Positions 1-64,000 of a DNA stretch of 64,000 bases are shown here, piece after piece. Under the pieces are notes generated by a model. The model was not told the DNA's origin. It did no database searches and worked only from the letters and a program-made list of their open reading frames with translations. Origin of the DNA: Thermoplasmata archaeon (GTDB taxonomy: Archaea; Thermoplasmatota; Thermoplasmata; Lutacidiplasmatales; UBA184); NCBI GenBank assembly GCA_022750435.1, contig JAKIVS010000010.1, forward strand, positions 3,912-67,911, given 5' to 3'. The stretch's first letter is position 1. Every line of letters begins with the position of its first letter. Position numbers and translations under genes: made by a program.

Positions 1-2124
1 ATCCCGTTCGTCCACCGGTTCCTCTACGACAAGGGGCTCGGACTGACCATCGGGTTCGAGGCCGAACCCGTCGCGGAGGACGTCCGCCGCGGCTACACGG
101 TGCCAACCGTCGTCCGCGTCGTCCCCGACCCGGAGGGTCGGCCGGACATCCGGCCCGTCGACCCGTTCCGACCGCCGATGACGACCCTCTCCTTCGACAT
201 CGAGAACTCGATCCGGACCCGGACGATCTTCACGATCTGCGGCGTCGTCCAGCGCGCGGACGGGACCCGAGGGACGTTCCGGCTCGCCGACCCGGACGAA
301 CGGAAGATCCTCGAGGGATTCGTCCGCGTCGTTCGCGAAGAGGACCCGGATGTCATTACCGGCTACAACATCGGCGGCTACGACCTGCCGCTGATGCTGG
401 AACGGGCCGGGGTGCTCGGCCACCTTCCGCTGGCGTTCGGCCGGGACGGCTCCGTCCCGCGCGAGGCCGGCGAGCGGCTCTGGAGAATCCCAGGCCGGGT
501 CGTGGCGGACGCGTGGTGGTCGGCCCGTCGTGAGCTGCGACCGAAGCAGGAGTCCCTGGAATTCGTCAGCAAGCTCCTCCTCGGCGACAAGAAGCTCGAC
601 GTCGACCGCCGCAACATCGACGCGGCGTGGGCGGCAGACCGGGAGAAGGTCATCGAGTACTGCGAACACGACGCGGACCTCGCCCTCCGGATCGTGCAGA
701 AGCTCCGCTCCGTCGACAAGGCGGCGGACATGGCCACGGTGGCCCACCTGCCCCTCGAGGAGGGCCTCAACGGCCGAACCTCCCAGTTCATCGACGCGAT
801 GCTGATCCCGCGCGCCGACCGCCGTCACGTCGGCGTGCCGCCCACGCAACGGATGCGCCGCGACAACCCGATCGAGGGGGGCTACGTGCATGCGATCCGG
901 CCCGGGATCTACGCCTGGGTCGTCGTGCTCGATTTCAAGTCGATGTACCCGTCGATCATCATCGACCGGAACATCTGCTTCACGACCCTCAATCCGCAGG
1001 GGACCTCCATCAGCCCCTCGGGGGCCCGGTTCGTCTCCGCGGACGTCCGTGTCGGCCTTGTTCCGGAGATCCTTCGCGAGCTGCTCGCCGACCGGGACCG
1101 ATTCCGCCGCCAGTTGGCGGAGGCGACCACCCCGGACGGGAAGCTCTACTTCGACGGTCTCCAGAACGCGGTCAAGATCCTGATGAACTCGTTCTACGGC
1201 GTCCTCGCCTCGAGCTTCTACCGGTTCACGGACAAGGAGATCGGCGCGGCGATTACGTCGTTCGCCCGCGAGGAGATTACCTCGATCATCCGCGCGCTCG
1301 AGGCGGACGGCAGCGAGGTCGTCTACTCCGACACCGACTCGGTGTTCGTCCGGTCCCCGACGCCGGGGTTGGAGGCGTCCCGGGCCTTCGGCGAGTCGAT
1401 CTCGAAGCGGTTCACCCGCTCGGGGGTCACCTTCGAGTTCCAGTCGGTGTTCGAGGCGTTCTTCTCGCACGGGGCGAAGAAGCGGTACGTCGGACGGACC
1501 GCCTGGCCGAAGGAGGAGATGGTCATCCGCGGCTACGAGACCCGGCGGACCGATGCGTTCGACTTCCAGTCCGAGGCGCTCCTCGAGGTGTTCGACCTCG
1601 TCCTCGCGGGGAACACCGAGAAGGCCGTGCAGCGCTCGCGGGAGCTCGTCCAGCAGTGCGCCCGGGGTGAAGTCCCTCCGGAGCGGCTCGTTATCGCGCG
1701 CTCGGTGCGCGCGGAGTCCGAATACAACGAGGGGACGAAGGACGCCCTCCCGTTCCTCCGGGTGTTCAAGCAGCTGAAGCAAGAGGGGTACGACGTGATC
1801 CCGGGGATGAAGGTGGCGTGGATCGTCACCGACGCCCGGCGCAGCCCCCAGGAGATCGAGCCCTGGCGCGCTGGTCGGCCCTCCCTCAAGCCTCCGGACT
1901 ACGCCTACTACGCCGAACGAGTCGCGCAGACTCTTGCCCGGGTGACGGAGGTCTTCGACTGGGACGCCGCCGCCTTGCTCCGGGGGAGCCATCAGCGCCG
2001 GCTCGTGGAGGAGACTCCGGCCGCCCCGGCGAGTCCGGAGGCGGCGACCCTCGACACGCCGGTCGGGGATGCGGCGAAGGCGCCGAAGCGCCGCCGCCCC
2101 ACGTCGCTCGCCGACTTCGGCTAA
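1..2124 (+). CDS. polB: Family B DNA polymerase (5'-truncated by the window edge)
   Basis: The frame is open from base 1 (IPFVHRFLYD...). Exonuclease motifs are FDIEN, ITGYNIGGYD and YCEHDA. Polymerase motifs are DFKSMYPS, KILMNSFYG, YSDTDS and KKRY. Confidence 0.97.
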   Translation: MPFVHRFLYDKGLGLTIGFEAEPVAEDVRRGYTVPTVVRVVPDPEGRPDIRPVDPFRPPMTTLSFDIENSIRTRTIFTICGVVQRADGTRGTFRLADPDERKILEGFVRVVREEDPDVITGYNIGGYDLPLMLERAGVLGHLPLAFGRDGSVPREAGERLWRIPGRVVADAWWSARRELRPKQESLEFVSKLLLGDKKLDVDRRNIDAAWAADREKVIEYCEHDADLALRIVQKLRSVDKAADMATVAHLPLEEGLNGRTSQFIDAMLIPRADRRHVGVPPTQRMRRDNPIEGGYVHAIRPGIYAWVVVLDFKSMYPSIIIDRNICFTTLNPQGTSISPSGARFVSADVRVGLVPEILRELLADRDRFRRQLAEATTPDGKLYFDGLQNAVKILMNSFYGVLASSFYRFTDKEIGAAITSFAREEITSIIRALEADGSEVVYSDTDSVFVRSPTPGLEASRAFGESISKRFTRSGVTFEFQSVFEAFFSHGAKKRYVGRTAWPKEEMVIRGYETRRTDAFDFQSEALLEVFDLVLAGNTEKAVQRSRELVQQCARGEVPPERLVIARSVRAESEYNEGTKDALPFLRVFKQLKQEGYDVIPGMKVAWIVTDARRSPQEIEPWRAGRPSLKPPDYAYYAERVAQTLARVTEVFDWDAAALLRGSHQRRLVEETPAAPASPEAATLDTPVGDAAKAPKRRRPTSLADFG

Positions 2125-3086
2125 GCCGGCCCGGCGGGCGGCTCCACCGCCGTTGCCGTCCCGTAGGTCCGGGTCCAGGCAGGATGGGCGCCTTGCAGGG
2201 CGAGGATCGCCCCCACCACGGCCAGCGGGATCCCGACCAGGGCGAGCAGCGGCGGCACCTCCCGGAACAACGCCGCCGACAGGAGGAGCGTAAAGACCGG
2301 GATCGTCGCCATCAGGACCGCCGGGAGAACGATCCCGGCTTCCTCGATCGCCCGGAAGTAGAGAGCCGGCGCCACGAAGAAACTTGTCAACCCGAGGGCA
2401 GCCAGGAGGAGACCGGCCGTGACCGACGGGATTCCCAGACCGGGCAGGCCCCCGGGAACGAAGGGCAGGACGAGGAGCGCGGCCAACGCCGCGAACACGG
2501 TGGCGTGCGCGACCACGGCGGAGGTCGGGAGCCGGCGATTCTCCTGCGCCGCCGAGAGGAAGTACACGGCGACAACGAACGGCACGAGGACCGCCACGGC
2601 GGCGGCCGCGTCCGTGAGGGGCCGTACGGTCCCGCTTGCGACAATCGTCAAGGTCGCACCCAGGGTCGCCGCGACCACGCCGCCGAGGAACCACGGGTCC
2701 CGGGCGCGGTGCCGCCCCTCGTTCAGGGCGACCATCACCAGGAACGGGGTGATCACGACGTCGCCGAGGAGCGACAGGAGCGAGGTGTCGACCGGCCCGG
2801 CGAGAAACGTCTCGGCGAGGACGGCGAGCTGCATGGTGAGGAGCAGAGCGACACGCGCCCAGGCCGAGGGCGAACGGAACAGCTGCCGAAACGCCGCGCC
2901 ATGCTTCCCGGCGATGACCCACGTGAGGTAGCCGAGGCCCCCGAAGGCGAACGGCCAGAACAGCAGGCCGGATGGGGGGATCCCGGGGGAAAGGCCGAGG
3001 ACGAAGGCGTAGTAGGCGGCCCAAAGGAACGCGGAGATCAGGGACAGCCCGACCGCCAGCAACCGGCGTCGGAGGTCGGCGTCCAC
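2121..3086 (-). CDS. DMT/EamA-family transporter
   Basis: 321 aa with about 10 hydrophobic helices in two repeats. The C-terminal half has the EamA-like pattern LYFRAIEE...IPVFTLLLSAALFRE. Confidence 0.8.
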   Translation of the reverse strand: MDADLRRRLLAVGLSLISAFLWAAYYAFVLGLSPGIPPSGLLFWPFAFGGLGYLTWVIAGKHGAAFRQLFRSPSAWARVALLLTMQLAVLAETFLAGPVDTSLLSLLGDVVITPFLVMVALNEGRHRARDPWFLGGVVAATLGATLTIVASGTVRPLTDAAAAVAVLVPFVVAVYFLSAAQENRRLPTSAVVAHATVFAALAALLVLPFVPGGLPGLGIPSVTAGLLLAALGLTSFFVAPALYFRAIEEAGIVLPAVLMATIPVFTLLLSAALFREVPPLLALVGIPLAVVGAILALQGAHPAWTRTYGTATAVEPPAGPA

Positions 3087-3136
3087 GCGCCGCCGACGAA
3101 GGTCGGTGCGATAACGGTTCGCGGGGAGGGGCGGAC

Positions 3137-4186
3137 TCAGCTGTAGCCCGCGTACTCGAGGCCGAGGTGGGGGAGGGAGACACCGCTCCCCCGCACGACC
3201 CGACCGAGCACCTGGGCACGTCCCGCACGGGCACGGAGGAGAACCCGGCGGGTGGCGTCCACCGCGCCGGGAGCGACGACGATGACGAAGCCGATGCCCA
3301 TGTTGAACGTCTGGTACATCTCCTCAGGCGCGATCGCGCCCAGCTCCTGCACCCACCGGTAGATTCCGGAGGGGGCGGGCCACCGGTCGAGCTCGAAGCG
3401 GACGTCCGGGCGAAGCCGGACGAGATTGCGCACGCCGCCGCCCGAGATGTGGGCGAGGCCGTGGGTCGAGGCCGCCGAGGCGACCGCTTCCGAGGCCGAG
3501 ACGTAGATTCGACCGGGACGGAGCAGCTCACGGCCGACCGGGAGGCGCGCCCCAGGACGGGGGCGCTGGAGGTCGATCGAGCGTTCTCTCAGGAGACGAC
3601 GGACCAAGGTGAAGCCGTTCGCGTGGAACCCGGCGGCCGGGAGACCGAGAACGACATCGCCCGGTCGGACCCGCCGACCCGTCACCGGTCGGCGGCCTCG
3701 AGGGAAGAACCCCACGGCGGTGCCGCCGAGGTCGATTCCCTTCACGATCTCCGGAACCACGGCCGTTTCGCCTCCGGCGAGCGCGATTCGGCCGGCCCGG
3801 AGTCCGCGGCCGAGGCCGCGGCCGATGGCCGCGAACGCCGTGGGGTTGGGCGTTTCGCAGAGGACGCAGTCGACGAGCACCGAGGGGCGGGCGCCAACGG
3901 CCGCGAGGTCGTTGACGTTCACCTGGACGATGTCCTCGCCCACCCCCTCCCAGTCCCCGAGCTCCTCGGCGAGTCGGACTTTCGTCCCGACCGTGTCCGT
4001 GGTGATGGCGAGCGTCTCGCGTCCGATCCGAACGAGGCCGGCGTAGTGACCGGGGAGGTCGAGAAGGCGGCCGGACGTCGCCGGCGGCCGGTACTTCGTC
4101 CCGGCGAGAAGCGCCCGCAGGGATTCGGAGACCGAACCCCGGTCGACGCCGGAACGTGCGTAGGTCCAGCGGCGTCCGCGGGCCAT
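3137..4186 (-). CDS. purM: Phosphoribosylformylglycinamidine cyclo-ligase (AIR synthetase)
   Basis: Motifs TYARSGVD, TDTVGTK, VNDL, GGETA, GFHANGFTLVR, HISGGG and EMYQTFNMGIG. Start trimmed to the ATG at 4186. Confidence 0.95.
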   Translation of the reverse strand: MARGRRWTYARSGVDRGSVSESLRALLAGTKYRPPATSGRLLDLPGHYAGLVRIGRETLAITTDTVGTKVRLAEELGDWEGVGEDIVQVNVNDLAAVGARPSVLVDCVLCETPNPTAFAAIGRGLGRGLRAGRIALAGGETAVVPEIVKGIDLGGTAVGFFPRGRRPVTGRRVRPGDVVLGLPAAGFHANGFTLVRRLLRERSIDLQRPRPGARLPVGRELLRPGRIYVSASEAVASAASTHGLAHISGGGVRNLVRLRPDVRFELDRWPAPSGIYRWVQELGAIAPEEMYQTFNMGIGFVIVVAPGAVDATRRVLLRARAGRAQVLGRVVRGSGVSLPHLGLEYAGYS

Positions 4187-4246
4187 CGTACTCGACGGTC
4201 GAGCGGTGGGTCGCCTAAGAGCCTTGGCGTCGCGGGCGGCGCGAGG

Positions 4247-4252
4247 CTTAAT
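4247..4252 (+). promoter_or_regulatory. Putative TATA box for pyrC in the divergent purM/pyrC gap
   Basis: CTTAAT is an AT island in GC-rich DNA, about 23 nt upstream of the ATG at 4275. Confidence 0.45.
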
Positions 4253-4274
4253 CTCCCGCGTCCTCCGGCCGTCG

Positions 4275-5597
4275 ATGCCGGGCGACTTCGAGCGGGTCGT
4301 CGTTGGACGAAGCTGGATGCGGGGAACGCTCCAGAACGTCGAGATCGGGATTGACCAGGACGGCCGGATCCGGCGCATCGCGAAGGACCTCCGGTCGAGT
4401 GGCGACCGGGTGGACTTGGGCGAAATGGTCGTGCTTCCTGCCGCGACCGACCTCCATGCCCACTTCCGCGACCCCGGAGGACCGGAGGCCGCCGAATCGT
4501 TCGCCACCGGGACGGAGGGCGCCGCGCTTGGAGGAGTCGGGACCGTCGTCGACATGCCCAACACGGTGCCCCCCGTCACGGACCGGGAGCGCTGCGAAGC
4601 GAAGGCGTCCCTCGCCCACGGACGGCTCGCCGTCGACGTCGTCCTGTTCGGTTCCGCCCGGAGCGCGCGGTCGATCCGCTCCCTCGCGCCGGTCGCGGGC
4701 GGGTTGAAGCTCTACCTCAGTCCCACGACCGAGGTCGACGACGGATTCGACCCGGCCCACCTCCCCGAAGTGCTGGAGGCCGCGGCCGCCTCGGGCCTTT
4801 CCCTGTCGGTCCACGCCGAGTGGCCCGCCGCGTTCTCGCACGACCCGACCCCTCCGACCTCGTCCGAGGACTGGAACCGGGCGCGTCCGCCCGCCGCGGA
4901 GACGGTGGCGGTCGAGCGGGTGTGTCAGGCATCCTCCGCCCTCCGACTTCACATCGCCCACGTGACGCTCGGGAAGAGCGCGATCCGGATCGCCGAGGCG
5001 AACTTCTCCTGCGAGGCGACGCCGCATCACCTCCTCCTGGCGACCCGTTCCGACGACTCCGCCCTCCGGAAGACGAACCCGCCCCTCCGGTCCGAGACCG
5101 ACCGCGCTCTCCTTTGGGCGGAGTTCGTCGCCGGCCGCATTCCGATCCTCGCCAGCGACCACGCCCCGCACCATGCGAACGCGAAATCGCTCCCGTTCGA
5201 CAAGGCTCCGAGCGGAGTCCCGGCCGTGGAGACGATGCTGCCCCTCTTCCTCGACCTCGCCCGCTCGGGCGCCGTCCCGCTTCCCGTCGTGATCGCCGCC
5301 GCGATGGAGCGCCCGGCCCGGTGGCTCGGCCTCCCCGTCGGCCGGATCGCCCCCGGACACCGCGCGAACCTGATCGCGGTCGACTTCCGTTCGCGACGGA
5401 AGATCCAGGGAGCCCGCCTGCGGTCCCCGGCCGGCTGGTCCCCGTTCGAGGGACGGTACGCGGTGTTTCCGCACTGGCACGCCCGCGACGGTGTCACGAT
5501 CGTCGACGGCGGCGAGTGGGTCGGTCGGCCGACGGGTCGGGTGGTCCGGCCGGAGTACGCTCCCGTCGCCCCGCCGACCCGAATCCGGACGGCGTAG
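4275..5597 (+). CDS. pyrC: Dihydroorotase (amidohydrolase family)
   Basis: Motifs DLHAHFRDPG, GGVGTVVDMPNT, EATPHHL, KTNPPLR and ASDHAPH. Start trimmed to the ATG at 4275. Confidence 0.9.
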   Translation: MPGDFERVVVGRSWMRGTLQNVEIGIDQDGRIRRIAKDLRSSGDRVDLGEMVVLPAATDLHAHFRDPGGPEAAESFATGTEGAALGGVGTVVDMPNTVPPVTDRERCEAKASLAHGRLAVDVVLFGSARSARSIRSLAPVAGGLKLYLSPTTEVDDGFDPAHLPEVLEAAAASGLSLSVHAEWPAAFSHDPTPPTSSEDWNRARPPAAETVAVERVCQASSALRLHIAHVTLGKSAIRIAEANFSCEATPHHLLLATRSDDSALRKTNPPLRSETDRALLWAEFVAGRIPILASDHAPHHANAKSLPFDKAPSGVPAVETMLPLFLDLARSGAVPLPVVIAAAMERPARWLGLPVGRIAPGHRANLIAVDFRSRRKIQGARLRSPAGWSPFEGRYAVFPHWHARDGVTIVDGGEWVGRPTGRVVRPEYAPVAPPTRIRTA

Positions 5598-5603
5598 GAG
5601 CCG

Positions 5604-5620
5604 CCGAAACTCCCTTAAGC
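5604..5620 (+). promoter_or_regulatory. Putative BRE + TATA promoter of the ABC transporter operon
   Basis: CCGAAACTCCCTTAAGC has a purine-rich BRE-like part followed by CTTAAG, about 32 nt before the ATG at 5652. Confidence 0.55.
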
Positions 5621-5651
5621 CCGGGGAGAACCGGCGACGTGGAACGGACCG

Positions 5652-6332
5652 ATGACCGACGACGTGGTGGTCGAGGGACGCGACGTGTGGAAGACTTACG
5701 GGACCGGCGAGACGGCCGTCACGGCGCTCCACGGCGTCGACGTCCAGATCCGGCGCGGGGAGATGGTCGCCATCATGGGGCCTTCCGGATGCGGCAAGAC
5801 GACGCTCCTGAACTGTTTCTCCGGGCTCGACGACATCACGAAGGGCACGGTCACGCTCGAAGGCGTCAACATCCATGCGATGAAAGACCGCGAGCGGAGC
5901 GGCTACCGGGCGAAACGCTCCGGCTTCGTGTTCCAATCGTACAACCTCCTCCCCATCCTCTCCGCCGTGGAGAACGTCGAGATGCCCCTCCTGATCGCCG
6001 GCGTCCCCTCCAAGGAGGCCCGGGCGCGGGCGACCAAGATTCTGGAGGAGCTCGGGCTGGGCGACCGCCTCGAACACCGCCCCACGGAGCTTTCCGGGGG
6101 CCAGCAGCAACGCGTCTCGCTCGCGCGGGCCCTCGTCGGCCGTCCCGCGATCGTCTGGGCGGATGAGCCGACCGGAAACCTCGACGCCGAGGGGTCCCAG
6201 CAGGTCACGAACCTCCTGCGGCAGCTGAACCGGGAGTACGGTCAGACCATCGTCGTCGTCACCCACGATGCGGAGGTCGCGGCCGGTTGCGACCGCACGC
6301 TCCGGATGAGCGACGGGCATTTCGTCGACTGA
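5652..6332 (+). CDS. ABC transporter ATP-binding protein, LolD/MacB type
   Basis: Walker [11 protein letters not shown]-loop FVFQSYNL, signature [17 protein letters not shown] and VTHD. Confidence 0.95.
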
Positions 6333-6347
6333 CGTCGGTTCCCGGCC

Positions 6348-9275
6348 ATGGCCATCTCCGTCCTCCTCGTCGTTCCGCTGGGGCTCCTCGGCATCGTCCT
6401 GGGGATCTCCGGGCTCCTCGCCGCGACGCACCGCCTCACTTTCCGCATCGCGATGCGGAACGTCCGACGGGGTGGCAGTCGCACGGTGCTCGTGCTGCTC
6501 GGGCTCCTCGTCGGAACCACGATCATCTCGGGCAGCCTCGTCGTCGGCGACACCGTCAACGCGGTCAACGTTCACGGCACCTACCTCGCCTACCAGGGCG
6601 TCGACGAGGCGATCTACAACCAGTCGCTGGTGACGGGCGACTACCAGTTCCTCCCGTACTCGACGTACCTCTCGGTCGCCCACGCCGTCTCCCAGGATCC
6701 CGGGGTCTCGGCGGTCACACCGATGATCCTCGGGACCGCCACGGTGTTCGACCGGACCACCGGCTTACCGCAGCCCGGGCTCAATCTCGTCGGGGCCGAC
6801 CCGAACTCGAGCGGAGCCCTCGGCGACTTCCACGCCGACGACGGCGCCGTGGTGACCGGGCCGAACCCGGGCTCGGTGATCCTCGACGACGTCGCCGCCT
6901 CGGACCTGAACGCGTCCGTGGGCGACCACGTGCGGGTCGTGGGCCGGGTCGGCGTGGAGCTGACGGTCCAGGCGATCGTCTCGGACAACTCCCGGGGCCT
7001 CTTCCTGTTCGGCAGTGACGCGTTCGTGGACCTCGCGGCGGCCCAGGCCATCGAGAACGTCTCGAGCGAGGTGAACGTCGTCGCGGTCACCAACTCCGGC
7101 GGCGCTATCGACGGCGCCGCGAACTCTCCGAACGTCAGCGCGGCGGTCAACACGACCCTCGCCGGCCTCGGGCTCGGCTCCACCCTGAGCGTCCACGACT
7201 GGCTGTCGAACAACCTCAGCCAGGCAGTGCAGTCCGGTTCCTCGCTCGTCACCCTGTTCCTCGTCCTGGGCCTCTTCTCGATCGTCGCCGGGGCGATGCT
7301 GATCGTGGGCATCTTCGTCATGATCGCCGAGGAGCGGAAGGGCGAGATGGGGATGCTCCGGGCGATCGGGCTCGACCGTCGTCAGCTCGTCTACACCTAC
7401 TACTTCGAGGGGCTCGCCTACTCGCTCGGCAGCGCCCTCGCGGGGACGATCCTCGGACTCGGGGTCGGCTTCGGGATCGTCTACGCCTTCGCGACGATCT
7501 TCAGCGGCGGCTCGGTGAGCGCGCTGACGATCCTCGATTCGTTCACGGTCCAGCCCTCCAGCCTCGTGATCGCCTACGTTTCGGGGTTCCTCCTCACTCT
7601 CGTGACGGTCACCGTGGCCTCGAGCCGGGTGAGCCGCCTCAACATCGTCCGCGCGATCCGGTCCATCCCCGAGCCGCCGCCGACGCTCCGGATCTACACC
7701 TACCTCGCCTACCTCGGCGTCCTCGTCACGGCCGTGGGCGGCGTACTGTTCGCCACCACCTTCCAGGGAACCAGCGACGTCACCGACCCGACGATCGGCG
7801 GGGGCCTCCTGATCCTCGGGGGGGCGCTCGTGGCGTCCCGGTTCGTCCCGAACCGCGCCGCGTTCACCGGGATGGCCGTCGCGCTGCTCCTCTGGGGCGG
7901 CCTCGAGCCGCTCCGCCGCGCGATCCTCGGCAGCCACCACTCGGGGACGATCTTCGTCTTCTTCGTCGAGGGGATCCTGATGGTGCTCGGCGCCGTCCTC
8001 CTCTACAGCTTCAACTCCGACGTCGTCGTCGAGGGCGTCGCCCTCCTGTTCCGGGGACGGCCGCGCAGCGTCCCCGTCGCCCGGATCGGCCTCTCCTACC
8101 CGAGTCGCCGGCCGTTCCGGACCGCGATCAACCTGACGATCTTCGGACTCGTGCTCTTCACGATCGTCGGCGTGGCGACGATCGGCTCGTCGATCCAATC
8201 CGGTCTCGACGCGACGATCCAATCGGAGTCGGGAGGGTACACCTTCTTCGCCTACTCCCAGAACCCGATCCCCGACCTCCCCGGGGCGATCGCGAACAAT
8301 TCCACCCTCGCCCACGAGTTCTCCACCGTGGTGCCGCTGGACGGCGGCGCGCTCTCCGCGACCATCCCGGGGTTCGCGGGACCGTTCGTTGACGATGCGT
8401 TCGCCGCGCCGCCCGGCTTGCCGGTGAGCGAGACGATCGCGGGCACCGCGAAATTCAACTTCACCGCCTCGGCCAACGGGAGCTCGTCGGCCGCCGTGTG
8501 GGCCGACCTCGCGGACCAGCCCGGCAGCGTGGTGGTCTCCAACCAGTACAACCCCGGCGGATTCAGCTTCAGCGGCGGGGGCCCGCACCCGTCCACCGCC
8601 CTCGGGTCCCAGTTCGTGCTCGCGAACCCGGACACGGGCGTCCAGACGACCCTCACGGTCATCGGGATCCTCTCCGAGAGTTTCGTCAGCGGATTCTTCC
8701 TCAACCCGGCCACCGCGGCGAAGCTCGGCGTGAACCAGACGAACGCGTTCTTCCTGACGACCTCGGCCGGGGTCTCGGCCGTGACCGCCGCGCAGCACGC
8801 CAAGGCGGCGTTCTTTGCGTTCGGGCTCGTGATCCTCGACTTCGTCCAGGTCCTGCAGTCGAGCATCGCCTCCACGGAGGCGATCATCGGCCTCCTCGAG
8901 GTGTTCGTCGCCCTCGGCCTCGGGGTCGGCATCGCGGCGATGGGGATCCTCGCGCTCCGGGCCGTCGTCGAGCGGCGCGCCGAGATCGGGATGCTGCGGG
9001 CGACGGGGTTCACGCAGGGGATGATCCTGCGCGCGTTCCTGCTCGAATACTCGTTCGTCGCCCTGCTCGGCATCCTCATCGGCACCGCCCTCGGCATCGT
9101 ACTCGACTGGGATGCGAGCCAGGGGGCGATCGGCTTCCTCACCTTCGCCGTCCCGTGGGCGAACCTCGCCACGGTCGTCCTGGCCGCCTACGCCCTGACG
9201 CTGCTCGCGATCCTGGGTCCGTCCCTCAGGGCGGCGCGTCTTCCGCCGGCCGAGGCGATCCGCTACTCCGAGTGA
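6348..9275 (+). CDS. ABC transporter permease with duplicated FtsX/MacB domains
   Basis: 975 aa with two FtsX-type motifs (EERKGEMGMLRAIG and ERRAEIGMLRATG) and two large extracytoplasmic loops rich in N-x-S/T sequons. Confidence 0.9.
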   Translation: MAISVLLVVPLGLLGIVLGISGLLAATHRLTFRIAMRNVRRGGSRTVLVLLGLLVGTTIISGSLVVGDTVNAVNVHGTYLAYQGVDEAIYNQSLVTGDYQFLPYSTYLSVAHAVSQDPGVSAVTPMILGTATVFDRTTGLPQPGLNLVGADPNSSGALGDFHADDGAVVTGPNPGSVILDDVAASDLNASVGDHVRVVGRVGVELTVQAIVSDNSRGLFLFGSDAFVDLAAAQAIENVSSEVNVVAVTNSGGAIDGAANSPNVSAAVNTTLAGLGLGSTLSVHDWLSNNLSQAVQSGSSLVTLFLVLGLFSIVAGAMLIVGIFVMIAEERKGEMGMLRAIGLDRRQLVYTYYFEGLAYSLGSALAGTILGLGVGFGIVYAFATIFSGGSVSALTILDSFTVQPSSLVIAYVSGFLLTLVTVTVASSRVSRLNIVRAIRSIPEPPPTLRIYTYLAYLGVLVTAVGGVLFATTFQGTSDVTDPTIGGGLLILGGALVASRFVPNRAAFTGMAVALLLWGGLEPLRRAILGSHHSGTIFVFFVEGILMVLGAVLLYSFNSDVVVEGVALLFRGRPRSVPVARIGLSYPSRRPFRTAINLTIFGLVLFTIVGVATIGSSIQSGLDATIQSESGGYTFFAYSQNPIPDLPGAIANNSTLAHEFSTVVPLDGGALSATIPGFAGPFVDDAFAAPPGLPVSETIAGTAKFNFTASANGSSSAAVWADLADQPGSVVVSNQYNPGGFSFSGGGPHPSTALGSQFVLANPDTGVQTTLTVIGILSESFVSGFFLNPATAAKLGVNQTNAFFLTTSAGVSAVTAAQHAKAAFFAFGLVILDFVQVLQSSIASTEAIIGLLEVFVALGLGVGIAAMGILALRAVVERRAEIGMLRATGFTQGMILRAFLLEYSFVALLGILIGTALGIVLDWDASQGAIGFLTFAVPWANLATVVLAAYALTLLAILGPSLRAARLPPAEAIRYSE

Positions 9276-9921
9276 ACTTCGGGGGAAATCCCGGCGTCAC
9301 GACGTGGCGCCAGAGGAGTGCGACGTACAGGACGAGACCGACGAGAACGGCCACGGCAACGTAGTCGAGGACACGGAAGGACGCCTCGAGCTCCGACCAG
9401 TGGTGCCCGAGGACGTACCCCGCGTAGATCAGGGCGCCCGTGAAGGGAACCGCCCCGAGGGTCGTGTAGGCCCCGAACTTGGCGGGCGACATGCGGGCCG
9501 TCCCCGCGGGGTAGGAGATGTACGCGCGGACGATCGGAAGGAGTCGCGCGACCCCCACGGTCGGTTCGCCGTGCCGGGCGAACCAGCGGTCCATGGCGGC
9601 GAGATGCTTCGGGTCGAGCCGGAAGCCTCCGGTGCCCGAGCGCTCCAACCACGAGCGCCCGAAGCGACCGAGAGCGTAGGCGCAGAACGCTCCCGTCACC
9701 CCTCCGGCCAGTGCGGCGAGGAACGCCCCCTCGAACGAGTAGACGCCGGAGGCCACGAGAAACCCGGCAAACGGGAGGATCACCTCGCTCGGCAAGGGAG
9801 GGATCCCAAGGCTCTCCACGACCATCAGGGCGAACAGGGCCGGGAGGCCCCCGGCGCGGAGGATGGCCGTCAGAACCCCGACGAGCGTCTCCAGGATTGG
9901 GATCGAGAGCACGCCGGGCAC
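9226..9921 (-). CDS. DedA-family membrane protein
   Basis: Motifs VESLGIPPLPSEVILPFAG, YALGR, WFARHG and ARLLPIVRAYISYPAG. Confidence 0.93.
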   Translation of the reverse strand: MPGVLSIPILETLVGVLTAILRAGGLPALFALMVVESLGIPPLPSEVILPFAGFLVASGVYSFEGAFLAALAGGVTGAFCAYALGRFGRSWLERSGTGGFRLDPKHLAAMDRWFARHGEPTVGVARLLPIVRAYISYPAGTARMSPAKFGAYTTLGAVPFTGALIYAGYVLGHHWSELEASFRVLDYVAVAVLVGLVLYVALLWRHVVTPGFPPKFTRSSGSPRPAEDAPP

Positions 9922-9939
9922 CGCCTCGTGGGTCCGGGG

Positions 9940-10197
9940 TCAACCCGGGGCGGAAGCGTCGAGCACGAGCCGGTACGGGACGCGGAGGGCGGCATTGGTC
10001 CTTGCCGGGACCCCCTCGAACTCGAGCGGGGTCTGGCACCCGCCGCACGCGACGGCGGGGCGCCGTCGACCGAGCGCGATCGAGAGCGAAATTCCCGCCT
10101 CGATCTCCTTCACGCGGCCCGGCGCTTCGGAGAGGTCCCGATGGAGCTTCGCGAGGAGGGCCTCCTCGGCGGTCTCCGGGACGGACGGGCTGGTCAT
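9940..10197 (-). CDS. Small hypothetical protein with one CxxC
   Basis: 85-aa ORF filling the gap between co-oriented genes, with CGGC. No family recognised. Confidence 0.5.
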   Translation of the reverse strand: MTSPSVPETAEEALLAKLHRDLSEAPGRVKEIEAGISLSIALGRRRPAVACGGCQTPLEFEGVPARTNAALRVPYRLVLDASAPG

Positions 10198-10250
10198 CGT
10201 TCCGTTTCACTCCGTCGGGGCGTATAACACCGAGCGCCGCCCGGGGCCAC

Positions 10251-10787
10251 CTAGTTGTCGGCCGCCGCTTCCCCGGCGTCGGAGCCGCCGCTCGGGGGGC
10301 CCTTCTTCCCGGGGCCGCGCTTGAGGATCTCGCCGCTGATGCGGTCGAGCTCGCCCATCAACGAATCGATATCGCCGGGCTCAGCCGCCGCGCCGGCCGC
10401 CGCACCGCCCGCCACGGCCGCCCCCGTCGCCGCCCCGACGTCGTCGGGGGTCTCCAAGTACGGGGGGGCCTCGGCGGGGGCCGGGGACTCGGGCGATGTG
10501 CCCGACCACGCCGCGACGCCGGCGCCGCCTCCGGCCGATGGCGGGCCGCCACGGCGTCGTTGGAGGATGATGGCGATGGCGACAATGAGGATGACCGCCG
10601 CGAGGAGGGCTCCCAGGCCCCACGTGAGCGCGCTCGGCCCGCTGCTGGGGCAGGTTCCATACTGGCACGAGGCCGACGCCGACACCACACCCGTCGCCGG
10701 TCCGAGGGCCGCCGCAAGGACGACCGCGAGCATGGCGAGGGCCAGAACGAGGGGGACGGCGGATGGTCGTCCCCGGAGAACGGTCAT
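10251..10787 (-). CDS. Hypothetical membrane protein (signal or TM helix, short Cys loop, TM helix, low-complexity tail)
   Basis: A hydrophobic N-terminal segment, SCQYGTCP, a second TM helix followed by RRRR, and an Ala/Gly/Pro-rich tail ending in an amphipathic helix. Confidence 0.7.
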   Translation of the reverse strand: MTVLRGRPSAVPLVLALAMLAVVLAAALGPATGVVSASASCQYGTCPSSGPSALTWGLGALLAAVILIVAIAIILQRRRGGPPSAGGGAGVAAWSGTSPESPAPAEAPPYLETPDDVGAATGAAVAGGAAAGAAAEPGDIDSLMGELDRISGEILKRGPGKKGPPSGGSDAGEAAADN

Positions 10788-10912
10788 GTCAGCGTGTGGG
10801 CCCACGTCGAGGCCCAGATTTACAGGGCCGGGTGGTGTATGTAAACCCTTCGCGGCTCTCGACGGTGTCGCGCGACGCACGCCGACCGGCCGAGCGGCGA
10901 CGGAGCCGAACG

Positions 10913-11209
10913 ATGACCTCGATCCCGTACCAAGCGGTGTTCCTCGCCCTGCTCGCCGTCTACATGCTCTATTCGGGGGCGGCGGGGCTGAATCCCCGCT
11001 GGCCGGTCTACGGCGCTCTGCTCCTGCTGCTGGCCGCCGCCGTGGCCGACGGGCTCGGGGCGACCAATGCGGCCAACCAGCTCGCGCTCGACGTGGTGTT
11101 CCTGCTCGCCGCGGGGGTCGGCCTCATCGCCTTCGACCAGCGGCGCCGGGGACCCCGGTCAGCCGGCACGGTTCCGGCGACGGACCCGCCAGGAACCGAC
11201 GCGACGTAA
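10913..11209 (+). CDS. Small three-TM hypothetical membrane protein
   Basis: 98 aa from the ATG at 10913 (MTSIPYQAVFLALL...), with three hydrophobic segments. Confidence 0.7.
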   Translation: MTSIPYQAVFLALLAVYMLYSGAAGLNPRWPVYGALLLLLAAAVADGLGATNAANQLALDVVFLLAAGVGLIAFDQRRRGPRSAGTVPATDPPGTDAT

Positions 11210-12724
11210 CAGGGTGAGCCGACGGCCGAGCATCCGCTCGACCACCTCGAGGGCGAGGGCGTCCCCGTGGTCGACGCTGCCGGTGAGCAGCACGACGAGA
11301 ACGAAGAACCCGGCGATCGCAAGGCCGATCAGCGGTAGGTACAGCCCGGTCGGGGCGACCGGGACGAGGAAGAACAGGGCGGCGACCGGGACTCCCGTCA
11401 GCGCGACCGGCAGCAGATAGTGGCGCCGGAACGGGTGGACGCCCTCGAAGTACGCCAGTTCGATGATCGAGAGGAGTGGGTTCAACGCGTTCGCCGAGGC
11501 CCACGCGATCGCCGCTCCCACCGCCCCGTAGGTCGGGACGAGGGCAAAGGCGAGGACGACGTCGACCGACGCCGAGATGACCGCGTTGTAGACGAGGAGG
11601 CGGGTCTGCCCAAACGACACCTGCGTCGCCGCGGCGGGTCCGACCAGGGTCGAGACCATGGACCCGGCGACGAGGATCTGGAGGTCGAGGGGCGCGCCGC
11701 TGTACTGCGAAGAGTAGACGAATCCGAGCGATCCGACCGGGAAGAAGAAGAACAGGAAGAACAGCGGTAGGGCGGTCAGGGCGACCCATTTCGTGGCCGT
11801 GGCATAGGTCAGCTGGACTCCCTCGACGTCGTGCTCCCGGACGAATCGGGTCGCCACCGGGAGGAAGATGTACGAGAGCGACCCCATCCCGATCTGGAGC
11901 AGCCGGGCGAGCGTCAGCGTCGCCGAGTAGCTGCCGACCGCCGAGTAGTGGAAGGCGCTGAGGATCAGCAGGTCGGCATTGCCCGTGACGAATCCCGCGA
12001 CGCCGACGACGAACAGCGGGATCGCGAACAGGTAGAGCTTGCGCGCGGCCGCCGGAGCGCGCGGGCCGGGGGGGAGATGGGCCGCCAGGTGGCGCCGGAC
12101 GTAGAGGGCGAGTCCGGCGATCATCAGGGAGTTGGCCGCGACATAGCCTCCCAGAACCTCCGTGAACGCGGCGGACCCTTTCGAGACGTGGAGGACGAGG
12201 AAGACGAAGAGGAAGAACGCGGCCGGGTTCAGGATCTGAACGTAGACGACGTTCGGCCGGACGTCCTCGAACCCCTGGAAAACGGAAATGACGAGGGTGC
12301 TGACGATCGAGCAGGCGACGGCGACGCTGAACGCCTCCAGCGTCCCGGCGAGCGCCGGGTCGTGGTAGTAGCCGCCGAGCACGTCGCCGGTCACGAACAT
12401 GCCGACCCCGAAGCCGACCGCCGAGCCGACGAGGAGGCGCGAGGCGCTCCGGACGATCGTGCGGCGCTCGTCGTTCCCGGGCGCGAACGGCAGGCTCCGC
12501 GCCACGGCCTGGGGGAGCCCGAGCGTTCCGAACGAGGCGAGGAGCCCCGCCAGCGCGACGGCGAAGGCGAAGTCGCTCCACTCGGTGAGAGAGAGGGTCC
12601 GAACCAGGTACACCCGGGTGAGGAACGTCGCGCCGACGTAGACGAGGGTCCCGAGCAGCATCAGAACGGTGCCGCGGGTGACCGTGTGCAACCCGTCCCG
12701 GGCCGTTCGCGCGCCGTCGTCCAA
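11159..12724 (-). CDS. Oligosaccharide flippase (Wzx/RfbX, MOP superfamily)
   Basis: About 14 TM helices with TLGLPQAVAR, VFQGFE, LFAIPLF, ADLLIL...VGSYS and LVPTYGAVGAAIA. The start is uncertain; TTG at 12724 was used. Confidence 0.9.
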   Translation of the reverse strand: MDDGARTARDGLHTVTRGTVLMLLGTLVYVGATFLTRVYLVRTLSLTEWSDFAFAVALAGLLASFGTLGLPQAVARSLPFAPGNDERRTIVRSASRLLVGSAVGFGVGMFVTGDVLGGYYHDPALAGTLEAFSVAVACSIVSTLVISVFQGFEDVRPNVVYVQILNPAAFFLFVFLVLHVSKGSAAFTEVLGGYVAANSLMIAGLALYVRRHLAAHLPPGPRAPAAARKLYLFAIPLFVVGVAGFVTGNADLLILSAFHYSAVGSYSATLTLARLLQIGMGSLSYIFLPVATRFVREHDVEGVQLTYATATKWVALTALPLFFLFFFFPVGSLGFVYSSQYSGAPLDLQILVAGSMVSTLVGPAAATQVSFGQTRLLVYNAVISASVDVVLAFALVPTYGAVGAAIAWASANALNPLLSIIELAYFEGVHPFRRHYLLPVALTGVPVAALFFLVPVAPTGLYLPLIGLAIAGFFVLVVLLTGSVDHGDALALEVVERMLGRRLTLLRRVGSWRVRRRNRAG

Positions 12725-12815
12725 GGGTGCCCAAGGCTCGACGGGTGACCCCGGCAGAAAAGCGTACCGTCCGACGGGAAGGCGGTCTAAAGACCCCCCA
12801 GCCCCATCGGCGGCT

Positions 12816-14873
12816 GTGACCGTTCCGGGCCCCGGGTTCGGGCCGTGGGCGGTCGGGCTCCTCCTCTTCGCCGCGGCGTCGGCGCTCGCCGGGGGCGCGG
12901 TCCGAACCGCGCTCGTCCGGTTCCTTCCCTCCTGGCGGACGCTCGGTCCGGTCGAACGGCTCCTGCTCGACCTGTACCTCGGAGGTGGGGCGGTGTACGC
13001 CCTCGCCATCCTTCCCCTCGGACTGTTCACCGCCGCCACGTTCCCCCTCGTGGTGACGCTCGGGGCGGCGTACCTGCTCTACCGGGCGGCGCGCGCCGGA
13101 CGGGCGACGACCCGGGCGGCGATCGAGCACGCCGTTGGCGAGTACCTGGCCTGGGGGCCTGGGGTCGCCCTCGCGACGGCGGGCGCGCTCGGGCTCCTCG
13201 AGCTCGCGCTCGCCATTGGCGTGCCGACAGGGAACACCTACGACGCGAGCCAGCTCGCGACCTACACGAGCCTCCTGATCCAGCACCGCTCGGTGCCCAC
13301 GAGCCTCGCCGGTGTCGGGCTCTCGGTTCCGGTCGTCTACCCGCAGGGAACGGCCGTCTGGATGGGGAGCGCCCAGCTCCTGTTCGGGCTGCCGGCAGCC
13401 CGCACTTCGGTGCTCGTCACACCGATGTTCTTCGGGCTCGCCCCCCTCGGCGCCTACGCGCTCGGTGACCGCTGGCTCGGCGGGGCGAGAGCTGGCGCCA
13501 CCCTCGCGGTCACCTTCCTCCTGCTGGCCACGTGGACCCGCCTCCAGGTCTCCGGGAGCTACGATTTCGTGGCGGCGTTCCCCCTCGTCCTCCTCCTCAT
13601 CGCCCTCTCGAAGGGCTGGCTGGGGCCGACCCCGCTCCTGTGGCGGGAGGCCGTCGCCTTCGGCCTGCTCGCCGGGTATGCGGCGGCGCTGAACCCGGTC
13701 GGTGTCGGCTGGTGGCTCCTCGCCCTCCCGGTGGCGGCGGGCCTGACCGCCGGGGTTCGGTGGGCCGGGAGCGCCCGCCGATGGTTCGCCCGGTTCGGCG
13801 CGGCGCTCGCGGCCTCGGCGGTCCCGATCCTACCGTCGCTGGTCGCCATCCTCGGGGGACTCGGGCACCTCGGGTTCGCCCGGGGCGAACCGGGCGTGGG
13901 CACGATCGCTCCGGTCGGTCTGACCGGACCGGAGGTGGTCGGGTACGTCGACCCGTTCCTGTTCCGTCCGAACGACATCTGGCTCTCCCCGTTCCCGTCG
14001 CTCCGACTCGAGCTCGCCGTCCTGTTGGTGGTCGGGGCGATGCTTCTGCTGCTAAGACCGTCGTTCGCCGGCGACCGCTCCCTCCTGGCCCGGTTCGCGG
14101 TGGCCGGCGGTCTCTCGACCACTGCGTGGTTCGCCCTCGAGTGGCTCGCCTCGACCGGCCTACGTCCCCTCGATGCCCTCGCCCCTCTCACGAGCGGGGG
14201 AGAGCTCGCGGAGATGCTGTTCACCCTGTTCGTCGTCGTGGCCGCCCTGCCCATCGTGCTTCTCGTCGACCGACGATGGACGCCCGCCTCGGACGGCCGC
14301 CCACCCGAGGGAGCCCCGGCGCGACGCTGGCACCGGGATCCGCTCCCCGCGCCTTCCGTCGCGCTCCTCCTCGCCCTCCTGCTGTTCGTTCCCGCCGTCG
14401 CCGTCACGGCGACCGAGCTCCCGCCGACCGTCCAGGGAGCCTACGCGTCGTTCGGCAACGTCAGCGCGGCCGACTTTGCGCTCCTCGCCTGGGCCCCCGG
14501 CCACCTGCCGGCGGGAGCCCGCGTGGTCGTCTCGCCGGGGAGCGCGGCGGAGTTCCTGCCCTCGTACGCCCCCGCCGTCCGAGTCCTCTACCCGATGGTC
14601 GTCGGCTTCGCCTACCCGAACGCGACGTACCGGGACTTCGTGGAGGAGCTGACGAACGGGACGACGATGCCGAATGCGACGCGGGACCTTCAGATCCTCA
14701 ACGCGAACTTCCTCGCCGTCACGGGCACCAACTCGGTGCTGGGCGACCCGTTCGACCCGGCCCCGTTCCTCGCGGACCCCGCCGACTTCCCCCTCGTCTT
14801 TCACGACGGGGACGCCTACGTGTTCGCGGTCGACCTGCCGTCGCCGTTCGAGCCGTCGGGCGGGCTCAGATGA
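12816..14873 (+). CDS. Large polytopic membrane protein, possible GT-C-fold glycosyltransferase
   Basis: More than 13 TM helices, a first outer loop with YDASQ...VYPQG, and a C-terminal soluble domain with sequons. It is divergent from the flippase. Start is GTG at 12816. Confidence 0.6.
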   Translation: MTVPGPGFGPWAVGLLLFAAASALAGGAVRTALVRFLPSWRTLGPVERLLLDLYLGGGAVYALAILPLGLFTAATFPLVVTLGAAYLLYRAARAGRATTRAAIEHAVGEYLAWGPGVALATAGALGLLELALAIGVPTGNTYDASQLATYTSLLIQHRSVPTSLAGVGLSVPVVYPQGTAVWMGSAQLLFGLPAARTSVLVTPMFFGLAPLGAYALGDRWLGGARAGATLAVTFLLLATWTRLQVSGSYDFVAAFPLVLLLIALSKGWLGPTPLLWREAVAFGLLAGYAAALNPVGVGWWLLALPVAAGLTAGVRWAGSARRWFARFGAALAASAVPILPSLVAILGGLGHLGFARGEPGVGTIAPVGLTGPEVVGYVDPFLFRPNDIWLSPFPSLRLELAVLLVVGAMLLLLRPSFAGDRSLLARFAVAGGLSTTAWFALEWLASTGLRPLDALAPLTSGGELAEMLFTLFVVVAALPIVLLVDRRWTPASDGRPPEGAPARRWHRDPLPAPSVALLLALLLFVPAVAVTATELPPTVQGAYASFGNVSAADFALLAWAPGHLPAGARVVVSPGSAAEFLPSYAPAVRVLYPMVVGFAYPNATYRDFVEELTNGTTMPNATRDLQILNANFLAVTGTNSVLGDPFDPAPFLADPADFPLVFHDGDAYVFAVDLPSPFEPSGGLR

Positions 14874-15765
14874 ACTCGTCGAGGAGCGATTCGCGGCCCT
14901 TCAGGCCGGCCGACTGCAGGGCGAGCGGGCCAGCGGAGAGGACCTCCTCGAGGTCCTCGTACGTCGGCTTGTCGACCTTGTAGATGAGGCCCGTCGGAAT
15001 CTTCTCCCCCCACTCGATCGCCCGCAGCCACGCCTGGCCGATGTCGCTCGGGTCATGGCCCGAGTTCTCGAGCTTGTAGACCCGCTGGCGGAACCAGTCG
15101 AACGTGTTGATCTTGTTGTACGTCACGCACGGGCTGAGGGCGTCGATGAAGGCGAACCCCTTGTGCTGGATGCCGCCCGCGATCAGGTCGGCCATCTGCT
15201 TCACGTCGCCCGAGAACGCCCGGGCGATGTAGGTCGCGCCGCTCGCGAGAGCGAGAGCGAGCGGGTGGATCGGGTTCTCGATGACCCCCTCGGGGGTCGA
15301 CTTCGTCTTGTGGCCCATCATCGAGGTGGGCGACGCCTGGCCCGTCGTGAGGCCGTAGATCTGGTTGTCCATCGTGACGTACGTCAGGTCGACGTTCCGC
15401 CGCATGGTATGGACGAAATGGCCCGCGCCGATCCCGAACCCGTCGCCGTCGCCACCGGTCGCGATGATGGTCAGGCCGTGGTTCGCCCACCGGATCCCTT
15501 CCGCGATCGGAAGCGCCCGGCCGTGGATCCCATGGAAGCCGTAGGAGGAGAGGAAGTGTGGGAGGTTCGAGGAGCATCCGATCCCCGAGACGATCACCGT
15601 CTGGTGGCTCGGGATCTTGAGGCGCTTGAGCGCCATCTCCACCGCGGCGACGACGCTGAAGTCCCCGCATCCGGGGCACCACGTCGGCTTCGTGTCCGAC
15701 TTTCCGATCAGCGGCAGCAGCGTCCCGACCGCCGGAGTGACCGGCGGAGCACTAATTCCGGCCAT
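14866..15765 (-). CDS. korB: 2-oxoacid:ferredoxin oxidoreductase beta subunit
   Basis: Motifs WCPGCGD, SGIGCS, HGRALP, the TPP motif GGDGDG...DNQIYGLTTGQASPT, and SPCVTYN. Confidence 0.95.
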   Translation of the reverse strand: MAGISAPPVTPAVGTLLPLIGKSDTKPTWCPGCGDFSVVAAVEMALKRLKIPSHQTVIVSGIGCSSNLPHFLSSYGFHGIHGRALPIAEGIRWANHGLTIIATGGDGDGFGIGAGHFVHTMRRNVDLTYVTMDNQIYGLTTGQASPTSMMGHKTKSTPEGVIENPIHPLALALASGATYIARAFSGDVKQMADLIAGGIQHKGFAFIDALSPCVTYNKINTFDWFRQRVYKLENSGHDPSDIGQAWLRAIEWGEKIPTGLIYKVDKPTYEDLEEVLSAGPLALQSAGLKGRESLLDEFI

Positions 15766-17506
15766 GACCGAGGACCTCCACGGCTTTCGCGACGATCTCG
15801 TGCGGGTAGAACGGCTCGCCGTCGTACTTCAGCAGCTTGTGCGGGAATGCCCGGCCCGTCTCGGCGCGGATGAGCCGCCCAAGCTGGCCCGAGTAGTTCG
15901 CCTCGACGAGCAGCGTCGACTTGGCGTGTCCGAGCGCCGCGTCCACGACCTCGGCGTGCAGCGGGTACACCGTGCGAACGTGGAGCAGGTTCGTGGCGAC
16001 GCCCTTCGCCGCGAGGAGCAGCATCGCATCGCGGACCGCACCGGCCGTCGATCCCCAGGCCACGAAGGTCAACGGCGCCTCGGCGGGTCCCTCCAGGACC
16101 GGAGGCTCGGTCGCCCCGGCAAGGCCCTCGAGCTTCCCCATCCGCTTCTGCATCATCCGAGCCCGCTCGGCGACCCAGACCGGGATTCCCGACTTGACGT
16201 CCGAGATCAGGTGGCCCTTCTCGTCGTGCTCGTCGGAGCCGGCGATCCACTGCAGGCCGGCCTGGCCCGGCAACGAACGCGGCGACACGCCGGATTGGGT
16301 GTATTGGTAGCGCTTGTACTCGTGGCCGTTCGGCTGCAGTGTGTACAGCGACGGGATGTCCACCGCCAGGTCGATGTCCGACCGGTCGACCGTCATGTAG
16401 TTCTCCGACAGGTGCAGGTCGCTCGCGAGCAGGATCGGAGTCTGCCAATCCTCGGCGAGCTGGAAGGCCCGGATCGTCGCCCGGTACGCTTCCACGCAGT
16501 TGGCCGGAGCGAGGATCGCCCGCGGGAATTCGCTCTGGCCCGCGCCGAGCATCAGGTTGAGGTCGCCCTGCTCGGTCTTGGTCGGGAGCCCCGTGGAGGG
16601 GCCCGCGCGTTGCGACTCGACGACGACGAGGGGGATCTCGGCCATTCCGGCCATCCCGAGCGCTTCGACCATCAGGCAGAATCCGCCGCCGCTGGTGGAG
16701 GTCATCGACCGGACCCCGCCGAAGGAGGCTCCGATCGCCATGTTGATGGCGGCCAGCTCGTCCTCCGCCTGCTTCACGACGATCCCGAGGTCACGGGAGT
16801 GCGCGGCGAGCCAGTGCATGATCGTCGAGGCCGGGGTCATGGGGTACGCGGCGATGAACTTGCAGCCGGCGGCGGCCGCGCCGAGGGCGATGGCGGCGTT
16901 GCCGGTCATCAGAAGCTTCGGGGCTCCCGCCTTCGAGATCGCGTGGTCGTTCACCGAGGCGTTCGCCTGGGCATGGGCGTATCCATCGGCGGCCGCGCCG
17001 AGGTTCCAGTCGACGACGTCGCCCTTCTTCTTGCCGAAGGAATCCGTGAGCGTCGCCTGGAGCACGTCGAGCGGAATACCGGAGAGGAACGCCGTGGCCC
17101 CGAGGCCCCCCGCGTTCTGCAAGATCGACTGGGAAGTGTACTTCCGGGCAATGGCGAGCGTCGGGACCGGCAGCGCCTTCGTCCCGGCGGGGAGCGAGCT
17201 GGTCGGGATGTCGAACTTCTCCGGGTCGAACACCACCGTACCACCCCGGGAGAGGCTCGGCAGGTGTACGTCCGCCGTCTCCTTGTTCATCGCGTAGAGC
17301 ACGTCGCACGCGTCCCCCTGCGAGTGGACCGGGGAGGGCGAGGCGCGGGCCTGGAACCAGACGTGGCCGCCGCGGATCACCGATTGGTAGGCGTTGAGCC
17401 CGAAGACGTTCAGGCCCATCCGAGAGAGCGACTTGGAGAGCGTCTCGCCGACCGATGCGATGCCGTCCCCCGCGGCTCCTCCCGCGCGGACGGAAATCTC
17501 TCCCAT
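15752..17506 (-). CDS. korA: 2-oxoacid:ferredoxin oxidoreductase alpha subunit (fused gamma-alpha)
   Basis: Motifs GGAAGDG, YQSVIRGGH, YPMTPAS, QAEDE, TSGGG, QRAGPSTGLPTKTEQGDL and VEANYSGQL. Confidence 0.95.
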   Translation of the reverse strand: MGEISVRAGGAAGDGIASVGETLSKSLSRMGLNVFGLNAYQSVIRGGHVWFQARASPSPVHSQGDACDVLYAMNKETADVHLPSLSRGGTVVFDPEKFDIPTSSLPAGTKALPVPTLAIARKYTSQSILQNAGGLGATAFLSGIPLDVLQATLTDSFGKKKGDVVDWNLGAAADGYAHAQANASVNDHAISKAGAPKLLMTGNAAIALGAAAAGCKFIAAYPMTPASTIMHWLAAHSRDLGIVVKQAEDELAAINMAIGASFGGVRSMTSTSGGGFCLMVEALGMAGMAEIPLVVVESQRAGPSTGLPTKTEQGDLNLMLGAGQSEFPRAILAPANCVEAYRATIRAFQLAEDWQTPILLASDLHLSENYMTVDRSDIDLAVDIPSLYTLQPNGHEYKRYQYTQSGVSPRSLPGQAGLQWIAGSDEHDEKGHLISDVKSGIPVWVAERARMMQKRMGKLEGLAGATEPPVLEGPAEAPLTFVAWGSTAGAVRDAMLLLAAKGVATNLLHVRTVYPLHAEVVDAALGHAKSTLLVEANYSGQLGRLIRAETGRAFPHKLLKYDGEPFYPHEIVAKAVEVLGHGRN

Positions 17507-17530
17507 CGGGGCAGTTCGAGAGGGGGTGGC

Positions 17531-17537
17531 TATTAAT
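17531..17537 (-). promoter_or_regulatory. Putative TATA box for korA
   Basis: ATTAATA on the minus strand, about 25 nt upstream of the korA ATG, consistent with a leaderless transcript. Confidence 0.55.
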
Positions 17538-17639
17538 CGGTTGTCTCTCGCCGACCGACACCCCCCAGGGATTCTGTCGTCGGTGGGCGCGGCCGAAACC
17601 GATTAGCCCGCTCCGGAGGTCCTTGGGCGGATGCGCGGG

Positions 17640-17888
17640 GTGGTTCAGGTCCGACTGTACGCCACGGCCCGCGAGGCGGCCGGAATAGCCACGATCCACC
17701 GGCCCACGGGCCCGGACGGCGTCGTCCTCCGCACCCTCCTCCGGGAACTCGCGTCCAATCGACCTCAACTTGCCCTCGTATTCCGCCACGCCCGGTTCGC
17801 CCGGAACGGGACGTACCTCCGCGGACTCGGCGCTCGGCTCCACGCCGGGGACGAGCTCGCGGTCCATCCTCCCTACAGCGGGGGATGA
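17640..17888 (+). CDS. moaD: MoaD/ThiS/SAMP ubiquitin-like sulfur carrier
   Basis: VRLYATAREAAG...GDELAVHPPYSGG ends in diglycine, and the gene is adjacent to moaE. Confidence 0.9.
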   Translation: MVQVRLYATAREAAGIATIHRPTGPDGVVLRTLLRELASNRPQLALVFRHARFARNGTYLRGLGARLHAGDELAVHPPYSGG

Positions 17889-17891
17889 ACC

Positions 17892-18368
17892 GTGGAGGTC
17901 CAGCTCACCCGACGGCGACTCGACGTCGCTCGCGCCTACCGAGAGCTTGCGGACGACCGCTCGGGAGGCGTCGCCCTCTTCGTAGGCCGGGTTCGGCCGG
18001 ACCGCGGGGAGGGCGGTGTCATTCGCGCGCTCTGGTACGAGGCCGACGAGCGGATGGCCCTTCCTCAGCTCCGGGCGCTGGTCGTCGAGGTGAGGCGTCT
18101 CCACGAGGCGCGTCGAGTCGTCGTGTGGCACCGCCTGGGCGAGATTCCTGTCGGTGAGGTCTCGGTAATCGTCGGCGCCGCGACCGGGCACCGGGCCGAG
18201 GCGTTCCGGGCGGCGCGGTTCCTCATCGAGGGGGTGAAGCGCGGCGTGCCGATCTGGAAGACAGATCGAGCGCGACCCGCGCGTCGACCGCCACGACGCC
18301 CTCGCCCATCGGTCGGACGATCAGCGGGTTCAGGTCGAGCTCCGCGACCTCGGGGCACTCGACGATGA
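17892..18368 (+). CDS. moaE: Molybdopterin synthase catalytic subunit
   Basis: Motifs GGVALFVGRVR, HRLGEIPVGEVSV, HRAEAF and KRGVPIWK. Confidence 0.93.
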   Translation: MEVQLTRRRLDVARAYRELADDRSGGVALFVGRVRPDRGEGGVIRALWYEADERMALPQLRALVVEVRRLHEARRVVVWHRLGEIPVGEVSVIVGAATGHRAEAFRAARFLIEGVKRGVPIWKTDRARPARRPPRRPRPSVGRSAGSGRAPRPRGTRR

Positions 18369-20409
18369 GCTGGCTCACCCGCTCGATCGCCTCGTAGAGC
18401 GCGGGAAGGTCGCCGGGCGGCTCGCCCCGGACCCCGCGCAGCATCGCCGCCGACCGGACGGAATCGACCATGTGAACGGCGGAGAGGGGACGGATCGGCG
18501 CCAGCCGGAAGGTGACGTCCTGCAGGACCTCGACGTAGATCCCGCCCATGCCGAAGACGACGACCGGGCCGAACGTCGCGTCCCGTTGGGCCCCCACCAG
18601 CACCTCGTGGCCCCCGCGGACCATCGCCTCGACCTCGAAACCTTGGATGTGCGCCTTCGGTGCCCGGCGGGCGAGCCCGGAGCGCATCGTGGTCCAGGCG
18701 GCGCGGAGGGTCGCGGCGTCGCCGAGGTTGGTCGCGACCCCGCCGACGTCGGTCTTGTGGGAGATGTCCGGGGAGGCGACTTTCAGCACGACCGGATACC
18801 CAATCTCGTCGGCCGCCGCGATCGCGCCCTCGAGCGTGGTCGTTCCGCGGGACGGAGCGAACTCGATGCCGTACGCCTCCACAAGGGAGCGCGCGGAGTA
18901 CTCGGGCAGGACGGTCGTCCCGCTCCGCCGCGCCGCCGCGATCGAACGACGGACCGCCGCCCGGTCCACCGGGAACGCCTTGGTGCGGGTCCTGGGGCGC
19001 GTCCTCCACGCCCGGTAGCGGGAGAGGGTGGCCAAGCCGGAGACGGCCTCCTCGGGGAACGTGAACGTGGGCACCCCGGCGTCCTCGAGCTGGCCGACCT
19101 CTCGGCTCAGGTCGGTCAGCCCAAACAGGCAGGCGGCGACCGGTTTCCGGCTCCGGCCGCGACCGGCGAGGATCGCGGCCGCGGCGGCGTCGCCGGAGAG
19201 CGTCCCCGTCGGGGTCGCGATGACGAGGGCGCCGTCCACGTCGGAGGAGGCCAGGAGTCGGGCGAGGGCGGACGAATACTGCGGGCCCCCGGCGTCCGCG
19301 GTCATATCGACCGGGTTCCCGACCGACGCGGAGGGGGAGAGCAACCTCCGCAGGCCGTCGGCGACGCGCGCATTTGGGCGGGGGAGTTCGAGGCCGAGAC
19401 GGGCACACGCGTCCGCGGCGACGATTCCCGGACCCCCGGAGTTCGTCAGGATCGCGAGACGGGGTCCCGCGAGGGTTAGTCCCGCCCCGTGGACCTTTGC
19501 GGCCCGGAAGAGTTCGCCGATCGAATCGACGCGGATCACGCCCGACTGCTCGAACAGGGCGTCGTACAGCTTGTCCTGGGCGGAGTGGGCGAGCGAGCCG
19601 GTGTGGCTGCGTGCGGCCCTCTCTCCGGCGGGCGACCGACCGCTCTTGATCACGAGCACCGGCTTCCGCTCCGTGACCTCGCGCGCGGTCTCGAGGAAGC
19701 GATGCCCGTCGGCGAGGTTCTCGACGTACAGCAGCACCACCCCGGTCGCCGGGTCGTCGGCGAGGCAGCGAAGTAGGTCGTTCTCATCGACCCCCGCCCG
19801 GTTTCCGATCGAGACGAATCGGGAGAACCCGATCCGCTCCGCGATCCCGTAGCGCAGGATGCCCGCGCAGAGCGCTCCGCTCTGGCTGACGAAGGCGATG
19901 TGTCCCCGGGGGGGCAGCGTGTCCGAGAAGGTGGCGTTCAGCCCGACCGTCGGGTCGGTGTTGAGAAGGCCGAAGCAGTTCGGACCGACGAGCGACATCC
20001 CATAGTGGCGGGCGCGATCGACCAGCGCCGCTTCGAGGGCGACCCCGGCGCCACCGACCTCGCGGAATCCCGCGGAGATCACGACGACCCCCCGGGTGCC
20101 CTTGCGGCCGAGCTCGTCCACGACGCCCGCTACCTGAGGGGCCGGGACAATGACGACAGCCAACTCCGGAGTCTCCGGAAGTTGGTCCACCGACGGGTAG
20201 CACCGCACCCCGCTCACGCTCGGCCATCGCGGATTGACCGGATACACGACCCCTTGGAAGCCGGCGCCGAGAATGTTACGGAACAGGCTCGCCCCGACCG
20301 CGCCCGGGCGATTGGAGGCGCCGACCACCGCCACCGAGTGGGGCCGGAACAGTTCGTCGTGCCCCGGCAGCGATCGGTCGCGCACGCGTCGGACTCTCCG
20401 ATTCGCCAC
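18223..20409 (-). CDS. ADP-forming acetate/acyl-CoA synthetase, fused alpha-beta
   Basis: CoA-binding PHSVAVVGAS, GPNCFG, SQSGA, the catalytic SHTGSL, TNSGG, and ATP-grasp GYPVVLK...HKTDVGGV and ELDLNP. The true start may be GTG at 20385. Confidence 0.93.
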   Translation of the reverse strand: MANRRVRRVRDRSLPGHDELFRPHSVAVVGASNRPGAVGASLFRNILGAGFQGVVYPVNPRWPSVSGVRCYPSVDQLPETPELAVVIVPAPQVAGVVDELGRKGTRGVVVISAGFREVGGAGVALEAALVDRARHYGMSLVGPNCFGLLNTDPTVGLNATFSDTLPPRGHIAFVSQSGALCAGILRYGIAERIGFSRFVSIGNRAGVDENDLLRCLADDPATGVVLLYVENLADGHRFLETAREVTERKPVLVIKSGRSPAGERAARSHTGSLAHSAQDKLYDALFEQSGVIRVDSIGELFRAAKVHGAGLTLAGPRLAILTNSGGPGIVAADACARLGLELPRPNARVADGLRRLLSPSASVGNPVDMTADAGGPQYSSALARLLASSDVDGALVIATPTGTLSGDAAAAAILAGRGRSRKPVAACLFGLTDLSREVGQLEDAGVPTFTFPEEAVSGLATLSRYRAWRTRPRTRTKAFPVDRAAVRRSIAAARRSGTTVLPEYSARSLVEAYGIEFAPSRGTTTLEGAIAAADEIGYPVVLKVASPDISHKTDVGGVATNLGDAATLRAAWTTMRSGLARRAPKAHIQGFEVEAMVRGGHEVLVGAQRDATFGPVVVFGMGGIYVEVLQDVTFRLAPIRPLSAVHMVDSVRSAAMLRGVRGEPPGDLPALYEAIERVSQLIVECPEVAELDLNPLIVRPMGEGVVAVDARVALDLSSRSARRASPPR

Positions 20410-20419
20410 CGCGCCCCCG

Positions 20420-20426
20420 TTAAATA
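20420..20426. promoter_or_regulatory. Putative bidirectional TATA box between the acyl-CoA synthetase and Mrp genes
   Basis: TTAAATA in a very short divergent gap, about 22 nt before the Mrp ATG. Confidence 0.5.
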
Positions 20427-20447
20427 CGATGGCCCGGCTTCGAGCCG

Positions 20448-21320
20448 ATGGCCGAACCGACGGGGGCCGCGGTGCCGCACGGCCCGTCCTCTCCGCCCGG
20501 CGCCGCGCCCGCGCGCGGACGTCCCGGTGGCGTCCTCCAGAAGATGGGGAAGGGTCAGATTACCCACGTGGTGGCCGTCGGTTCGGGCAAGGGCGGCGTC
20601 GGCAAGTCGTCGACCACGGCCCTGCTCGCCGCCGAACTTCGCCGGCGGGGCCTCGCGGTCGGGCTCCTGGACGCCGACGTCACTGGACCCTCCATCCCGA
20701 AACTGTTCGGCCTCTCCGGCCCGCTCGTCGACAAGGGCGAGGGGATCGAGGCGACCCGCAGCGCGGGCGGCATTCCGGTCGTCTCCTCGCAGTTCCTCGT
20801 CGAGGACGAGCAGGCACCGGTGATCTGGCGCGGACCCCTGGTCACCCGGCTCATCATGCAGTTTTTTGGCGGGGTGAACTGGGGGAAGCTCGACTACCTC
20901 CTGATCGACATGCCGCCTGGGACGAGCGACGTCCCGCTGACCGTGTTCCAAACCATCCCGATCGACGGGATGGTGTTCGTGTTCACCCCGCAGGACCTCG
21001 CCGCGATGATTGTGAAGAAGGCGATGAACATGGCCCGGGACCTCCACGTGCCGCTCCTCGGCGCCGTGGAGAACATGAGCTACCTCGCCTGCCCCCACTG
21101 CCACGAGCGGATTCGCCTGTTCGGCGCCGGCGGGATCGACAAGATCGCCGAGGAGTACGGCATCGCGGTCCTGGCGAAGTTGCCCGTCGACCCGGCGCTT
21201 TCGGACGCCGCCGACCATGGCGGGATCGAAGGGTACGCCTCGCCCGAGGTCGCCGCCCTCGGGGACGCGTTCCTCGCCGCCGTCGCCCGTCAGACGAGCG
21301 ACACCGTCACGACGTTGTGA
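20448..21320 (+). CDS. Mrp/NBP35 (ApbC) Fe-S cluster carrier ATPase
   Basis: Motifs SGKGGVGKSS, DADVTGPS, VIWRGP, DMPPGTSD and ENMS...CPHC. Confidence 0.95.
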   Translation: MAEPTGAAVPHGPSSPPGAAPARGRPGGVLQKMGKGQITHVVAVGSGKGGVGKSSTTALLAAELRRRGLAVGLLDADVTGPSIPKLFGLSGPLVDKGEGIEATRSAGGIPVVSSQFLVEDEQAPVIWRGPLVTRLIMQFFGGVNWGKLDYLLIDMPPGTSDVPLTVFQTIPIDGMVFVFTPQDLAAMIVKKAMNMARDLHVPLLGAVENMSYLACPHCHERIRLFGAGGIDKIAEEYGIAVLAKLPVDPALSDAADHGGIEGYASPEVAALGDAFLAAVARQTSDTVTTL

Positions 21321-22008
21321 CCGTTCGCAGCTGCGCGAAGGCGACTGTTTCCGTCGGCACGCCGCGCCGGTGGAGCGCGTCGGCGAGCCCCCGGACGTGG
21401 GCGTCCCCAACCACCGCGGCGACCCGCCCGTAGCCGTTGCGTCGCGCCTCGGTGAGGCGGGCGGCCATGTGCTCGTTCCGCTCGTCGAGCAGGACCCGGG
21501 CCACGCCCGGGTACGCCTGGCGCAGCTGCCCGACATAGTCGTCGGGCGCCTCGGCGTACCGGTCGATCTCCGTCCGGACGAGGCGGGAGGGGATCACGAG
21601 CCCGACGATGCTTCCCACCACGAGCAGGATCCGCTCGCGGAACGACAGCGACCCGATCAGGTGGGCGACGGTCTCCCGGATCGGGTCGTCGATGAGGAGC
21701 AGCGGGATCCCCCGCTCCTTCGCGAGGGTGGCCGCGCTGCGCATCTCCGCGCCGGCGATGCCGGCGCCCAACTCGCCGCCGAGACGGCGCTGGACGACCG
21801 CCCACAGGCGCAGGAAGAACGGCCCGCCACCCGCGGGGGCGGCGGGGGTGCCCTCCGTGAGGAGGGCGCGGGCCCGCTCGTCGTCCAGCTCGACGGCGAT
21901 CGCATCGAGCGTGCGGCCCTGGAGCGTCGCGCGGATCGGCCCCTCGAGGTCGACCACGTGCGCGGCGCCGAGGAGGAGGACCGGCGCCTCGAGGGTGCTG
22001 GAGTACAC
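21307..22008 (-). CDS. TraB/GumN/PrgY-family protein
   Basis: Motifs LLGAAHV, AVELD..R, GAEMRSA, LLDERNEHMA and VVGDAH. Start is GTG at 22008. Confidence 0.85.
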   Translation of the reverse strand: MYSSTLEAPVLLLGAAHVVDLEGPIRATLQGRTLDAIAVELDDERARALLTEGTPAAPAGGGPFFLRLWAVVQRRLGGELGAGIAGAEMRSAATLAKERGIPLLLIDDPIRETVAHLIGSLSFRERILLVVGSIVGLVIPSRLVRTEIDRYAEAPDDYVGQLRQAYPGVARVLLDERNEHMAARLTEARRNGYGRVAAVVGDAHVRGLADALHRRGVPTETVAFAQLRTVTTS

Positions 22009-22087
22009 GGGGGCTCGACCCCCTGCTCGCAGATGGGGGTTGCGGCCTCGCGGCAGGGTTTTCGGCCCCCTTGGCCTCCGGCGGTCG

Positions 22088-23170
22088 ATGGCGAGCCCGT
22101 TTCCGCCGCCGCAGGACCCGAAACCGCCGACGGGCCGCACCCGGCACCCGTTCTTCATGCACGCCATGGTTCGACGCCAGCAGGTGGCGGTCCAGGCGAC
22201 GCTCGCCGAGGCGTCGACGTTCGCGGGAGCCCCCTTGCTCCGCGACCCGGGGGCTCGGCTCCTCACCACGGGCATCGGCACGTCGTTCCATGCCGCTCTC
22301 GCCGTCGCCGCCGCGGCGCGGGCGGCCGCTCCCGGTCGGTTCGTCGAGGCGCGTCCCGCCTTCGACCTCTTGGATTCCCCGGAGAGCGTCACGGCCGACT
22401 ACGCAGTCGCCTTCTCGGAGTCCGCGGAGACGTTCGTCACCGTCCGCGCCCTCGAGCTGCTCCGGGAGCGCAAGGTCCCGACCCTGCTGATCACCGCCGC
22501 CCCCAAGGGAGAGGGGCGGGAGGTCGCGAGCAGCACGTTCGAGACCAAGTACTCCCGCGAGGACTCCTGGACCCACACGGTCAGCTACGCCGCGGGCGTG
22601 GCGGCGGGATGGGCCCTCGTGCGGGCCGCGCCGGACCCGGTCGCGGATGCGACCGTCGTCGGGGCCATCGGCGACACGCTCGACCTGGAACCAAAGGTGA
22701 TGGAGGCGGTGGAGGCAATCGGCGACCGGGACCGGTTCGTCGTCGTCGGCTCGGGAAGCGCCGAGGCGACGGCGCGCGAGGCGGCCCTCAAGATCCGCGA
22801 GGCGACGGGTCGGTTCGCGACCGCGGTCGGGGTCGAGGAGCTGCTCCACGGGATCCTCCCCTCGGTGAACGGGAAGACGGCGGTGCTGGCGGTCTCGGGC
22901 ACCGCGTTCGAGCGACGCCGGGCCCTCGAGGGCCTCACCGCGTCCCGGCATCTCGAGGCGTTCCCCTGGCTGATCGACACCTCGGGGGCGCCCACCGTCG
23001 AGCAGGGACTCGCCCTTCCGCCCGTACCACCGTCGATCGCCCCGGTCGTTCAGGGCATCCCCTTCCAATGGCTCGCCTACTGGATCGCCGTCTCCGACGG
23101 ACGCAACCCGGACATCATGGGCCTCGACGACCCCAAGGTGCTCGCCGCCCGCCGGAGTTTCGGGATCTGA
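22088..23170 (+). CDS. Double-SIS sugar-phosphate isomerase/deaminase (GlmS C-terminal-like)
   Basis: Motifs TGIGTSFHAA, FSESAET, EAALKIRE, EELLHG, QWLAYWIA and GRNPD. There is no glutaminase domain. Confidence 0.85.
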   Translation: MASPFPPPQDPKPPTGRTRHPFFMHAMVRRQQVAVQATLAEASTFAGAPLLRDPGARLLTTGIGTSFHAALAVAAAARAAAPGRFVEARPAFDLLDSPESVTADYAVAFSESAETFVTVRALELLRERKVPTLLITAAPKGEGREVASSTFETKYSREDSWTHTVSYAAGVAAGWALVRAAPDPVADATVVGAIGDTLDLEPKVMEAVEAIGDRDRFVVVGSGSAEATAREAALKIREATGRFATAVGVEELLHGILPSVNGKTAVLAVSGTAFERRRALEGLTASRHLEAFPWLIDTSGAPTVEQGLALPPVPPSIAPVVQGIPFQWLAYWIAVSDGRNPDIMGLDDPKVLAARRSFGI

Positions 23171-23238
23171 CGGGTTGCCGGACCACCGACGGTCCCCGTC
23201 CGCCAAACCCCAAATAGGGTCTCTCGGTCGCGCCGCCG

Positions 23239-23538
23239 ATGGCGTGGACGATCTTCGAGGTGCCGAGCGCGCGCCGCACCGAACTCGACGCCGCCCTCAA
23301 CGACGACGTTGTCTCCCGGCAGAGCCAGAAGATCCGGGACGCCGCGACCCAGGGCGGGGCGGCCGGCCAGCTGTTCGTGGTCATCTCCGGGTCGGACGAC
23401 GGCGTGGCTCGCGCGAACGAATTGATGGCCCCGCTCGGACGCAAGCTGCCCCCCGCGGACGCCGAGGCGCTCCACAAGAAGCTCCAGGACGAGGACGACT
23501 CGGCCTCGGCCGGAATGGGGCTGTTCTTCACCGAGTGA
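23239..23538 (+). CDS. Conserved-looking small archaeal hypothetical protein
   Basis: 99 aa with normal codon usage: DDVVSRQS...ISGS...AGMGLFF. Function unknown. Confidence 0.75.
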   Translation: MAWTIFEVPSARRTELDAALNDDVVSRQSQKIRDAATQGGAAGQLFVVISGSDDGVARANELMAPLGRKLPPADAEALHKKLQDEDDSASAGMGLFFTE

Positions 23539-23544
23539 GCGGAC

Positions 23545-24336
23545 CTACGGCTCGCTCGGACCCTGCGACGGCTCGAGGTCTTCGCCGCCGGCGAAGTTCT
23601 GCTGGAGCGACCGGTACAGCGGTTCGAGGCCCACGCCGGACCGCGCCGACGTCGGGATCAGCGTCGCGAGCGGGGCCATCGCCTCCATCGCACGGAACAG
23701 CTCCGTCGAGAGCTGCAGGTCCGGCGTGGCCGTCTCGCGCGTGACCGCGTCGTAGAGCCGACCGGGCTCCTCGCCCCATCCGAGGATCTCCTCGAGGCGC
23801 GCCGGGTCGAGCAGGTCGGTCTTCGTGAGAATGTTCAGCGTCGGGAGGCGGAAGCGGAACTCGACCGTCGCCGAGAGCAGGAGGAGGGAGACGAACCCGT
23901 TCGGCGTCCGCGCGAGGGCCGGGTCGAACAGGAATGCGATGGTGGACCGCTCCCCGCTGAGCGCGTCGACGATCGCCCGCGACGCCTCGCGGAAGGCGAA
24001 CAGCTCGATCTGGCCGGGCGTGTCGACCAGGACGTAGTCGGACTTGAACTCCGAGAGCGCCTGCTTGACGTCGAACACCTTGAGCGCGATCATGTCGGCC
24101 GCCGCCACCTGCGCGCCGTTCGGACCGAGGTTGTGCTCGGCCATCACCTCCGGGAGCTGGACCCACTCCCGGATGTCGACGTCCGGCTCCAGGTCGACGC
24201 TCTCGTTGCCCGGGTCGAGGTTGAGAATCGTCGCGTCGTAGCCGGCGCCCTTCAGGTAGGCCCGGAAGGCGTGGACGAGGTTCGTCTTCCCGGCGCCGGC
24301 GGTGCCCGTGAAGTAGACGGTCCCCGGCTCCTCCAT
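23545..24336 (-). CDS. GPN-loop GTPase
   Basis: Motifs GTAGAGKT, NLDPG, LGPNGA, DTPGQIELF, TKTD and TSA. Confidence 0.95.
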   Translation of the reverse strand: MEEPGTVYFTGTAGAGKTNLVHAFRAYLKGAGYDATILNLDPGNESVDLEPDVDIREWVQLPEVMAEHNLGPNGAQVAAADMIALKVFDVKQALSEFKSDYVLVDTPGQIELFAFREASRAIVDALSGERSTIAFLFDPALARTPNGFVSLLLLSATVEFRFRLPTLNILTKTDLLDPARLEEILGWGEEPGRLYDAVTRETATPDLQLSTELFRAMEAMAPLATLIPTSARSGVGLEPLYRSLQQNFAGGEDLEPSQGPSEP

Positions 24337-24636
24337 CTACCGCTTCCCCCCCTCGGCGTGCCGTTGGGACAGCGCCGTGGCGAGCTGGCGGAGGAAGGCG
24401 GTCTTGGTGACCCCGGCCTTCTTCGCGATCCGAACCCGGCCGGCGTACGCGTGGACCGCGCGGGGATACTGCTTGTCCGGCTCGCTCGTCGCCGTGAAGC
24501 CGAGGGATTGAGCAACCTCGACGATCTCCTCGAGCGTCGTCTCCGCGACCGCCACCGGTTGGGCGACGCGACGACCGAGGGCGCGGGTGGTGCCGCGGCT
24601 CACGTAGGCCGGGTAGACGAAGAAATGGTCCGGCAT
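24337..24636 (-). CDS. srp19: Signal recognition particle protein SRP19
   Basis: VYPAY....TRALGRRV, LGF....DKQYPR and GRVRI..K. Confidence 0.92.
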   Translation of the reverse strand: MPDHFFVYPAYVSRGTTRALGRRVAQPVAVAETTLEEIVEVAQSLGFTATSEPDKQYPRAVHAYAGRVRIAKKAGVTKTAFLRQLATALSQRHAEGGKR

Positions 24637-24655
24637 CCGCGCCCCCGTTCCGGGG

Positions 24656-25054
24656 TCACTTCGATGCCGTGCGTTCGCCGATGCGCACCGCGTTGACGAC
24701 GCCGTCCTGCCCCGGGCGCGACCGGACCCGGACGAGTCCGAGCTCCGTCTCGAGGATGGCGCCCTTCGTGATGATGTTGCGTTGAACGAAGTTCGGGTTC
24801 GCGGGGTTCTCGCGGACGGTAACGATCTTCGTGACCTTCGAGGCCTTCGTCGCGGGGTCGTAGACGTTGGCCATCTCGACGGTCAGGATCCGGATCCGCT
24901 GGGAGCCCCCGCGGGTGCGGTACGGCTTGACCGTCCCCGGTCCGAGGGTCGCCTGCTGGAGCTCGCGGCCGATCTCGAACCGACGCTTCTTGCGGATGGG
25001 CCGAAGCCGACCTCCCGTCCGCTTGCGCCGTGAGCGACCTTGCCAGACCCCCAT
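24656..25054 (-). CDS. rps8e: 30S ribosomal protein S8e
   Basis: MGVWQGRSRRKRTGG, RTRGG, NPANPNFVQRNIITKG and SRPGQDGVVNA. Confidence 0.98.
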   Translation of the reverse strand: MGVWQGRSRRKRTGGRLRPIRKKRRFEIGRELQQATLGPGTVKPYRTRGGSQRIRILTVEMANVYDPATKASKVTKIVTVRENPANPNFVQRNIITKGAILETELGLVRVRSRPGQDGVVNAVRIGERTASK

Positions 25055-25145
25055 AGTTCCTCGTCGAGGGCGCAGCGAGCGGGGTTCGGTATTTGACGTT
25101 TCGCGGCCTCGGCGACGGCCCCCGGGCGGACGCGGGCCGTCGACG

Positions 25146-26036
25146 CTACAGGTAGGCGTGGAGGAGGCCACGGAGCGGGTCGAACTCCGCCATCACCGCG
25201 CGTTCCTCCGCGGCCGTGAGCGCTTCGTACGGCGCCCGGAATCCGGACGACGCCCCGCGGACCTGGGAGACGAGGAACTTCGTGGCGGAGGGGAACGGGC
25301 CGGCCCGCATCGCCCCCGCGACCCGGTCGACCAGACCCTGGAGCTCGGAGGCCCGGGCCGTCTCGTGGGCGAGCGCGGCGCGGACGAGAGCGACGGCGAG
25401 CCTCGGAACGACGTTCGCCGTCTCGAGCAGGGCCCCGCCCGCTCCCCTCCCGATCGCATCGGCGGCGAGGCCGTCGACTCCGGAGAAGACGGCGAACCCC
25501 TCTGGCGCGCCGCCGAGGAATCCCTCCACGCTCGTGAGGAATCCCGCCGCGTCGACGACCCCGTCGAGGACCCGCTCGCGGGCCAGCCGGTGCACGAGCT
25601 CCGGGGCAAGGGAGTACCCCGCAAACGCGGGGAGGTTGGCCGCCAGCAGCGGGATCTTGCTCCCGTCTCGGAGGGCCCGGTAGTAGTGCGCGACCGCCTC
25701 CGACGTCGGATGGAGGAAGTACGGCGGAACGGCGACGAGCGCCCCCGCGCCTCGCTCCTCCGCCGATTGGGCAAACCGGACGGCGAGTCGCGTGCTGGGA
25801 GCACCGACGCCCACCCAAGCGTCCGATTTCCCCGTCAGGCTCTCGATCGTGGACTCCAGGAGGAGGCGTCGCTCGGCTTCCTCGACGGACGCAATCTCGC
25901 CGACCGCGCTGAGCACGAAGACGTGGTCGACGCCGGCCGCGGAGATCCCGCGGACGAACGGCCCGTTGCGTCCTGCGTCGAACTCTCCCTCCTCCCCGAA
26001 CAGCGTCGGGACGGGGACGACGAGCCCGCGGAGCAT
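25146..26036 (-). CDS. Dihydrodipicolinate synthase/N-acetylneuraminate lyase-family protein with degenerate catalytic residues
   Basis: MLRGLVVPVPTLF, VGVGA, GAGALVAVPPYF, SGVD and ANVVP match the DHDPS TIM barrel, but the Schiff-base Lys is absent. Confidence 0.85.
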   Translation of the reverse strand: MLRGLVVPVPTLFGEEGEFDAGRNGPFVRGISAAGVDHVFVLSAVGEIASVEEAERRLLLESTIESLTGKSDAWVGVGAPSTRLAVRFAQSAEERGAGALVAVPPYFLHPTSEAVAHYYRALRDGSKIPLLAANLPAFAGYSLAPELVHRLARERVLDGVVDAAGFLTSVEGFLGGAPEGFAVFSGVDGLAADAIGRGAGGALLETANVVPRLAVALVRAALAHETARASELQGLVDRVAGAMRAGPFPSATKFLVSQVRGASSGFRAPYEALTAAEERAVMAEFDPLRGLLHAYL

Positions 26037-26090
26037 CGACGGGGAAGGCGACTCGCGCTTATGGGGTGCGCGCCGTACCCGCTCCCACCG

Positions 26091-26789
26091 ATGGGGCGCG
26101 CCACCCTCGCCTCTCCACCACCCCCGCCGGTGGGCGCGGTCCTCGGCATCGACGAGGCGGGGCGGGGCAGTCTGGTCGGCCCCCTCGTGGTCGGCGGGTT
26201 CCTCGTCGACGCCGAACGGATCTCGGAGTTGACCGAACTCGGGGTCCGGGACTCCAAGCGGCTTACCCCCGCGCGGCGCGAGGAGATCTTCGCCGCGCTC
26301 CCGTCCGTGGGCCGGTGCTGGGCGGTCCCACTCCCTCCGCGCACCGTCGACCGGGCCGTCCACAAGGGACAGCTCAACGGTCTCGAGCTCGACGCCTTCG
26401 CGTCGATTGTCCGCAGCGCCCGGCCGGACATGGCCTACGCGGACGCCTGCGACCCGGTCGCCGAACGGTTCGGCCGTCGGCTCGGCGAGGCTTCCGGGAA
26501 CATCTGCCTCGTCCATGCCCGTCACAAGGCCGACCGGGACCTGCCGGTGGTCGGCGCGGCGTCGATCGTGGCGAAGGTCCACCGCGACCGCGCCCTCGGC
26601 CGCTTGCGCGCGAAGCTCGGCGACGACCTGGGGAGCGGCTACCCGTCCGACCGAGGGACCGTCGAGTTCGTGCGCCAGGCGATCTCGGGAGGCGGCCCGC
26701 TCCCCTCGTGGCTGCGGGCGTCGTGGGCGACGACGGAGAGACTTATTCAACGGCGGACGGCTCGACCGCTCGAGGGCTTCGGGCCATGA
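26091..26789 (+). CDS. rnhB: Ribonuclease HII
   Basis: Motifs GIDEAGRG, RDSKRL, HKAD, AASIVAKVHRD, GSGYPSD and RASW.T. Confidence 0.97.
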   Translation: MGRATLASPPPPPVGAVLGIDEAGRGSLVGPLVVGGFLVDAERISELTELGVRDSKRLTPARREEIFAALPSVGRCWAVPLPPRTVDRAVHKGQLNGLELDAFASIVRSARPDMAYADACDPVAERFGRRLGEASGNICLVHARHKADRDLPVVGAASIVAKVHRDRALGRLRAKLGDDLGSGYPSDRGTVEFVRQAISGGGPLPSWLRASWATTERLIQRRTARPLEGFGP

Positions 26790-27118
26790 TCGAGGAGACG
26801 CTCGCCGGCGTCGTCGAGCGGTTCAACCGCCACGGGGACCGCAACCCGGCGGTCCGAGCCGAGCTCGAAGGGTTCGAGCGTACCATCCGGATCCACCTGA
26901 CCGATGAGGGGACCTACGCGGTCGACCTGCACGGAGGTCGTCTCACGAACCTCCGCAGCGACGGCACCGGGAAGGCCGACATGACGATCACGACCGACCG
27001 CGCGACGCTCCTCGGCCTCGTCGCAAAGGAGATTGGACCCATGAAGGCCCTGGTGACGCGGAAGCTCGCCATCGACGGCAGCCTCGAGGACAAGCTGCTG
27101 TTCCGCAAGCTGCTCTAG
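26786..27118 (+). CDS. SCP2 sterol/lipid-binding domain protein
   Basis: ADMTITTD...IGPMKALVTRKLAIDG. It overlaps rnhB by ATGA. Confidence 0.85.
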   Translation: MIEETLAGVVERFNRHGDRNPAVRAELEGFERTIRIHLTDEGTYAVDLHGGRLTNLRSDGTGKADMTITTDRATLLGLVAKEIGPMKALVTRKLAIDGSLEDKLLFRKLL

Positions 27119-27131
27119 GCAGCGACCGTCG

Positions 27132-27632
27132 CTACGGCAGGAAGACGCAGGCGGCGATGCAGACGCCGTAGTGGTCCATCGGGATCACGAGCTCTTCCGT
27201 CCGGTAGTGGATCCGCCGCAGCTCCACGCCGCGGAAGTGGGCGATCTCCTCCATCCGCCAGCGGAGGAACTCCTTCAGCGACTTCTGCGTCCCGTGCACG
27301 TGGCCCTCGGCGACGTAGCCGCCCTGGCCGTCCGTCCGGAACCCGTAGGCGATGCCGGAGCTGATGACCTCGCCCTCGCCTCCGCCCATCCGCGCGAGGA
27401 CGCAATGCGTGATGGCGCCGCGCGAGATCGCGAGGCGGTCGACCTGCCGGATCCCGATCGGCAGCACCGAGGAGACGCTGACCAGGTTCTGCTCGCCGAT
27501 GCCGGCCTGGAGGAGCGCGAGGTCGAACGCGTTCAACTCGCTGGTCTTGTTGATCCCCTTCCCGCTGGTGGCGAAGAATCGGGTCGGGATTGGGACGAGG
27601 GTCCCTTCGCGAGCCTCGGCGCGACGTGGCAC
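27132..27632 (-). CDS. pdaD: Pyruvoyl-dependent arginine decarboxylase
   Basis: LNAFDLALLQAGI..NLVSVSSVLP contains the Ser-Ser autocleavage site, followed by GYVAE. Confidence 0.92.
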   Translation of the reverse strand: MPRRAEAREGTLVPIPTRFFATSGKGINKTSELNAFDLALLQAGIGEQNLVSVSSVLPIGIRQVDRLAISRGAITHCVLARMGGGEGEVISSGIAYGFRTDGQGGYVAEGHVHGTQKSLKEFLRWRMEEIAHFRGVELRRIHYRTEELVIPMDHYGVCIAACVFLP

Positions 27633-27727
27633 GAGGGGCGGGGAGCGGTTTCGCGGCTTAACCTTTCGGTCGAGAACGGCCCGTCGGGACCGATTCGGAG
27701 CGCCCGCGCGGGCCGGCGACCCGCCGA

Positions 27728-28300
27728 CTAGACCATGATGGCGTGGCGGCGGCGCATGGACTCTTCGCTCTCGTGGCGCACGCGCATCAGCTCCGCCACC
27801 AAGGCGTCCGTGAGTCGGAGGGCCGCCGACTCGAACAGGGTCCCGAGGGGAGCGATCCGGATCCGGTCGGCATCTTCCGGAAAGTCGAGGGTGAGGAGGA
27901 GCGTCGCCGCGTGGGCGAGCTTGGAGGTCGAGCGGGCGGTCAGGACGATCAGCTCGGACCCCTCGCGTCGGACGATATTCGCCGTCGCGATCGACGACTG
28001 GCTCTCGCCGGCCCCGGAGAGGATGAACACCGCGTCGCCGCGCCGAACGATCGGGGTGACGCTCTCGCCGATCACGTAGGCGGTGAGACCGATCTGCACG
28101 AGCCGCATCGCGAAGGCGCGGCCGATGATGCCGGAGCGGCCGGCGCCGTAGACGAACGTGGCGGGCGCCTTCGCGAGGATCGCCACCGCGCGGTCGATGG
28201 TCGCCGGGTCGAGCTGGTCGAGCGCCTCGCTGACGCGTCGACCGATGTAGGCCTGGGCCCGGGAGAACACCGGGCCGTCAGTGCTGCCGGCGTCGGTCAC
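27728..28300 (-). CDS. hxlB: 6-phospho-3-hexuloisomerase (SIS family)
   Basis: Motifs YGAGRSG, FAMRL, VIGE.VTP, SGAGES, APLGTLFE and MRRRH. Start is GTG at 28300. Confidence 0.9.
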   Translation of the reverse strand: MTDAGSTDGPVFSRAQAYIGRRVSEALDQLDPATIDRAVAILAKAPATFVYGAGRSGIIGRAFAMRLVQIGLTAYVIGESVTPIVRRGDAVFILSGAGESQSSIATANIVRREGSELIVLTARSTSKLAHAATLLLTLDFPEDADRIRIAPLGTLFESAALRLTDALVAELMRVRHESEESMRRRHAIMV

Positions 28301-29468
28301 GTCCGGACCTCTTGGGGGTCGGCGCGCGGGAGGGGAGGCGGGCCGCGAGCGCCTGCCGCGGTCGCGCCGTCGCGAGGGACGGCGTGCGGACGACGGTCTT
28401 CGCCGGAGTCCGCGGGACCACGGTCGGCGCGACACGCTTCACGGCGGCGTTCGCGGGTGCGTGCTTCTTCGCGTAGCGCTTGGAGAGCGAGCGCTCGTAG
28501 AGGAGCTTCATGTACATCGCGTCGTGCTCGAGGAGCGGAGAACTCGAGATCACGGTCACGTCGTACTCCCGCTCGCTGAACAGTTCGGCGACCGGGTCGA
28601 ACCGGGCCTGGCCGCGTTTGATCGGCGTCAGCCGGAACTCGCCGGGGCCGTAGAACTCGACGCCGGCGAAGTTCATGTACAGTTCGCCGCCGCTCGCCTT
28701 CACGAACTCCTCGACGACCGGGCGCAGATCGTCCGGGGTGTCGAAGGTCCTCCGCTCGCGGGCAGAGATGTGCGGCAGGTTGAGGACCGGGACCACGCCC
28801 TTCACCTGGTGAGCGATCTCGAGGATCTCTTCGCGGGAACCGAACACGTCGGGGTGACCGGACGGCTCGATCGCGAGACGGACGGTGCCGTGGGAGTATT
28901 CCTTCAGCCAGTCGGAGAGCTCGTGGGCGACGCGCGTCAGTTCCTGGACGCTGTCGGACCGCGTTCCGGGTCCGTAGAATCCGAGATGCGTGACCGCCAT
29001 GCGCGCCCCGAGCCCCTCGGCGAGCACCGAGGCCCACTGGATCTGTCGGAGGGAGCGTTCCCGGGCCTCCTGGCTCCCGAAGAAATCCACGTAGTACGGG
29101 GCGTGGAGCGTGAGGTCCACGTCGAGGGCGCGCGCGAGCGCGCGGGTCTGCGCGAGGTCCGCGTAGTCCTTCGCGAGGCTCCACGTGAGCGCGGTGATCG
29201 AGTCCTTCCGGCCGACGGGCGTCACCATCCGGGCCGCCGTTGGGATCGCGGAACCGGTCCCCGGGCCGACGCCGACGATGAGCTGGAGGGCGATGTCGCG
29301 CGCGGTCTTGCCGATCTCCTCGTCGAGGACGACGCGCGTGAGCGGATTGACCTTGATGAACTGCACTTCCATCGCGGTCAGGCCGAGATGGTGGACGTCG
29401 GAGATCCCGTCGCGCAGGGTGCGTCCCTTACACGAAAGAGGGATCCCTGCAGGACCGAACCGAATCAC
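28278..29468 (-). CDS. Archaeal endonuclease IV-like TIM-barrel protein (metal ligands partly degenerate, basic C-terminal tail)
   Basis: IRFGPAGIP, AMEVQF, HAPYY, HLGFY, IEPSGH..FGS and SPLLEHDA. Start is GTG at 29468. Confidence 0.85.
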   Translation of the reverse strand: MIRFGPAGIPLSCKGRTLRDGISDVHHLGLTAMEVQFIKVNPLTRVVLDEEIGKTARDIALQLIVGVGPGTGSAIPTAARMVTPVGRKDSITALTWSLAKDYADLAQTRALARALDVDLTLHAPYYVDFFGSQEARERSLRQIQWASVLAEGLGARMAVTHLGFYGPGTRSDSVQELTRVAHELSDWLKEYSHGTVRLAIEPSGHPDVFGSREEILEIAHQVKGVVPVLNLPHISARERRTFDTPDDLRPVVEEFVKASGGELYMNFAGVEFYGPGEFRLTPIKRGQARFDPVAELFSEREYDVTVISSSPLLEHDAMYMKLLYERSLSKRYAKKHAPANAAVKRVAPTVVPRTPAKTVVRTPSLATARPRQALAARLPSRAPTPKRSGRDRRRQH

Positions 29469-29514
29469 AACTAACCGAACCTCAAAATAGGCGGGAGGGG
29501 GGGATTCGACGGCC

Positions 29515-30159
29515 CTATATATGGGGTGGGGCGGCGGCTCGAAGCGGCACGAAACGCACCGCCGGACCGACCACGGTGGACCCCGCGGTCCCCTTCCTTC
29601 GGAAGACGGTGAGCATCTGCCCCATGGCATGGCCCACCGGCGCCACCACCCGCCCGCCGTCCACGACGGCCGCGGGCCAGGTCGGGGAGAGCACGCTCGT
29701 CGCACAGGAGACGAGGACCGCGTCGAAGACGGGCCCCTCGGGGACCGCCTCGCGGCCGTCCCGGATGCGGATCGTCGCGTCGACTCCCAATTGGGCGAGG
29801 GTCGCCCGGCTCCGATTGGCGAGGCCCGGGTCGATCTCGACTCCGACGAGGTGGCCGGACGGGCCGACGATCGCCGACGCGACCGCAAGGAGGTAGCCGC
29901 TCCCGCTCCCAATCTCGAGCAGGTTCGCGCCGCGATGGAGCTTCGCCAACTCGAGTTGGAGGGCGACCATGTGCGGCGCCGAGATCGACGTAAAGTCGTC
30001 GCCGAGGGGGATCGGCTCGTCGTCGTACGCCCGGGCGAGGTACGCTCGGGGCACGAACAGGTGGCGCGGCACCGACCGCAGCGCCTTCGCGACGGCGGGC
30101 GGCATCGGCCCGAGGGCGCCGACCATGCGCGCCGCCGACTCGGCCCACGTCTCGGTCAT
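29515..30159 (-). CDS. pcm: Protein-L-isoaspartate O-methyltransferase
   Basis: Motifs VPRHLFVP, ISAPHMV, LEIGSGSGY, GGRVVAPVG and VRFVPL. Confidence 0.92.
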   Translation of the reverse strand: MTETWAESAARMVGALGPMPPAVAKALRSVPRHLFVPRAYLARAYDDEPIPLGDDFTSISAPHMVALQLELAKLHRGANLLEIGSGSGYLLAVASAIVGPSGHLVGVEIDPGLANRSRATLAQLGVDATIRIRDGREAVPEGPVFDAVLVSCATSVLSPTWPAAVVDGGRVVAPVGHAMGQMLTVFRRKGTAGSTVVGPAVRFVPLRAAAPPHI

Positions 30160-30764
30160 GGGGACGGAACGACCGGATGGAACCGGAGCCCGACGAGGTA
30201 CAGCTCGCTCGAGCGCTCGCGCGACGCCGGGGGCTTCGTCCGCTGCCACCGGCGGAACGAGGGCCCGATGTCCCGGTCGAGCTCGTCGAGCATCTCGCCG
30301 GCGAACACCTTCGCCACGAACGAGCCGTCCTTCGCGAGGACCTCTCGGGCGAGGTCGAACGCGGACCGGACGAGCGCCACCGAGCGGGCGTGGTCGGTCG
30401 AGTAGGCGCCGCTGATCCTCGGCGACATGTCGGAGAGGACGACGTCGAAGCGCTCCGGACCGAGACGGCCAACAAGCCCCGGGGAGCCGACCATTCCCCG
30501 GACGACCGTGACCCCGCGCGCCGGTTCGATGTCGCGCGGGTCCACGGCGACGACCGAGCCCTTCCGCCCCACGCGCTCGGCGGCGACCAAGGACCAGCCT
30601 CCCGGCGCGGCACCGAGGTCGAGGACCCGGTCGCCAATGCGGAAGATCGGGAAACGCTCGGCGAGGTGCTCCAGCTTGAACGCCGCCCGCGAGCGCAGAC
30701 CCTCGGACTGCGCCGCCCGGTAGTACGGGTCGCGCCGCCGCTCCGCGACGAACCGCCGTCCCAT
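30156..30764 (-). CDS. rlmE: 23S rRNA 2'-O-methyltransferase RlmE/FtsJ
   Basis: Motifs RSRAAFKL, DLGAAPGGWS, SDMSP, FVAKVF and KPPASR..SSELY. Confidence 0.96.
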   Translation of the reverse strand: MGRRFVAERRRDPYYRAAQSEGLRSRAAFKLEHLAERFPIFRIGDRVLDLGAAPGGWSLVAAERVGRKGSVVAVDPRDIEPARGVTVVRGMVGSPGLVGRLGPERFDVVLSDMSPRISGAYSTDHARSVALVRSAFDLAREVLAKDGSFVAKVFAGEMLDELDRDIGPSFRRWQRTKPPASRERSSELYLVGLRFHPVVPSP

Positions 30765-30821
30765 CCGGTTCCCTACGCGAGGCCGGGCCTTAACCCGCTC
30801 GCGCACGACGCGGCGCCGGAG

Positions 30822-30896
30822 TGGGGCCGTCCGAATTTGAATCGGAGTCTCTTGCACCCCAAGCAAGAAGGATGGACCAAGCTACCCCACGGCCCC
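30822..30896 (-). tRNA. tRNA-Pro (GGG), intronless, CCA not encoded
   Basis: Acceptor stem GGGGCCG/CGGCCCC with discriminator A, D arm GGGTAGCTTGGTCCATCCT, anticodon stem CTTGC/GCAAG with loop TTGGGGT, and T arm TCCGA-TTCAAAT-TCGGA. Confidence 0.96.
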
Positions 30897-30956
30897 GTCG
30901 GTCGCCGGGGCATCGGACCGAGGTGGGGAAGATAACCGTTTCCGGACCGACCCGAA

Positions 30957-31142
30957 CTACCGGTGGACAATCAGCCAACCGGCGGCCGCCACGACGATGA
31001 GGATCGCCGTCGAGACCGCCGAGAGCCAGAAGAAGGTCCAGAGGTCGGCCGACCCCTCCTCGGGGGAAACACCGACGCCCGGCGTGGAGCTTCCCGGGGT
31101 CGTGGTGTACGGATTGACGACGGTCGTCTCGGCAGGCGCCAT
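30957..31142 (-). CDS. Small single-TM membrane protein
   Basis: 61 aa with a C-terminal TM helix (LWTFFWLSAVSTAILIVVAAAGWLIV) and a TTAAGA TATA-like box about 35 nt upstream. Confidence 0.65.
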   Translation of the reverse strand: MAPAETTVVNPYTTTPGSSTPGVGVSPEEGSADLWTFFWLSAVSTAILIVVAAAGWLIVHR

Positions 31143-31192
31143 GGGGACAATCGGGTGTACGTCCCGGCCCGATTCTTAACGACTCGGTTCGT

Positions 31193-31906
31193 TCAGGCGG
31201 CGAACCAGGGGAGTCTCGCCGCCGGTCCGGTGGGCCGGAGGACGAGGGCATGGAGGTTCGATGCGGCGTCGCCGGGGGCGTAGGAGTCGCGCTGGGCGAG
31301 CTGGTAGAGCAGGAACAGCGCATCTTCGTCGGTGGTCACGCCGAGGGAGCGCTTCACGTCGATGTGGAACCGCTCGCCAAGGACCTCGAGGAGTTCGGAG
31401 AAGTCGACCGGGTTCTGGCCGCCCGAGGCGAACGCTCGGCGGAACATCCCGACCACGACGCCCGTGGAGAGTCGCAGGAGCGTCCGCCGGTCCACCACGA
31501 TGGCGTGCCAGTGAGGCGTCTCGCGGCCGAGCCCACCCAACACCAGGATTCGGACCTCGCTGTCGATCTCCGCGCCGCCCACCGTCGCGATGTGGTTCCA
31601 CGCCGCTTCGGCCGCCATGTCGGTGCCGACGACGACGATGGCCCTTCCCCCGGCACCCTTCGCGGCGCTGCGCGCGAGGATGGGCGCCCACGGGCCCTTC
31701 GCAGGACCCTCGGGGCTGTCGGGAACGAAGACCGGATACGTCCGCCGGGGAACGCCGGCTTCCTGCACCCAGAAGGCGGGGGGAGCCGTGACCTCGCGGC
31801 GTTGGGGCTCGACGCGGGAGTATCCGAGCCGACGAAGGGTCGACTCGGCCTCGCGCACGCGGTCCCGGTCGTCGTTCGAGGGCGCCCCCGGAGGCGTGCT
31901 CGTCAT
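31193..31906 (-). CDS. Hypothetical protein (possible degenerate restriction-endonuclease-like N-terminus)
   Basis: 237-aa ORF with typical codon usage: LRRLGY.., AIVVV, and C-terminal LYQLAQRD...RLPWFAA. Confidence 0.7.
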   Translation of the reverse strand: MTSTPPGAPSNDDRDRVREAESTLRRLGYSRVEPQRREVTAPPAFWVQEAGVPRRTYPVFVPDSPEGPAKGPWAPILARSAAKGAGGRAIVVVGTDMAAEAAWNHIATVGGAEIDSEVRILVLGGLGRETPHWHAIVVDRRTLLRLSTGVVVGMFRRAFASGGQNPVDFSELLEVLGERFHIDVKRSLGVTTDEDALFLLYQLAQRDSYAPGDAASNLHALVLRPTGPAARLPWFAA

Positions 31907-31966
31907 CGCCCTCCTAGCGGGACGACGTGGATAAGGGTGCGCCCACCGGTGGTCCGTGCGCGTTCG

Positions 31967-32893
31967 TCAGAACGGTCGCACTCCGAGGGCGGAGAGCCAG
32001 AAGTTCACGATCAGCACGACGATCACCGCGAGCAGGTACGGTCCCGAGCCGATGAACGCGCGCAGCGCGACCGGCTTATCGAACCGTTTCCAAAGCGGGA
32101 TCGCGAGGAGGAGGTAGACCACGGACGCGGCGACGACGGCCACGGCGACCGGCCAGGCGAACGGGGCGACCCAGTCGAGGAGGAGCGAGGCCGGAAGGAG
32201 GAGGGCCGTCGAGACGACCACGACCCGGCCGGAGTAGCCCGGGTCGTCCATCTTCGGGAGCATCGGAAGGCCGACGCGGCGGTAGTCGTCCCGCAGCATG
32301 AGGGCCAGGCTCCAGAAGTGGGGGGGCGTCCAGAGGAACACGAGGAGGGCAAACGCGAGGACCGGAACGGTCCAGCTCCCGACCGCGGCCGCGCTCCCGG
32401 CCAAGGCGGGGGCGCTCCCGGCAAACCCGCCGACGACGATGTTCCAGTTGGTGCGGCGCTTCATCACGATCGTGTAGACGACGACGTAGGTCAGGCCGCC
32501 CAGGGCGATCGACAGGGCCGTCAGCGGGTTGAGCCACACATATGCGCCCCCGACCCCGAAGGCGAGGAGCCCCGTGCCCCCGAGGAGGACGCCGCTGCTG
32601 TGCGCAATGCGAGCCCCGGGGAGCGGGCGGCTCTGGGTTCGCTTCATTCCGCCGTCGACGTCGCGGTCGAAGTAGTGGTTCAGCATCGCCGACCCCGCCG
32701 AAGCGAGGCCGCCGGTGAGCACGAGGAGTCCAAGGCGGGTGTAGTCGATGTGGCTCGGCAGCGCGAGGAAGTAGCCGGCGATCGCCACCATCACGATCAG
32801 CGCGGTGATGCCGGGTTTCGTCAGCGTCAGAACGTCGCGCCAGAGCGCCCGCGCGGGAGCAGAGGCGGTCGGGGCCCCCGGTGCTTCGCTCAC
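31967..32893 (-). CDS. ctaB: Protoheme IX farnesyltransferase (heme o synthase)
   Basis: Motifs LTKPGI, NHYFDRDVD..MKRTQSRPLP, YT..MKRRT..NIVVGG and WTPPHFWSL...DDY. Confidence 0.96.
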   Translation of the reverse strand: MSEAPGAPTASAPARALWRDVLTLTKPGITALIVMVAIAGYFLALPSHIDYTRLGLLVLTGGLASAGSAMLNHYFDRDVDGGMKRTQSRPLPGARIAHSSGVLLGGTGLLAFGVGGAYVWLNPLTALSIALGGLTYVVVYTIVMKRRTNWNIVVGGFAGSAPALAGSAAAVGSWTVPVLAFALLVFLWTPPHFWSLALMLRDDYRRVGLPMLPKMDDPGYSGRVVVVSTALLLPASLLLDWVAPFAWPVAVAVVAASVVYLLLAIPLWKRFDKPVALRAFIGSGPYLLAVIVVLIVNFWLSALGVRPF

Positions 32894-32921
32894 GATTGGT
32901 TCCTCGTCCCTCGGACGGCGT

Positions 32922-33497
32922 TCAGGGCTCGGCGGCGCGGGCGGGGGCTCCCGGGTCCCGTTGGCCCGACGGCGCGTCGCCCCGTTGCATCCGGGCGAGC
33001 GTGACGCTCGCCGCCTCTTCGTCGGCCGCGGCTTCCGCCCAATCGGTCCAGAGTTTCGGAATCGACCTCAGGTTGGCCAGGAACGCGATGACGAGCAGGA
33101 TTCCAAGGAGGACCGTGGCGAAGACGAAGTGGAGGAGGACGACCATCGCCTGGAGGTCCGTCACCACTACGAGGCCGCCCAGGAACGCCTGGGCCAGCAC
33201 CAACACCGCCGCCGAAACGGCGAGGCCGCGGAGCACCGGTCGTCGGCGCTCCGAGACGAGCCCGATCAGCGCCATCCCGGCGACGAGGAGACCCGTGACG
33301 AACGCGCTGACACGGTGGCTCCACTCGATGGCCGTCGCGCCGGAGAAGGGAGGCGCGAACGTCCCGTGGCAGCTCGGCCAATCCGGACAGGCGAGTCCGG
33401 CGTTGCTCGCGATGACATTCCCGCCGAGGACGATCGTCACGTAGGTGGCGAAGAACGCGGCGATGGCGAGGAGCCGGAAGATCGTGTGCTTCTCCAC
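32922..33497 (-). CDS. ctaA: Heme A synthase, short single-module type (COX15/CtaA)
   Basis: GLACPDWPSC, EWSHR, QAFLGG and LLH, with four TM helices. Confidence 0.92.
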   Translation of the reverse strand: MEKHTIFRLLAIAAFFATYVTIVLGGNVIASNAGLACPDWPSCHGTFAPPFSGATAIEWSHRVSAFVTGLLVAGMALIGLVSERRRPVLRGLAVSAAVLVLAQAFLGGLVVVTDLQAMVVLLHFVFATVLLGILLVIAFLANLRSIPKLWTDWAEAAADEEAASVTLARMQRGDAPSGQRDPGAPARAAEP

Positions 33498-33506
33498 GGA
33501 CCTCTC

Positions 33507-35201
33507 CTAGGCGGTGACCGGGGACGACTCCGACGTCGCCGCCGCGACCGGCAGGCCGCGGGAGGACGGGAGCGGGGCGGGCTTGGGGCCGGTCATCTGC
33601 GTGGGTGCGGGCTCGCCCCACGGGTCGTCGCTCGTCACGCGGCGGCCGGCGAAGTAGCTGTAGATCATGTTGAAGGCGAACACCAGTTGGCCGAGCCCGA
33701 GGATGAGCGCGCCGACGCTCGAGACGAAGTTCCAGAACTGGAAATTCTCCGTCGGGAGGTAGGTATAGACCCGGCGGGGCAGCCCCTCCGCTCCGAGGAT
33801 GAACATCGGGAACAGCAGCATGTTCACGCCGATGTAGGTCAGGAGGAAGTGGACGTGGCCGAGGGATTGGGAGTACCAGCGCTTGGTCCAGATCGGGTAG
33901 TAGAAGTAGATCCCGGCGAAGATCCCCATCAACGTCCCGCCCAGGAGGATGTAGTGGAAGTGGGCCACGACGAAGTACGTCCCGTGGTACAGGTAGTCGA
34001 TCGGGATCGAGGCGAGCAGGAGGCCCGAGAGGCCGCCGATGACGAAGCCGGTGATGAACGCCACGCAGAACCACATCGGGACCGCCATCCAGATCTGGCC
34101 GCCCCAGAGCGTCGCGACCCAGTTGAACGTCTTCACCGCCGACGGGACGGCGATCGCCATCGTCGAGAGCATGAACACGAACCGGAGGTCCGTGGAAATG
34201 CCGGTGACGAACATGTGGTGTTCCCAGACGGCAAACGAGAGGACCGCGAAGACGCCGAGCGAGACGGCCATCGCCCCGTAACCGAAGATGTCCTTTCTCG
34301 CCAGTTTCGGGAGGACGGTCGAGATGATCCCGAACGCCGGTAACACCATCACGTAGACTTCGGGGTGCGCGAAGAACCAGAACATGTTCTGGTAGAGCAG
34401 CGCTCCACCGAGGGGAGTCCCGTTCGCGGCCGCCAGGATGTGCGTGCCGAAGTTCCGGTCCGACAGGACCATCGTGAGCGCGATCGAGAGGGACGGCAGC
34501 GCGAAGATCAGCAGGACCGAGTTGACCAGCGTCGCCCAGACGAAGAGGGGCAGGTTCCAGTAGTGGACCCCGGGCGCGCGGTGCTTGACGATCGTGACGA
34601 GGAAGTTGATCGCGCCGAGCATGGAGGAGGCGGAGAGGATGTGGAGCCCGAGGATCCACAGGTCGACGCCGTGCGGGTTCGGTCCGTACGCCTGGAGGGA
34701 GAGCGGGACGTAGCCGGTCCACCCGGCGTACGCGTTCGAGAGGATCAGGATGACGCCGGCGGGGGGAATCATCCAGAACGCGATTGCGTTGATCCGGGGG
34801 AGGGCCATCTCCTTCGCCCCGATCATCGACGGGACGAGGTAGTTGCCGAACCCCGCGAGGACGGGCATGATGAACATGAAGATCATCAGCACGCCGTGCA
34901 TCGTGAACAGCGTCGAGTAGACGTCCGGCGTGATGCCGAGCGTCGTCTGGGGGTCGAGCCCTAGGCCCTGGACGAACCCGAGGTCCGTGCGGATCAGGAC
35001 GGCGTAGATCCCCCCGATGAAGAAGAAGATCAGGCCCGTCGTGATGTACATCAGACCAATGCGCTTGTGGTCGGTGGTGAACAGGTAGAGCTTCGCCTTC
35101 CGGACGAACCAGTCGCCGTGGTAGCGGAGGACGAAGAGACCGAACCCGGCGAGCGCGAGAATGATCGCGAGTTCGGCGATGGGTCCTGCGAGGTCGTACA
35201 T
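33507..35201 (-). CDS. coxA: Heme-copper oxidase subunit I, type A1
   Basis: [36 protein letters not shown]-channel VPSAVK, VVAHFHY and GLPRR. Confidence 0.97.
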
Positions 35202-35216
35202 CGGTTCTCTCCCCTC

Positions 35217-35615
35217 CTACATCAGCAACTGGGCCACGACGTAGGCGGCGCCTCCGAGGGCGGCCGCGACCACGAGCCAGCTCAGCAGGGTCGCCGTCCC
35301 CGACGGGGTGACCGGGCCCGGCGTGGCGGGCCGGAACCGGCGCCCGAGCGGCCAGGACCGGTAGGTCCGGTCCACGAGGTGGACGAGCATCGCCCCCATC
35401 GTGAACATCGCCGCGACGGCGAGCCCGAAGGAGGTCTCGACCCCGGTCCCGACGAGGGCCCCGAGTCGGACGACGTAGACGAACAAGCCGACGATGCCCG
35501 CGATCATCAGCACGATGATCGCGTAGTAGAGCCGGAGCACCCGGGCCGCGGTCTCCGCGCGGTGCGCCTCGACGAAATCGACGCCGGGGTCGGAGGGAGC
35601 GGGGGTCTCACTCAA
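35217..35615 (-). CDS. Three-TM membrane protein in the Rieske/cytochrome b/oxidase operon
   Basis: Three hydrophobic helices and an HLVDRTYR motif. The TTG start at 35615 overlaps the upstream stop. Confidence 0.7.
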   Translation of the reverse strand: MSETPAPSDPGVDFVEAHRAETAARVLRLYYAIIVLMIAGIVGLFVYVVRLGALVGTGVETSFGLAVAAMFTMGAMLVHLVDRTYRSWPLGRRFRPATPGPVTPSGTATLLSWLVVAAALGGAAYVVAQLLM

Positions 35616-35874
35616 AGAGCCGCACCTCCCGGTGAGGGACGCCGCGGAGCCGGTCGACCCGGTAGAGGATCCCGGTGAGGAGGAGCATGGCGATGGAGGC
35701 GACGAACGCGCCGCCCACGAACGCCGGCACGTCGAGGAGCCAGTTGCCGGTCGCGAACAGTTGGGTGAGCCCATAGACGACGAACGCGGCGGCGACGGTG
35801 CCGATCAGCAGGAGGATGGCCAGGACCCCCCAGAGCCAGCCGGTCCGGTACTCCGTCTTGGTCGGGTCAGTCAT
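35608..35874 (-). CDS. Two-TM membrane protein in the Rieske/cytochrome b/oxidase operon
   Basis: MTDPTKTEYRTGWLW..., two TM helices and a YRVDRLRG tail. It overlaps the cytochrome b stop. Confidence 0.75.
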   Translation of the reverse strand: MTDPTKTEYRTGWLWGVLAILLLIGTVAAAFVVYGLTQLFATGNWLLDVPAFVGGAFVASIAMLLLTGILYRVDRLRGVPHREVRLFE

Positions 35875-37213
35875 GCGCTCGCGCCTCCGCAACGGCGGGC
35901 ATCGAGGTGCCCGTAGGGTAGGCGCCCGGCCGCTGGGCCCCCATTCCGCTCTGCGCGGCGAGGCGGGCGCGGTAGCTCTTCTGATAGCGCCAGTAGAACA
36001 GACCGACGAACAGCGCGTTGAACGCGAACAGCGGGCCGAGCCGCTCCGCGACGAGCATCGGGGAGATCGACACGCCCGGCGTCAGGCCGCCCCAGACCGT
36101 CATCAGGACGAACATCTCGAGCAGCGAGCTCCCGATGAACAGGAACACGGGCCGGTCCCGCGGGTGAGTGCGCTTCGAGCGGTCGAGGAACGGCAGGAAC
36201 AGCACGTACAGGATGATCACCGTCGTCACGCCGACCGCGATCACCGGCGTGACCCCCTCGAAATCGACGAGCTTGAACACCCAGAGGAAGTACCAATCCG
36301 GTTCGGTGACCACCCCCGCGGCGCTCAGGTCCCCCGCGTAGGTCGGAAGGGTCCATGGCCAGAGGGCGGCGAGGCCGAGCAGGAGCCCGATGTAGAGCAG
36401 GGCCCACTTGGTGATGTAGAAGAGAATGTGGGGCATGAACGGAACGTGCTTCTTGTCCTCCTCCTCAGTGAACCGCCGGCGCTGGAGCGGGTCGGAGGTC
36501 GCCGGCGGAGCGATACCGTGCGACTCGAACAGCGCGATGTGGGCGTAGAGCAGCGCGCCGAGCGCGAGCGGCAGCAGAAGGACGTGCGCCGCAAACATCC
36601 GCGATAACAGACCTTGTCCGGTTCCGTCGGAGAGGATCAGGGGACCGAGGAGCGGCCCGGCGTAGGGGAGTCGGATCGCCAGGACGAGGCCGACGTTGGT
36701 CGCGTTGAGGGAGATCTGCGTGTACGGGAGGAGGTAGCCCGTGAACCCCATGCCGAGGGTCACAAGCATGAGGAGCGAGCCGACCATCCAGGAGAATTCC
36801 CGGGGGGCTTTGTAGACGCCGAGGTAGTAGCCCCGGTAGAAGTGGACGAACGCGAGGAAGATCATCGCGTACGCGCCGTAGAGATGGGTGGACAGCAGCA
36901 GCTGACCCATCGGTACGGAATGGATGATGTAGTACGTGCTGCACCACGCGGCCGGCGACGAGGACAGCGTCCCGGCGGCCTGGCCGCACGCCGTGTAGGT
37001 CGGGTTGACGCTCGGCTGGTAGTACAGCAGCAGCAGCAGGCCGGAGATCACCTGGTAGAGGAACGCGTTGACGACGAACGCGCCGGTCCAGTACGACGGC
37101 TTGAACGTGAACTCCGGTTGCGGTCGGAGCGCCCACTTGGGCATCCCGGTCCGGTCTTCGACGAACCCCCAGACCTGGTTCAAGGTCCGGTTGAACCAAC
37201 GCTCGAACCCCAC
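35867..37213 (-). CDS. Cytochrome b of a Rieske/cytb complex (fused b6 + subunit IV type)
   Basis: QVISGLLL..YY, heme His pairs (STHLYG...VHFYR and AAHV...YAH), GFTGYLLP, Qo motif EPDWYF and PFLDRS. Confidence 0.95.
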   Translation of the reverse strand: MGFERWFNRTLNQVWGFVEDRTGMPKWALRPQPEFTFKPSYWTGAFVVNAFLYQVISGLLLLLYYQPSVNPTYTACGQAAGTLSSSPAAWCSTYYIIHSVPMGQLLLSTHLYGAYAMIFLAFVHFYRGYYLGVYKAPREFSWMVGSLLMLVTLGMGFTGYLLPYTQISLNATNVGLVLAIRLPYAGPLLGPLILSDGTGQGLLSRMFAAHVLLLPLALGALLYAHIALFESHGIAPPATSDPLQRRRFTEEEDKKHVPFMPHILFYITKWALLYIGLLLGLAALWPWTLPTYAGDLSAAGVVTEPDWYFLWVFKLVDFEGVTPVIAVGVTTVIILYVLFLPFLDRSKRTHPRDRPVFLFIGSSLLEMFVLMTVWGGLTPGVSISPMLVAERLGPLFAFNALFVGLFYWRYQKSYRARLAAQSGMGAQRPGAYPTGTSMPAVAEARAHD

Positions 37214-37226
37214 CTCGTCCCCTCCC

Positions 37227-38039
37227 TTACACGATGTTGCAGAGGCGGATCGGCGTCTGTTGCGAGAGCTGGCTCGAGTTCCCGACCGGGTAGTCGCCGC
37301 TTAGCGTGTCGAGGTGGCCGTTGACCGGCGGCCCGACTTCGTTGACCGCGTAGATCGTGTCGTCGGTCTGGTCCCACTCCAGGATCACCTGGGGAAGCGG
37401 CAGGACGGCGGGGCCCGTCAGGTTCGAGGCCCCATTCGTGACGTCGTAGGTCGACCCGTGGCAGGAGCAGTGGATGTAGAACGCCTTCCCGCCGGGAGTC
37501 TGCGGGCAGGTTCCCGCCGGGTAGTACGAGATTGCGGGCGCGGGGCAGCCGAGGTGCTGGCAGATCGCGCTGAACGCGACGATCGACTTCTGGGTCCCGA
37601 TCCCGTTCAGGACGTTGGTCGCCCCGCTCCCGGACGAGGCACCCGAAGCGGGGGCGACGTTGATCAGGAAGTTGGGTTCGTTACGGAGGGGGTAGTTGAA
37701 CGTCAGCACCGCGTTCGTGTCGGCGTTGTACTCCTTCTCGACCTTGGTGACGGTCAGCGGGGTGCCGTCAAGATCGAGGAGCTGGACGCGGGCGTAGCCG
37801 GTCGCCCCGATCATGGGAGGCTGGGCGTACTGCAGCGAACCTCCGACGAGGCCGCCCCCGGCCGCGCCAACCACACCGGCGGCGACGAGCAGCTTCAGCA
37901 CGTTGCGTTTCGTCTCGTCGACCTCGCCCGTGGCGACCGGGTTCGCCGGGGCAAGCCGTCGGAGCTGGCCGACCGGAAAGTCGAGCGCCGCGGCGGGGGC
38001 TGCGACGAACGGACACGTGGAGGGGCAGTCGAGCTCCAT
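37227..38039 (-). CDS. Rieske [2Fe-2S] protein with Tat-type anchor
   Basis: Rieske boxes CQHLGC and CSCHGS.Y, LTGPA..PLP, and a TKRNVLK Tat-like motif followed by a hydrophobic helix. Confidence 0.95.
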   Translation of the reverse strand: MELDCPSTCPFVAAPAAALDFPVGQLRRLAPANPVATGEVDETKRNVLKLLVAAGVVGAAGGGLVGGSLQYAQPPMIGATGYARVQLLDLDGTPLTVTKVEKEYNADTNAVLTFNYPLRNEPNFLINVAPASGASSGSGATNVLNGIGTQKSIVAFSAICQHLGCPAPAISYYPAGTCPQTPGGKAFYIHCSCHGSTYDVTNGASNLTGPAVLPLPQVILEWDQTDDTIYAVNEVGPPVNGHLDTLSGDYPVGNSSQLSQQTPIRLCNIV

Positions 38040-38224
38040 CAGAGCGTCCTCCCGCGGGTGTCGATCTCCATGTCGTCCGCCGATCCCGCCGCGGGGATGG
38101 CCGCCTCGCCAGGGAGCTCCGCGCGGTCGCTCCCGTAGAACGCCGCCCAGGTGATCCCGAGGCCGGCGAAGATGAGGAGGATCTCGACGAGGGTGATCTG
38201 GTCGTCGATGGAGAGCGCGCTCAT
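38039..38224 (-). CDS. Small single-TM protein coupled to the Rieske gene
   Basis: 61 aa with TM helix ITLVEILLIFAGLGITWAAFY and start/stop overlaps on both sides (ATGA and TGATG). Confidence 0.7.
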   Translation of the reverse strand: MSALSIDDQITLVEILLIFAGLGITWAAFYGSDRAELPGEAAIPAAGSADDMEIDTRGRTL

Positions 38225-38598
38225 CGGAGTCCCGGACCCTCCAGTCCCGCGCCGGGAGTCGCCACCGACCATCGGTCGGGGCCGATCCCGAAGGAGCTCG
38301 CGGAGACCGAGGCGAACGCCGCGACCGGCGGCGTCGTCACGGCCACGGGGATCCCCGGCGTCTGCGAGCCGTCGTCGTACCCGAGGAGCGCCCCGCGGAA
38401 GGAGAGGACGTTCCCGTTCCGTGGGGACGGCAGGTCGGCGGCCCGGGTCAGCTCCCCGAGCAGCTCCTGCTTCAGCCGGACGAACCGACCGTAGTAGCGG
38501 CCGAACTGGCGGAGGAGGGCCCCGCTTTCGCGGCCGAACAAGAGGAACGCCGCCACGACGACGATGATCATCCAGTCGATGTCGGAGAACAGGGCCAT
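38221..38598 (-). CDS. TatB/TatA-like protein
   Basis: DWMIIVVVAAFLLFG followed by the amphipathic LLRQFGRYYGRFVRLK, immediately downstream of tatC. Confidence 0.75.
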   Translation of the reverse strand: MALFSDIDWMIIVVVAAFLLFGRESGALLRQFGRYYGRFVRLKQELLGELTRAADLPSPRNGNVLSFRGALLGYDDGSQTPGIPVAVTTPPVAAFASVSASSFGIGPDRWSVATPGAGLEGPGLR

Positions 38599-38604
38599 GC
38601 TAGC

Positions 38605-39435
38605 TCACCCCGCCACCGCGCTCGGACCGATCCGACGGGCGGTGGACCGGCGTTCCCAACGGCTCGCGAACCACGCCCCGCCGAAGTAGAGGGCGATCAT
38701 CGGCGCCGCGATCAGCAGCATGGTGATGCCCGAGTTGTCCGGAGTGACCAGCATCCCGAAGACGAGCGAGCCGATCACGGCCCCGCGCCAGTGCTTGCGC
38801 CAGGTGGCGGCGCGAACCACGCCGAGTCGGGTGAGGCTGTAGACAAACACCGGCAGCTCGAACACGAGGCCGAAGGCGAGGGAGTAGAGCAAGGCGAACT
38901 GGACAAACTGCTGCACCCCGAGGACGGGGGCGAGGCCCATCGCCGCGACGTACAGGAACAGGAGGCGGAACGTGAGCGGGGTGATGAAGAACACACCGAG
39001 CGCGGTTCCCACGGCGAACAGCGCCGTCGCCGGGAGCCCGATGTGGCGGATCATCTCCCGCTCGTTGCGGCGAAGCGCCGGGACGAGGAACGCGCCGACC
39101 TCGTGGATGATCCACGGCATCCCGAGGATCACGGTCAGCAGGACCCCGATCTCGATCTGGACCATGATCGAGTCGCCGACGCCCACGTTGAGCAGGACCA
39201 CGTTCGAGGGGAGCTCCAGTTGGACGAGCGCCCGGAACGCCTGCGCGGTGACGTTGTAGAAGAGGTTCGGCCAAGGGTACGCGAACGGGATCGTCCGCCC
39301 CAGCAGACGCAGCGGGAACGGCTTCAGCTCGAAGGTGATCAAAAACCCGAAGATCGGCGCCAGCACCATGGCGATGCGGACGAGGCGCCGACGGACCTCT
39401 CCCAGGATGGAGAGGACCTTCCCAATCTCCTGCAT
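38605..39435 (-). CDS. tatC: Twin-arginine translocase subunit TatC
   Basis: EVRRRL, FLVPAL...E, GLVFELPV and VTPD.SG.TM.L...PM..LY, with six TM helices. Confidence 0.95.
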   Translation of the reverse strand: MQEIGKVLSILGEVRRRLVRIAMVLAPIFGFLITFELKPFPLRLLGRTIPFAYPWPNLFYNVTAQAFRALVQLELPSNVVLLNVGVGDSIMVQIEIGVLLTVILGMPWIIHEVGAFLVPALRRNEREMIRHIGLPATALFAVGTALGVFFITPLTFRLLFLYVAAMGLAPVLGVQQFVQFALLYSLAFGLVFELPVFVYSLTRLGVVRAATWRKHWRGAVIGSLVFGMLVTPDNSGITMLLIAAPMIALYFGGAWFASRWERRSTARRIGPSAVAG

Positions 39436-39541
39436 GGCTCACGTCCACCAACCTCGCCCGAACGGTCGTTGACGGCTCCGGGACGGAGCCGGCGGGGCTT
39501 CGACCGGTCCGACGTTGCCCATCTCGCCTCGAGACCGCACT

Positions 39542-39742
39542 CTAGCGGGGGTCCGTCGACGGTACGGCCGTGGCCTTCGCCTGCTCGGCCTTCAGCTCCC
39601 GCTCGACCTCGAGCCGGCCGCGCTTGAACTCTCCAATCGAGCGACCCAGGCTGTGAGCGAGGGCGGGGATCTTGCTGGACCCGTAGAACAGGACCAGTAC
39701 CACGATGCCGATGATCAGCCAGTCGTCCAACGAATCGAACAT
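39542..39742 (-). CDS. tatA: Twin-arginine translocase subunit TatA
   Basis: WLIIGIVVLVLFYGSSKIPALAHSLGRSIGEFKRG. Confidence 0.95.
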   Translation of the reverse strand: MFDSLDDWLIIGIVVLVLFYGSSKIPALAHSLGRSIGEFKRGRLEVERELKAEQAKATAVPSTDPR

Positions 39743-39836
39743 AGATTCTCGTCGACCACCGTCGGCGGGGGTATGTGGCGTTCGTACCGGGAAGTGCGAC
39801 CCGTACGAACGGTCCGGACCGTCGGTACTTAAACCC

Positions 39837-40877
39837 CTACGCGGGGGATGCGACGATCGACTCGTTTCCGACCGAGACGGCGCGGTCGACCGCGACCTCC
39901 GCCAACGTCGAGAGGCAGGCGGCGCTCCGCTGCGCGGCGACCGTGGCGGCGTGCAGGCCCGTGCGGCGGGCGGTGACCCCCATCTTGTCCGCGGACTCTC
40001 CGGCGGCGACTCCGAGGGCGTTGAGCAGGGAGTACGCCTCGCAGGCGTCGGCGAGGGACGGCCGGATCAGCGTGTCGACCACCGCTTTCAATCCCACCTT
40101 CAGTTCGCCCAGGTGGAGCCGAAGGGCGGCGGTGTCGGCGGCCGGGCGCTCCCGGCCAGAGTCGAGCAGCTCCGCAATCTCCGAGAGGAGTCCGCCCAAT
40201 TCCTGGAGCGCATGGACCACGACCCGCCACTCGAGGAGCTGCCGGGGGTCCGGGCTCCCAATCCGTCGGGCAAGCGACCAGTCTCGGCTGGCGAGGAACA
40301 GCTGCCGGACCAGCAGGGAGAGAACGCGCTGCGTCTCCTCATCGAGGGATGGAAGCCGCTTCGAGTGGCCCTTGCGGTCGAGGAGCGTCTCCGACTCCTC
40401 GAGGAAGGCGATCAGAATCATCTTCATCCGCTGGACCAGCTGCGGCAGCCCGTACTTCGACGGGTCGATGAAATTCTGGAGGACGATCCGGTTCGGCTCC
40501 TGTGCGACGACCGAGACGCCGATCAGCTTGCGCGCCGCGCTCAGCAGCTCCTCGACCCGCTCCGGCGGGAGGGGCGACTCGCTTCGGATCTCGATGGCGT
40601 CGTGGCCAACGCGGTAGGCGCCGACGATCAGCCGCTCGAGGACGCCGGGCGTGTCGAACGACTGCGCCTGGACCAGGTAGGGGGTTCCGACGACGGCGGT
40701 GCCCGCGACGGGGGCGGGCCGGAGGTAGAGCGTTCCGTCGTCGTTCTGGTCAAAGACGATGAGGTCCCCCGGACGCAGGTTCATCGCCTCCGCCCACGGT
40801 TTCGGCAGCGTGACCGCGATGGAGGAATGTCCGGCTTTCAGGACGCGGCGCTCACGACTCGGGACTCCCCATGCCAT
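39837..40877 (-). CDS. Archaeal AbrB/MazE-PhoU fusion regulator
   Basis: N-terminal RRVLKAGHSSIAVTLPKPWA..NLRPGD (AbrB), then RLIVGAY..GHD.I.I and a helical PhoU-like remainder. Confidence 0.85.
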   Translation of the reverse strand: MAWGVPSRERRVLKAGHSSIAVTLPKPWAEAMNLRPGDLIVFDQNDDGTLYLRPAPVAGTAVVGTPYLVQAQSFDTPGVLERLIVGAYRVGHDAIEIRSESPLPPERVEELLSAARKLIGVSVVAQEPNRIVLQNFIDPSKYGLPQLVQRMKMILIAFLEESETLLDRKGHSKRLPSLDEETQRVLSLLVRQLFLASRDWSLARRIGSPDPRQLLEWRVVVHALQELGGLLSEIAELLDSGRERPAADTAALRLHLGELKVGLKAVVDTLIRPSLADACEAYSLLNALGVAAGESADKMGVTARRTGLHAATVAAQRSAACLSTLAEVAVDRAVSVGNESIVASPA

Positions 40878-40969
40878 TGGAACGCCTTCGAACCTCCTAC
40901 GAGGTCCGTAGGTTGGAACCTGACCGCCTTCTTAGACGTTGCGGCTCCGGTTCCTCGCCGGTGGGGAAC

Positions 40970-41656
40970 CTACGGCGCCTTCGGAGGTTGGGTCGGCGCG
41001 GGGGTCGGCTCGGGGTATCCGAGACGCTCCGGGGGCATCTCCTCGGCGGCCCCGCGACGCTTTCCCACGACGAATCCCAGGACGAGCGCGAGGATGACGA
41101 GCCCGACGATCGTCCCGGAGATGATGTAGACCGGGGCGCCCGGACCGTTCGCGGTCGAGAGGCTTCCCGGCGCCTCACCCGAGCCGAGGAGTCCCGACAT
41201 CGAGGGGAAGTGGCCCGGCTCGGTGCAGACGTACTCGTAGACCCCGACGGCCGGGGCCGTGAAGTTCGCGTAGAACTTCGCGCCCGTCGTCGCGCCGACC
41301 TGGATGTTGACGATCGGCGCGTGGGAGGAGAAGTACGCGGTGAGGTCGCTCGCCGTGTCCGTGGTCGGGAAGGTGTAGCCCGCGGTCGGCGAGAGGGTGA
41401 AGGTGTGCGGGATCGTCCCGAGCTGAGTGACCGTGACGTGCACGGAGTCGCCGGGCTGGACCTCGCCGATGTTCGTCGTGAAGGCGAGCTGGTCGGAGAC
41501 GCTCACGTTCAGGAAATCGACGCCGCTCGCCGCCGTGCGAACGCCGGAAGCCGGGAGGGCCGAGTGGGTCGGCGCGACGCTCGGCACGAGGGCGATCCCG
41601 AGGACGGCGGCAACGATCAGTAGCGCGGCGGCGGCACGTGCGTACGGCCTAGGCAT
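40970..41656 (-). CDS. Membrane-anchored type-1 blue copper protein (cupredoxin)
   Basis: Signal peptide, ligand set PHTF...YVCTEPGHFPSM (H/C/H/M), and a C-terminal TM helix followed by KRR. ATG at 41656. Confidence 0.9.
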   Translation of the reverse strand: MPRPYARAAAALLIVAAVLGIALVPSVAPTHSALPASGVRTAASGVDFLNVSVSDQLAFTTNIGEVQPGDSVHVTVTQLGTIPHTFTLSPTAGYTFPTTDTASDLTAYFSSHAPIVNIQVGATTGAKFYANFTAPAVGVYEYVCTEPGHFPSMSGLLGSGEAPGSLSTANGPGAPVYIISGTIVGLVILALVLGFVVGKRRGAAEEMPPERLGYPEPTPAPTQPPKAP

Positions 41657-41800
41657 CGTGGAAACCCGGCGCGCGGAACGCGCGCTCGGGCGGCGGGACG
41701 GAGAGGCCGCTTCAAAGGGGTTTGGTACGAACCTCGGTGGAACCAGGGCCTGGGGATCCGCCCCCCGAAGCCCGGACGATCGGGGTTCCGGTACGTACGC

Positions 41801-42064
41801 GTGAAATATCAAGCGACGGACCTCCTTGCCGTCGTGCGCCCGAGGGCCCTCGCTCGCGCGCTCCTCGGGTGGGGCGCCGTCGCTGCATTCGCCGGCTCGA
41901 CGGGGTTCGCCGCGGCGAACCCCACGAACCTCCAGGAGACAACCCCGTTGCTCTGGGTGATGATGGCGATCTCGGTCGCCGGGGCGATCGTCACCTACGC
42001 CTTCCTCGCCTACGCGATCTGGCGCTACCGCGACCCGCATACGAAGGGGCGGCGCTATGGATAG
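41801..42064 (+). CDS. Cytochrome oxidase subunit II N-terminal fragment (signal peptide + TM1)
   Basis: A signal peptide ending in AAA, then LLWVMMAISVAGAIVTYAFLAYAIWRYR, which is typical of CoxB helix I. Confidence 0.75.
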   Translation: MKYQATDLLAVVRPRALARALLGWGAVAAFAGSTGFAAANPTNLQETTPLLWVMMAISVAGAIVTYAFLAYAIWRYRDPHTKGRRYG

Positions 42065-42524
42065 CACGCGTCGGATGGAATACGCCTGGACGCTCGCCGT
42101 CGTGGCGCTCCTCGCCGGCGTGCTGTTCTACTCGACGATCCTGCTCTACGACGACACCGACGCCACGCCCTCCCACGTCGACGAATACATCGACGTGATC
42201 GGCCACCAATGGTTCTGGGAGTTCTGCTACACCAACGACACGTGTGCCAACGCCACCTACAATCCCAGCAACAACACCGCAACGGGCGGGGCGATGTGGG
42301 TGCGTCCGGGCACCGAGGTCCAGATCAACGTCACCAGCGACGACGTGATCCATTCCTTCAACGTCCCGAGCCTCGGCGTCCGGCTCGATGCGATCCCCGG
42401 CCGCGTCAACACGATCGCGTTCGCGGTCCCGGCGGCCCCGGTCGGGACGAGCTATCTGATCCAGTGCACCGAATTCTGCGGGACCTACCACGGCATCATG
42501 CGGGCCTTCGTGGTCGTCACGTAG
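42057..42524 (+). CDS. coxB: Cytochrome oxidase subunit II C-terminal part (TM2 + CuA domain)
   Basis: EYAWT, GHQWFWEF, TSDDVIHSF..P.LG...DAIPG, and the CuA motif CTEFCGTYHGIM. Confidence 0.93.
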   Translation: MDSTRRMEYAWTLAVVALLAGVLFYSTILLYDDTDATPSHVDEYIDVIGHQWFWEFCYTNDTCANATYNPSNNTATGGAMWVRPGTEVQINVTSDDVIHSFNVPSLGVRLDAIPGRVNTIAFAVPAAPVGTSYLIQCTEFCGTYHGIMRAFVVVT

Positions 42525-45500
42525 GTTCTTCTTCGTACACCGGCAGCATCTCGGCGGGCTCCGGATCCTCAGGGGGGGCTCTCCCCCGACCCGACCGCAC
42601 CGCGATCACCGCCGCCACTCCCACGGCCACGGCTCCGCCGACGACGACGGCGAGCTCGACGAGGGGGATTCCCCTGGTTCCGCTCCCGCCCGGCACCGGC
42701 TGGAGCGAGACGGTCGTGTAGTTGCCCGCCACTCCCGTCGACACCGTCACGTTCGCCGCCTCGAACCCGGGGGCGGTCACGGAGACGTTGTAGGTTCCCG
42801 GGCCCGTCCCGAACGTGAACTCCCCATTGGCGTCCGTCGACCGGGTGCCCTCCCCACGGCCCGTCGTCGTCCACAGCGTCACCGACGCCGCGGTCAGCGG
42901 GCGTCCGGTGGCCGCGTCCACCACCACACCCCGGAGGGGGACCTCGGTCCGTGGGAGGGCGATGTTGTGCAGAACCGAGGCGCCGCTCACCTGGATGGGG
43001 ACCCGGACGGTCCCATACTGGATTGTCCCGTTGGTCGGATCGCTCGCCGTCAGCGTCGTCGTTCCGTTGGGGAGCTGCAGGCTGTAGGCGCCGTTTGCAT
43101 CCGAGCGCGCCACCACCGTCCCGTTGTTCGCGATCGTCACCCCGGCCAGAATGCTTCCGGTGTCCCCGTCGGAGGTCACGCCCTCCACGAGGTAGCTCAT
43201 CGCCAGGAGCGCGAAGTTGACGCCCGTGACGTTCCCGTGGACGAGGAGCGTCGTGTTCTCGGACCGATAGTTCGGCTCCCCGACGATCACTTCCACGGTC
43301 CCCCAGCGCACCTCGAACCGGTAGTCCCCTCCGCCGCCGCTCACGGCCTGGGCGACGCGGCCGCCGCCCTCCTCCGCGACCACGAGGGCGTTGACGAGGC
43401 CGGTGCCGGTCGCCGCGGCCGTGACGACACCGCTCACGTTCTCGAAGACGTCCGGCGGAATCGGGGTCAGGACGAGGAGGCCCGCATGCACGGTGCCTCC
43501 CGAGATCACGACGACCGTCTCGGACGCATCCGGATAGCCGGCGGCGGAGGCCGTGAGGGTGTTCGGACCCGGGGAGGCGGAGAGCACGTACGAGCCGTTC
43601 GCGAGCGTCCGTCCGGCTCCGCTGCACGGCCCGGCGTACGTCGGGCACGGGAGCACGGTGGCGTTCCCGATGGGCGCCCCGGTGGAGTTGACCACCTCCC
43701 CCCAGACGTTCCCGTACGACTGGAGGAACAAGGTGCCGACGTCGAGATCCGCGCCCGGCGCGATCGCGATCGGGAACCGCGTGGCGTTGTATCCCGGAGC
43801 GTCGGCGTACAGGTAGTACGTCCCAGGGGGCGACTGCACCGAGAAGGTTCCGTTCGCGTCGGTGGTGACCGTCTCGTCCGGAAGGCACCCGCCCGGACCG
43901 CTGTACTTCGAGCAGATGCTCACGTTCGCCCCGACGAGGAGATCGCCGTGGGGAAGGCTCCGCACCACCCCGTGCACGGTGCCGAAGGTGAACACCGGCA
44001 CGTTCCCGAGCTCGACGAACGAGTCGGGAGTGACGTTGACCAGCTTCGAGATGTTCGTGAGGTAGAGCGGGGAATCGACCGTCACCTGGTCGACGCCGGC
44101 GGCGGCGCCGATCCAGAACACCCCGGAGACGTTGGACTCCACATGGTTGAGGCACACCATCGTGCCGACCGGGCACAGCGAGACCGTCGCGTACGGGACC
44201 GAGACATTCCCCGGCTCGGCGACCACCGTCCCTTCGACCACGCCGTTCGCGGTCATGTTCAGCTGCGGGTCGACGACGTCGGTTCCGTAGGTCAGGTTCT
44301 CGTGGAGGGTGAAGGTGGAGTAGCCGAGCGCGGTGAACGTGATGTTCGCGGCCGACGACGGGAGCGCGGAGAGGTAGTACTGGCCGAGGTCGCTCCCGAA
44401 GATCGTTTGCGTGTGGATCCCGAGGGCGTTCTCCGCGACCTGCAGCCCGAGCACCGGGAGGTCGGTGGTGTTGTCGAACACGCCGGGGACGACGGGGACC
44501 CCCACGGTGTTCACCTGCCGGCTCCGTACGTCGGCGTAGCCGTCTCCGGCCAGCGCCGCGACCGTGATGGGTCCGTACGCATCGGTCGTCCGATTCACCA
44601 CGGTTGTGGTCCCGGTGAAGTTCGCGTAGGCGGGCGAGCCGGTGGTCAGGGTATCGTTGCCCGGGGGGGCCGACGTGTTGACGAAGCCGGTCCCGTTGGA
44701 GGGCGCAGAGCCGCTCAGGGGCCGGGACAACGGGCCCCCGAAGCCGCTCGCCTCGAGCTCGATGCCGGAGAGGGGGAGCAACGTCCCGACTTCCCGGATC
44801 GTCGCCGTCACGAAGCCGAATTCCGACATGGCCACCGTCGGACCCGCGACCACCACACCGCCGTGCAGGGGACCCACGGAGGCGTTCGAGCGGGCGGGAA
44901 CGAGACCCCCCGCCCCCGCGGAGACTCGGATCGACGACGCGCCGTTGGGGAGGAATCCGACGTAATACCCGCCGGGGCCGGTGACGAACGAGGCGAGTCC
45001 GAGGACGGGTCCGCTCGACTCCACTCCGAATGTGGCGAAGAACGCGGGAGGTGAGGTGGCTCCCACGACCTCGGTGAGATCGCCGGCTTCGCCACCGAGG
45101 ATCTCGAGGCCGGCCGCTCCGCCGGCCTCGGTGCCGTTGTAGCGGGTGTCGGGGATCGTGGCGGAGAAGACGAGGCGGCTCGTGTTGTATCCCGGGAGGG
45201 AATTCCCGTAGCCGCTCGGCCCTCCGCCCGTCAGGAGGAGCGTGTCCGGCGCGCCATAGGGTGCGCTCACGTTGAAGAACCCGCCACTGTCGGTGGCCCC
45301 GGGCGGACTGCAGGCCCCCGACCCGTCGCAGGCGATGACCACGAGTTGGTCGGCCCCTTCCCCGTACTCGGCCCCCAACGAATCCCACGGGTCGATGAGG
45401 ACGCGTCCCGCGACCCAGACGAGGGGGGTCAGGAGCACCGTGCCGACGTTGACGGTGCCGGCCACCGAGGCGTTGAGGAACACCCGCCCGGTCTCGTAGT

Positions 45501-48240
45501 GCGTCGCGTTGATCCAGATCTCATAGGCGCCGTGGACGGTGCTCAGGTTGAACTCCCCCCCCGGGAGGGTGAACGACGACGTGAACGAGCAGCTCCCGGT
45601 GGCGATCACGAGACAGACGCTCAACTGGGCGTTGCCGACCCCCAGCCCGGAGAGCGCGTCGACCGTCCGGCCGACGACCCAGGAGCCGGTCGTCGGGGCG
45701 GAGGAGTTCGCTCCGCGAGGGGCGAAGGGCGACGGCGCCCCGGAGGCGACCCCGACCGGGGGCAGCCGCATCGTCGGCGCGACCGCGGGGCTACCGGGGG
45801 TCAGGTTCAGGAAGGTGCTCTCGGGGTCGAATCCCGAGGCGGTGGCGGTGATCTCGACCGCGTTCGCGGGGAATCGGGTGACCGGTGCGGTCCCTTCGTA
45901 CGTCCCGTTCGTTCCGCTCGTTTCCGTGCCCGGATAGCACGGTTGCAGCGGCGCGACGTTGCAGACCGTGACCACGGCCTGGAGGATCGGCAGGCCGGTC
46001 GTGGCGGAGACGAGGCGACCGGAGTACGAGGCGACCGGGCCGAGCTCGATCTCCCCCGTCGAGTTGTTCGCGGTGACGTCGATCCACGTGTAGTTGGTCC
46101 GGAATCCGATCTCGGAGGTCGTGACGACGTCCCACCCGAGCGGGGCCGGTGCGGAGAACGAGCCATTGGTCGAGGTGGCGGCGGTGAAACACGTCGATTG
46201 GCTCGTCACCGGGCAGACTTGAATCGAGCCGGCCCAACCGCCGGGGGGCGCGTAGGTCGAGGGCGCCCCTTCGAGTCCGATCGACCCGTAGATCGCCCCG
46301 ACGCTGAGGTCGAGCGGGAAGGTCCCGAGGTCGGTCGGGTGGTCTTCCTGCGCACAGCATCGGAACGGGACGGTCAGCCAGGTCCCGGTGTGCAGCGTCC
46401 CCCAGGTGATGTCGACCTCGTCCGGCCCGGGCGGGGCCGGGGCGCAGAAGGTGTACGGCCCGGTGGGGCACCCGGCCGGAATCGCCTGGTCCTGACCGCC
46501 CGAGCTTGTGGTTACGCCCGGGAGGCACTCCCCGGTCCGGACGCTCGAGCAGACCCCGATGGAGACCGGGACGTTCGTGTCGTTGGCGAGCGAGCCGGAG
46601 AGCACCACCGTCCCCGAGACGTAGGTTCCCGGGTCCGCGTCGAAGGCTCCCACCATCGTCACGTGGTCGGGGGTCACGTTGACCCAACTGATGTTGATGT
46701 ACTGGAACGGCCACGGCGGCCACGGCTGGCCGCCGGGGAACGACAGCTCGGCGAGGGGGAAGCCATCCGGTTCGACGTAGGCGCGGTAGAGGAACAGGAT
46801 GTTGCGCAGCGGCGCGACCGGGAACAGCTCCGTCTGTCCGAGCACCACGCCCGTACCGGTGCAGCTGGGGGGCAGGGTTTCGGCCCCGTTCGCGGGGAGA
46901 CCGGTGTTGCTCCCGGAGAGGGAGCAGGCGATCACCGCGAGGCCCCCTCCGAGGGGGGGCAGCGAGCTCGGCCAGGAACCGTTCGGCGAGCCTCCCGTAA
47001 AATTGACGGTCACCTCGACCGTTCCGAACGGGACGAGCTCGACCGTGCCGAAGTCCACGACGCCCGAGGGCCCGGACGGAACGTCGGCCGTTTGGGTCAC
47101 GTTGCTCACGTACCCGGCAGCGTCCACCCCGAGGAACCCGGGGCCGGCGATGGCGGAGAAGTTGACCACCCCGCCCGTCCCACCGCCCGAGGAGACGTTC
47201 GCAAAGAACGGTCCCAGGCACGTCAGGTCAATGCGGTCGGAACAGAACTTCAGGGTGGCGTTCACCGGCGCGCCCGTCACGCTGTCGACCACGGTCACGG
47301 TCGAGTTGATCCCTCCCTCGAGCTCCACCGTGCCGACGTTGACGACGGCCCAGGGGGCGGGGGAGGCGTAGGTGGCGTTGCCCACGAACTGGGGACCCGA
47401 CCCGGGCGGTCCGACCTGCACCTCGATCGCGATCGGGTCGACCTCGAAGGAGAAGGTGCCGTTGGACAGCGACAGCGTCTGGTCCGGCCCCCCGAGCGCC
47501 CCGTCCCGGGATTCGCTGCTGAGGTTGGCGCCCGCCACCGGAGGGAGCCCCGGCAGGTCGGCGACGACCTTCCCGACGACGGTGGCGAGGTGGACCATCC
47601 GAATGTTGCCGACGGGGGTCACCACGCCGGAGGTGACGTTCGCGAAGCTCCGGTTCCCGAGGTAGTCCAGGACGGAGAACGTCAGGACGACCGGTCCCGG
47701 ATCTCCCTCGACCCGGAAGTATCCCGTCCCGTTCGTCGGGGTCGCATTCACCGTACAGTTCCCGCACACGCCGCTCGGGGTGGAGATGGACACGAGAGCG
47801 CCGGCGATCGGCGTACCGTACACACTGTCGATGACGTTCCCCGAGACCCAGCCTCCGGCGACGCCCGGACGGCGTGTCGCCGGTGCCGGAGCCGCGGGTG
47901 GAGGATGCGCGCCCGCGGGGCTGGACGATCCGGCGAGCTGCGCGAGTACGGACGGGAGCGAGCCGCTCCACGAATGGTCCTGTCGATAGATCGACGGCCC
48001 GTTGACAAATCGCCCTCCCCCGGACGCGCCCGCCAGGCCGACGACGGGCGAGTGCGTCGCCCCGCTCCGGGGGGAGACCGCAGCATGGGGACCGAGCGCC
48101 GGTGGGAGCGTCGCCGGCGTCGCGGAGACCATCGGTACCGCCGAGAGCACCAGCAGGGCGAGGATCAGGAGAACGGGGTGGCGCGCGGCCCTCGCCCCAC
48201 GGAGCGGATGCCGGCGGACCGACCCGGACGCAGCAGCCAT
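42517..48240 (-). CDS. Giant (1907 aa) cell-surface protein with carboxypeptidase-regulatory-like beta-sandwich repeats, paralog A
   Basis: ATG at 48240 with a signal peptide, many G.V.D..TG.P...A.V...T...G.F...P.G...GY repeats with Cys pairs, and a C-terminal TM anchor. The extra ~1080 N-terminal residues in the ORF track are a shadow of paralog B. Confidence 0.88.
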   Translation of the reverse strand: MAAASGSVRRHPLRGARAARHPVLLILALLVLSAVPMVSATPATLPPALGPHAAVSPRSGATHSPVVGLAGASGGGRFVNGPSIYRQDHSWSGSLPSVLAQLAGSSSPAGAHPPPAAPAPATRRPGVAGGWVSGNVIDSVYGTPIAGALVSISTPSGVCGNCTVNATPTNGTGYFRVEGDPGPVVLTFSVLDYLGNRSFANVTSGVVTPVGNIRMVHLATVVGKVVADLPGLPPVAGANLSSESRDGALGGPDQTLSLSNGTFSFEVDPIAIEVQVGPPGSGPQFVGNATYASPAPWAVVNVGTVELEGGINSTVTVVDSVTGAPVNATLKFCSDRIDLTCLGPFFANVSSGGGTGGVVNFSAIAGPGFLGVDAAGYVSNVTQTADVPSGPSGVVDFGTVELVPFGTVEVTVNFTGGSPNGSWPSSLPPLGGGLAVIACSLSGSNTGLPANGAETLPPSCTGTGVVLGQTELFPVAPLRNILFLYRAYVEPDGFPLAELSFPGGQPWPPWPFQYINISWVNVTPDHVTMVGAFDADPGTYVSGTVVLSGSLANDTNVPVSIGVCSSVRTGECLPGVTTSSGGQDQAIPAGCPTGPYTFCAPAPPGPDEVDITWGTLHTGTWLTVPFRCCAQEDHPTDLGTFPLDLSVGAIYGSIGLEGAPSTYAPPGGWAGSIQVCPVTSQSTCFTAATSTNGSFSAPAPLGWDVVTTSEIGFRTNYTWIDVTANNSTGEIELGPVASYSGRLVSATTGLPILQAVVTVCNVAPLQPCYPGTETSGTNGTYEGTAPVTRFPANAVEITATASGFDPESTFLNLTPGSPAVAPTMRLPPVGVASGAPSPFAPRGANSSAPTTGSWVVGRTVDALSGLGVGNAQLSVCLVIATGSCSFTSSFTLPGGEFNLSTVHGAYEIWINATHYETGRVFLNASVAGTVNVGTVLLTPLVWVAGRVLIDPWDSLGAEYGEGADQLVVIACDGSGACSPPGATDSGGFFNVSAPYGAPDTLLLTGGGPSGYGNSLPGYNTSRLVFSATIPDTRYNGTEAGGAAGLEILGGEAGDLTEVVGATSPPAFFATFGVESSGPVLGLASFVTGPGGYYVGFLPNGASSIRVSAGAGGLVPARSNASVGPLHGGVVVAGPTVAMSEFGFVTATIREVGTLLPLSGIELEASGFGGPLSRPLSGSAPSNGTGFVNTSAPPGNDTLTTGSPAYANFTGTTTVVNRTTDAYGPITVAALAGDGYADVRSRQVNTVGVPVVPGVFDNTTDLPVLGLQVAENALGIHTQTIFGSDLGQYYLSALPSSAANITFTALGYSTFTLHENLTYGTDVVDPQLNMTANGVVEGTVVAEPGNVSVPYATVSLCPVGTMVCLNHVESNVSGVFWIGAAAGVDQVTVDSPLYLTNISKLVNVTPDSFVELGNVPVFTFGTVHGVVRSLPHGDLLVGANVSICSKYSGPGGCLPDETVTTDANGTFSVQSPPGTYYLYADAPGYNATRFPIAIAPGADLDVGTLFLQSYGNVWGEVVNSTGAPIGNATVLPCPTYAGPCSGAGRTLANGSYVLSASPGPNTLTASAAGYPDASETVVVISGGTVHAGLLVLTPIPPDVFENVSGVVTAAATGTGLVNALVVAEEGGGRVAQAVSGGGGDYRFEVRWGTVEVIVGEPNYRSENTTLLVHGNVTGVNFALLAMSYLVEGVTSDGDTGSILAGVTIANNGTVVARSDANGAYSLQLPNGTTTLTASDPTNGTIQYGTVRVPIQVSGASVLHNIALPRTEVPLRGVVVDAATGRPLTAASVTLWTTTGRGEGTRSTDANGEFTFGTGPGTYNVSVTAPGFEAANVTVSTGVAGNYTTVSLQPVPGGSGTRGIPLVELAVVVGGAVAVGVAAVIAVRSGRGRAPPEDPEPAEMLPVYEEEPT
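42530..43470. repeat. Near-identical 3' segment shared by the two giant surface genes (copy A)
   Basis: Exact matches: 42857-42906 = 48646-48695 (50 nt) and 43268-43324 = 49057-49113 (57 nt), both at an offset of 5789. Confidence 0.9.
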
Positions 48241-48269
48241 CGTGGGGCCGAGCCGCGCGACACCCGGCG

Positions 48270-48288
48270 GCCGTAAGGCGCCTTCGAC
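48270..48288 (-). promoter_or_regulatory. Shared upstream motif (BRE/TATA-like) of giant gene A
   Basis: GTCGAAGgCgCCTTACGGC is 17/19 identical to 54035-54053 and lies 30 nt upstream of the ATG. Confidence 0.6.
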
Positions 48289-48293
48289 CGTCG

Positions 48294-51200
48294 TCAGGGC
48301 TCTTCGGCGGGCTCCGGCGTCTCGTACACGGGCAGCAGTTGCTCCGCCTCCGGGTCCTCCGGAGGCGCTCGACCGCGACCCGACCGCACGGCGATCACGG
48401 CCGCCACTCCCACCGCGACCACGCCGCCCACGATCACGGCGAGCTCCTCGAGGGGGATCCCCCCGGCTCCTTTCCCGCTCGGTACGGGCACGAGCGACAC
48501 CGTCGTGTAATTCCCCGCCACTCCCGTCGACACTGTCACGTTCGCGGACTCGAACCCGGGCGCCGACACCGAGACGTTGTACGTTCCCGGGCCCGTCCCG
48601 AATGTGAACTCCCCGTTGGCGTCCGTCGAGCGAGTCCCTTCTCCCCGGCCCGTCGTCGTCCACAGCGTCACCGACGCCGCGGTCAGCGGGCGTCCCGTGG
48701 CGGCATCCACGACCACGCCGCGGAGCGGGACCTCGGTGCGCGGGAGGGCGATGTTGTGCTGGACGGAGGCCCCCGCGACTTGGATGGGGACTCGGAGCGT
48801 TCCGTACTGGATCGTCCCGTTGGTTGGGTAGCTCGCCGTTAGCGTCGTCGTTCCGTTGGGGAGTTGCAGGCGGAAGGCTCCGTTCGCATCGGAGCGGGCC
48901 ACCACCGTGCCGTTGTTGGCCAGCGCGACGCCGGCCAGAATGCTCCCGGAGTCTCCGTCCGACGTAACGCCCGTCACGAGGTAGGTCATCGTCGCCAAGG
49001 CGAAGTTCACCCCGGTCACGTTGGAGTGGACCATCAGCGTCGTGTTCTCGGACCGGTAGTTCGGCTCCCCGACGATCACTTCCACGGTCCCCCAGCGCAC
49101 CTCGAACCGGTAGGCACCTCCGCCGCCGCTCACCGCCTGAGCGACGCGGCCGCCGCCCTCCTCGGCGACGACGAGCGCGTTGGGGAGGCCGGTTCCCGTG
49201 GCGGCCGCCGTCACGACCCCGCTGACGTTCTCGAACACGTCGGGCGGGATCGGGGTGAGCACGATCGGGCCCACGTCGACCGTCCCTCCGGAGACGACGT
49301 CCACCACGACCGACGTGTCCAGGTAGCCCGCGGCCGACACGGTCAGGTCGCTCGGTCCCGGGGAAGTGGAAAGCGCGAACGAACCGTTCGGCGGCGTCAG
49401 GGCCGCCGCGGTGCACGGGCCCGCGTAGGTCGGGCAGGGGAGTACGGTCGCGTTGCTGAGGGGGACCGACGAGGTGTTCACGACCTCGCCGAGCAGGATG
49501 CCGAACGATTCCAGGAACAGGGTGCCCACGTACAAGTTCGCCCCCGGCCCGACGACCAGGAGGAACCGAGATGCGTTGTACCCCGGCGCCTCCGCGTAGA
49601 GGTAGTACGTCCCGGGAGGGGTTTGGATCGAGAAGGTACCGTTCGCGTCGGTGACCACCGTTTCGTCGGCGAGGCACCCCCCCGGCGCGCTGAACTTCGA
49701 GCAGAGGCTGACGTTCACCCCCACCATCAGTTGGCCGTGCGGCAGCGCCCGCACGAGCCCGTGGACCGTCCCGAAGGTGAACACCGGGACGTTCCCGAGC
49801 TCGGTGAACGAATCCGGCGTGACGTTCACCAGCTTCGAGATGTTCGAGAGGTAGAGGTCCGACTGCACCGACACCTGGTCGAGGCCCGCGGGAGCGGCGA
49901 TCCAGAACACGCCGGTGGCGTTCGTTTCCACGGCGTTCGTGCAGGAGAGGTCGGTCACGGCGCAGACCACCACGTTCGCGTACGGGACCGACACGTTCCC
50001 GGGCTCGGCCGTGACGGTGCCCGCGAGGAGTCCGTTCGCGGTGAGATTGAGCTGAGGCTCGACGACGTCGCGGCCCGCGGTAAAGTTGAAATTTTGGTTG
50101 ACCGGGGTGAACCCGAGGGCGGAGAAGGTGACCGTCGCGTCGGGCGAGGGCACCGCCTCCACGAAGTACTGCCCGAGGTCGTTGCCGAAGGCGGGGAGCG
50201 AGTTGACGCCGCCGGGGGCGTTCTCGACAACCTCCATCGCGTCGACCGGTCGTCCGGTGAGGTTGTCGAACCCGCCCGGGACCGGGGGAACTCCGTCGGT
50301 GTTCACCTCCCGACTTCGGAGCGTCGCGAAGCCGCCGTTCGGGAGCGCCGTGAGGTTGATGGTGCCGATCGCGTCGGTGACGCCGCTCACCACGTCGGTC
50401 AATCCGGTGTACGTCGCGTAGGCGACCGCGCCCGTCGAGAGGGCGTCGGCGCCGGGCGGGGCGGTGACGTTGACGAAGCCGAGACCGTTCGAGTCGGCAG
50501 AGCCGCTCAAGGTCACGTTGCCCGGCCCCCCGCCGAGGACATTCAGGGCGATCCCGAGAAGGGGGGCGTGAGTCACGGCGTCCTGCAACGTCGCCGTGAC
50601 GAAGCCGAACCGGGCGACCGTCAGGTTCGGGCCCGGCACGACGAGGCCCGGTTGGATGATTCCGGAGTAGGGGGTCGAGGTTCCCGGGACAAGTCCGGAC
50701 GCCGTGCCCGTCGCTCGGACCCCGGTCCAGCCGTCGGGGAGGAACCCGGCGTAGAACCCCGCGCCACCGATCCAGTAGCCCGTCGCGCCCCCGACGATCC
50801 CCGGAGCATTCAGGGCGTAGACGGCGAACGCCGCGGGTGGGATCGCGCTGCCGACCGACTCGTGGATGTTCCCCGTGAGGCCCCCGAGGATCTTCAACGC
50901 GACCGAGTTTCCGGGTCCCGAGCCGTTGAGGGTGGTGAGCGGCGTGGAGACGTCCACGGCGAGGGCCGTTCCGTTGTAGCCGTTCATCGTGTTCCCGTAC
51001 TGTCCGGCGGGACCGCCTCCCACGATGCGAAGGGTGTCCGGGCTCCCCGCGGGGGCGCTCAGGTTGAACGAGCCGTCGGAGGAGGTGCTGGCCAGCGGGC
51101 CGCAGAGCAGGGAGGGAGTGCAGGCCGTCAGGGCGACGCCGTTCGCCCCTTCTCCGTCCAGCCCGAACAGGGATTCCCACGGGTCGATGAGCACGCGGCC

Positions 51201-54002
51201 GGTAATGCGGTCGAGCGGAGCGATCGCAATCGCACCGAGGTCGACCGTTCCAGCGCTGGAGGCGTTCAGGTAGACGGAGTGGGCCACGTAGTGCGACCCG
51301 TTGATCCAGATCTCGTACGCCCCGTGCACGGTGGAGAGGTTGAACTCCCCCCCCGTCAGGGTCTGGAACGAGCTCAGGGCGCATCCCGCGGAGGCGACGA
51401 CCTGGCACACGGTGACCTCGGCGTTCCCGACGCCGAGCCCGGAGACCGAGTCGACCGCGCGACCGATGACCCACGAGCCCGTCGTGGGCGACGAAGAGTT
51501 CGCGGCTCTCGGCGAGAGAGGTCCGAGCTGCGCGCCGCCGACCGTGCCGACCGGCGGCATCCGGATCGTCGGGATCTGGACGAACCCGCCCGGCGTGACG
51601 TTCACGAAGGTGGCCTCGGGGTCAAAGCCCGAGGCGGTGGCCAGGAACTCGAACGTCCCGGCGGGGAAGGGGAGGGCCGGTACGGTCCCGTTGTAGGTCC
51701 CGTTGGAGCCGGAGGTAGATGGACCCTGGTAACACGGATGCGGGTACGCCACGTTGCAAAGGCTGAGCGTCGCCTCGAGGACCGGGTCGCCGGTCACCGA
51801 CGAGACCACCTGGCCGCCGAACGACGCCACCGCGGCGACTTCGATGAGGCCGGTACTGTTGTTCCCCGTCACGTCGACCCAGCTCGTGTTCGCCCGGTAT
51901 CCCTCGCCGGCCACCGTGACGACGTCCCAGCCGAGCGGCGCGACCGAGGAGAACGCATCGCTCGTGGAGTTGGTGATCGCGTAGTCGCAGGACCCCTCGT
52001 CCCCGGCCGGACAGACGCTGACTCCCAGGTCCCACCCGTACGGAGGGGCGTAGGAGGCAGGCGCCCCCTCGAGGCCGAAGGTGCCCGTCACCTCGCCGCC
52101 GCCGCTCGTGAACCGGAACACGCCGTCGAGGGGACCGAGGTTGGTCGGTCGATCCTCCTGGGAGCAACAGCCGAACGGGACGGAGATCCAGGTCGAGTTC
52201 CGGGTCCCGCCCCAGGTGACGGTCACTCGGTCCGGCCCCGGCGGGGCCGGGACGCAGAACGTCCAGGCGGCGGTCGGGCAGCCGTCGACCGGCGTGCCGC
52301 CCGGACCGTTCGCGCTCGTCGAGACGGTCGCAAGGCATTCCGAGGCCCGGACGGTGGAGCAGACCTGGACCGTGATGCTCGCCGAGGCGTCGTTGCTTGG
52401 AACCCCGACGGTCCCGTACAAGTAAGTCCCCGCGCTGACGTTCATCGTCCCGACGAACGTGGACCGATCCGGGGTCACGTTCACCCACGTGTCGTTCGTC
52501 AGATTCGCGGACGGGAAGCCCATCACTCCCCCGCTGAACAGGACGGTCGCGACGGGGAATCCGTTCGGCACGTCGTACTGACGTTGGACGACGATGAGGT
52601 CCCGGAGCGGTGGCGCGGGAACGAGTTCGGTGGTGCCGAGGGTGACGGCCGTGCCAACGCAGGAGGGAGGGACGACGCGGCCGTTGACGGACGCGCCCAC
52701 GTTCATGCCGGAGAGCGAGCAGGCCCAGACGAAGAACCCCGGCCCGTCGACGGGGAGCGCGCTCGGCCAGGTGTCGTTCGGGGTTCCCCCGGAGAAGTTG
52801 AGACTGATCTCCACCGAGCCGAGCGGCAGCAGGCGGACGAGGCCGAGGCTCGGCACGCCGGTTGGGTCCGCCGGGACGTTGGCGACCTGGGTGACGTTGG
52901 TCACGTAGCCGCCCGCCGTCACGAGCACGACGCCGGGACCCGCGACGGTCGGGATCGTGAACGTCCCGTTCCCGGCCCCCGAGGGGAGGCACCCGAGGTC
53001 GATCCGGTCCGAGCAGAAATTCGCCTCGGCGGCCACGGGGAGCCCCGTGACGGAGTCGACCACGGTGAGCGAGGCGTTCTGGCCTCCCTCGAGATAGATC
53101 GTCCCGAGATCGACGACCTGCCAGGGGGTCGGGTCGGCGTACGAGGCATTCGGGAGGAACGCCTGGGTCGTCGTGAAGTCGACCTCGATCGGGTACGGGT
53201 CGACGAGCAACGCGAACGATCCGTTCGGAAGCGTGTAGGTGAAATTCGGCCCTGCGATCTGGCCGTCGCGGGAATCGCTGCTGACGGAGACGTTCCCGAG
53301 CGGCGGGCTCCCGGCGAGGTCGGCGAGGACGCGCCCCGTCACGGTCGCCAGGTGGACGAGCAGGACGACGCCGAGGCGCGTGGTCACACCAGGGAGGATC
53401 GTCGGGAAGGTCTTGTTCACCAGGTAGTACGGGTCGTCGCGGAACGTCACCGAGGTGGAGCCGGCCGCGCCCTCGACCACGAACTGGCCCGTCGCGTTGG
53501 TGAATACCGCGGACGTACAGTTCGGACAGCTGGCCCCGCTGGTGTAGACCGACACGTTGGCGATGGGCGTGGCGTGGACGCTGTCCTCGACCGTGCCGGA
53601 CAGCCATCCGAAGCCGCTCGCGGGTCTTGCGGAGAGCGACGGGTGCGGTAGCCCCATCGGTGGCGTGAGGCGGACAGGAGGCGCCCCGGGAGGGGTCGTA
53701 TGGTTCGAGACTCCGGTGGGTGAAAGGAACGAACGGTCGGTGCGGAAGAGCGCGGGAGCGTTGACGACCCGCCCGCCGCCCGCCGACCCGGGGAGACCCT
53801 CAGGAGAATGGGCCATCGGTGCGGCCTCCGCCACCGGGGCGCCCCGGTCGTGCGGCGGAGCCACGGGGACGGGGACGGACCCGGCAAGATTTCCGGGCAG
53901 CGTGAGGACCAGAACGATGAGAACGGCGACAGCGACGAGCCCGCCGGAGGCGACCCGACGCCGCGGCGACCCGGCGCTCGGGCGACAGCAGGAGGCGTCC
54001 AT
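48294..54002 (-). CDS. Giant (~1900 aa) cell-surface protein with carboxypeptidase-regulatory-like repeats, paralog B
   Basis: Collinear with paralog A, with a signal peptide, Cys-pair repeats and a C-terminal TM helix. ATG at 54002 is preferred over GTG at 54026 because of the promoter-motif spacing. Confidence 0.9.
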   Translation of the reverse strand: MDASCCRPSAGSPRRRVASGGLVAVAVLIVLVLTLPGNLAGSVPVPVAPPHDRGAPVAEAAPMAHSPEGLPGSAGGGRVVNAPALFRTDRSFLSPTGVSNHTTPPGAPPVRLTPPMGLPHPSLSARPASGFGWLSGTVEDSVHATPIANVSVYTSGASCPNCTSAVFTNATGQFVVEGAAGSTSVTFRDDPYYLVNKTFPTILPGVTTRLGVVLLVHLATVTGRVLADLAGSPPLGNVSVSSDSRDGQIAGPNFTYTLPNGSFALLVDPYPIEVDFTTTQAFLPNASYADPTPWQVVDLGTIYLEGGQNASLTVVDSVTGLPVAAEANFCSDRIDLGCLPSGAGNGTFTIPTVAGPGVVLVTAGGYVTNVTQVANVPADPTGVPSLGLVRLLPLGSVEISLNFSGGTPNDTWPSALPVDGPGFFVWACSLSGMNVGASVNGRVVPPSCVGTAVTLGTTELVPAPPLRDLIVVQRQYDVPNGFPVATVLFSGGVMGFPSANLTNDTWVNVTPDRSTFVGTMNVSAGTYLYGTVGVPSNDASASITVQVCSTVRASECLATVSTSANGPGGTPVDGCPTAAWTFCVPAPPGPDRVTVTWGGTRNSTWISVPFGCCSQEDRPTNLGPLDGVFRFTSGGGEVTGTFGLEGAPASYAPPYGWDLGVSVCPAGDEGSCDYAITNSTSDAFSSVAPLGWDVVTVAGEGYRANTSWVDVTGNNSTGLIEVAAVASFGGQVVSSVTGDPVLEATLSLCNVAYPHPCYQGPSTSGSNGTYNGTVPALPFPAGTFEFLATASGFDPEATFVNVTPGGFVQIPTIRMPPVGTVGGAQLGPLSPRAANSSSPTTGSWVIGRAVDSVSGLGVGNAEVTVCQVVASAGCALSSFQTLTGGEFNLSTVHGAYEIWINGSHYVAHSVYLNASSAGTVDLGAIAIAPLDRITGRVLIDPWESLFGLDGEGANGVALTACTPSLLCGPLASTSSDGSFNLSAPAGSPDTLRIVGGGPAGQYGNTMNGYNGTALAVDVSTPLTTLNGSGPGNSVALKILGGLTGNIHESVGSAIPPAAFAVYALNAPGIVGGATGYWIGGAGFYAGFLPDGWTGVRATGTASGLVPGTSTPYSGIIQPGLVVPGPNLTVARFGFVTATLQDAVTHAPLLGIALNVLGGGPGNVTLSGSADSNGLGFVNVTAPPGADALSTGAVAYATYTGLTDVVSGVTDAIGTINLTALPNGGFATLRSREVNTDGVPPVPGGFDNLTGRPVDAMEVVENAPGGVNSLPAFGNDLGQYFVEAVPSPDATVTFSALGFTPVNQNFNFTAGRDVVEPQLNLTANGLLAGTVTAEPGNVSVPYANVVVCAVTDLSCTNAVETNATGVFWIAAPAGLDQVSVQSDLYLSNISKLVNVTPDSFTELGNVPVFTFGTVHGLVRALPHGQLMVGVNVSLCSKFSAPGGCLADETVVTDANGTFSIQTPPGTYYLYAEAPGYNASRFLLVVGPGANLYVGTLFLESFGILLGEVVNTSSVPLSNATVLPCPTYAGPCTAAALTPPNGSFALSTSPGPSDLTVSAAGYLDTSVVVDVVSGGTVDVGPIVLTPIPPDVFENVSGVVTAAATGTGLPNALVVAEEGGGRVAQAVSGGGGAYRFEVRWGTVEVIVGEPNYRSENTTLMVHSNVTGVNFALATMTYLVTGVTSDGDSGSILAGVALANNGTVVARSDANGAFRLQLPNGTTTLTASYPTNGTIQYGTLRVPIQVAGASVQHNIALPRTEVPLRGVVVDAATGRPLTAASVTLWTTTGRGEGTRSTDANGEFTFGTGPGTYNVSVSAPGFESANVTVSTGVAGNYTTVSLVPVPSGKGAGGIPLEELAVIVGGVVAVGVAAVIAVRSGRGRAPPEDPEAEQLLPVYETPEPAEEP
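48320..49260. repeat. Near-identical 3' segment shared by the two giant surface genes (copy B)
   Basis: Matches copy A; the last three repeats and the anchor are nearly identical at the protein level. Confidence 0.9.
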
Positions 54003-54034
54003 CGGTGCGTGGGGGCGAACCCGCACGTCACCCA

Positions 54035-54053
54035 GCCGTAAGGAGACTTCGAC
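54035..54053 (-). promoter_or_regulatory. Shared upstream motif (BRE/TATA-like) of giant gene B
   Basis: GTCGAAGtCtCCTTACGGC lies 33 nt upstream of the ATG at 54002. Confidence 0.6.
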
Positions 54054-54068
54054 AGGCGCGCGCCCCGC

Positions 54069-55130
54069 TCAGTGGTGGGGCTTCGGTGCGGGTGGGGGAA
54101 TCCGACCGACCAGCGAGGCGACGAGGGCGAGGAGAATGCCGACCCCGAGCAGGGCGCCGGCCCCGGCGAGCAGCAGCGGTTCGACGATCGCGGTGCTCGG
54201 CGGCGCCACGGACGCGGGCACCGGCACGCCGACATACAGGTAGCCAAACATCCCGGCGGCGAAGTGACCCGGGATCTCGCACAGGTACTGGTAGACTCCG
54301 GCTTGCGGGATGGTGAAGTTCGCCCAGACGACCTGGCCAGGGGTCGTCGGGACGTCGACGCTCGCTGGGGACGGGTGCGCCTGGAAGAACGTCGTGAAGT
54401 TGCCCGGGGTCAGATTCACGTTCGGCAGGCCGACCAGCGACCAGGTGTGGCCGGTCGAGCCGAGGTTCGACACCGCGATGTCGATCGTGACCGGGAAGGT
54501 CGTGGCGTTCGCGCCCAGCGCCGCCGGGACGAACGCGAGTCCGGCGCCCGAGGTCTGTTCGGTGAGCTGGACGCCGGCCCCGGACGCCCCGCCGGTGACG
54601 TTCAAGAAGCCGAACATCCCGGCCTGGAACTGGTAGGCGACGAGGCTGACGAACTCGAAGCTGCTCCCGCTGGCGTTGGCCGGGATCGTGAAGTTGGCCC
54701 ACGCGGAGGTTCCCGGCGCGACCGAGATGTTGGTCCAGGAACCGTTGGCATGGAAGAACGCCGCGAGGGACGTGGGAGACCAGCTCCGGTTCAGAGGGTG
54801 GTTGGCGACCGAGGAGACCGTGAAGGTGTGGGTGAAGTTCCCGGAGTTCGTCAGGTCGACGGCCATCAGGTCGCCGGCCGTCCCGGTCAGGGACGACGGG
54901 TCGAACGCGGGGGCGTCGGTGAGCGTGACGTTCGCCCGGATCGTCGCCGTGCCTCCGCCGGTGGGTCCGCCTCCGGAGGAGAAGGTCCGCGGCGCCGCCG
55001 AAGGCCGTTCGCTCGCGGTACCGACGAGCGCCGCCGCGAGCAGGACCACAAGGCCGAGCGCGGTCAGCGCTTTGGAGAGACGTCTCCAACGCCCGGCGCG
55101 CCCGCTCCGGGGGTATGGAGGGACCGGCAT
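54069..55130 (-). CDS. Two-domain membrane-anchored cupredoxin (one intact and one degenerate type-1 Cu site)
   Basis: Signal peptide; domain 1 is HTFT...FVSLVAYQFQAGM and domain 2 is HTWS...YLCEIPGHFAAGM; C-terminal TM helix. Confidence 0.88.
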   Translation of the reverse strand: MPVPPYPRSGRAGRWRRLSKALTALGLVVLLAAALVGTASERPSAAPRTFSSGGGPTGGGTATIRANVTLTDAPAFDPSSLTGTAGDLMAVDLTNSGNFTHTFTVSSVANHPLNRSWSPTSLAAFFHANGSWTNISVAPGTSAWANFTIPANASGSSFEFVSLVAYQFQAGMFGFLNVTGGASGAGVQLTEQTSGAGLAFVPAALGANATTFPVTIDIAVSNLGSTGHTWSLVGLPNVNLTPGNFTTFFQAHPSPASVDVPTTPGQVVWANFTIPQAGVYQYLCEIPGHFAAGMFGYLYVGVPVPASVAPPSTAIVEPLLLAGAGALLGVGILLALVASLVGRIPPPAPKPHH

Positions 55131-55198
55131 CGATCGAGCCGGTCGTCCGACCGAGGGTCGCTTGATATCCCTAGTGTACGAATCTGGCGGCTCGAGAT

Positions 55199-56044
55199 TC
55201 ACGAGGAGGCGGGCGGAGAGCCGGGGGGTTCGTCGAGTCCGAACCGGCGGATCAGTTGCGTGGTCACTTCGAGGAGCGGATGGTGCGCGGCCCGGTCGAT
55301 CTCGATATCGGCGAGTCCGTTCAGATGGTGCTCGCGGGCGACCCGCTCGAAGCCAGTCTCCTTCGCCGCGAACTCCTGCGGCTGGTCGCAGGTGAGGATG
55401 TACGCCTGGAGCTGGGCGAGCCCCATCTCCTGCGCGGCGAGGGCGCGGTGGTGGCCGTCGACGAGGATCCATTGGTCCCCCTTCTGGACGACGAGGACCG
55501 GCTCGGCGAACCCCCGCTCGAGCTCGTAGCGCCGACCCTCGAGTTCGTCCTCGAACACCTTCCACTGAGTTGGTTTGAGGCGCGCGATCGGGACGAGTCC
55601 CCGTCGCGAGGAGAACGGGAGCTGGTAGCGCTCCGCGAGGAGGCTCTTCAACGTCTCCGCCTTCGCCGGGGACGCCCGCTCGAAATGGGAGCGGACGATG
55701 TCGAGATTGGAGATCACCCCGACGAGGCGTCCCGCCTCGTCCGTGATCGGCAGATCGCGGAGCCCGAACCGAAACATGATGCGGGCGACGTCGTCGAGGG
55801 CCATGTCCGGCGTCGCCGTGTACGTCCCTTCCCGGATGATCTCCTTGAGCGGCGTGCCGCGGTGCTGGGAGTTGCGCAGGAGCTCCTTCGAGCTCACGAA
55901 TCCCACGAGCTTACCGGAGCCGTCGGTCACGGGAAGGCCGTGGTGACGGCTGCGGGTGAGCCGGTCGATTGCCACGCCGACGCTGGTGGTCCCGTCGAGG
56001 TGCTCGACCTCGAGCACCATGTAGTCGCGGACGCGGACCGTCAT
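55199..56044 (-). CDS. CBS-pair + ParB/Sulfiredoxin-domain protein
   Basis: Two CBS repeats (HGLPV.D..GKLVG and RDLPITD..GRLVGVIS..DI), then LKPTQ...EPVLV...LVDGHHR. Confidence 0.9.
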   Translation of the reverse strand: MTVRVRDYMVLEVEHLDGTTSVGVAIDRLTRSRHHGLPVTDGSGKLVGFVSSKELLRNSQHRGTPLKEIIREGTYTATPDMALDDVARIMFRFGLRDLPITDEAGRLVGVISNLDIVRSHFERASPAKAETLKSLLAERYQLPFSSRRGLVPIARLKPTQWKVFEDELEGRRYELERGFAEPVLVVQKGDQWILVDGHHRALAAQEMGLAQLQAYILTCDQPQEFAAKETGFERVAREHHLNGLADIEIDRAAHHPLLEVTTQLIRRFGLDEPPGSPPASS

Positions 56045-56631
56045 CGCTCCGGCGGCGCCGGCGCTTCGTCGCGCAGGTACGCGGTGAGGACGTGGCAGAC
56101 GAGCAGGTGGACGTCCTCGACGTGTTGCATGGAATTCGACGGGACGACCACGGGAATCTCCACGGCGCCCTTCAGCTTCCCGCCGCCGATCCCGGTGAGG
56201 CCGACGGTGCGGAGCCCCATCCGCTGCGCGACGTGCATCGCCTCGAGCACGTTCGGCGAGTTGCCGCTTCCCGAGATGCCGAACGCCACGTCGCCGGCGC
56301 GCGCGAGCGTCGCGAGTTGCTCGCTGAACACCTTTGCGTACTCGGCGTCGTTCGCCCACGCGGTGAGCGTCTCGACGTTATCGACCAGGGCGGCGCACTT
56401 GAACCGACGGCTGTCGCCGCGGATCGTCGCCTTGCCGATGTCCGCGACGAAGTGCGAAGCCGTGGACGCGCTCCCGCCGTTGCCGAAGAAGTAGATGGTC
56501 CGGTCCGCTTCGCGGGCCGTCAAGAGGACCGGGACGATCTGTTCGATTGCCTTCGCGAGATACGGGTCGGACAACGCGGCGTGGGTCTCCTCCACGTAGC
56601 GGCGCACGTACGGGCCGATTTCCATCGTCAT
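56041..56631 (-). CDS. gmhA: D-sedoheptulose-7-phosphate isomerase
   Basis: Motifs FGNGGSASTASHF, AWAND..Y..VFSEQ, ISGSGNSPNV, GGKL and VEDVH...CH. Confidence 0.92.
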   Translation of the reverse strand: MTMEIGPYVRRYVEETHAALSDPYLAKAIEQIVPVLLTAREADRTIYFFGNGGSASTASHFVADIGKATIRGDSRRFKCAALVDNVETLTAWANDAEYAKVFSEQLATLARAGDVAFGISGSGNSPNVLEAMHVAQRMGLRTVGLTGIGGGKLKGAVEIPVVVPSNSMQHVEDVHLLVCHVLTAYLRDEAPAPPER

Positions 56632-56635
56632 CGTG

Positions 56636-57613
56636 TCACCGGCCGACGAACAGGATGCGCGAACCCTCGGGGGTGATCCGTACCGGGAGCCGCCGCATCG
56701 GCGACAAAGCGCTCGCTATTTGAGACTGGCGTTCCGGCGGGTGCACGACGAGGAGAAACCCCCCTCCGCCGGCGCCGGTGATCTTCCCGCCCCACGCCCC
56801 GGCCGCCTTCGCCCGGTCGTAGGCCCCGTCGATTTGCTCGTTCGAGATCCCGGTCGCGAGAGTGCGTTTCCGCTGCCATCCTTCGTCGAGCAGAGCGCCT
56901 ACGGCGGCCCAATCCCGGCGGAGGAACGCGTCGCGCGTCTGGTCGGCGAGTCCGACCATCGCCCGCAGCGCCTCGACGTTCTGGCTGGTGCGGGCGTCTT
57001 GCCCCTTCAGGACACCCTCGGCCCGACGCGTGAGCCCGGTGTAGAACAGCGAGAGGTGCTCGGAGAACCGGTCGCGCTCGGTTGTGGTGAGCGGGATGGG
57101 CGTCGTGCGGACTGTGTCATCGGTGTGGAACTGGAAGTGGCGCAATCCCCCAAACGCGGCGATGTACTGGTCCTGCTTCCCGAGCGTGCCGCCGAGATCT
57201 TCGATTTCGATCTGGCACGCCTCCTCGGCGAGCTCCGCGGGATCCTTCAGCACGCCCCGGTGGGCGTAGAGGGCGTTGAGGAGGCCCACGGTGAGCGAGG
57301 AGGACGAACCGAGGCCGGTCCCCTCACCCGGGATGTCGGCAATCGTGTGGACTTCGAGGGAGTCGGTGACGCCGGTGCGACGCATCGCCTCGCGCACGAG
57401 GCCGTGCTGGAGCTCCTCGAGCCGGTCGACGTTCTCCGTCCGGGAGTACGCGATCCGGATCGACTGGTCGAACTTGTCGTTCACCAGGACGTGCACGTAC
57501 CGGTCGATGGCGGCGCTCGTCACCGCGCCGCCGCCGTGATGGCGGTAGAACGACGGGAGGTCCGTGCCCCCGCCGGCGAAGGAGATGCGAAGCGGGGTGC
57601 GGGTGATGATCAT
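56636..57613 (-). CDS. hddA: D-glycero-alpha-D-manno-heptose-7-phosphate kinase (GHMP family)
   Basis: Motifs TPLRISFAGGGTD, GTGLGSSS, GKQDQY and GGKITGAGGGGF, adjacent to gmhA. Confidence 0.88.
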   Translation of the reverse strand: MIITRTPLRISFAGGGTDLPSFYRHHGGGAVTSAAIDRYVHVLVNDKFDQSIRIAYSRTENVDRLEELQHGLVREAMRRTGVTDSLEVHTIADIPGEGTGLGSSSSLTVGLLNALYAHRGVLKDPAELAEEACQIEIEDLGGTLGKQDQYIAAFGGLRHFQFHTDDTVRTTPIPLTTTERDRFSEHLSLFYTGLTRRAEGVLKGQDARTSQNVEALRAMVGLADQTRDAFLRRDWAAVGALLDEGWQRKRTLATGISNEQIDGAYDRAKAAGAWGGKITGAGGGGFLLVVHPPERQSQIASALSPMRRLPVRITPEGSRILFVGR

Positions 57614-57644
57614 CGCTCGGTGTCCCGGGGGAGCGACGGAGCCT

Positions 57645-59654
57645 TTACGCCTTTCCCGACGCCGCCGGGGCGACCCGGTTCCAGCGCGCCCGCCGGCCGT
57701 AGAACGCCCGCGCGGTCGCGCCGAGGTCCCCGACCGGGGCCAATCCGGGCAACGCGGCGGCGAACGAGGCAGCGCGGCGGTCGAGGATCACGCCGATCCC
57801 CCGGTCGTTCTCCGAGCGGATCATCCGGCCGAGCGCCTGGAGGATCGCTCGCTGGGCCGGCGCCTCGACGGCGTACTCCCACCCGTGGCCGACGGTCGAA
57901 TCCAGGTAGGCGCGGAGCGCCTCGCGCTTCGCGCTCGGGCGCGGATACGGGATCCCGACGACGACCACGGCCTCGAGCTCATCGTCCGGGAAGTCCACCC
58001 CCTCCGCGATCCGGCCCCCGGTGACGCCCAGCAGGACGCCCCCGCCGGGCTCCTTCTTGAATCCCTCGATCGAGCGCCACAAGTCGCCCATCGGGAGACG
58101 GCGGCTCTCGATGACGGCGGTCGGGGGCAGGGCCCCCGCGAGGCCGGCCGCGAGGACGCGTTCCATCAGGTCGAAGCTCGGGAAGAACACCGCCGTCTTG
58201 ACGGGCAGATTCAGCAGGACCTCCGCGAGCCGGTCCGCGATGTCGCCGATCGCGCCGGGGTCGGCGCGGAGTTCCTCGTAGCGGGTGGAGACGTTCGGGT
58301 CGAAGAAGACCAGCCGGTTCTCCGGAGGGAAGAACGACGGGACCGTCAGGAGCTTCGTCTCCTCGCCGAGGCCGAGGGAGTCCCGGTACTCCTCCAGGGG
58401 CGCGAGGGTGCCGGACAGATGGACCGAGAGGTGGCAGGACCGGATCGGCTCGGCGGGGCCCCGCGCATCGAGCGCATAGGCCTCGAGGGCCCGGCGGGGC
58501 TGGCGCGCCGCGACTTTCACGTATTCCGGAGCCGAGAGCTGGGGCCAGGAGAGCAGAGAGAGGCCGACGGCGTGGACCCACGACCGCGGGAGGCGGCGTT
58601 GCCGGCGGCGTTCGTCCCGGAGCGTCTCGCCCCAGGAGACCAGGGCCCCCAGCCATGTGTCGAGCCGGTGGGACGTCCCGCCAATCTCGGAGAGGAGCGC
58701 GTCCTCGAGCGCGTTCGGTGGGAGGATGGTGTCGTCGTCGGGTCCGCACCGTTCGACCAGGAGCTCGATCGACTGGCTGACGATCTCGAGAAATCGACTC
58801 GCGCTCGGTCCGTCGGGGAGGGCAAAGTCCCCCCGCTCGGCGACCTCCGCGCGGGCGCGCCGGACCGACTCTTGCGGAAGGGAGACGGTGGAGAGGTCGC
58901 GGAGGTGGTCCGTGAGGTGGTGGGCCTCGTCCACGACGAGGTCGACCCGGTCGGGGCCGCCGCCCATCCAATCGAGCAGGGAGCGACGGATGTGCGGGTG
59001 GAAGAAGAACGGGTACGGCGCCGTGACGAGACGCGCCCGCCCGGAGAGTTTCTTCGCGAGCTCGTACGGGCAGAGGTTCTCCTCCCGGCTGTACGACTCG
59101 AACTCGCCCGGCGACGGAAGTTTCTGCCCGAACTTGTCGGCGAGCTCCTCGATGTCCGTCTGGAGGACCCGAGCATAGTACGCGCACCCGTCGAGGTCGG
59201 TGAGGTCGACCGGCCCCTCCTCGGGAAGCTCGGTCGACGGCTCGATCGCCCCGCCCTCGGCGAACGACCGTTCCGTCGCCCGCTTTCGGTCGGCGCACAG
59301 CTTCCCGTGCTCCTCGGCGGTCGCCCCCTTCATCTCGGGGACCCCTTCCAACAGGAAACACCGGCGCTGGCGGCCCTGGAGGCCCATCGCGAGGATGGGA
59401 TGGTCGAGGCGGTGGGAGATCGCCCGGACCTCGGCGAGGACCTGGACCTCCTGGGCATGGGTTCGGACGAGGTAGAGGATCCGATGGTCGGCTGCTTCGG
59501 CGTGCTCGATCAGCGGCGCGAGCGCCGCGACCGTCTTTCCGCTCCCCGTCGGGGCGTCGACAAGCAGCGCGCCGCCCCGTCGGGTCAACTCCTGGACGGC
59601 GCCGACGATCCGTTCCTGGCCCGGACGGGGTCGGTACGGGAAGAGGGAGGCCAG
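57645..59654 (-). CDS. xpd: XPD/Rad3 Fe-S DNA helicase
   Basis: Q-motif FPYRPRPGQ, APTGSGKT, four Fe-S Cys, DEAH, SGTL, EGVDF and QALGRMIRS. The start is uncertain: CTG at 59654 is proposed because the first canonical start (TTG 59588) lies after the Q-motif. Confidence 0.92.
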   Translation of the reverse strand: MASLFPYRPRPGQERIVGAVQELTRRGGALLVDAPTGSGKTVAALAPLIEHAEAADHRILYLVRTHAQEVQVLAEVRAISHRLDHPILAMGLQGRQRRCFLLEGVPEMKGATAEEHGKLCADRKRATERSFAEGGAIEPSTELPEEGPVDLTDLDGCAYYARVLQTDIEELADKFGQKLPSPGEFESYSREENLCPYELAKKLSGRARLVTAPYPFFFHPHIRRSLLDWMGGGPDRVDLVVDEAHHLTDHLRDLSTVSLPQESVRRARAEVAERGDFALPDGPSASRFLEIVSQSIELLVERCGPDDDTILPPNALEDALLSEIGGTSHRLDTWLGALVSWGETLRDERRRQRRLPRSWVHAVGLSLLSWPQLSAPEYVKVAARQPRRALEAYALDARGPAEPIRSCHLSVHLSGTLAPLEEYRDSLGLGEETKLLTVPSFFPPENRLVFFDPNVSTRYEELRADPGAIGDIADRLAEVLLNLPVKTAVFFPSFDLMERVLAAGLAGALPPTAVIESRRLPMGDLWRSIEGFKKEPGGGVLLGVTGGRIAEGVDFPDDELEAVVVVGIPYPRPSAKREALRAYLDSTVGHGWEYAVEAPAQRAILQALGRMIRSENDRGIGVILDRRAASFAAALPGLAPVGDLGATARAFYGRRARWNRVAPAASGKA

Positions 59655-59771
59655 TTCCTGCGCGGTCCCCGACGTCGGCGTACGGTACCCTCGGACGCTC
59701 GGAGCGGGAAATCGTGGCTTGAAGCTGCGCCTCGACCCGAACGGCGGTTCCGCCGAGGGTCGTCCGACGGC

Positions 59772-60095
59772 TCAGCCGTAGGCGTAGCGGACGCCGTACG
59801 GGCCCCTCGGCATCGTCCACGTCACGGAGCCCTGGTCGCAGGCGATGTCGCACGCGCCGCATTCCACGCAGTCTTCGTACCGGAAGACGAGGCGTCCCTC
59901 GATCCGTTCGTAGCACTGCGCGGGGCAGACGTTGGTGCAGAACGAGTGGGGGCACTTCGCGCAGATGGGGGGCTTTACCGTGATGTGCGCATGGTCGGCC
60001 GAGTCGGTCTGGTACCGAAGGGTGGCGAGCCGCCGCTTGATCTCGACGTAGGCGACCGGCACGCCGTGGTCGGCGGGGGCGTCGTCGGCTGCCAT
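59772..60095 (-). CDS. FixX-like 4Fe-4S ferredoxin
   Basis: HI...CAKC....CTNVCPAQCY, CVECGACDIAC and W..PRG..GV.Y..G. Confidence 0.9.
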   Translation of the reverse strand: MAADDAPADHGVPVAYVEIKRRLATLRYQTDSADHAHITVKPPICAKCPHSFCTNVCPAQCYERIEGRLVFRYEDCVECGACDIACDQGSVTWTMPRGPYGVRYAYG

Positions 60096-60145
60096 CGGTG
60101 GGGAATGCCCGCGCGGGGGTATGAACGGTTCGGCGGGTCAGGTGC

Positions 60146-61099
60146 CTACGCCGGCGGCGTCGCGACCGGCGGGAGCGCCGCGAGGTCGGCCCGGACGGCC
60201 GCCGCACTCGCCTCGAAGGCGGCGCGCTCTTCGCTGGTGAGGGAGACCTCGACGACCTTCTCGACCCCGGCCCGGCCGAGGACGACCGGAACGCCGAGGC
60301 AGAGGTCGCGCATCCCGTATTCGCCGGAGAGGTGCGCCGTCACCCCCAGAAGTCGGTGTTCGTTCGCGACGACCGCGCGGACGAGTTCGGCCTGGGCGGC
60401 CGACGGGGCGTAGTAGGCGCTTCCCATCTTCAGGAGGTTCACGATCTCGCCGCCGCCGGACTTGGTGCGGGCGACGATGGCGTCGAGCTGCTCCTTCGGC
60501 AACAGCTTGCTGAGCGGAACCCCCGAGACGCTCGTATGGGAGAGCACCGGGACCATGGTATCGCCGTGCGTGCCGAGCACGAACCCGACGACATCCCGGG
60601 GGGCAACGTGGAGCGCCTCGGCCACGAACCAGCGGAACCGAGCGGTATCGAGCGTGCCCGACTCGCCGAATACGCGCGCGGGCGGGAGTCCCGAGACCTG
60701 CCGGAACCAGAACGTCATCACGTCGACGGGGTTGGTGACGATGATCACCGTCGCGTTGGGGGCCCTCGCCCGCACGGCGAGCGCGTGGTCGCGGAGGATC
60801 TCCGCGTTCTTCATCGTCAGGTCGGAGCGGCTCATGCCGGGCTTCCGGGCGAGACCGGCCGTCTCGACGACAATCTCCGCTCCCGCGAGGGCCTCGAGGG
60901 AGGTGGACCCCGAGACGCGAGTGGAGAACCCGAGGATCGGCGACGACTCCTGGATATCGAGGGCCTTTCCTTGCGGGAGTCCGTCAACGATGTCGATCAG
61001 GACGAGTTCGTCGGCGACGTCCATCTCCGCGAGCCTCTGCGCGAGTGTTCCGCCGACGTTCCCCGCGCCCAGCACTGCGATCTTCCGCGTCCCCGACAT
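60146..61099 (-). CDS. mdh: Malate dehydrogenase (LDH-like)
   Basis: Motifs GAGNVG, GKALD, TAGLARKPGMSRSDL, VTNPVD, LDTARF, GTHGD and GSAYYAP. Confidence 0.96.
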   Translation of the reverse strand: MSGTRKIAVLGAGNVGGTLAQRLAEMDVADELVLIDIVDGLPQGKALDIQESSPILGFSTRVSGSTSLEALAGAEIVVETAGLARKPGMSRSDLTMKNAEILRDHALAVRARAPNATVIIVTNPVDVMTFWFRQVSGLPPARVFGESGTLDTARFRWFVAEALHVAPRDVVGFVLGTHGDTMVPVLSHTSVSGVPLSKLLPKEQLDAIVARTKSGGGEIVNLLKMGSAYYAPSAAQAELVRAVVANEHRLLGVTAHLSGEYGMRDLCLGVPVVLGRAGVEKVVEVSLTSEERAAFEASAAAVRADLAALPPVATPPA

Positions 61100-61256
61100 G
61101 CGCTTCTCCGTTCCCGGACCCGCCGAGGCGCCTCGGGTCATTAGACTGCCGGGGGCGCGGCCGCCGCCGTCGGGGGCGCCTGCCCTCCGACCGCCCAGCC
61201 CTCGGACCCCGAGCGAAACCTTCATTCCCGAGTTCCTGACTTCGCCCTTTCGACCG

Positions 61257-61511
61257 ATGGACGTCGACACGGTCCTGCAGAGCGTCCAGGAGCGGGACAA
61301 GTGGCGAGGGCGGCTCGCCGTCCTCCAGTCCTCGCTGCGCGAGATCCGCGAGCGCGAGGCGCATCTCCAGCAACGGCTGCGGCGGATCAAGCGGGAACTC
61401 GCGAAGCTCTCCGCCGTCTCCGACGCCATCCTCGACCAGGCCAGCCGACAGTACACCGGAGGAACGGGACGTGGTCGCTCGGCGGCGGACCCCCAGCACC
61501 CTGCATCATAG
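61257..61511 (+). CDS. Small coiled-coil hypothetical protein
   Basis: MDVDTVLQSVQERDKWRGRL..LQ..L..I......LQQRL..IK.EL shows heptad periodicity. Confidence 0.75.
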   Translation: MDVDTVLQSVQERDKWRGRLAVLQSSLREIREREAHLQQRLRRIKRELAKLSAVSDAILDQASRQYTGGTGRGRSAADPQHPAS

Positions 61512-61707
61512 GCTCGAGGGCCTCCTCACCGCCTTGGCCGAGACCGAGGCGGAGTCGGCGCGACTCCGGAGCGAGGCGGAGTACCTGGTCGGTCAGGTCC
61601 GCCAGGCGCAGGAGCAGGTGCGCCACTACGAGGGCCTTCTCTCCGAGCTCCGCCGGGACTGGGGCCGCGCGCCCCGGCTGACCGAACTCGTCCGTCGCTT
61701 GGGCTGA
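61471..61707 (+). CDS. Small coiled-coil hypothetical protein
   Basis: LEGLLTALAETEAESARLRSEAEYLVGQVRQAQEQVRHYEGLL. It overlaps the previous gene. Confidence 0.7.
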   Translation: MVARRRTPSTLHHRLEGLLTALAETEAESARLRSEAEYLVGQVRQAQEQVRHYEGLLSELRRDWGRAPRLTELVRRLG

Positions 61708-61717
61708 CGGCGAGACC

Positions 61718-62653
61718 GTGCGGATCGTGGTCTTCGGCGCCGGCGCCGTCGGCAGCCGCTTTGCGGCCGCCTTGGCGCGCGCCGGGTCCGACGTGACCAT
61801 CGTGGCCCGACCCGAGCACGTCGCTTCCGTCACGGCGGAGGGCCTCCAGGTGGATGGGGATTCGAGACCCCCGGCGCGCCTCCCCGCCGTCGACCGGCTG
61901 CCGAAAGGAACTTCGACCGAGCTCGTCCTCCTCACGGTCAAGAGCTACGACGTCGAGACCGCCGGAACGGCCATCGCCGTCGCACTCGACCGTCCGTCCC
62001 CGGTTCTCGCCCTCTCGAACGGGCTCGGGATCGAGGAGCGCCTCGCCTCCGGGCTCACCCAGGGCGGCTGGACGGCTCCGGAGGCGTGGGTCCTCCGTGG
62101 CGTCCACACGATCCCGGCCCGGATGGTACGTCCCGGAGTCGTCGCCGAGACGGGGCGGGGGGAGATGGTCCTCGGCCGGAATCCGGCGTTGGACGGATGG
62201 TCGGAGCGCCTCCAGACGCTGTTCGAGACCGCCGGATTCCCAACGCGGGTCAGCGACGACATCCGGCGGGAGACGTGGAAGAAGGCGCTCGTCAACGCCG
62301 CCATCAATCCGGTCACGGCCGACCATGGCATCCCGAACGGGAGGCTCGTCGAGGAACCGTGGCGCGGGCAGGCCCTCGCCCTCCTCCGGGAGGGGGTGCT
62401 CGCGGCCGCCTCGGCGGGATACCCGTTCGACCTCGCCGACGCCGAACGCTCCGTGTTCGGAGTGGCGCGGGCGACCGCCCAGAACCGCTCGAGCATGCTG
62501 GAGGACCTCGACCGCCACCGGCGGACCGAGATCGACGCGATCTCGGGCGTGCTCCTTTCGACCGGCCGCTCCCACGGGGTCGCGATGCCGGCGACCGTTC
62601 GCGCCATCGAGCGGATCCACACGCGCGAGCGGGAGCGGGGCGCCGAGCCTTAG
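61718..62653 (+). CDS. panE: 2-dehydropantoate 2-reductase (ketopantoate reductase)
   Basis: Motifs GAGAVG, VKSYD, NGLG.EE, WKKALVNAAINP, NRSSML.D and TEIDAISG. Confidence 0.93.
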   Translation: MRIVVFGAGAVGSRFAAALARAGSDVTIVARPEHVASVTAEGLQVDGDSRPPARLPAVDRLPKGTSTELVLLTVKSYDVETAGTAIAVALDRPSPVLALSNGLGIEERLASGLTQGGWTAPEAWVLRGVHTIPARMVRPGVVAETGRGEMVLGRNPALDGWSERLQTLFETAGFPTRVSDDIRRETWKKALVNAAINPVTADHGIPNGRLVEEPWRGQALALLREGVLAAASAGYPFDLADAERSVFGVARATAQNRSSMLEDLDRHRRTEIDAISGVLLSTGRSHGVAMPATVRAIERIHTRERERGAEP

Positions 62654-62701
62654 GCGACTCCGCGCGGAACGTCTTTAGCCGTCGTCCCGTCGGGGGTCCC
62701 G

Positions 62702-63880
62702 ATGGCGGCGAAGCGCGGAGTCAGCGAGGCGAGCGTCAAGGGCCGACGCGTCCTCGTTCGGGTCGATTTCAACGTCCCCCAGAGTCCGGACGGCTCGGTG
62801 GCCGACGACCGCCGCATCGTCGAGGCGCTCCCGACGTTGAAGCATCTCGAGGCGGCCGGGGCGAAGACGGTCCTCCTCTCACACTTGGGCCGTCCCGACG
62901 GTCGGCGGGACCCGAAGTTCTCGCTCCGTCCCGTCGTCCATCGATTGAGCGCCCTCCTGGGACAACCGGTCCCGCTCGCGGACGACATCGTCGGCATCCA
63001 CGCGATCGAGGGTGTCACGCGACTCGCGAACGGCGGGTTCCTGATGCTCGAAAACCTCCGGTTCCACCCCGGGGAGGAGACGAATGATCCGGCGTTCGCC
63101 GCGCAGCTCTCCCGACTCGGCGACCTGTTCGTGGAGGAGGCGTTCGGCGCCGTCCACCGCGCGCACGCCTCGACCGTCGGAGTTCCGAAGCGACTTCCCT
63201 CGTACGCCGGCTTCCTCGTCCAGAAGGAGATCCGGGCCCTCAGCCCCCTCGTGCAGGGCGCCGAGAAGCCGTACGTCGCCCTCCTCGGTGGGGCGAAGGT
63301 GTCGGACAAGCTTCCGTTGCTGGCCAGTTTCCTCGGCCGCGTCGACACCCTGTTGATCGGCGGCGCTCTCGCCTTCCCGTTCCTCGCCGCGGATGGTGCC
63401 CATCTCGGTGCGACCAAGGTCGAGCCGGACCTCGGGCCGGTCGTGCAGGAATTCCGCGAGGCGGCCGCGGCCGCCGGAACGGCGCTCCGATTCCCGACCG
63501 ACCTCGTCTACGAACCCGCGGGCGGGGACGTTGCCACGTCCACCGGAACGGACCTCCCGGACGGCGCCCGGGCGTTCGACATCGGTCCGGCGACCCGAGC
63601 GGCGTTCCTCTCCGCCCTCGCGGGCTCCAAGACCGTGTTTTGGAACGGGCCGCTCGGACTCGCGGAGGATCCCCGCTTCTCGGCCGGTACCCGAGAAGTG
63701 CTGGCGGGCCTTTCCGGAATTCCCGGATTCCACGTCTCGGCGGGTGGGGACTCCGCCCGCGTCGCCGAGAACCTCGGGGTGACCGGAGCGTTCCAGTTCA
63801 TCTCGACGGGCGGGGGCGCGGCGCTCGAGTTCGTGCAGGGCGCCGAACTCCCCGGGCTCGCGGTCCTGCCCGACGCCTGA
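62702..63880 (+). CDS. pgk: Phosphoglycerate kinase
   Basis: Motifs RVDFNVP, SHLGRP, LENLRF, AFGAVHRAHAS, GGAKVSDK, WNGPLG, GGDS and STGGGA.LE. Confidence 0.98.
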   Translation: MAAKRGVSEASVKGRRVLVRVDFNVPQSPDGSVADDRRIVEALPTLKHLEAAGAKTVLLSHLGRPDGRRDPKFSLRPVVHRLSALLGQPVPLADDIVGIHAIEGVTRLANGGFLMLENLRFHPGEETNDPAFAAQLSRLGDLFVEEAFGAVHRAHASTVGVPKRLPSYAGFLVQKEIRALSPLVQGAEKPYVALLGGAKVSDKLPLLASFLGRVDTLLIGGALAFPFLAADGAHLGATKVEPDLGPVVQEFREAAAAAGTALRFPTDLVYEPAGGDVATSTGTDLPDGARAFDIGPATRAAFLSALAGSKTVFWNGPLGLAEDPRFSAGTREVLAGLSGIPGFHVSAGGDSARVAENLGVTGAFQFISTGGGAALEFVQGAELPGLAVLPDA

Positions 63881-64000
63881 CGGGCCGGGCGCCGCCGCCG
63901 AGCGGCGGGGGCGGAGAATCGGCGTCGAGCGTCTCGGCCAGGTAGGCGAGGTAGGGCGGGTGGACGCGGGGGACGTCGAGCTCGACCATCTCTGGGACGT
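63798..64000 (-). CDS. cutA: Probable CutA divalent-cation tolerance protein (C-terminal part; begins outside the window)
   Basis: The frame is open to the window edge. VPEMVELDVPRVHPPYLAYLAET resembles the CutA C-terminus (Y.VPE...YL.WL). Confidence 0.55.
   Translation of the reverse strand, partial: VPEMVELDVPRVHPPYLAYLAETLDADSPPPPLGGGARPVRRRAGPRARGVRRPARTRAPRPRPSR

Follow-up and report, generated by a model that had tools for sequence, protein, structure and literature searches.

Gene content and order of the locus

In the window, by which we mean the whole 64,000-nucleotide stretch of DNA analysed, a respiratory cluster occupies positions 31193-55130 (Table 1), its genes being identified by Pfam, by NCBIfam and from their translations. 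It is a conserved locus for aerobic respiration in a Lutacidiplasmatales archaeon (Thermoplasmata). Every gene listed in an initial annotation was recovered by the same means; the listed sequence of genes departed from the real gene order, CoxII lying on the opposite, plus strand, and five small unassigned ORFs are present where three had been claimed (121, 94 and 77 aa, the TatA/B-like 125-aa protein and the 87-aa ORF at the CoxII start). The start given there, 31967, was also too narrow, leaving just outside it a conserved 237-aa gene that belongs to the conserved block.

Table 1 Features of the respiratory cluster, by window position.
Feature	Positions	Strand	Match or remark
Conserved 237-aa protein, last gene of conserved block	31193..31906	-	Syntenic in all loci long enough
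Heme O synthase CtaB	31967..32893	-	UbiA 5.6e-45; TIGR01473 cyoE_ctaB 241.4 bits vs cut-off 210.3
Heme A synthase CtaA, short, 191 aa	32922..33497	-	COX15-CtaA 67.8 bits vs cut-off 29.9, partial profile match
Heme-copper oxidase subunit I CoxI, A1 type	33507..35201	-	COX1 1.4e-142
sm120, 121-aa membrane protein	35217..35582	-	Conserved in all loci
sm94, 94-aa two-helix membrane protein	35608..35892	-	Conserved in relatives
Cytochrome b	35867..37213	-	Cytochrom_B_N_2 6.5e-38; Cytochrom_B_C 1.2e-6
Rieske iron-sulfur protein	37227..38039	-	Rieske 28.6 bits vs cut-off 20.3
sm77, 77-aa single-helix protein	38039..38272	-	Syntenic in all loci long enough
125-aa TatA/B-like protein	38221..38598	-	TatA-resembling N-terminal helix, then amphipathic stretch
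TatC	38605..39435	-	TatC 4.8e-41
TatA	39542..39742	-	TatA_B_E 2e-12; TIGR01411 56 bits vs cut-off 53.9
AbrB-domain protein, 346 aa, putative regulator	39837..40877	-	N-terminal AbrB/SpoVT DNA-binding domain
Cupredoxin 1	40970..41656	-	Single type-1 copper domain; PF00127 20.0 bits, just below cut-off 21.2
Small ORF, 87 aa, membrane helix	41801..42064	+	Overlaps CoxII start (ATGGATAG); putative start codon
12-nt motif ATATCAAGCGAC, copy 1	41806..41817	+	Ahead of subunit II unit
Oxidase subunit II CoxII, full CuA motif	42057..42524	+	COX2 1.8e-20
Giant A, about 1907 aa	42517..48240	-	CarboxypepD_reg 5.4e-63 in 7 stretches; 60 N-x-S/T sequons
Giant B, 1902-1910 aa	48294..54026	-	CarboxypepD_reg 5e-59 in 8 stretches; 59 sequons
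Cupredoxin 2	54069..55130	-	Two cupredoxin domains; PF00127 24.0 bits vs cut-off 21.2
12-nt motif ATATCAAGCGAC, copy 2	55157..55168	-	27-38 nt upstream of cupredoxin 2 start

Synteny with relatives, proposed earlier as a check of the cluster, held for the respiratory genes in every locus of sufficient length. All 10 congener loci of 36-40 kb share one order, which begins at the 237-aa gene, continues with CtaB, CtaA, CoxI, the small proteins, cytochrome b, Rieske, Tat, AbrB, cupredoxin 1, CoxII and cupredoxin 2, and ends at CBS, and 80 public related loci show the identical order wherever they are long enough. The arrangement is not due to chance.

CoxI, the single COX1 match in the whole genome, carries the HPEVY motif with the D-channel Glu. 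The top NCBIfam match of cytochrome b is SoxC (231.6 bits vs cut-off 740), and the Rieske translation shows CxHxGC and CxCHGS boxes together with a conserved N-terminal signal (..DETKRNVLKLL..). CoxII, likewise the only COX2 match in the genome, has H99, C137, C141, H145 and M148 invariant among 29 sequences. The 87-aa ORF at its start has a homolog in all 55 CoxII-bearing loci, always one frame off, with an ATG overlapping the stop at the boundary in 53 of them, and in a genome of another family CoxII is one two-helix ORF. No COX2_TM Pfam match was obtained for the 87-aa ORF; its position, frame and membrane helix suggest that it probably encodes the split-off first helix of subunit II. The division of subunit II into two overlapping ORFs, seen at 55 of 55 loci, would be a new detail of this locus.

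Among the remaining small proteins, the 237-aa protein matched neither Pfam nor NCBIfam, and a profile of 31 homologs found no match in the PDB. sm120 contains an invariant H..D..YR.WP.GR motif and had no PDB or Pfam match; sm94, for which a PDB search gave no match, is weakly similar to it (hhalign E 0.038). sm77 had no family match in Pfam or NCBIfam. Because the TIGR01411 match of the 125-aa protein is weak (E 0.025), its TatA/B assignment is only provisional. The AbrB-domain protein matched MazE_antitoxin/AbrB (1.4e-10) and TIGR01439 (29.3 bits vs cut-off 28.3) and is 61-86% identical in relatives.

Two membrane-tethered cupredoxins and no detected cytochrome c

Cupredoxin 1 comprises an N-terminal signal or anchor, a C-terminal membrane helix and a conserved cytoplasmic tail (EMPPERLGYPEP), with H84, C144, H149 and M153 invariant among 45 sequences. 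Cupredoxin 2 is bounded by an N-terminal helix with an RR motif and a C-terminal membrane helix, and has its type-1 copper site in domain 2 only (H228, C284, H289 and M294, all invariant), domain 1 keeping H101 and showing YQFQAGM in place of the Cys/His loop. Its structure model (pLDDT 82.8) matches two-domain laccases and NirK, and a two-domain cupredoxin with a copper site in one domain only is a second new detail. The 12-nt motif ATATCAAGCGAC, which precedes both cupredoxin 2 and the subunit II unit, has exactly two copies in the window (expected 0.05) and no further ones in the genome, and is a putative promoter or binding site.

As the initial annotation had observed, no c-type heme-binding motif lies in the cluster, CxxCH occurring in none of 27 proteins in and around it. 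The genome-wide check that it called for likewise yielded no cytochrome c or maturation gene: a single CxxCH occurs in 13 of 2117 plausible ORFs and two or more in none, and COX3, Cytochrom_C_asm, Cytochrom_C, Cytochrome_CBB3 and Cytochrom_C1 had no match in this genome (84% complete), subunit III being absent from cluster and genome alike by the COX3 profile. In a genus sample of 41 genomes (this genome, G000, and 40 congeners, 13 of them high-quality), COX3 matched one, partially, in a congener and none of the 13 high-quality genomes, and Cytochrom_C_asm matched none of the 41. It is unusual for an A1 oxidase to lack subunit III, which could be too diverged for detection rather than missing. 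Since the genome is 84% complete, the main support for these absences comes from the 13 high-quality congeners and from a published survey, which reports cytochrome c in no Thermoplasmatota genome (PMC9287336).

Giant proteins beside subunit II

Giants A and B share one build, with a signal peptide, beta-sandwich repeats and a C-terminal membrane anchor; sequons reach 3.1 per 100 aa compared with 0.70 in the proteome, and there are only 4-5 Lys. Their description as Cys-rich was overstated, Cys contents of 1.35% and 1.47% exceeding the proteome mean of 0.69% but reaching only the 87th-88th percentile. A motif scan, Pfam and a domain map detected no CxxCH, no cupredoxin domain and no heme or copper motif in either protein. 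The signal peptide, anchor, some 60 sequons, repeats and lack of a redox motif together indicate that the giants are most likely membrane-anchored cell-surface glycoproteins.

The central segment of giant B models as all-beta (pLDDT 64.5), with Foldseek matches to pilins, adhesins and SlaB, the best being 6fwv (1.9e-14) and 8qox_B (2.7e-6) at low TM-scores of 0.13-0.21 on the query. The giants thus resemble Gram-positive pilins and adhesins and the Sulfolobus SlaB stalk as extracellular strings of Ig-like/transthyretin-like domains anchored at one end, but share no sequence family with them beyond CarboxypepD_reg, and the likeness does not demonstrate an S-layer here. For the related Cuniculiplasma, predicted S-layers are described as not confirmed by microscopy (PMC5155288).

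Among 51 related loci with a readable junction, the neighbour of CoxII is a giant in 11 and cupredoxin 2 in 40; in an overlapping second sample, a giant adjoined CoxII in 2 congeners and none did in 12, with cupredoxin 2 in the cluster in 12 of 14 and beyond the giant in the two others. The initial annotation had tied the second cupredoxin and the giants alike to the cluster: the cupredoxin is linked to it in relatives, whereas the giants are off site, and hence not linked, in most of them. With this query, 13 of 40 congeners gave a giant homolog, for the most part at another place in the genome, and none was detected in the other 27. The respiratory system does not generally include the giants.

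The cox-site giants constitute a single orthologous group, limited to one part of the genus; they are 33-51% identical to their orthologs, compared with 60-90% for flanking proteins. In a tree of the C-terminal region, the 9 copies located elsewhere group in a clade (support 0.98) apart from all 15 cox-site copies. Giants A and B pair as sisters (support 1.0) and are tandem duplicates, 60% identical overall and nearly identical over the C-terminal ~330 aa. Both share the strand of cupredoxin 2 and follow it downstream at a distance of 42-66 nt, with 54 nt between the two giant genes, a spacing and orientation by which they may be co-transcribed with it.

Comparison with known systems and proposed electron path

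The SoxM complex of Sulfolobus acidocaldarius joins Rieske/cytochrome b to a CuA oxidase through membrane-bound blue copper wiring, with no c-type cytochrome, and has subunits I and III fused. The present locus resembles it in combining Rieske/cytochrome b with a blue-copper-wired CuA oxidase without a c-type cytochrome, but no subunit III was found, the cupredoxins fall below the sulfocyanin model (SoxE 15 bits vs cut-off 21), and Rieske and cytochrome b stay far under the SoxL2 and SoxC cut-offs. In line with the earlier picture of an analogous but differently built supercomplex, the cluster would be SoxM-like in working, yet not a SoxM member. Also supported is the proposal that complexes III and IV are joined in a cytochrome-c-free cluster with blue copper proteins as likely carriers.

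The further claim, that of being the best new-system candidate, does not stand, since a 2022 publication had already described the locus for this order, along with its blue-copper carriers and its lack of cytochrome c, so that the respiratory core has been known for Lutacidiplasmatales from then on (PMC9287336). Sheridan et al. (2022, Nat Commun, PMC9287336) describe, for the same archaeal order and the same locus type, complex IV beside complex III, haem A/O synthesis, Tat, a cupredoxin and six unknown proteins, five with membrane helices, and report an A1-type CoxA with blue copper proteins proposed as carriers. The main text of that paper, whose genes are given in Supplementary Data 9, does not mention giant surface proteins ('S-layer' occurring 0 times), a split subunit II or a two-domain cupredoxin.

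Ferroplasma acidiphilum, also of the Thermoplasmata, has a blue copper protein in its oxidase complex as well as Rieske/cytochrome b (Castelle et al. 2015, as cited in the review PMC8280799), but differs in its coxAC-type locus (PMC9287336) and in a sulfocyanin reported to oxidise Fe(II) (PMC8280799). In Ca. Angelarchaeales and Nitrososphaerales, a plastocyanin-like one-domain protein is reported beside Rieske/cytochrome b without cytochrome c, and electron-transport genes share loci with nirK-like cupredoxins of two domains (Diamond et al. 2022, PMC9038741). Those are other orders with other locus layouts and, compared with the cupredoxins described there, cupredoxin 2 has membrane helices at both ends and a single copper site. 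No HxH motif was seen in the cupredoxin 2 translation.

Taking these observations together, we consider it likely that this is a cytochrome-c-free, cupredoxin-wired respiratory locus in which the giants stand outside the respiratory machinery as inserted surface proteins. Quinol would be oxidised by a Rieske/cytochrome b complex without cytochrome c1, and on the outer side of the membrane one or both of the tethered type-1 cupredoxins would take up the electrons, which would go from there to CuA of subunit II and on to an A1-type heme a oxidase without recognisable subunit III. The locus would itself supply heme O and heme A synthesis and an AbrB-type regulator for this machinery, the Tat translocase probably serving the folded Rieske protein and cupredoxin 2, and several of the small membrane proteins are probably accessory subunits. 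The giant gene probably entered the space between subunit II and cupredoxin 2 a single time, in one branch of the genus that has inherited it since, with giants A and B reflecting a recent tandem duplication of a fast-evolving, putatively N-glycosylated and anchored beta-sandwich surface protein.

Two different cupredoxins conserved side by side would also fit a division in which one of them, most likely the two-domain cupredoxin 2, admits electrons from an external donor, for example Fe(II), or handles copper, which would leave cupredoxin 1 as the sole link between Rieske and CuA. The full-length form with two domains is restricted to the family, with a match in 22 of 23 family genomes and only single-domain partial matches outside it, cupredoxin 2 weakly matches the NCBIfam copper-resistance protein CopI (46 bits vs cut-off 280), and Ferroplasma sulfocyanin offers an Fe(II) precedent (PMC8280799). 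However, cultured Cuniculiplasma and Picrophilus are reported to carry such genes without oxidising iron (PMC5155288), and cupredoxin 2 lies tail-to-tail with subunit II in most genomes; we regard this division as rather unlikely. Quite improbable, in our judgement, is a role for the giants themselves, in which they would be co-transcribed with cupredoxin 2 and hold it or an external donor at the surface as an extra electron-entry or scaffold branch. The tight same-strand placement downstream of cupredoxin 2 in G000, G018 and G019, the single origin and long retention of the cox-site copies, the 12-nt motif ahead of cupredoxin 2 and subunit II with none ahead of the giants, and the direct Fe(II) oxidation reported for the oxidase-bound Ferroplasma sulfocyanin (PMC8280799) all speak for it. 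Yet the giants carry no redox motif or cofactor domain, the full respiratory cluster lacks a giant at the site in those 40 readable relatives, 27 congeners gave no homolog with this query, and the paralogs elsewhere have no cupredoxin neighbour; the branch suggested by the initial annotation finds no support, the build of the giants matching that of membrane-anchored surface glycoproteins. With the gene order of this region frozen across the genus, an inserted giant would persist by inertia anyway. Ortholog retention across diverse species, the same-strand spacing and the motif pair allow for some functional link.

That the two giants are an assembly artefact, such as two strain variants placed in tandem, is suggested by their near-identical C-terminal regions and by one contig of run X1 in which 42856 runs straight into 48646, so that exactly one unit is left out. 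We find this highly improbable: a contig of run X3 bridges the giant B/giant A junction (48219-48587) and another contig bridges the CoxII/giant A junction (42434-42763), both with no mismatches, and overall the two genes share only 60% identity.

Gene content and relation to known systems

Because the G+C content of the window is ~70%, reading frames were picked by third-position G+C, and their products were named with Pfam and NCBIfam. The metal sites could be read from the translations, comprising the Rieske boxes, the CuA site of CoxII, and one type-1 copper site each in cupredoxin 1 and in domain 2 of cupredoxin 2. With these sites and the CoxI motif legible, the gene inventory of the initial annotation therefore proved correct apart from small corrections.

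Positions, strands, and arrangement of the genes of the respiratory cluster and of the two copies of the shared 12-mer
Feature	Position	Strand	Arrangement
12-mer, cupredoxin 2 copy	55157-55168	-	27-38 nt ahead of cupredoxin 2
Cupredoxin 2	55130-54069	-	first in transcription direction
Giant B	54026-48294	-	after cupredoxin 2
Giant A	48240-42517	-	after giant B
12-mer, subunit II copy	41806-41817	+	ahead of subunit II unit
87-aa ORF	41801-42064	+	plus-strand unit with CoxII
CoxII	42057-42524	+	unit diverges from cupredoxin 1 and converges on giant A
Cupredoxin 1	41656-40970	-	next minus-strand gene beyond plus-strand unit
AbrB-domain protein		-	beyond cupredoxin 1
TatA		-	after AbrB-domain protein
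TatC		-	after TatA
TatA/B-like protein		-	after TatC
77-aa protein (sm77)		-	after TatA/B-like protein
Rieske protein		-	after 77-aa protein
Cytochrome b		-	after Rieske protein
94-aa protein (sm94)	35608-35892	-	beyond cytochrome b
121-aa protein (sm120)	35217-35582	-	after sm94
CoxI		-	after sm120
Short CtaA		-	after CoxI
CtaB		-	after short CtaA
237-aa protein	ends 31193	-	after CtaB, end gene of the conserved block

What defines the A1 subfamily of heme-copper oxidases is a D-channel glutamate within the ..HPEV.. motif of subunit I, in agreement with PMC9287336. CoxI, which matched COX1 in Pfam at 1.4e-142, combines this family with the motif in the form FFAHPEVY, and H279, P280, E281, and V282 were invariant in 29 sequences, as expected of an A1 subunit I. 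CoxII matched COX2 at 1.8e-20 and retained the complete binuclear CuA site of an A1 oxidase (H, CxxxC, H, M), with H99, C137, C141, H145, and M148 invariant in the alignment. A search of the source genome (G000) returned one COX1 and one COX2 protein. Many congeners contain elsewhere a second, distant heme-copper-oxidase-like frame (loci L026-L032, e.g. G017:C8:13999-15456), 28-33% identical to CoxI and open for 856-944 aa where not cut short; none was found in G000.

The cluster had been described as free of cytochrome c, and this description held for the cluster and for G000. CxxCH was absent from all 27 proteins encoded by the cluster and its surroundings, and among 2117 compositionally plausible ORFs of G000 a single CxxCH occurred in 13 and two or more in none. 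The families Cytochrom_C_asm, Cytochrom_C, Cytochrome_CBB3, and Cytochrom_C1 had no match in the 84% complete G000, and neither the cytochrome c1 nor the soluble cytochrome c of a bc1 complex was found there (PF02167, PF00034, and PF13442 unmatched). In addition, the cytochrome c assembly gene (Cytochrom_C_asm) was detected in none of the 41 genomes of the genus, namely G000 and 40 congeners.

The core of this finding is already known. In the excerpts of Sheridan et al. (2022; PMC9287336) on which we draw, cytochrome c genes are reported absent from all Thermoplasmatota genomes, every coxA is of the A1 type, and blue copper proteins adjoining complex IV are the proposed carriers. The published Lutacidiplasmatales locus has complex IV adjoining complex III together with haem A/O synthases, Tat, a cupredoxin, and unknown membrane proteins, as is the case here. 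Similar wiring is described, in portions of the respective articles, for Ca. Angelarchaeales and Nitrososphaerales (PMC9038741), Cuniculiplasma (PMC5155288), and Ferroplasma (reviewed in PMC8280799). A copper-wired chain lacking cytochrome c is established in archaea generally, and the proposal that the cluster is a new kind of system has to be given up because the locus was published for the order in 2022. Three small features could be followed up: a subunit II encoded as two overlapping ORFs, an A1 oxidase in which subunit III is not detectable but small membrane proteins are conserved, and a cupredoxin specific to the family that has two domains but only one copper site.

The cluster had also been likened to the SoxM supercomplex of Sulfolobus. 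By contrast with the fused subunit I+III of SoxM, CoxI here is a 564-aa protein with only the COX1 domain, and while the blue copper subunit of SoxM is the sulfocyanin SoxE, neither cupredoxin reached the SoxE cut-off (PF06525; cupredoxin 2 scored 15 bits against 21, and cupredoxin 1 was unmatched), nor was any NCBIfam family named sulfocyanin among the matches at E≤0.05. The best NCBIfam scores against the Sox-type Rieske protein and cytochrome b were 134.7 bits for SoxL2 (cut-off 582.1) and 231.6 for SoxC (cut-off 740), which by sequence makes the two proteins relatives of SoxL2 and SoxC rather than equivalogs. Membership in SoxM fails on the subunit I+III fusion, the sulfocyanin family, and the Sox-type Rieske protein and cytochrome b, leaving an analogy in the way the cluster would work. 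Judging by the roles established for these families and by proposals published for related archaea, electrons would pass from quinol to Rieske/cytochrome b, from there to a tethered cupredoxin on the outer membrane face, and then through CuA and heme a to heme a3-CuB and O2. Substrates of the Tat system would be the Rieske protein and, probably, cupredoxin 2.

An apparently split subunit II and no detectable subunit III

An 87-aa ORF lies ahead of CoxII in all 55 related loci, always one frame off, and its stop is overlapped by an ATG in 53 of them (the other two have no ATG), the overlap reading ATGGnTAR. In genome G037, which belongs to another family, a normal two-helix CoxII is encoded in a single ORF. 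Subunit II thus appears to be split into two overlapping ORFs, or possibly frameshifted, throughout the group. From its position and the intact gene in G037, the 87-aa ORF, which had no COX2_TM match in Pfam, seems to encode helix 1 of subunit II, and the CoxII ORF would then supply helix 2 and the CuA domain.

Subunit III is usual in A-type oxidases, though not strictly defining. COX3 (PF00510) had no match in G000 (1.92 Mb in 28 contigs), and a survey of the 41 genus genomes found one partial match, in congener G045, and none in the 13 high-quality genomes, which bears out the earlier observation that the cluster has no subunit III.

Two membrane-anchored cupredoxins

Both cupredoxins have the ligand set of a type-1 cupredoxin (His, Cys, His, Met) along with the fold. 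In the single-domain cupredoxin 1, H84, C144, H149, and M153 are kept in 45/45 sequences, and the C-terminal helix and cytoplasmic tail that follow are conserved too; its score against PF00127 was 20.0 bits, just under the cut-off of 21.2. Cupredoxin 2 scored 24.0 bits against the same cut-off, and its ligands are invariant in 39 sequences. It was modelled as two beta-sandwich domains between two helices (pLDDT 82.8), of which domain 2 keeps H228, C284, H289, and M294. In domain 1 (residues 60-180), an invariant YQFQAGM replaces the Cys/His loop, so that Cys and the second His are lost while H101 is invariant, indicating from the alignment a conserved site that is copper-less or unusual.

Two-domain multicopper oxidases and NirK carry HxH motifs between their domains that form the trinuclear or type-2 copper site. 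The resemblance of cupredoxin 2 to two-domain laccases (E about 1e-13, TM 0.23-0.31) and NirK is confined to the fold: its sequence shows no HxH motif, the only invariant histidines are H101, H228, and H289, and it was rejected as a member of either class. Matches covering both domains in full came from 22 of 23 family genomes, a tally that includes one unpublished genome (G143), and matches outside the family were single-domain and partial. A crude and noisy regular-expression count made on stop-to-stop frames, which we take only as a hint of Tat signals, picked out RR in 35 of the 39 cupredoxin 2 sequences, and the Rieske protein has a conserved KR. In three related genomes (G010, G007, and G001), a ~305-aa polytopic membrane protein lies directly upstream of cupredoxin 2, between it and CBS; its homolog in G000 is on another contig (L158:3801-4733, minus strand; 42-44% identical), and no Pfam family matched it at E≤1.

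Gene order across related genomes

CoxI was present in 20 of 24 congeners, in none of six genomes representing two further families of the order, and in one of ten from the class's other families. We examined 36-40 kb around CoxI in ten congeners (16 kb in G017, where the contig ends), and the full order from the 237-aa gene through cupredoxin 2 to CBS was kept in all ten; the nine longer stretches run on through SIS, GHMP kinase, and XPD. The giant was absent from all ten stretches, in which cupredoxin 2 lies tail-to-tail with CoxII. One giant gene sits exactly between CoxII and cupredoxin 2 in the related genomes G018 and G019, the latter unpublished and the sole basis of its part of this statement and of its tree branch, and none does in G012 and G021.

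Retrieval with CoxI yielded 80 public loci, all titled Thermoplasmata archaeon or with a Lutacidiplasma name except L155 ('bacterium'); two carry the titles 'Candidatus Lutacidiplasma silvani' (CoxI 89-90% identical) and 'Candidatus Lutacidiplasmatales archaeon'. The neighbour of CoxII was cupredoxin 2 in 40 loci and a giant in 11, neither was detected within the 1.7-2.4 kb beyond CoxII in three, CoxII stood at a contig edge in two, and the remaining 24 were too short to hold CoxII. The congener and public samples overlap, so their counts are not additive.

The giant proteins as probable surface glycoproteins

Each giant starts with a signal peptide and has a hydrophobic helix plus a short charged tail at its C-terminus. 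Each also contains 59-60 N-x-S/T sequons, or 3.1 per 100 aa vs 0.70 in the proteome (4.4x the mean), only 4-5 lysines in about 1900 residues, and a Cys content ~2x the mean. The only Pfam family above cut-off was CarboxypepD_reg, near residues 142-222 and in a run from ~1257 to 1843, and language-model features give a lead, no more than that, that the middle part is similar to this repeat (score 0.94). Residues 540-960 were modelled as all-beta (pLDDT 64.5), and the best fold matches of this model, all at low TM-scores, were Gram-positive pilins and adhesins, alpha-2-macroglobulin-type domains, and the SlaB S-layer stalk. Neither giant contains CxxCH or a variant of it, or any other heme or copper motif, and both thus lack the cofactor domain of an extracellular electron conduit; with CarboxypepD_reg as the only family, a role as a multiheme or other conduit is not supported. 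Taking these features together with the missing heme and copper motifs, the giants are best explained, from sequence and model, as membrane-anchored surface glycoproteins. The signal peptide, C-terminal anchor, sequon density, and SlaB match are compatible with an archaeal S-layer protein. A literature search on carboxypeptidase regulatory-like proteins and the archaeal S-layer returned nothing relevant by title or abstract, and microscopy of the related Cuniculiplasma did not show the S-layers predicted for it (PMC5155288).

Of 40 congeners, 13 had homologs of giant B, most of which were located on different contigs or at a distance from the oxidase. A tree of the last 640 residues, from which G024 was dropped for a match of <400 aa, separated nine copies found elsewhere, as a clade (support 0.98), from the full set of 15 cox-site copies, and giants A and B were mutual closest relatives (support 1.0). 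By this phylogeny, the cox-site giant gene therefore has a single origin and was duplicated in G000. In a cluster tree of five concatenated proteins, the giant-bearing loci fell into two supported clades (0.983 and 1.0) and a giant-free pair was sister to the G000 group (0.997); L136 and L148, whose junction is unreadable, carry the wrong label 'cup2' in it. Since the node joining all of these reached only 0.4, the single origin rests on the giants' own tree, and one gain followed by one loss would be the simplest reading. Giant orthologs are 33-51% identical vs 60-90% for the flanking proteins, and we conclude that the giants evolve fast.

In one branch of the Lutacidiplasmatales, the long retention of an orthologous giant downstream of cupredoxin 2 could also mean that the two cooperate, the giant serving as a surface scaffold that holds cupredoxin 2 or an insoluble or metal donor from acid soil; if true, this would add an extra electron-entry branch to an oxidase with a split subunit II and no subunit III. 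The initial annotation had suggested such a branch, and the position of the giants is in its favour. The giants carry no redox motif, however, and 40 public loci have cupredoxin 2 beside CoxII instead, and we regard the cooperation as very improbable. We therefore take the giants out of the respiratory-complex model, and the position is best explained by a clade-specific, fast-evolving surface glycoprotein gene lodged in a frozen gene order.

Independent DNA contigs bridge the CoxII/giant A and giant B/giant A junctions. One public DNA contig joins 42856 to 48646 within the C-terminal repeat, which is almost identical in the two giants; the 5789 bases that it leaves out amount to exactly one giant unit, and it represents either a one-giant variant in the population or an assembly-graph shortcut. 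A third giant paralog in G000 (contig C4:2135-18346 region; 2072 aa), which shares 31% identity with giant B, precedes three large ORFs of 716, 661, and 1217 aa with signal-like N-termini, a region that from its sequence looks like a surface protein gene cluster.

Small membrane proteins and a shared 12-nt motif

Four proteins that match nothing known, of 121, 94, 77, and 237 aa, are conserved in relatives. PDB profile searches with sm120, sm94, and the 237-aa protein gave no match (best E 0.35), and Pfam at E≤5 returned only chance-level matches for the small proteins. Both sm120 and sm94, which lie between cytochrome b and CoxI, have two helices followed by a ..VDR..R..P..R motif. Their profile comparison was only weakly positive (hhalign E 0.038, probability 1.4%), and paralogy of the two is at most suspected. 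A complex prediction of CoxI, sm94, and sm120, with sm120 as the partner, scored 0.03 (mark 0.32).

Only two copies of the 12-mer ATATCAAGCGAC exist in the 1.9-Mb genome, one ahead of the subunit II unit and one ahead of cupredoxin 2. Its 8-nt core was found ahead of subunit II in 3 of 56 loci, the three closest relatives only, and close to where cupredoxin 2 begins in 10 of 39, and the exact 12-mer is not broadly conserved. The 12-mer could be a promoter or regulator site used by both units, and its occurrence ahead of only these two units hints at common control of the subunit II and cupredoxin 2 units and, via cupredoxin 2, perhaps also of the giants.
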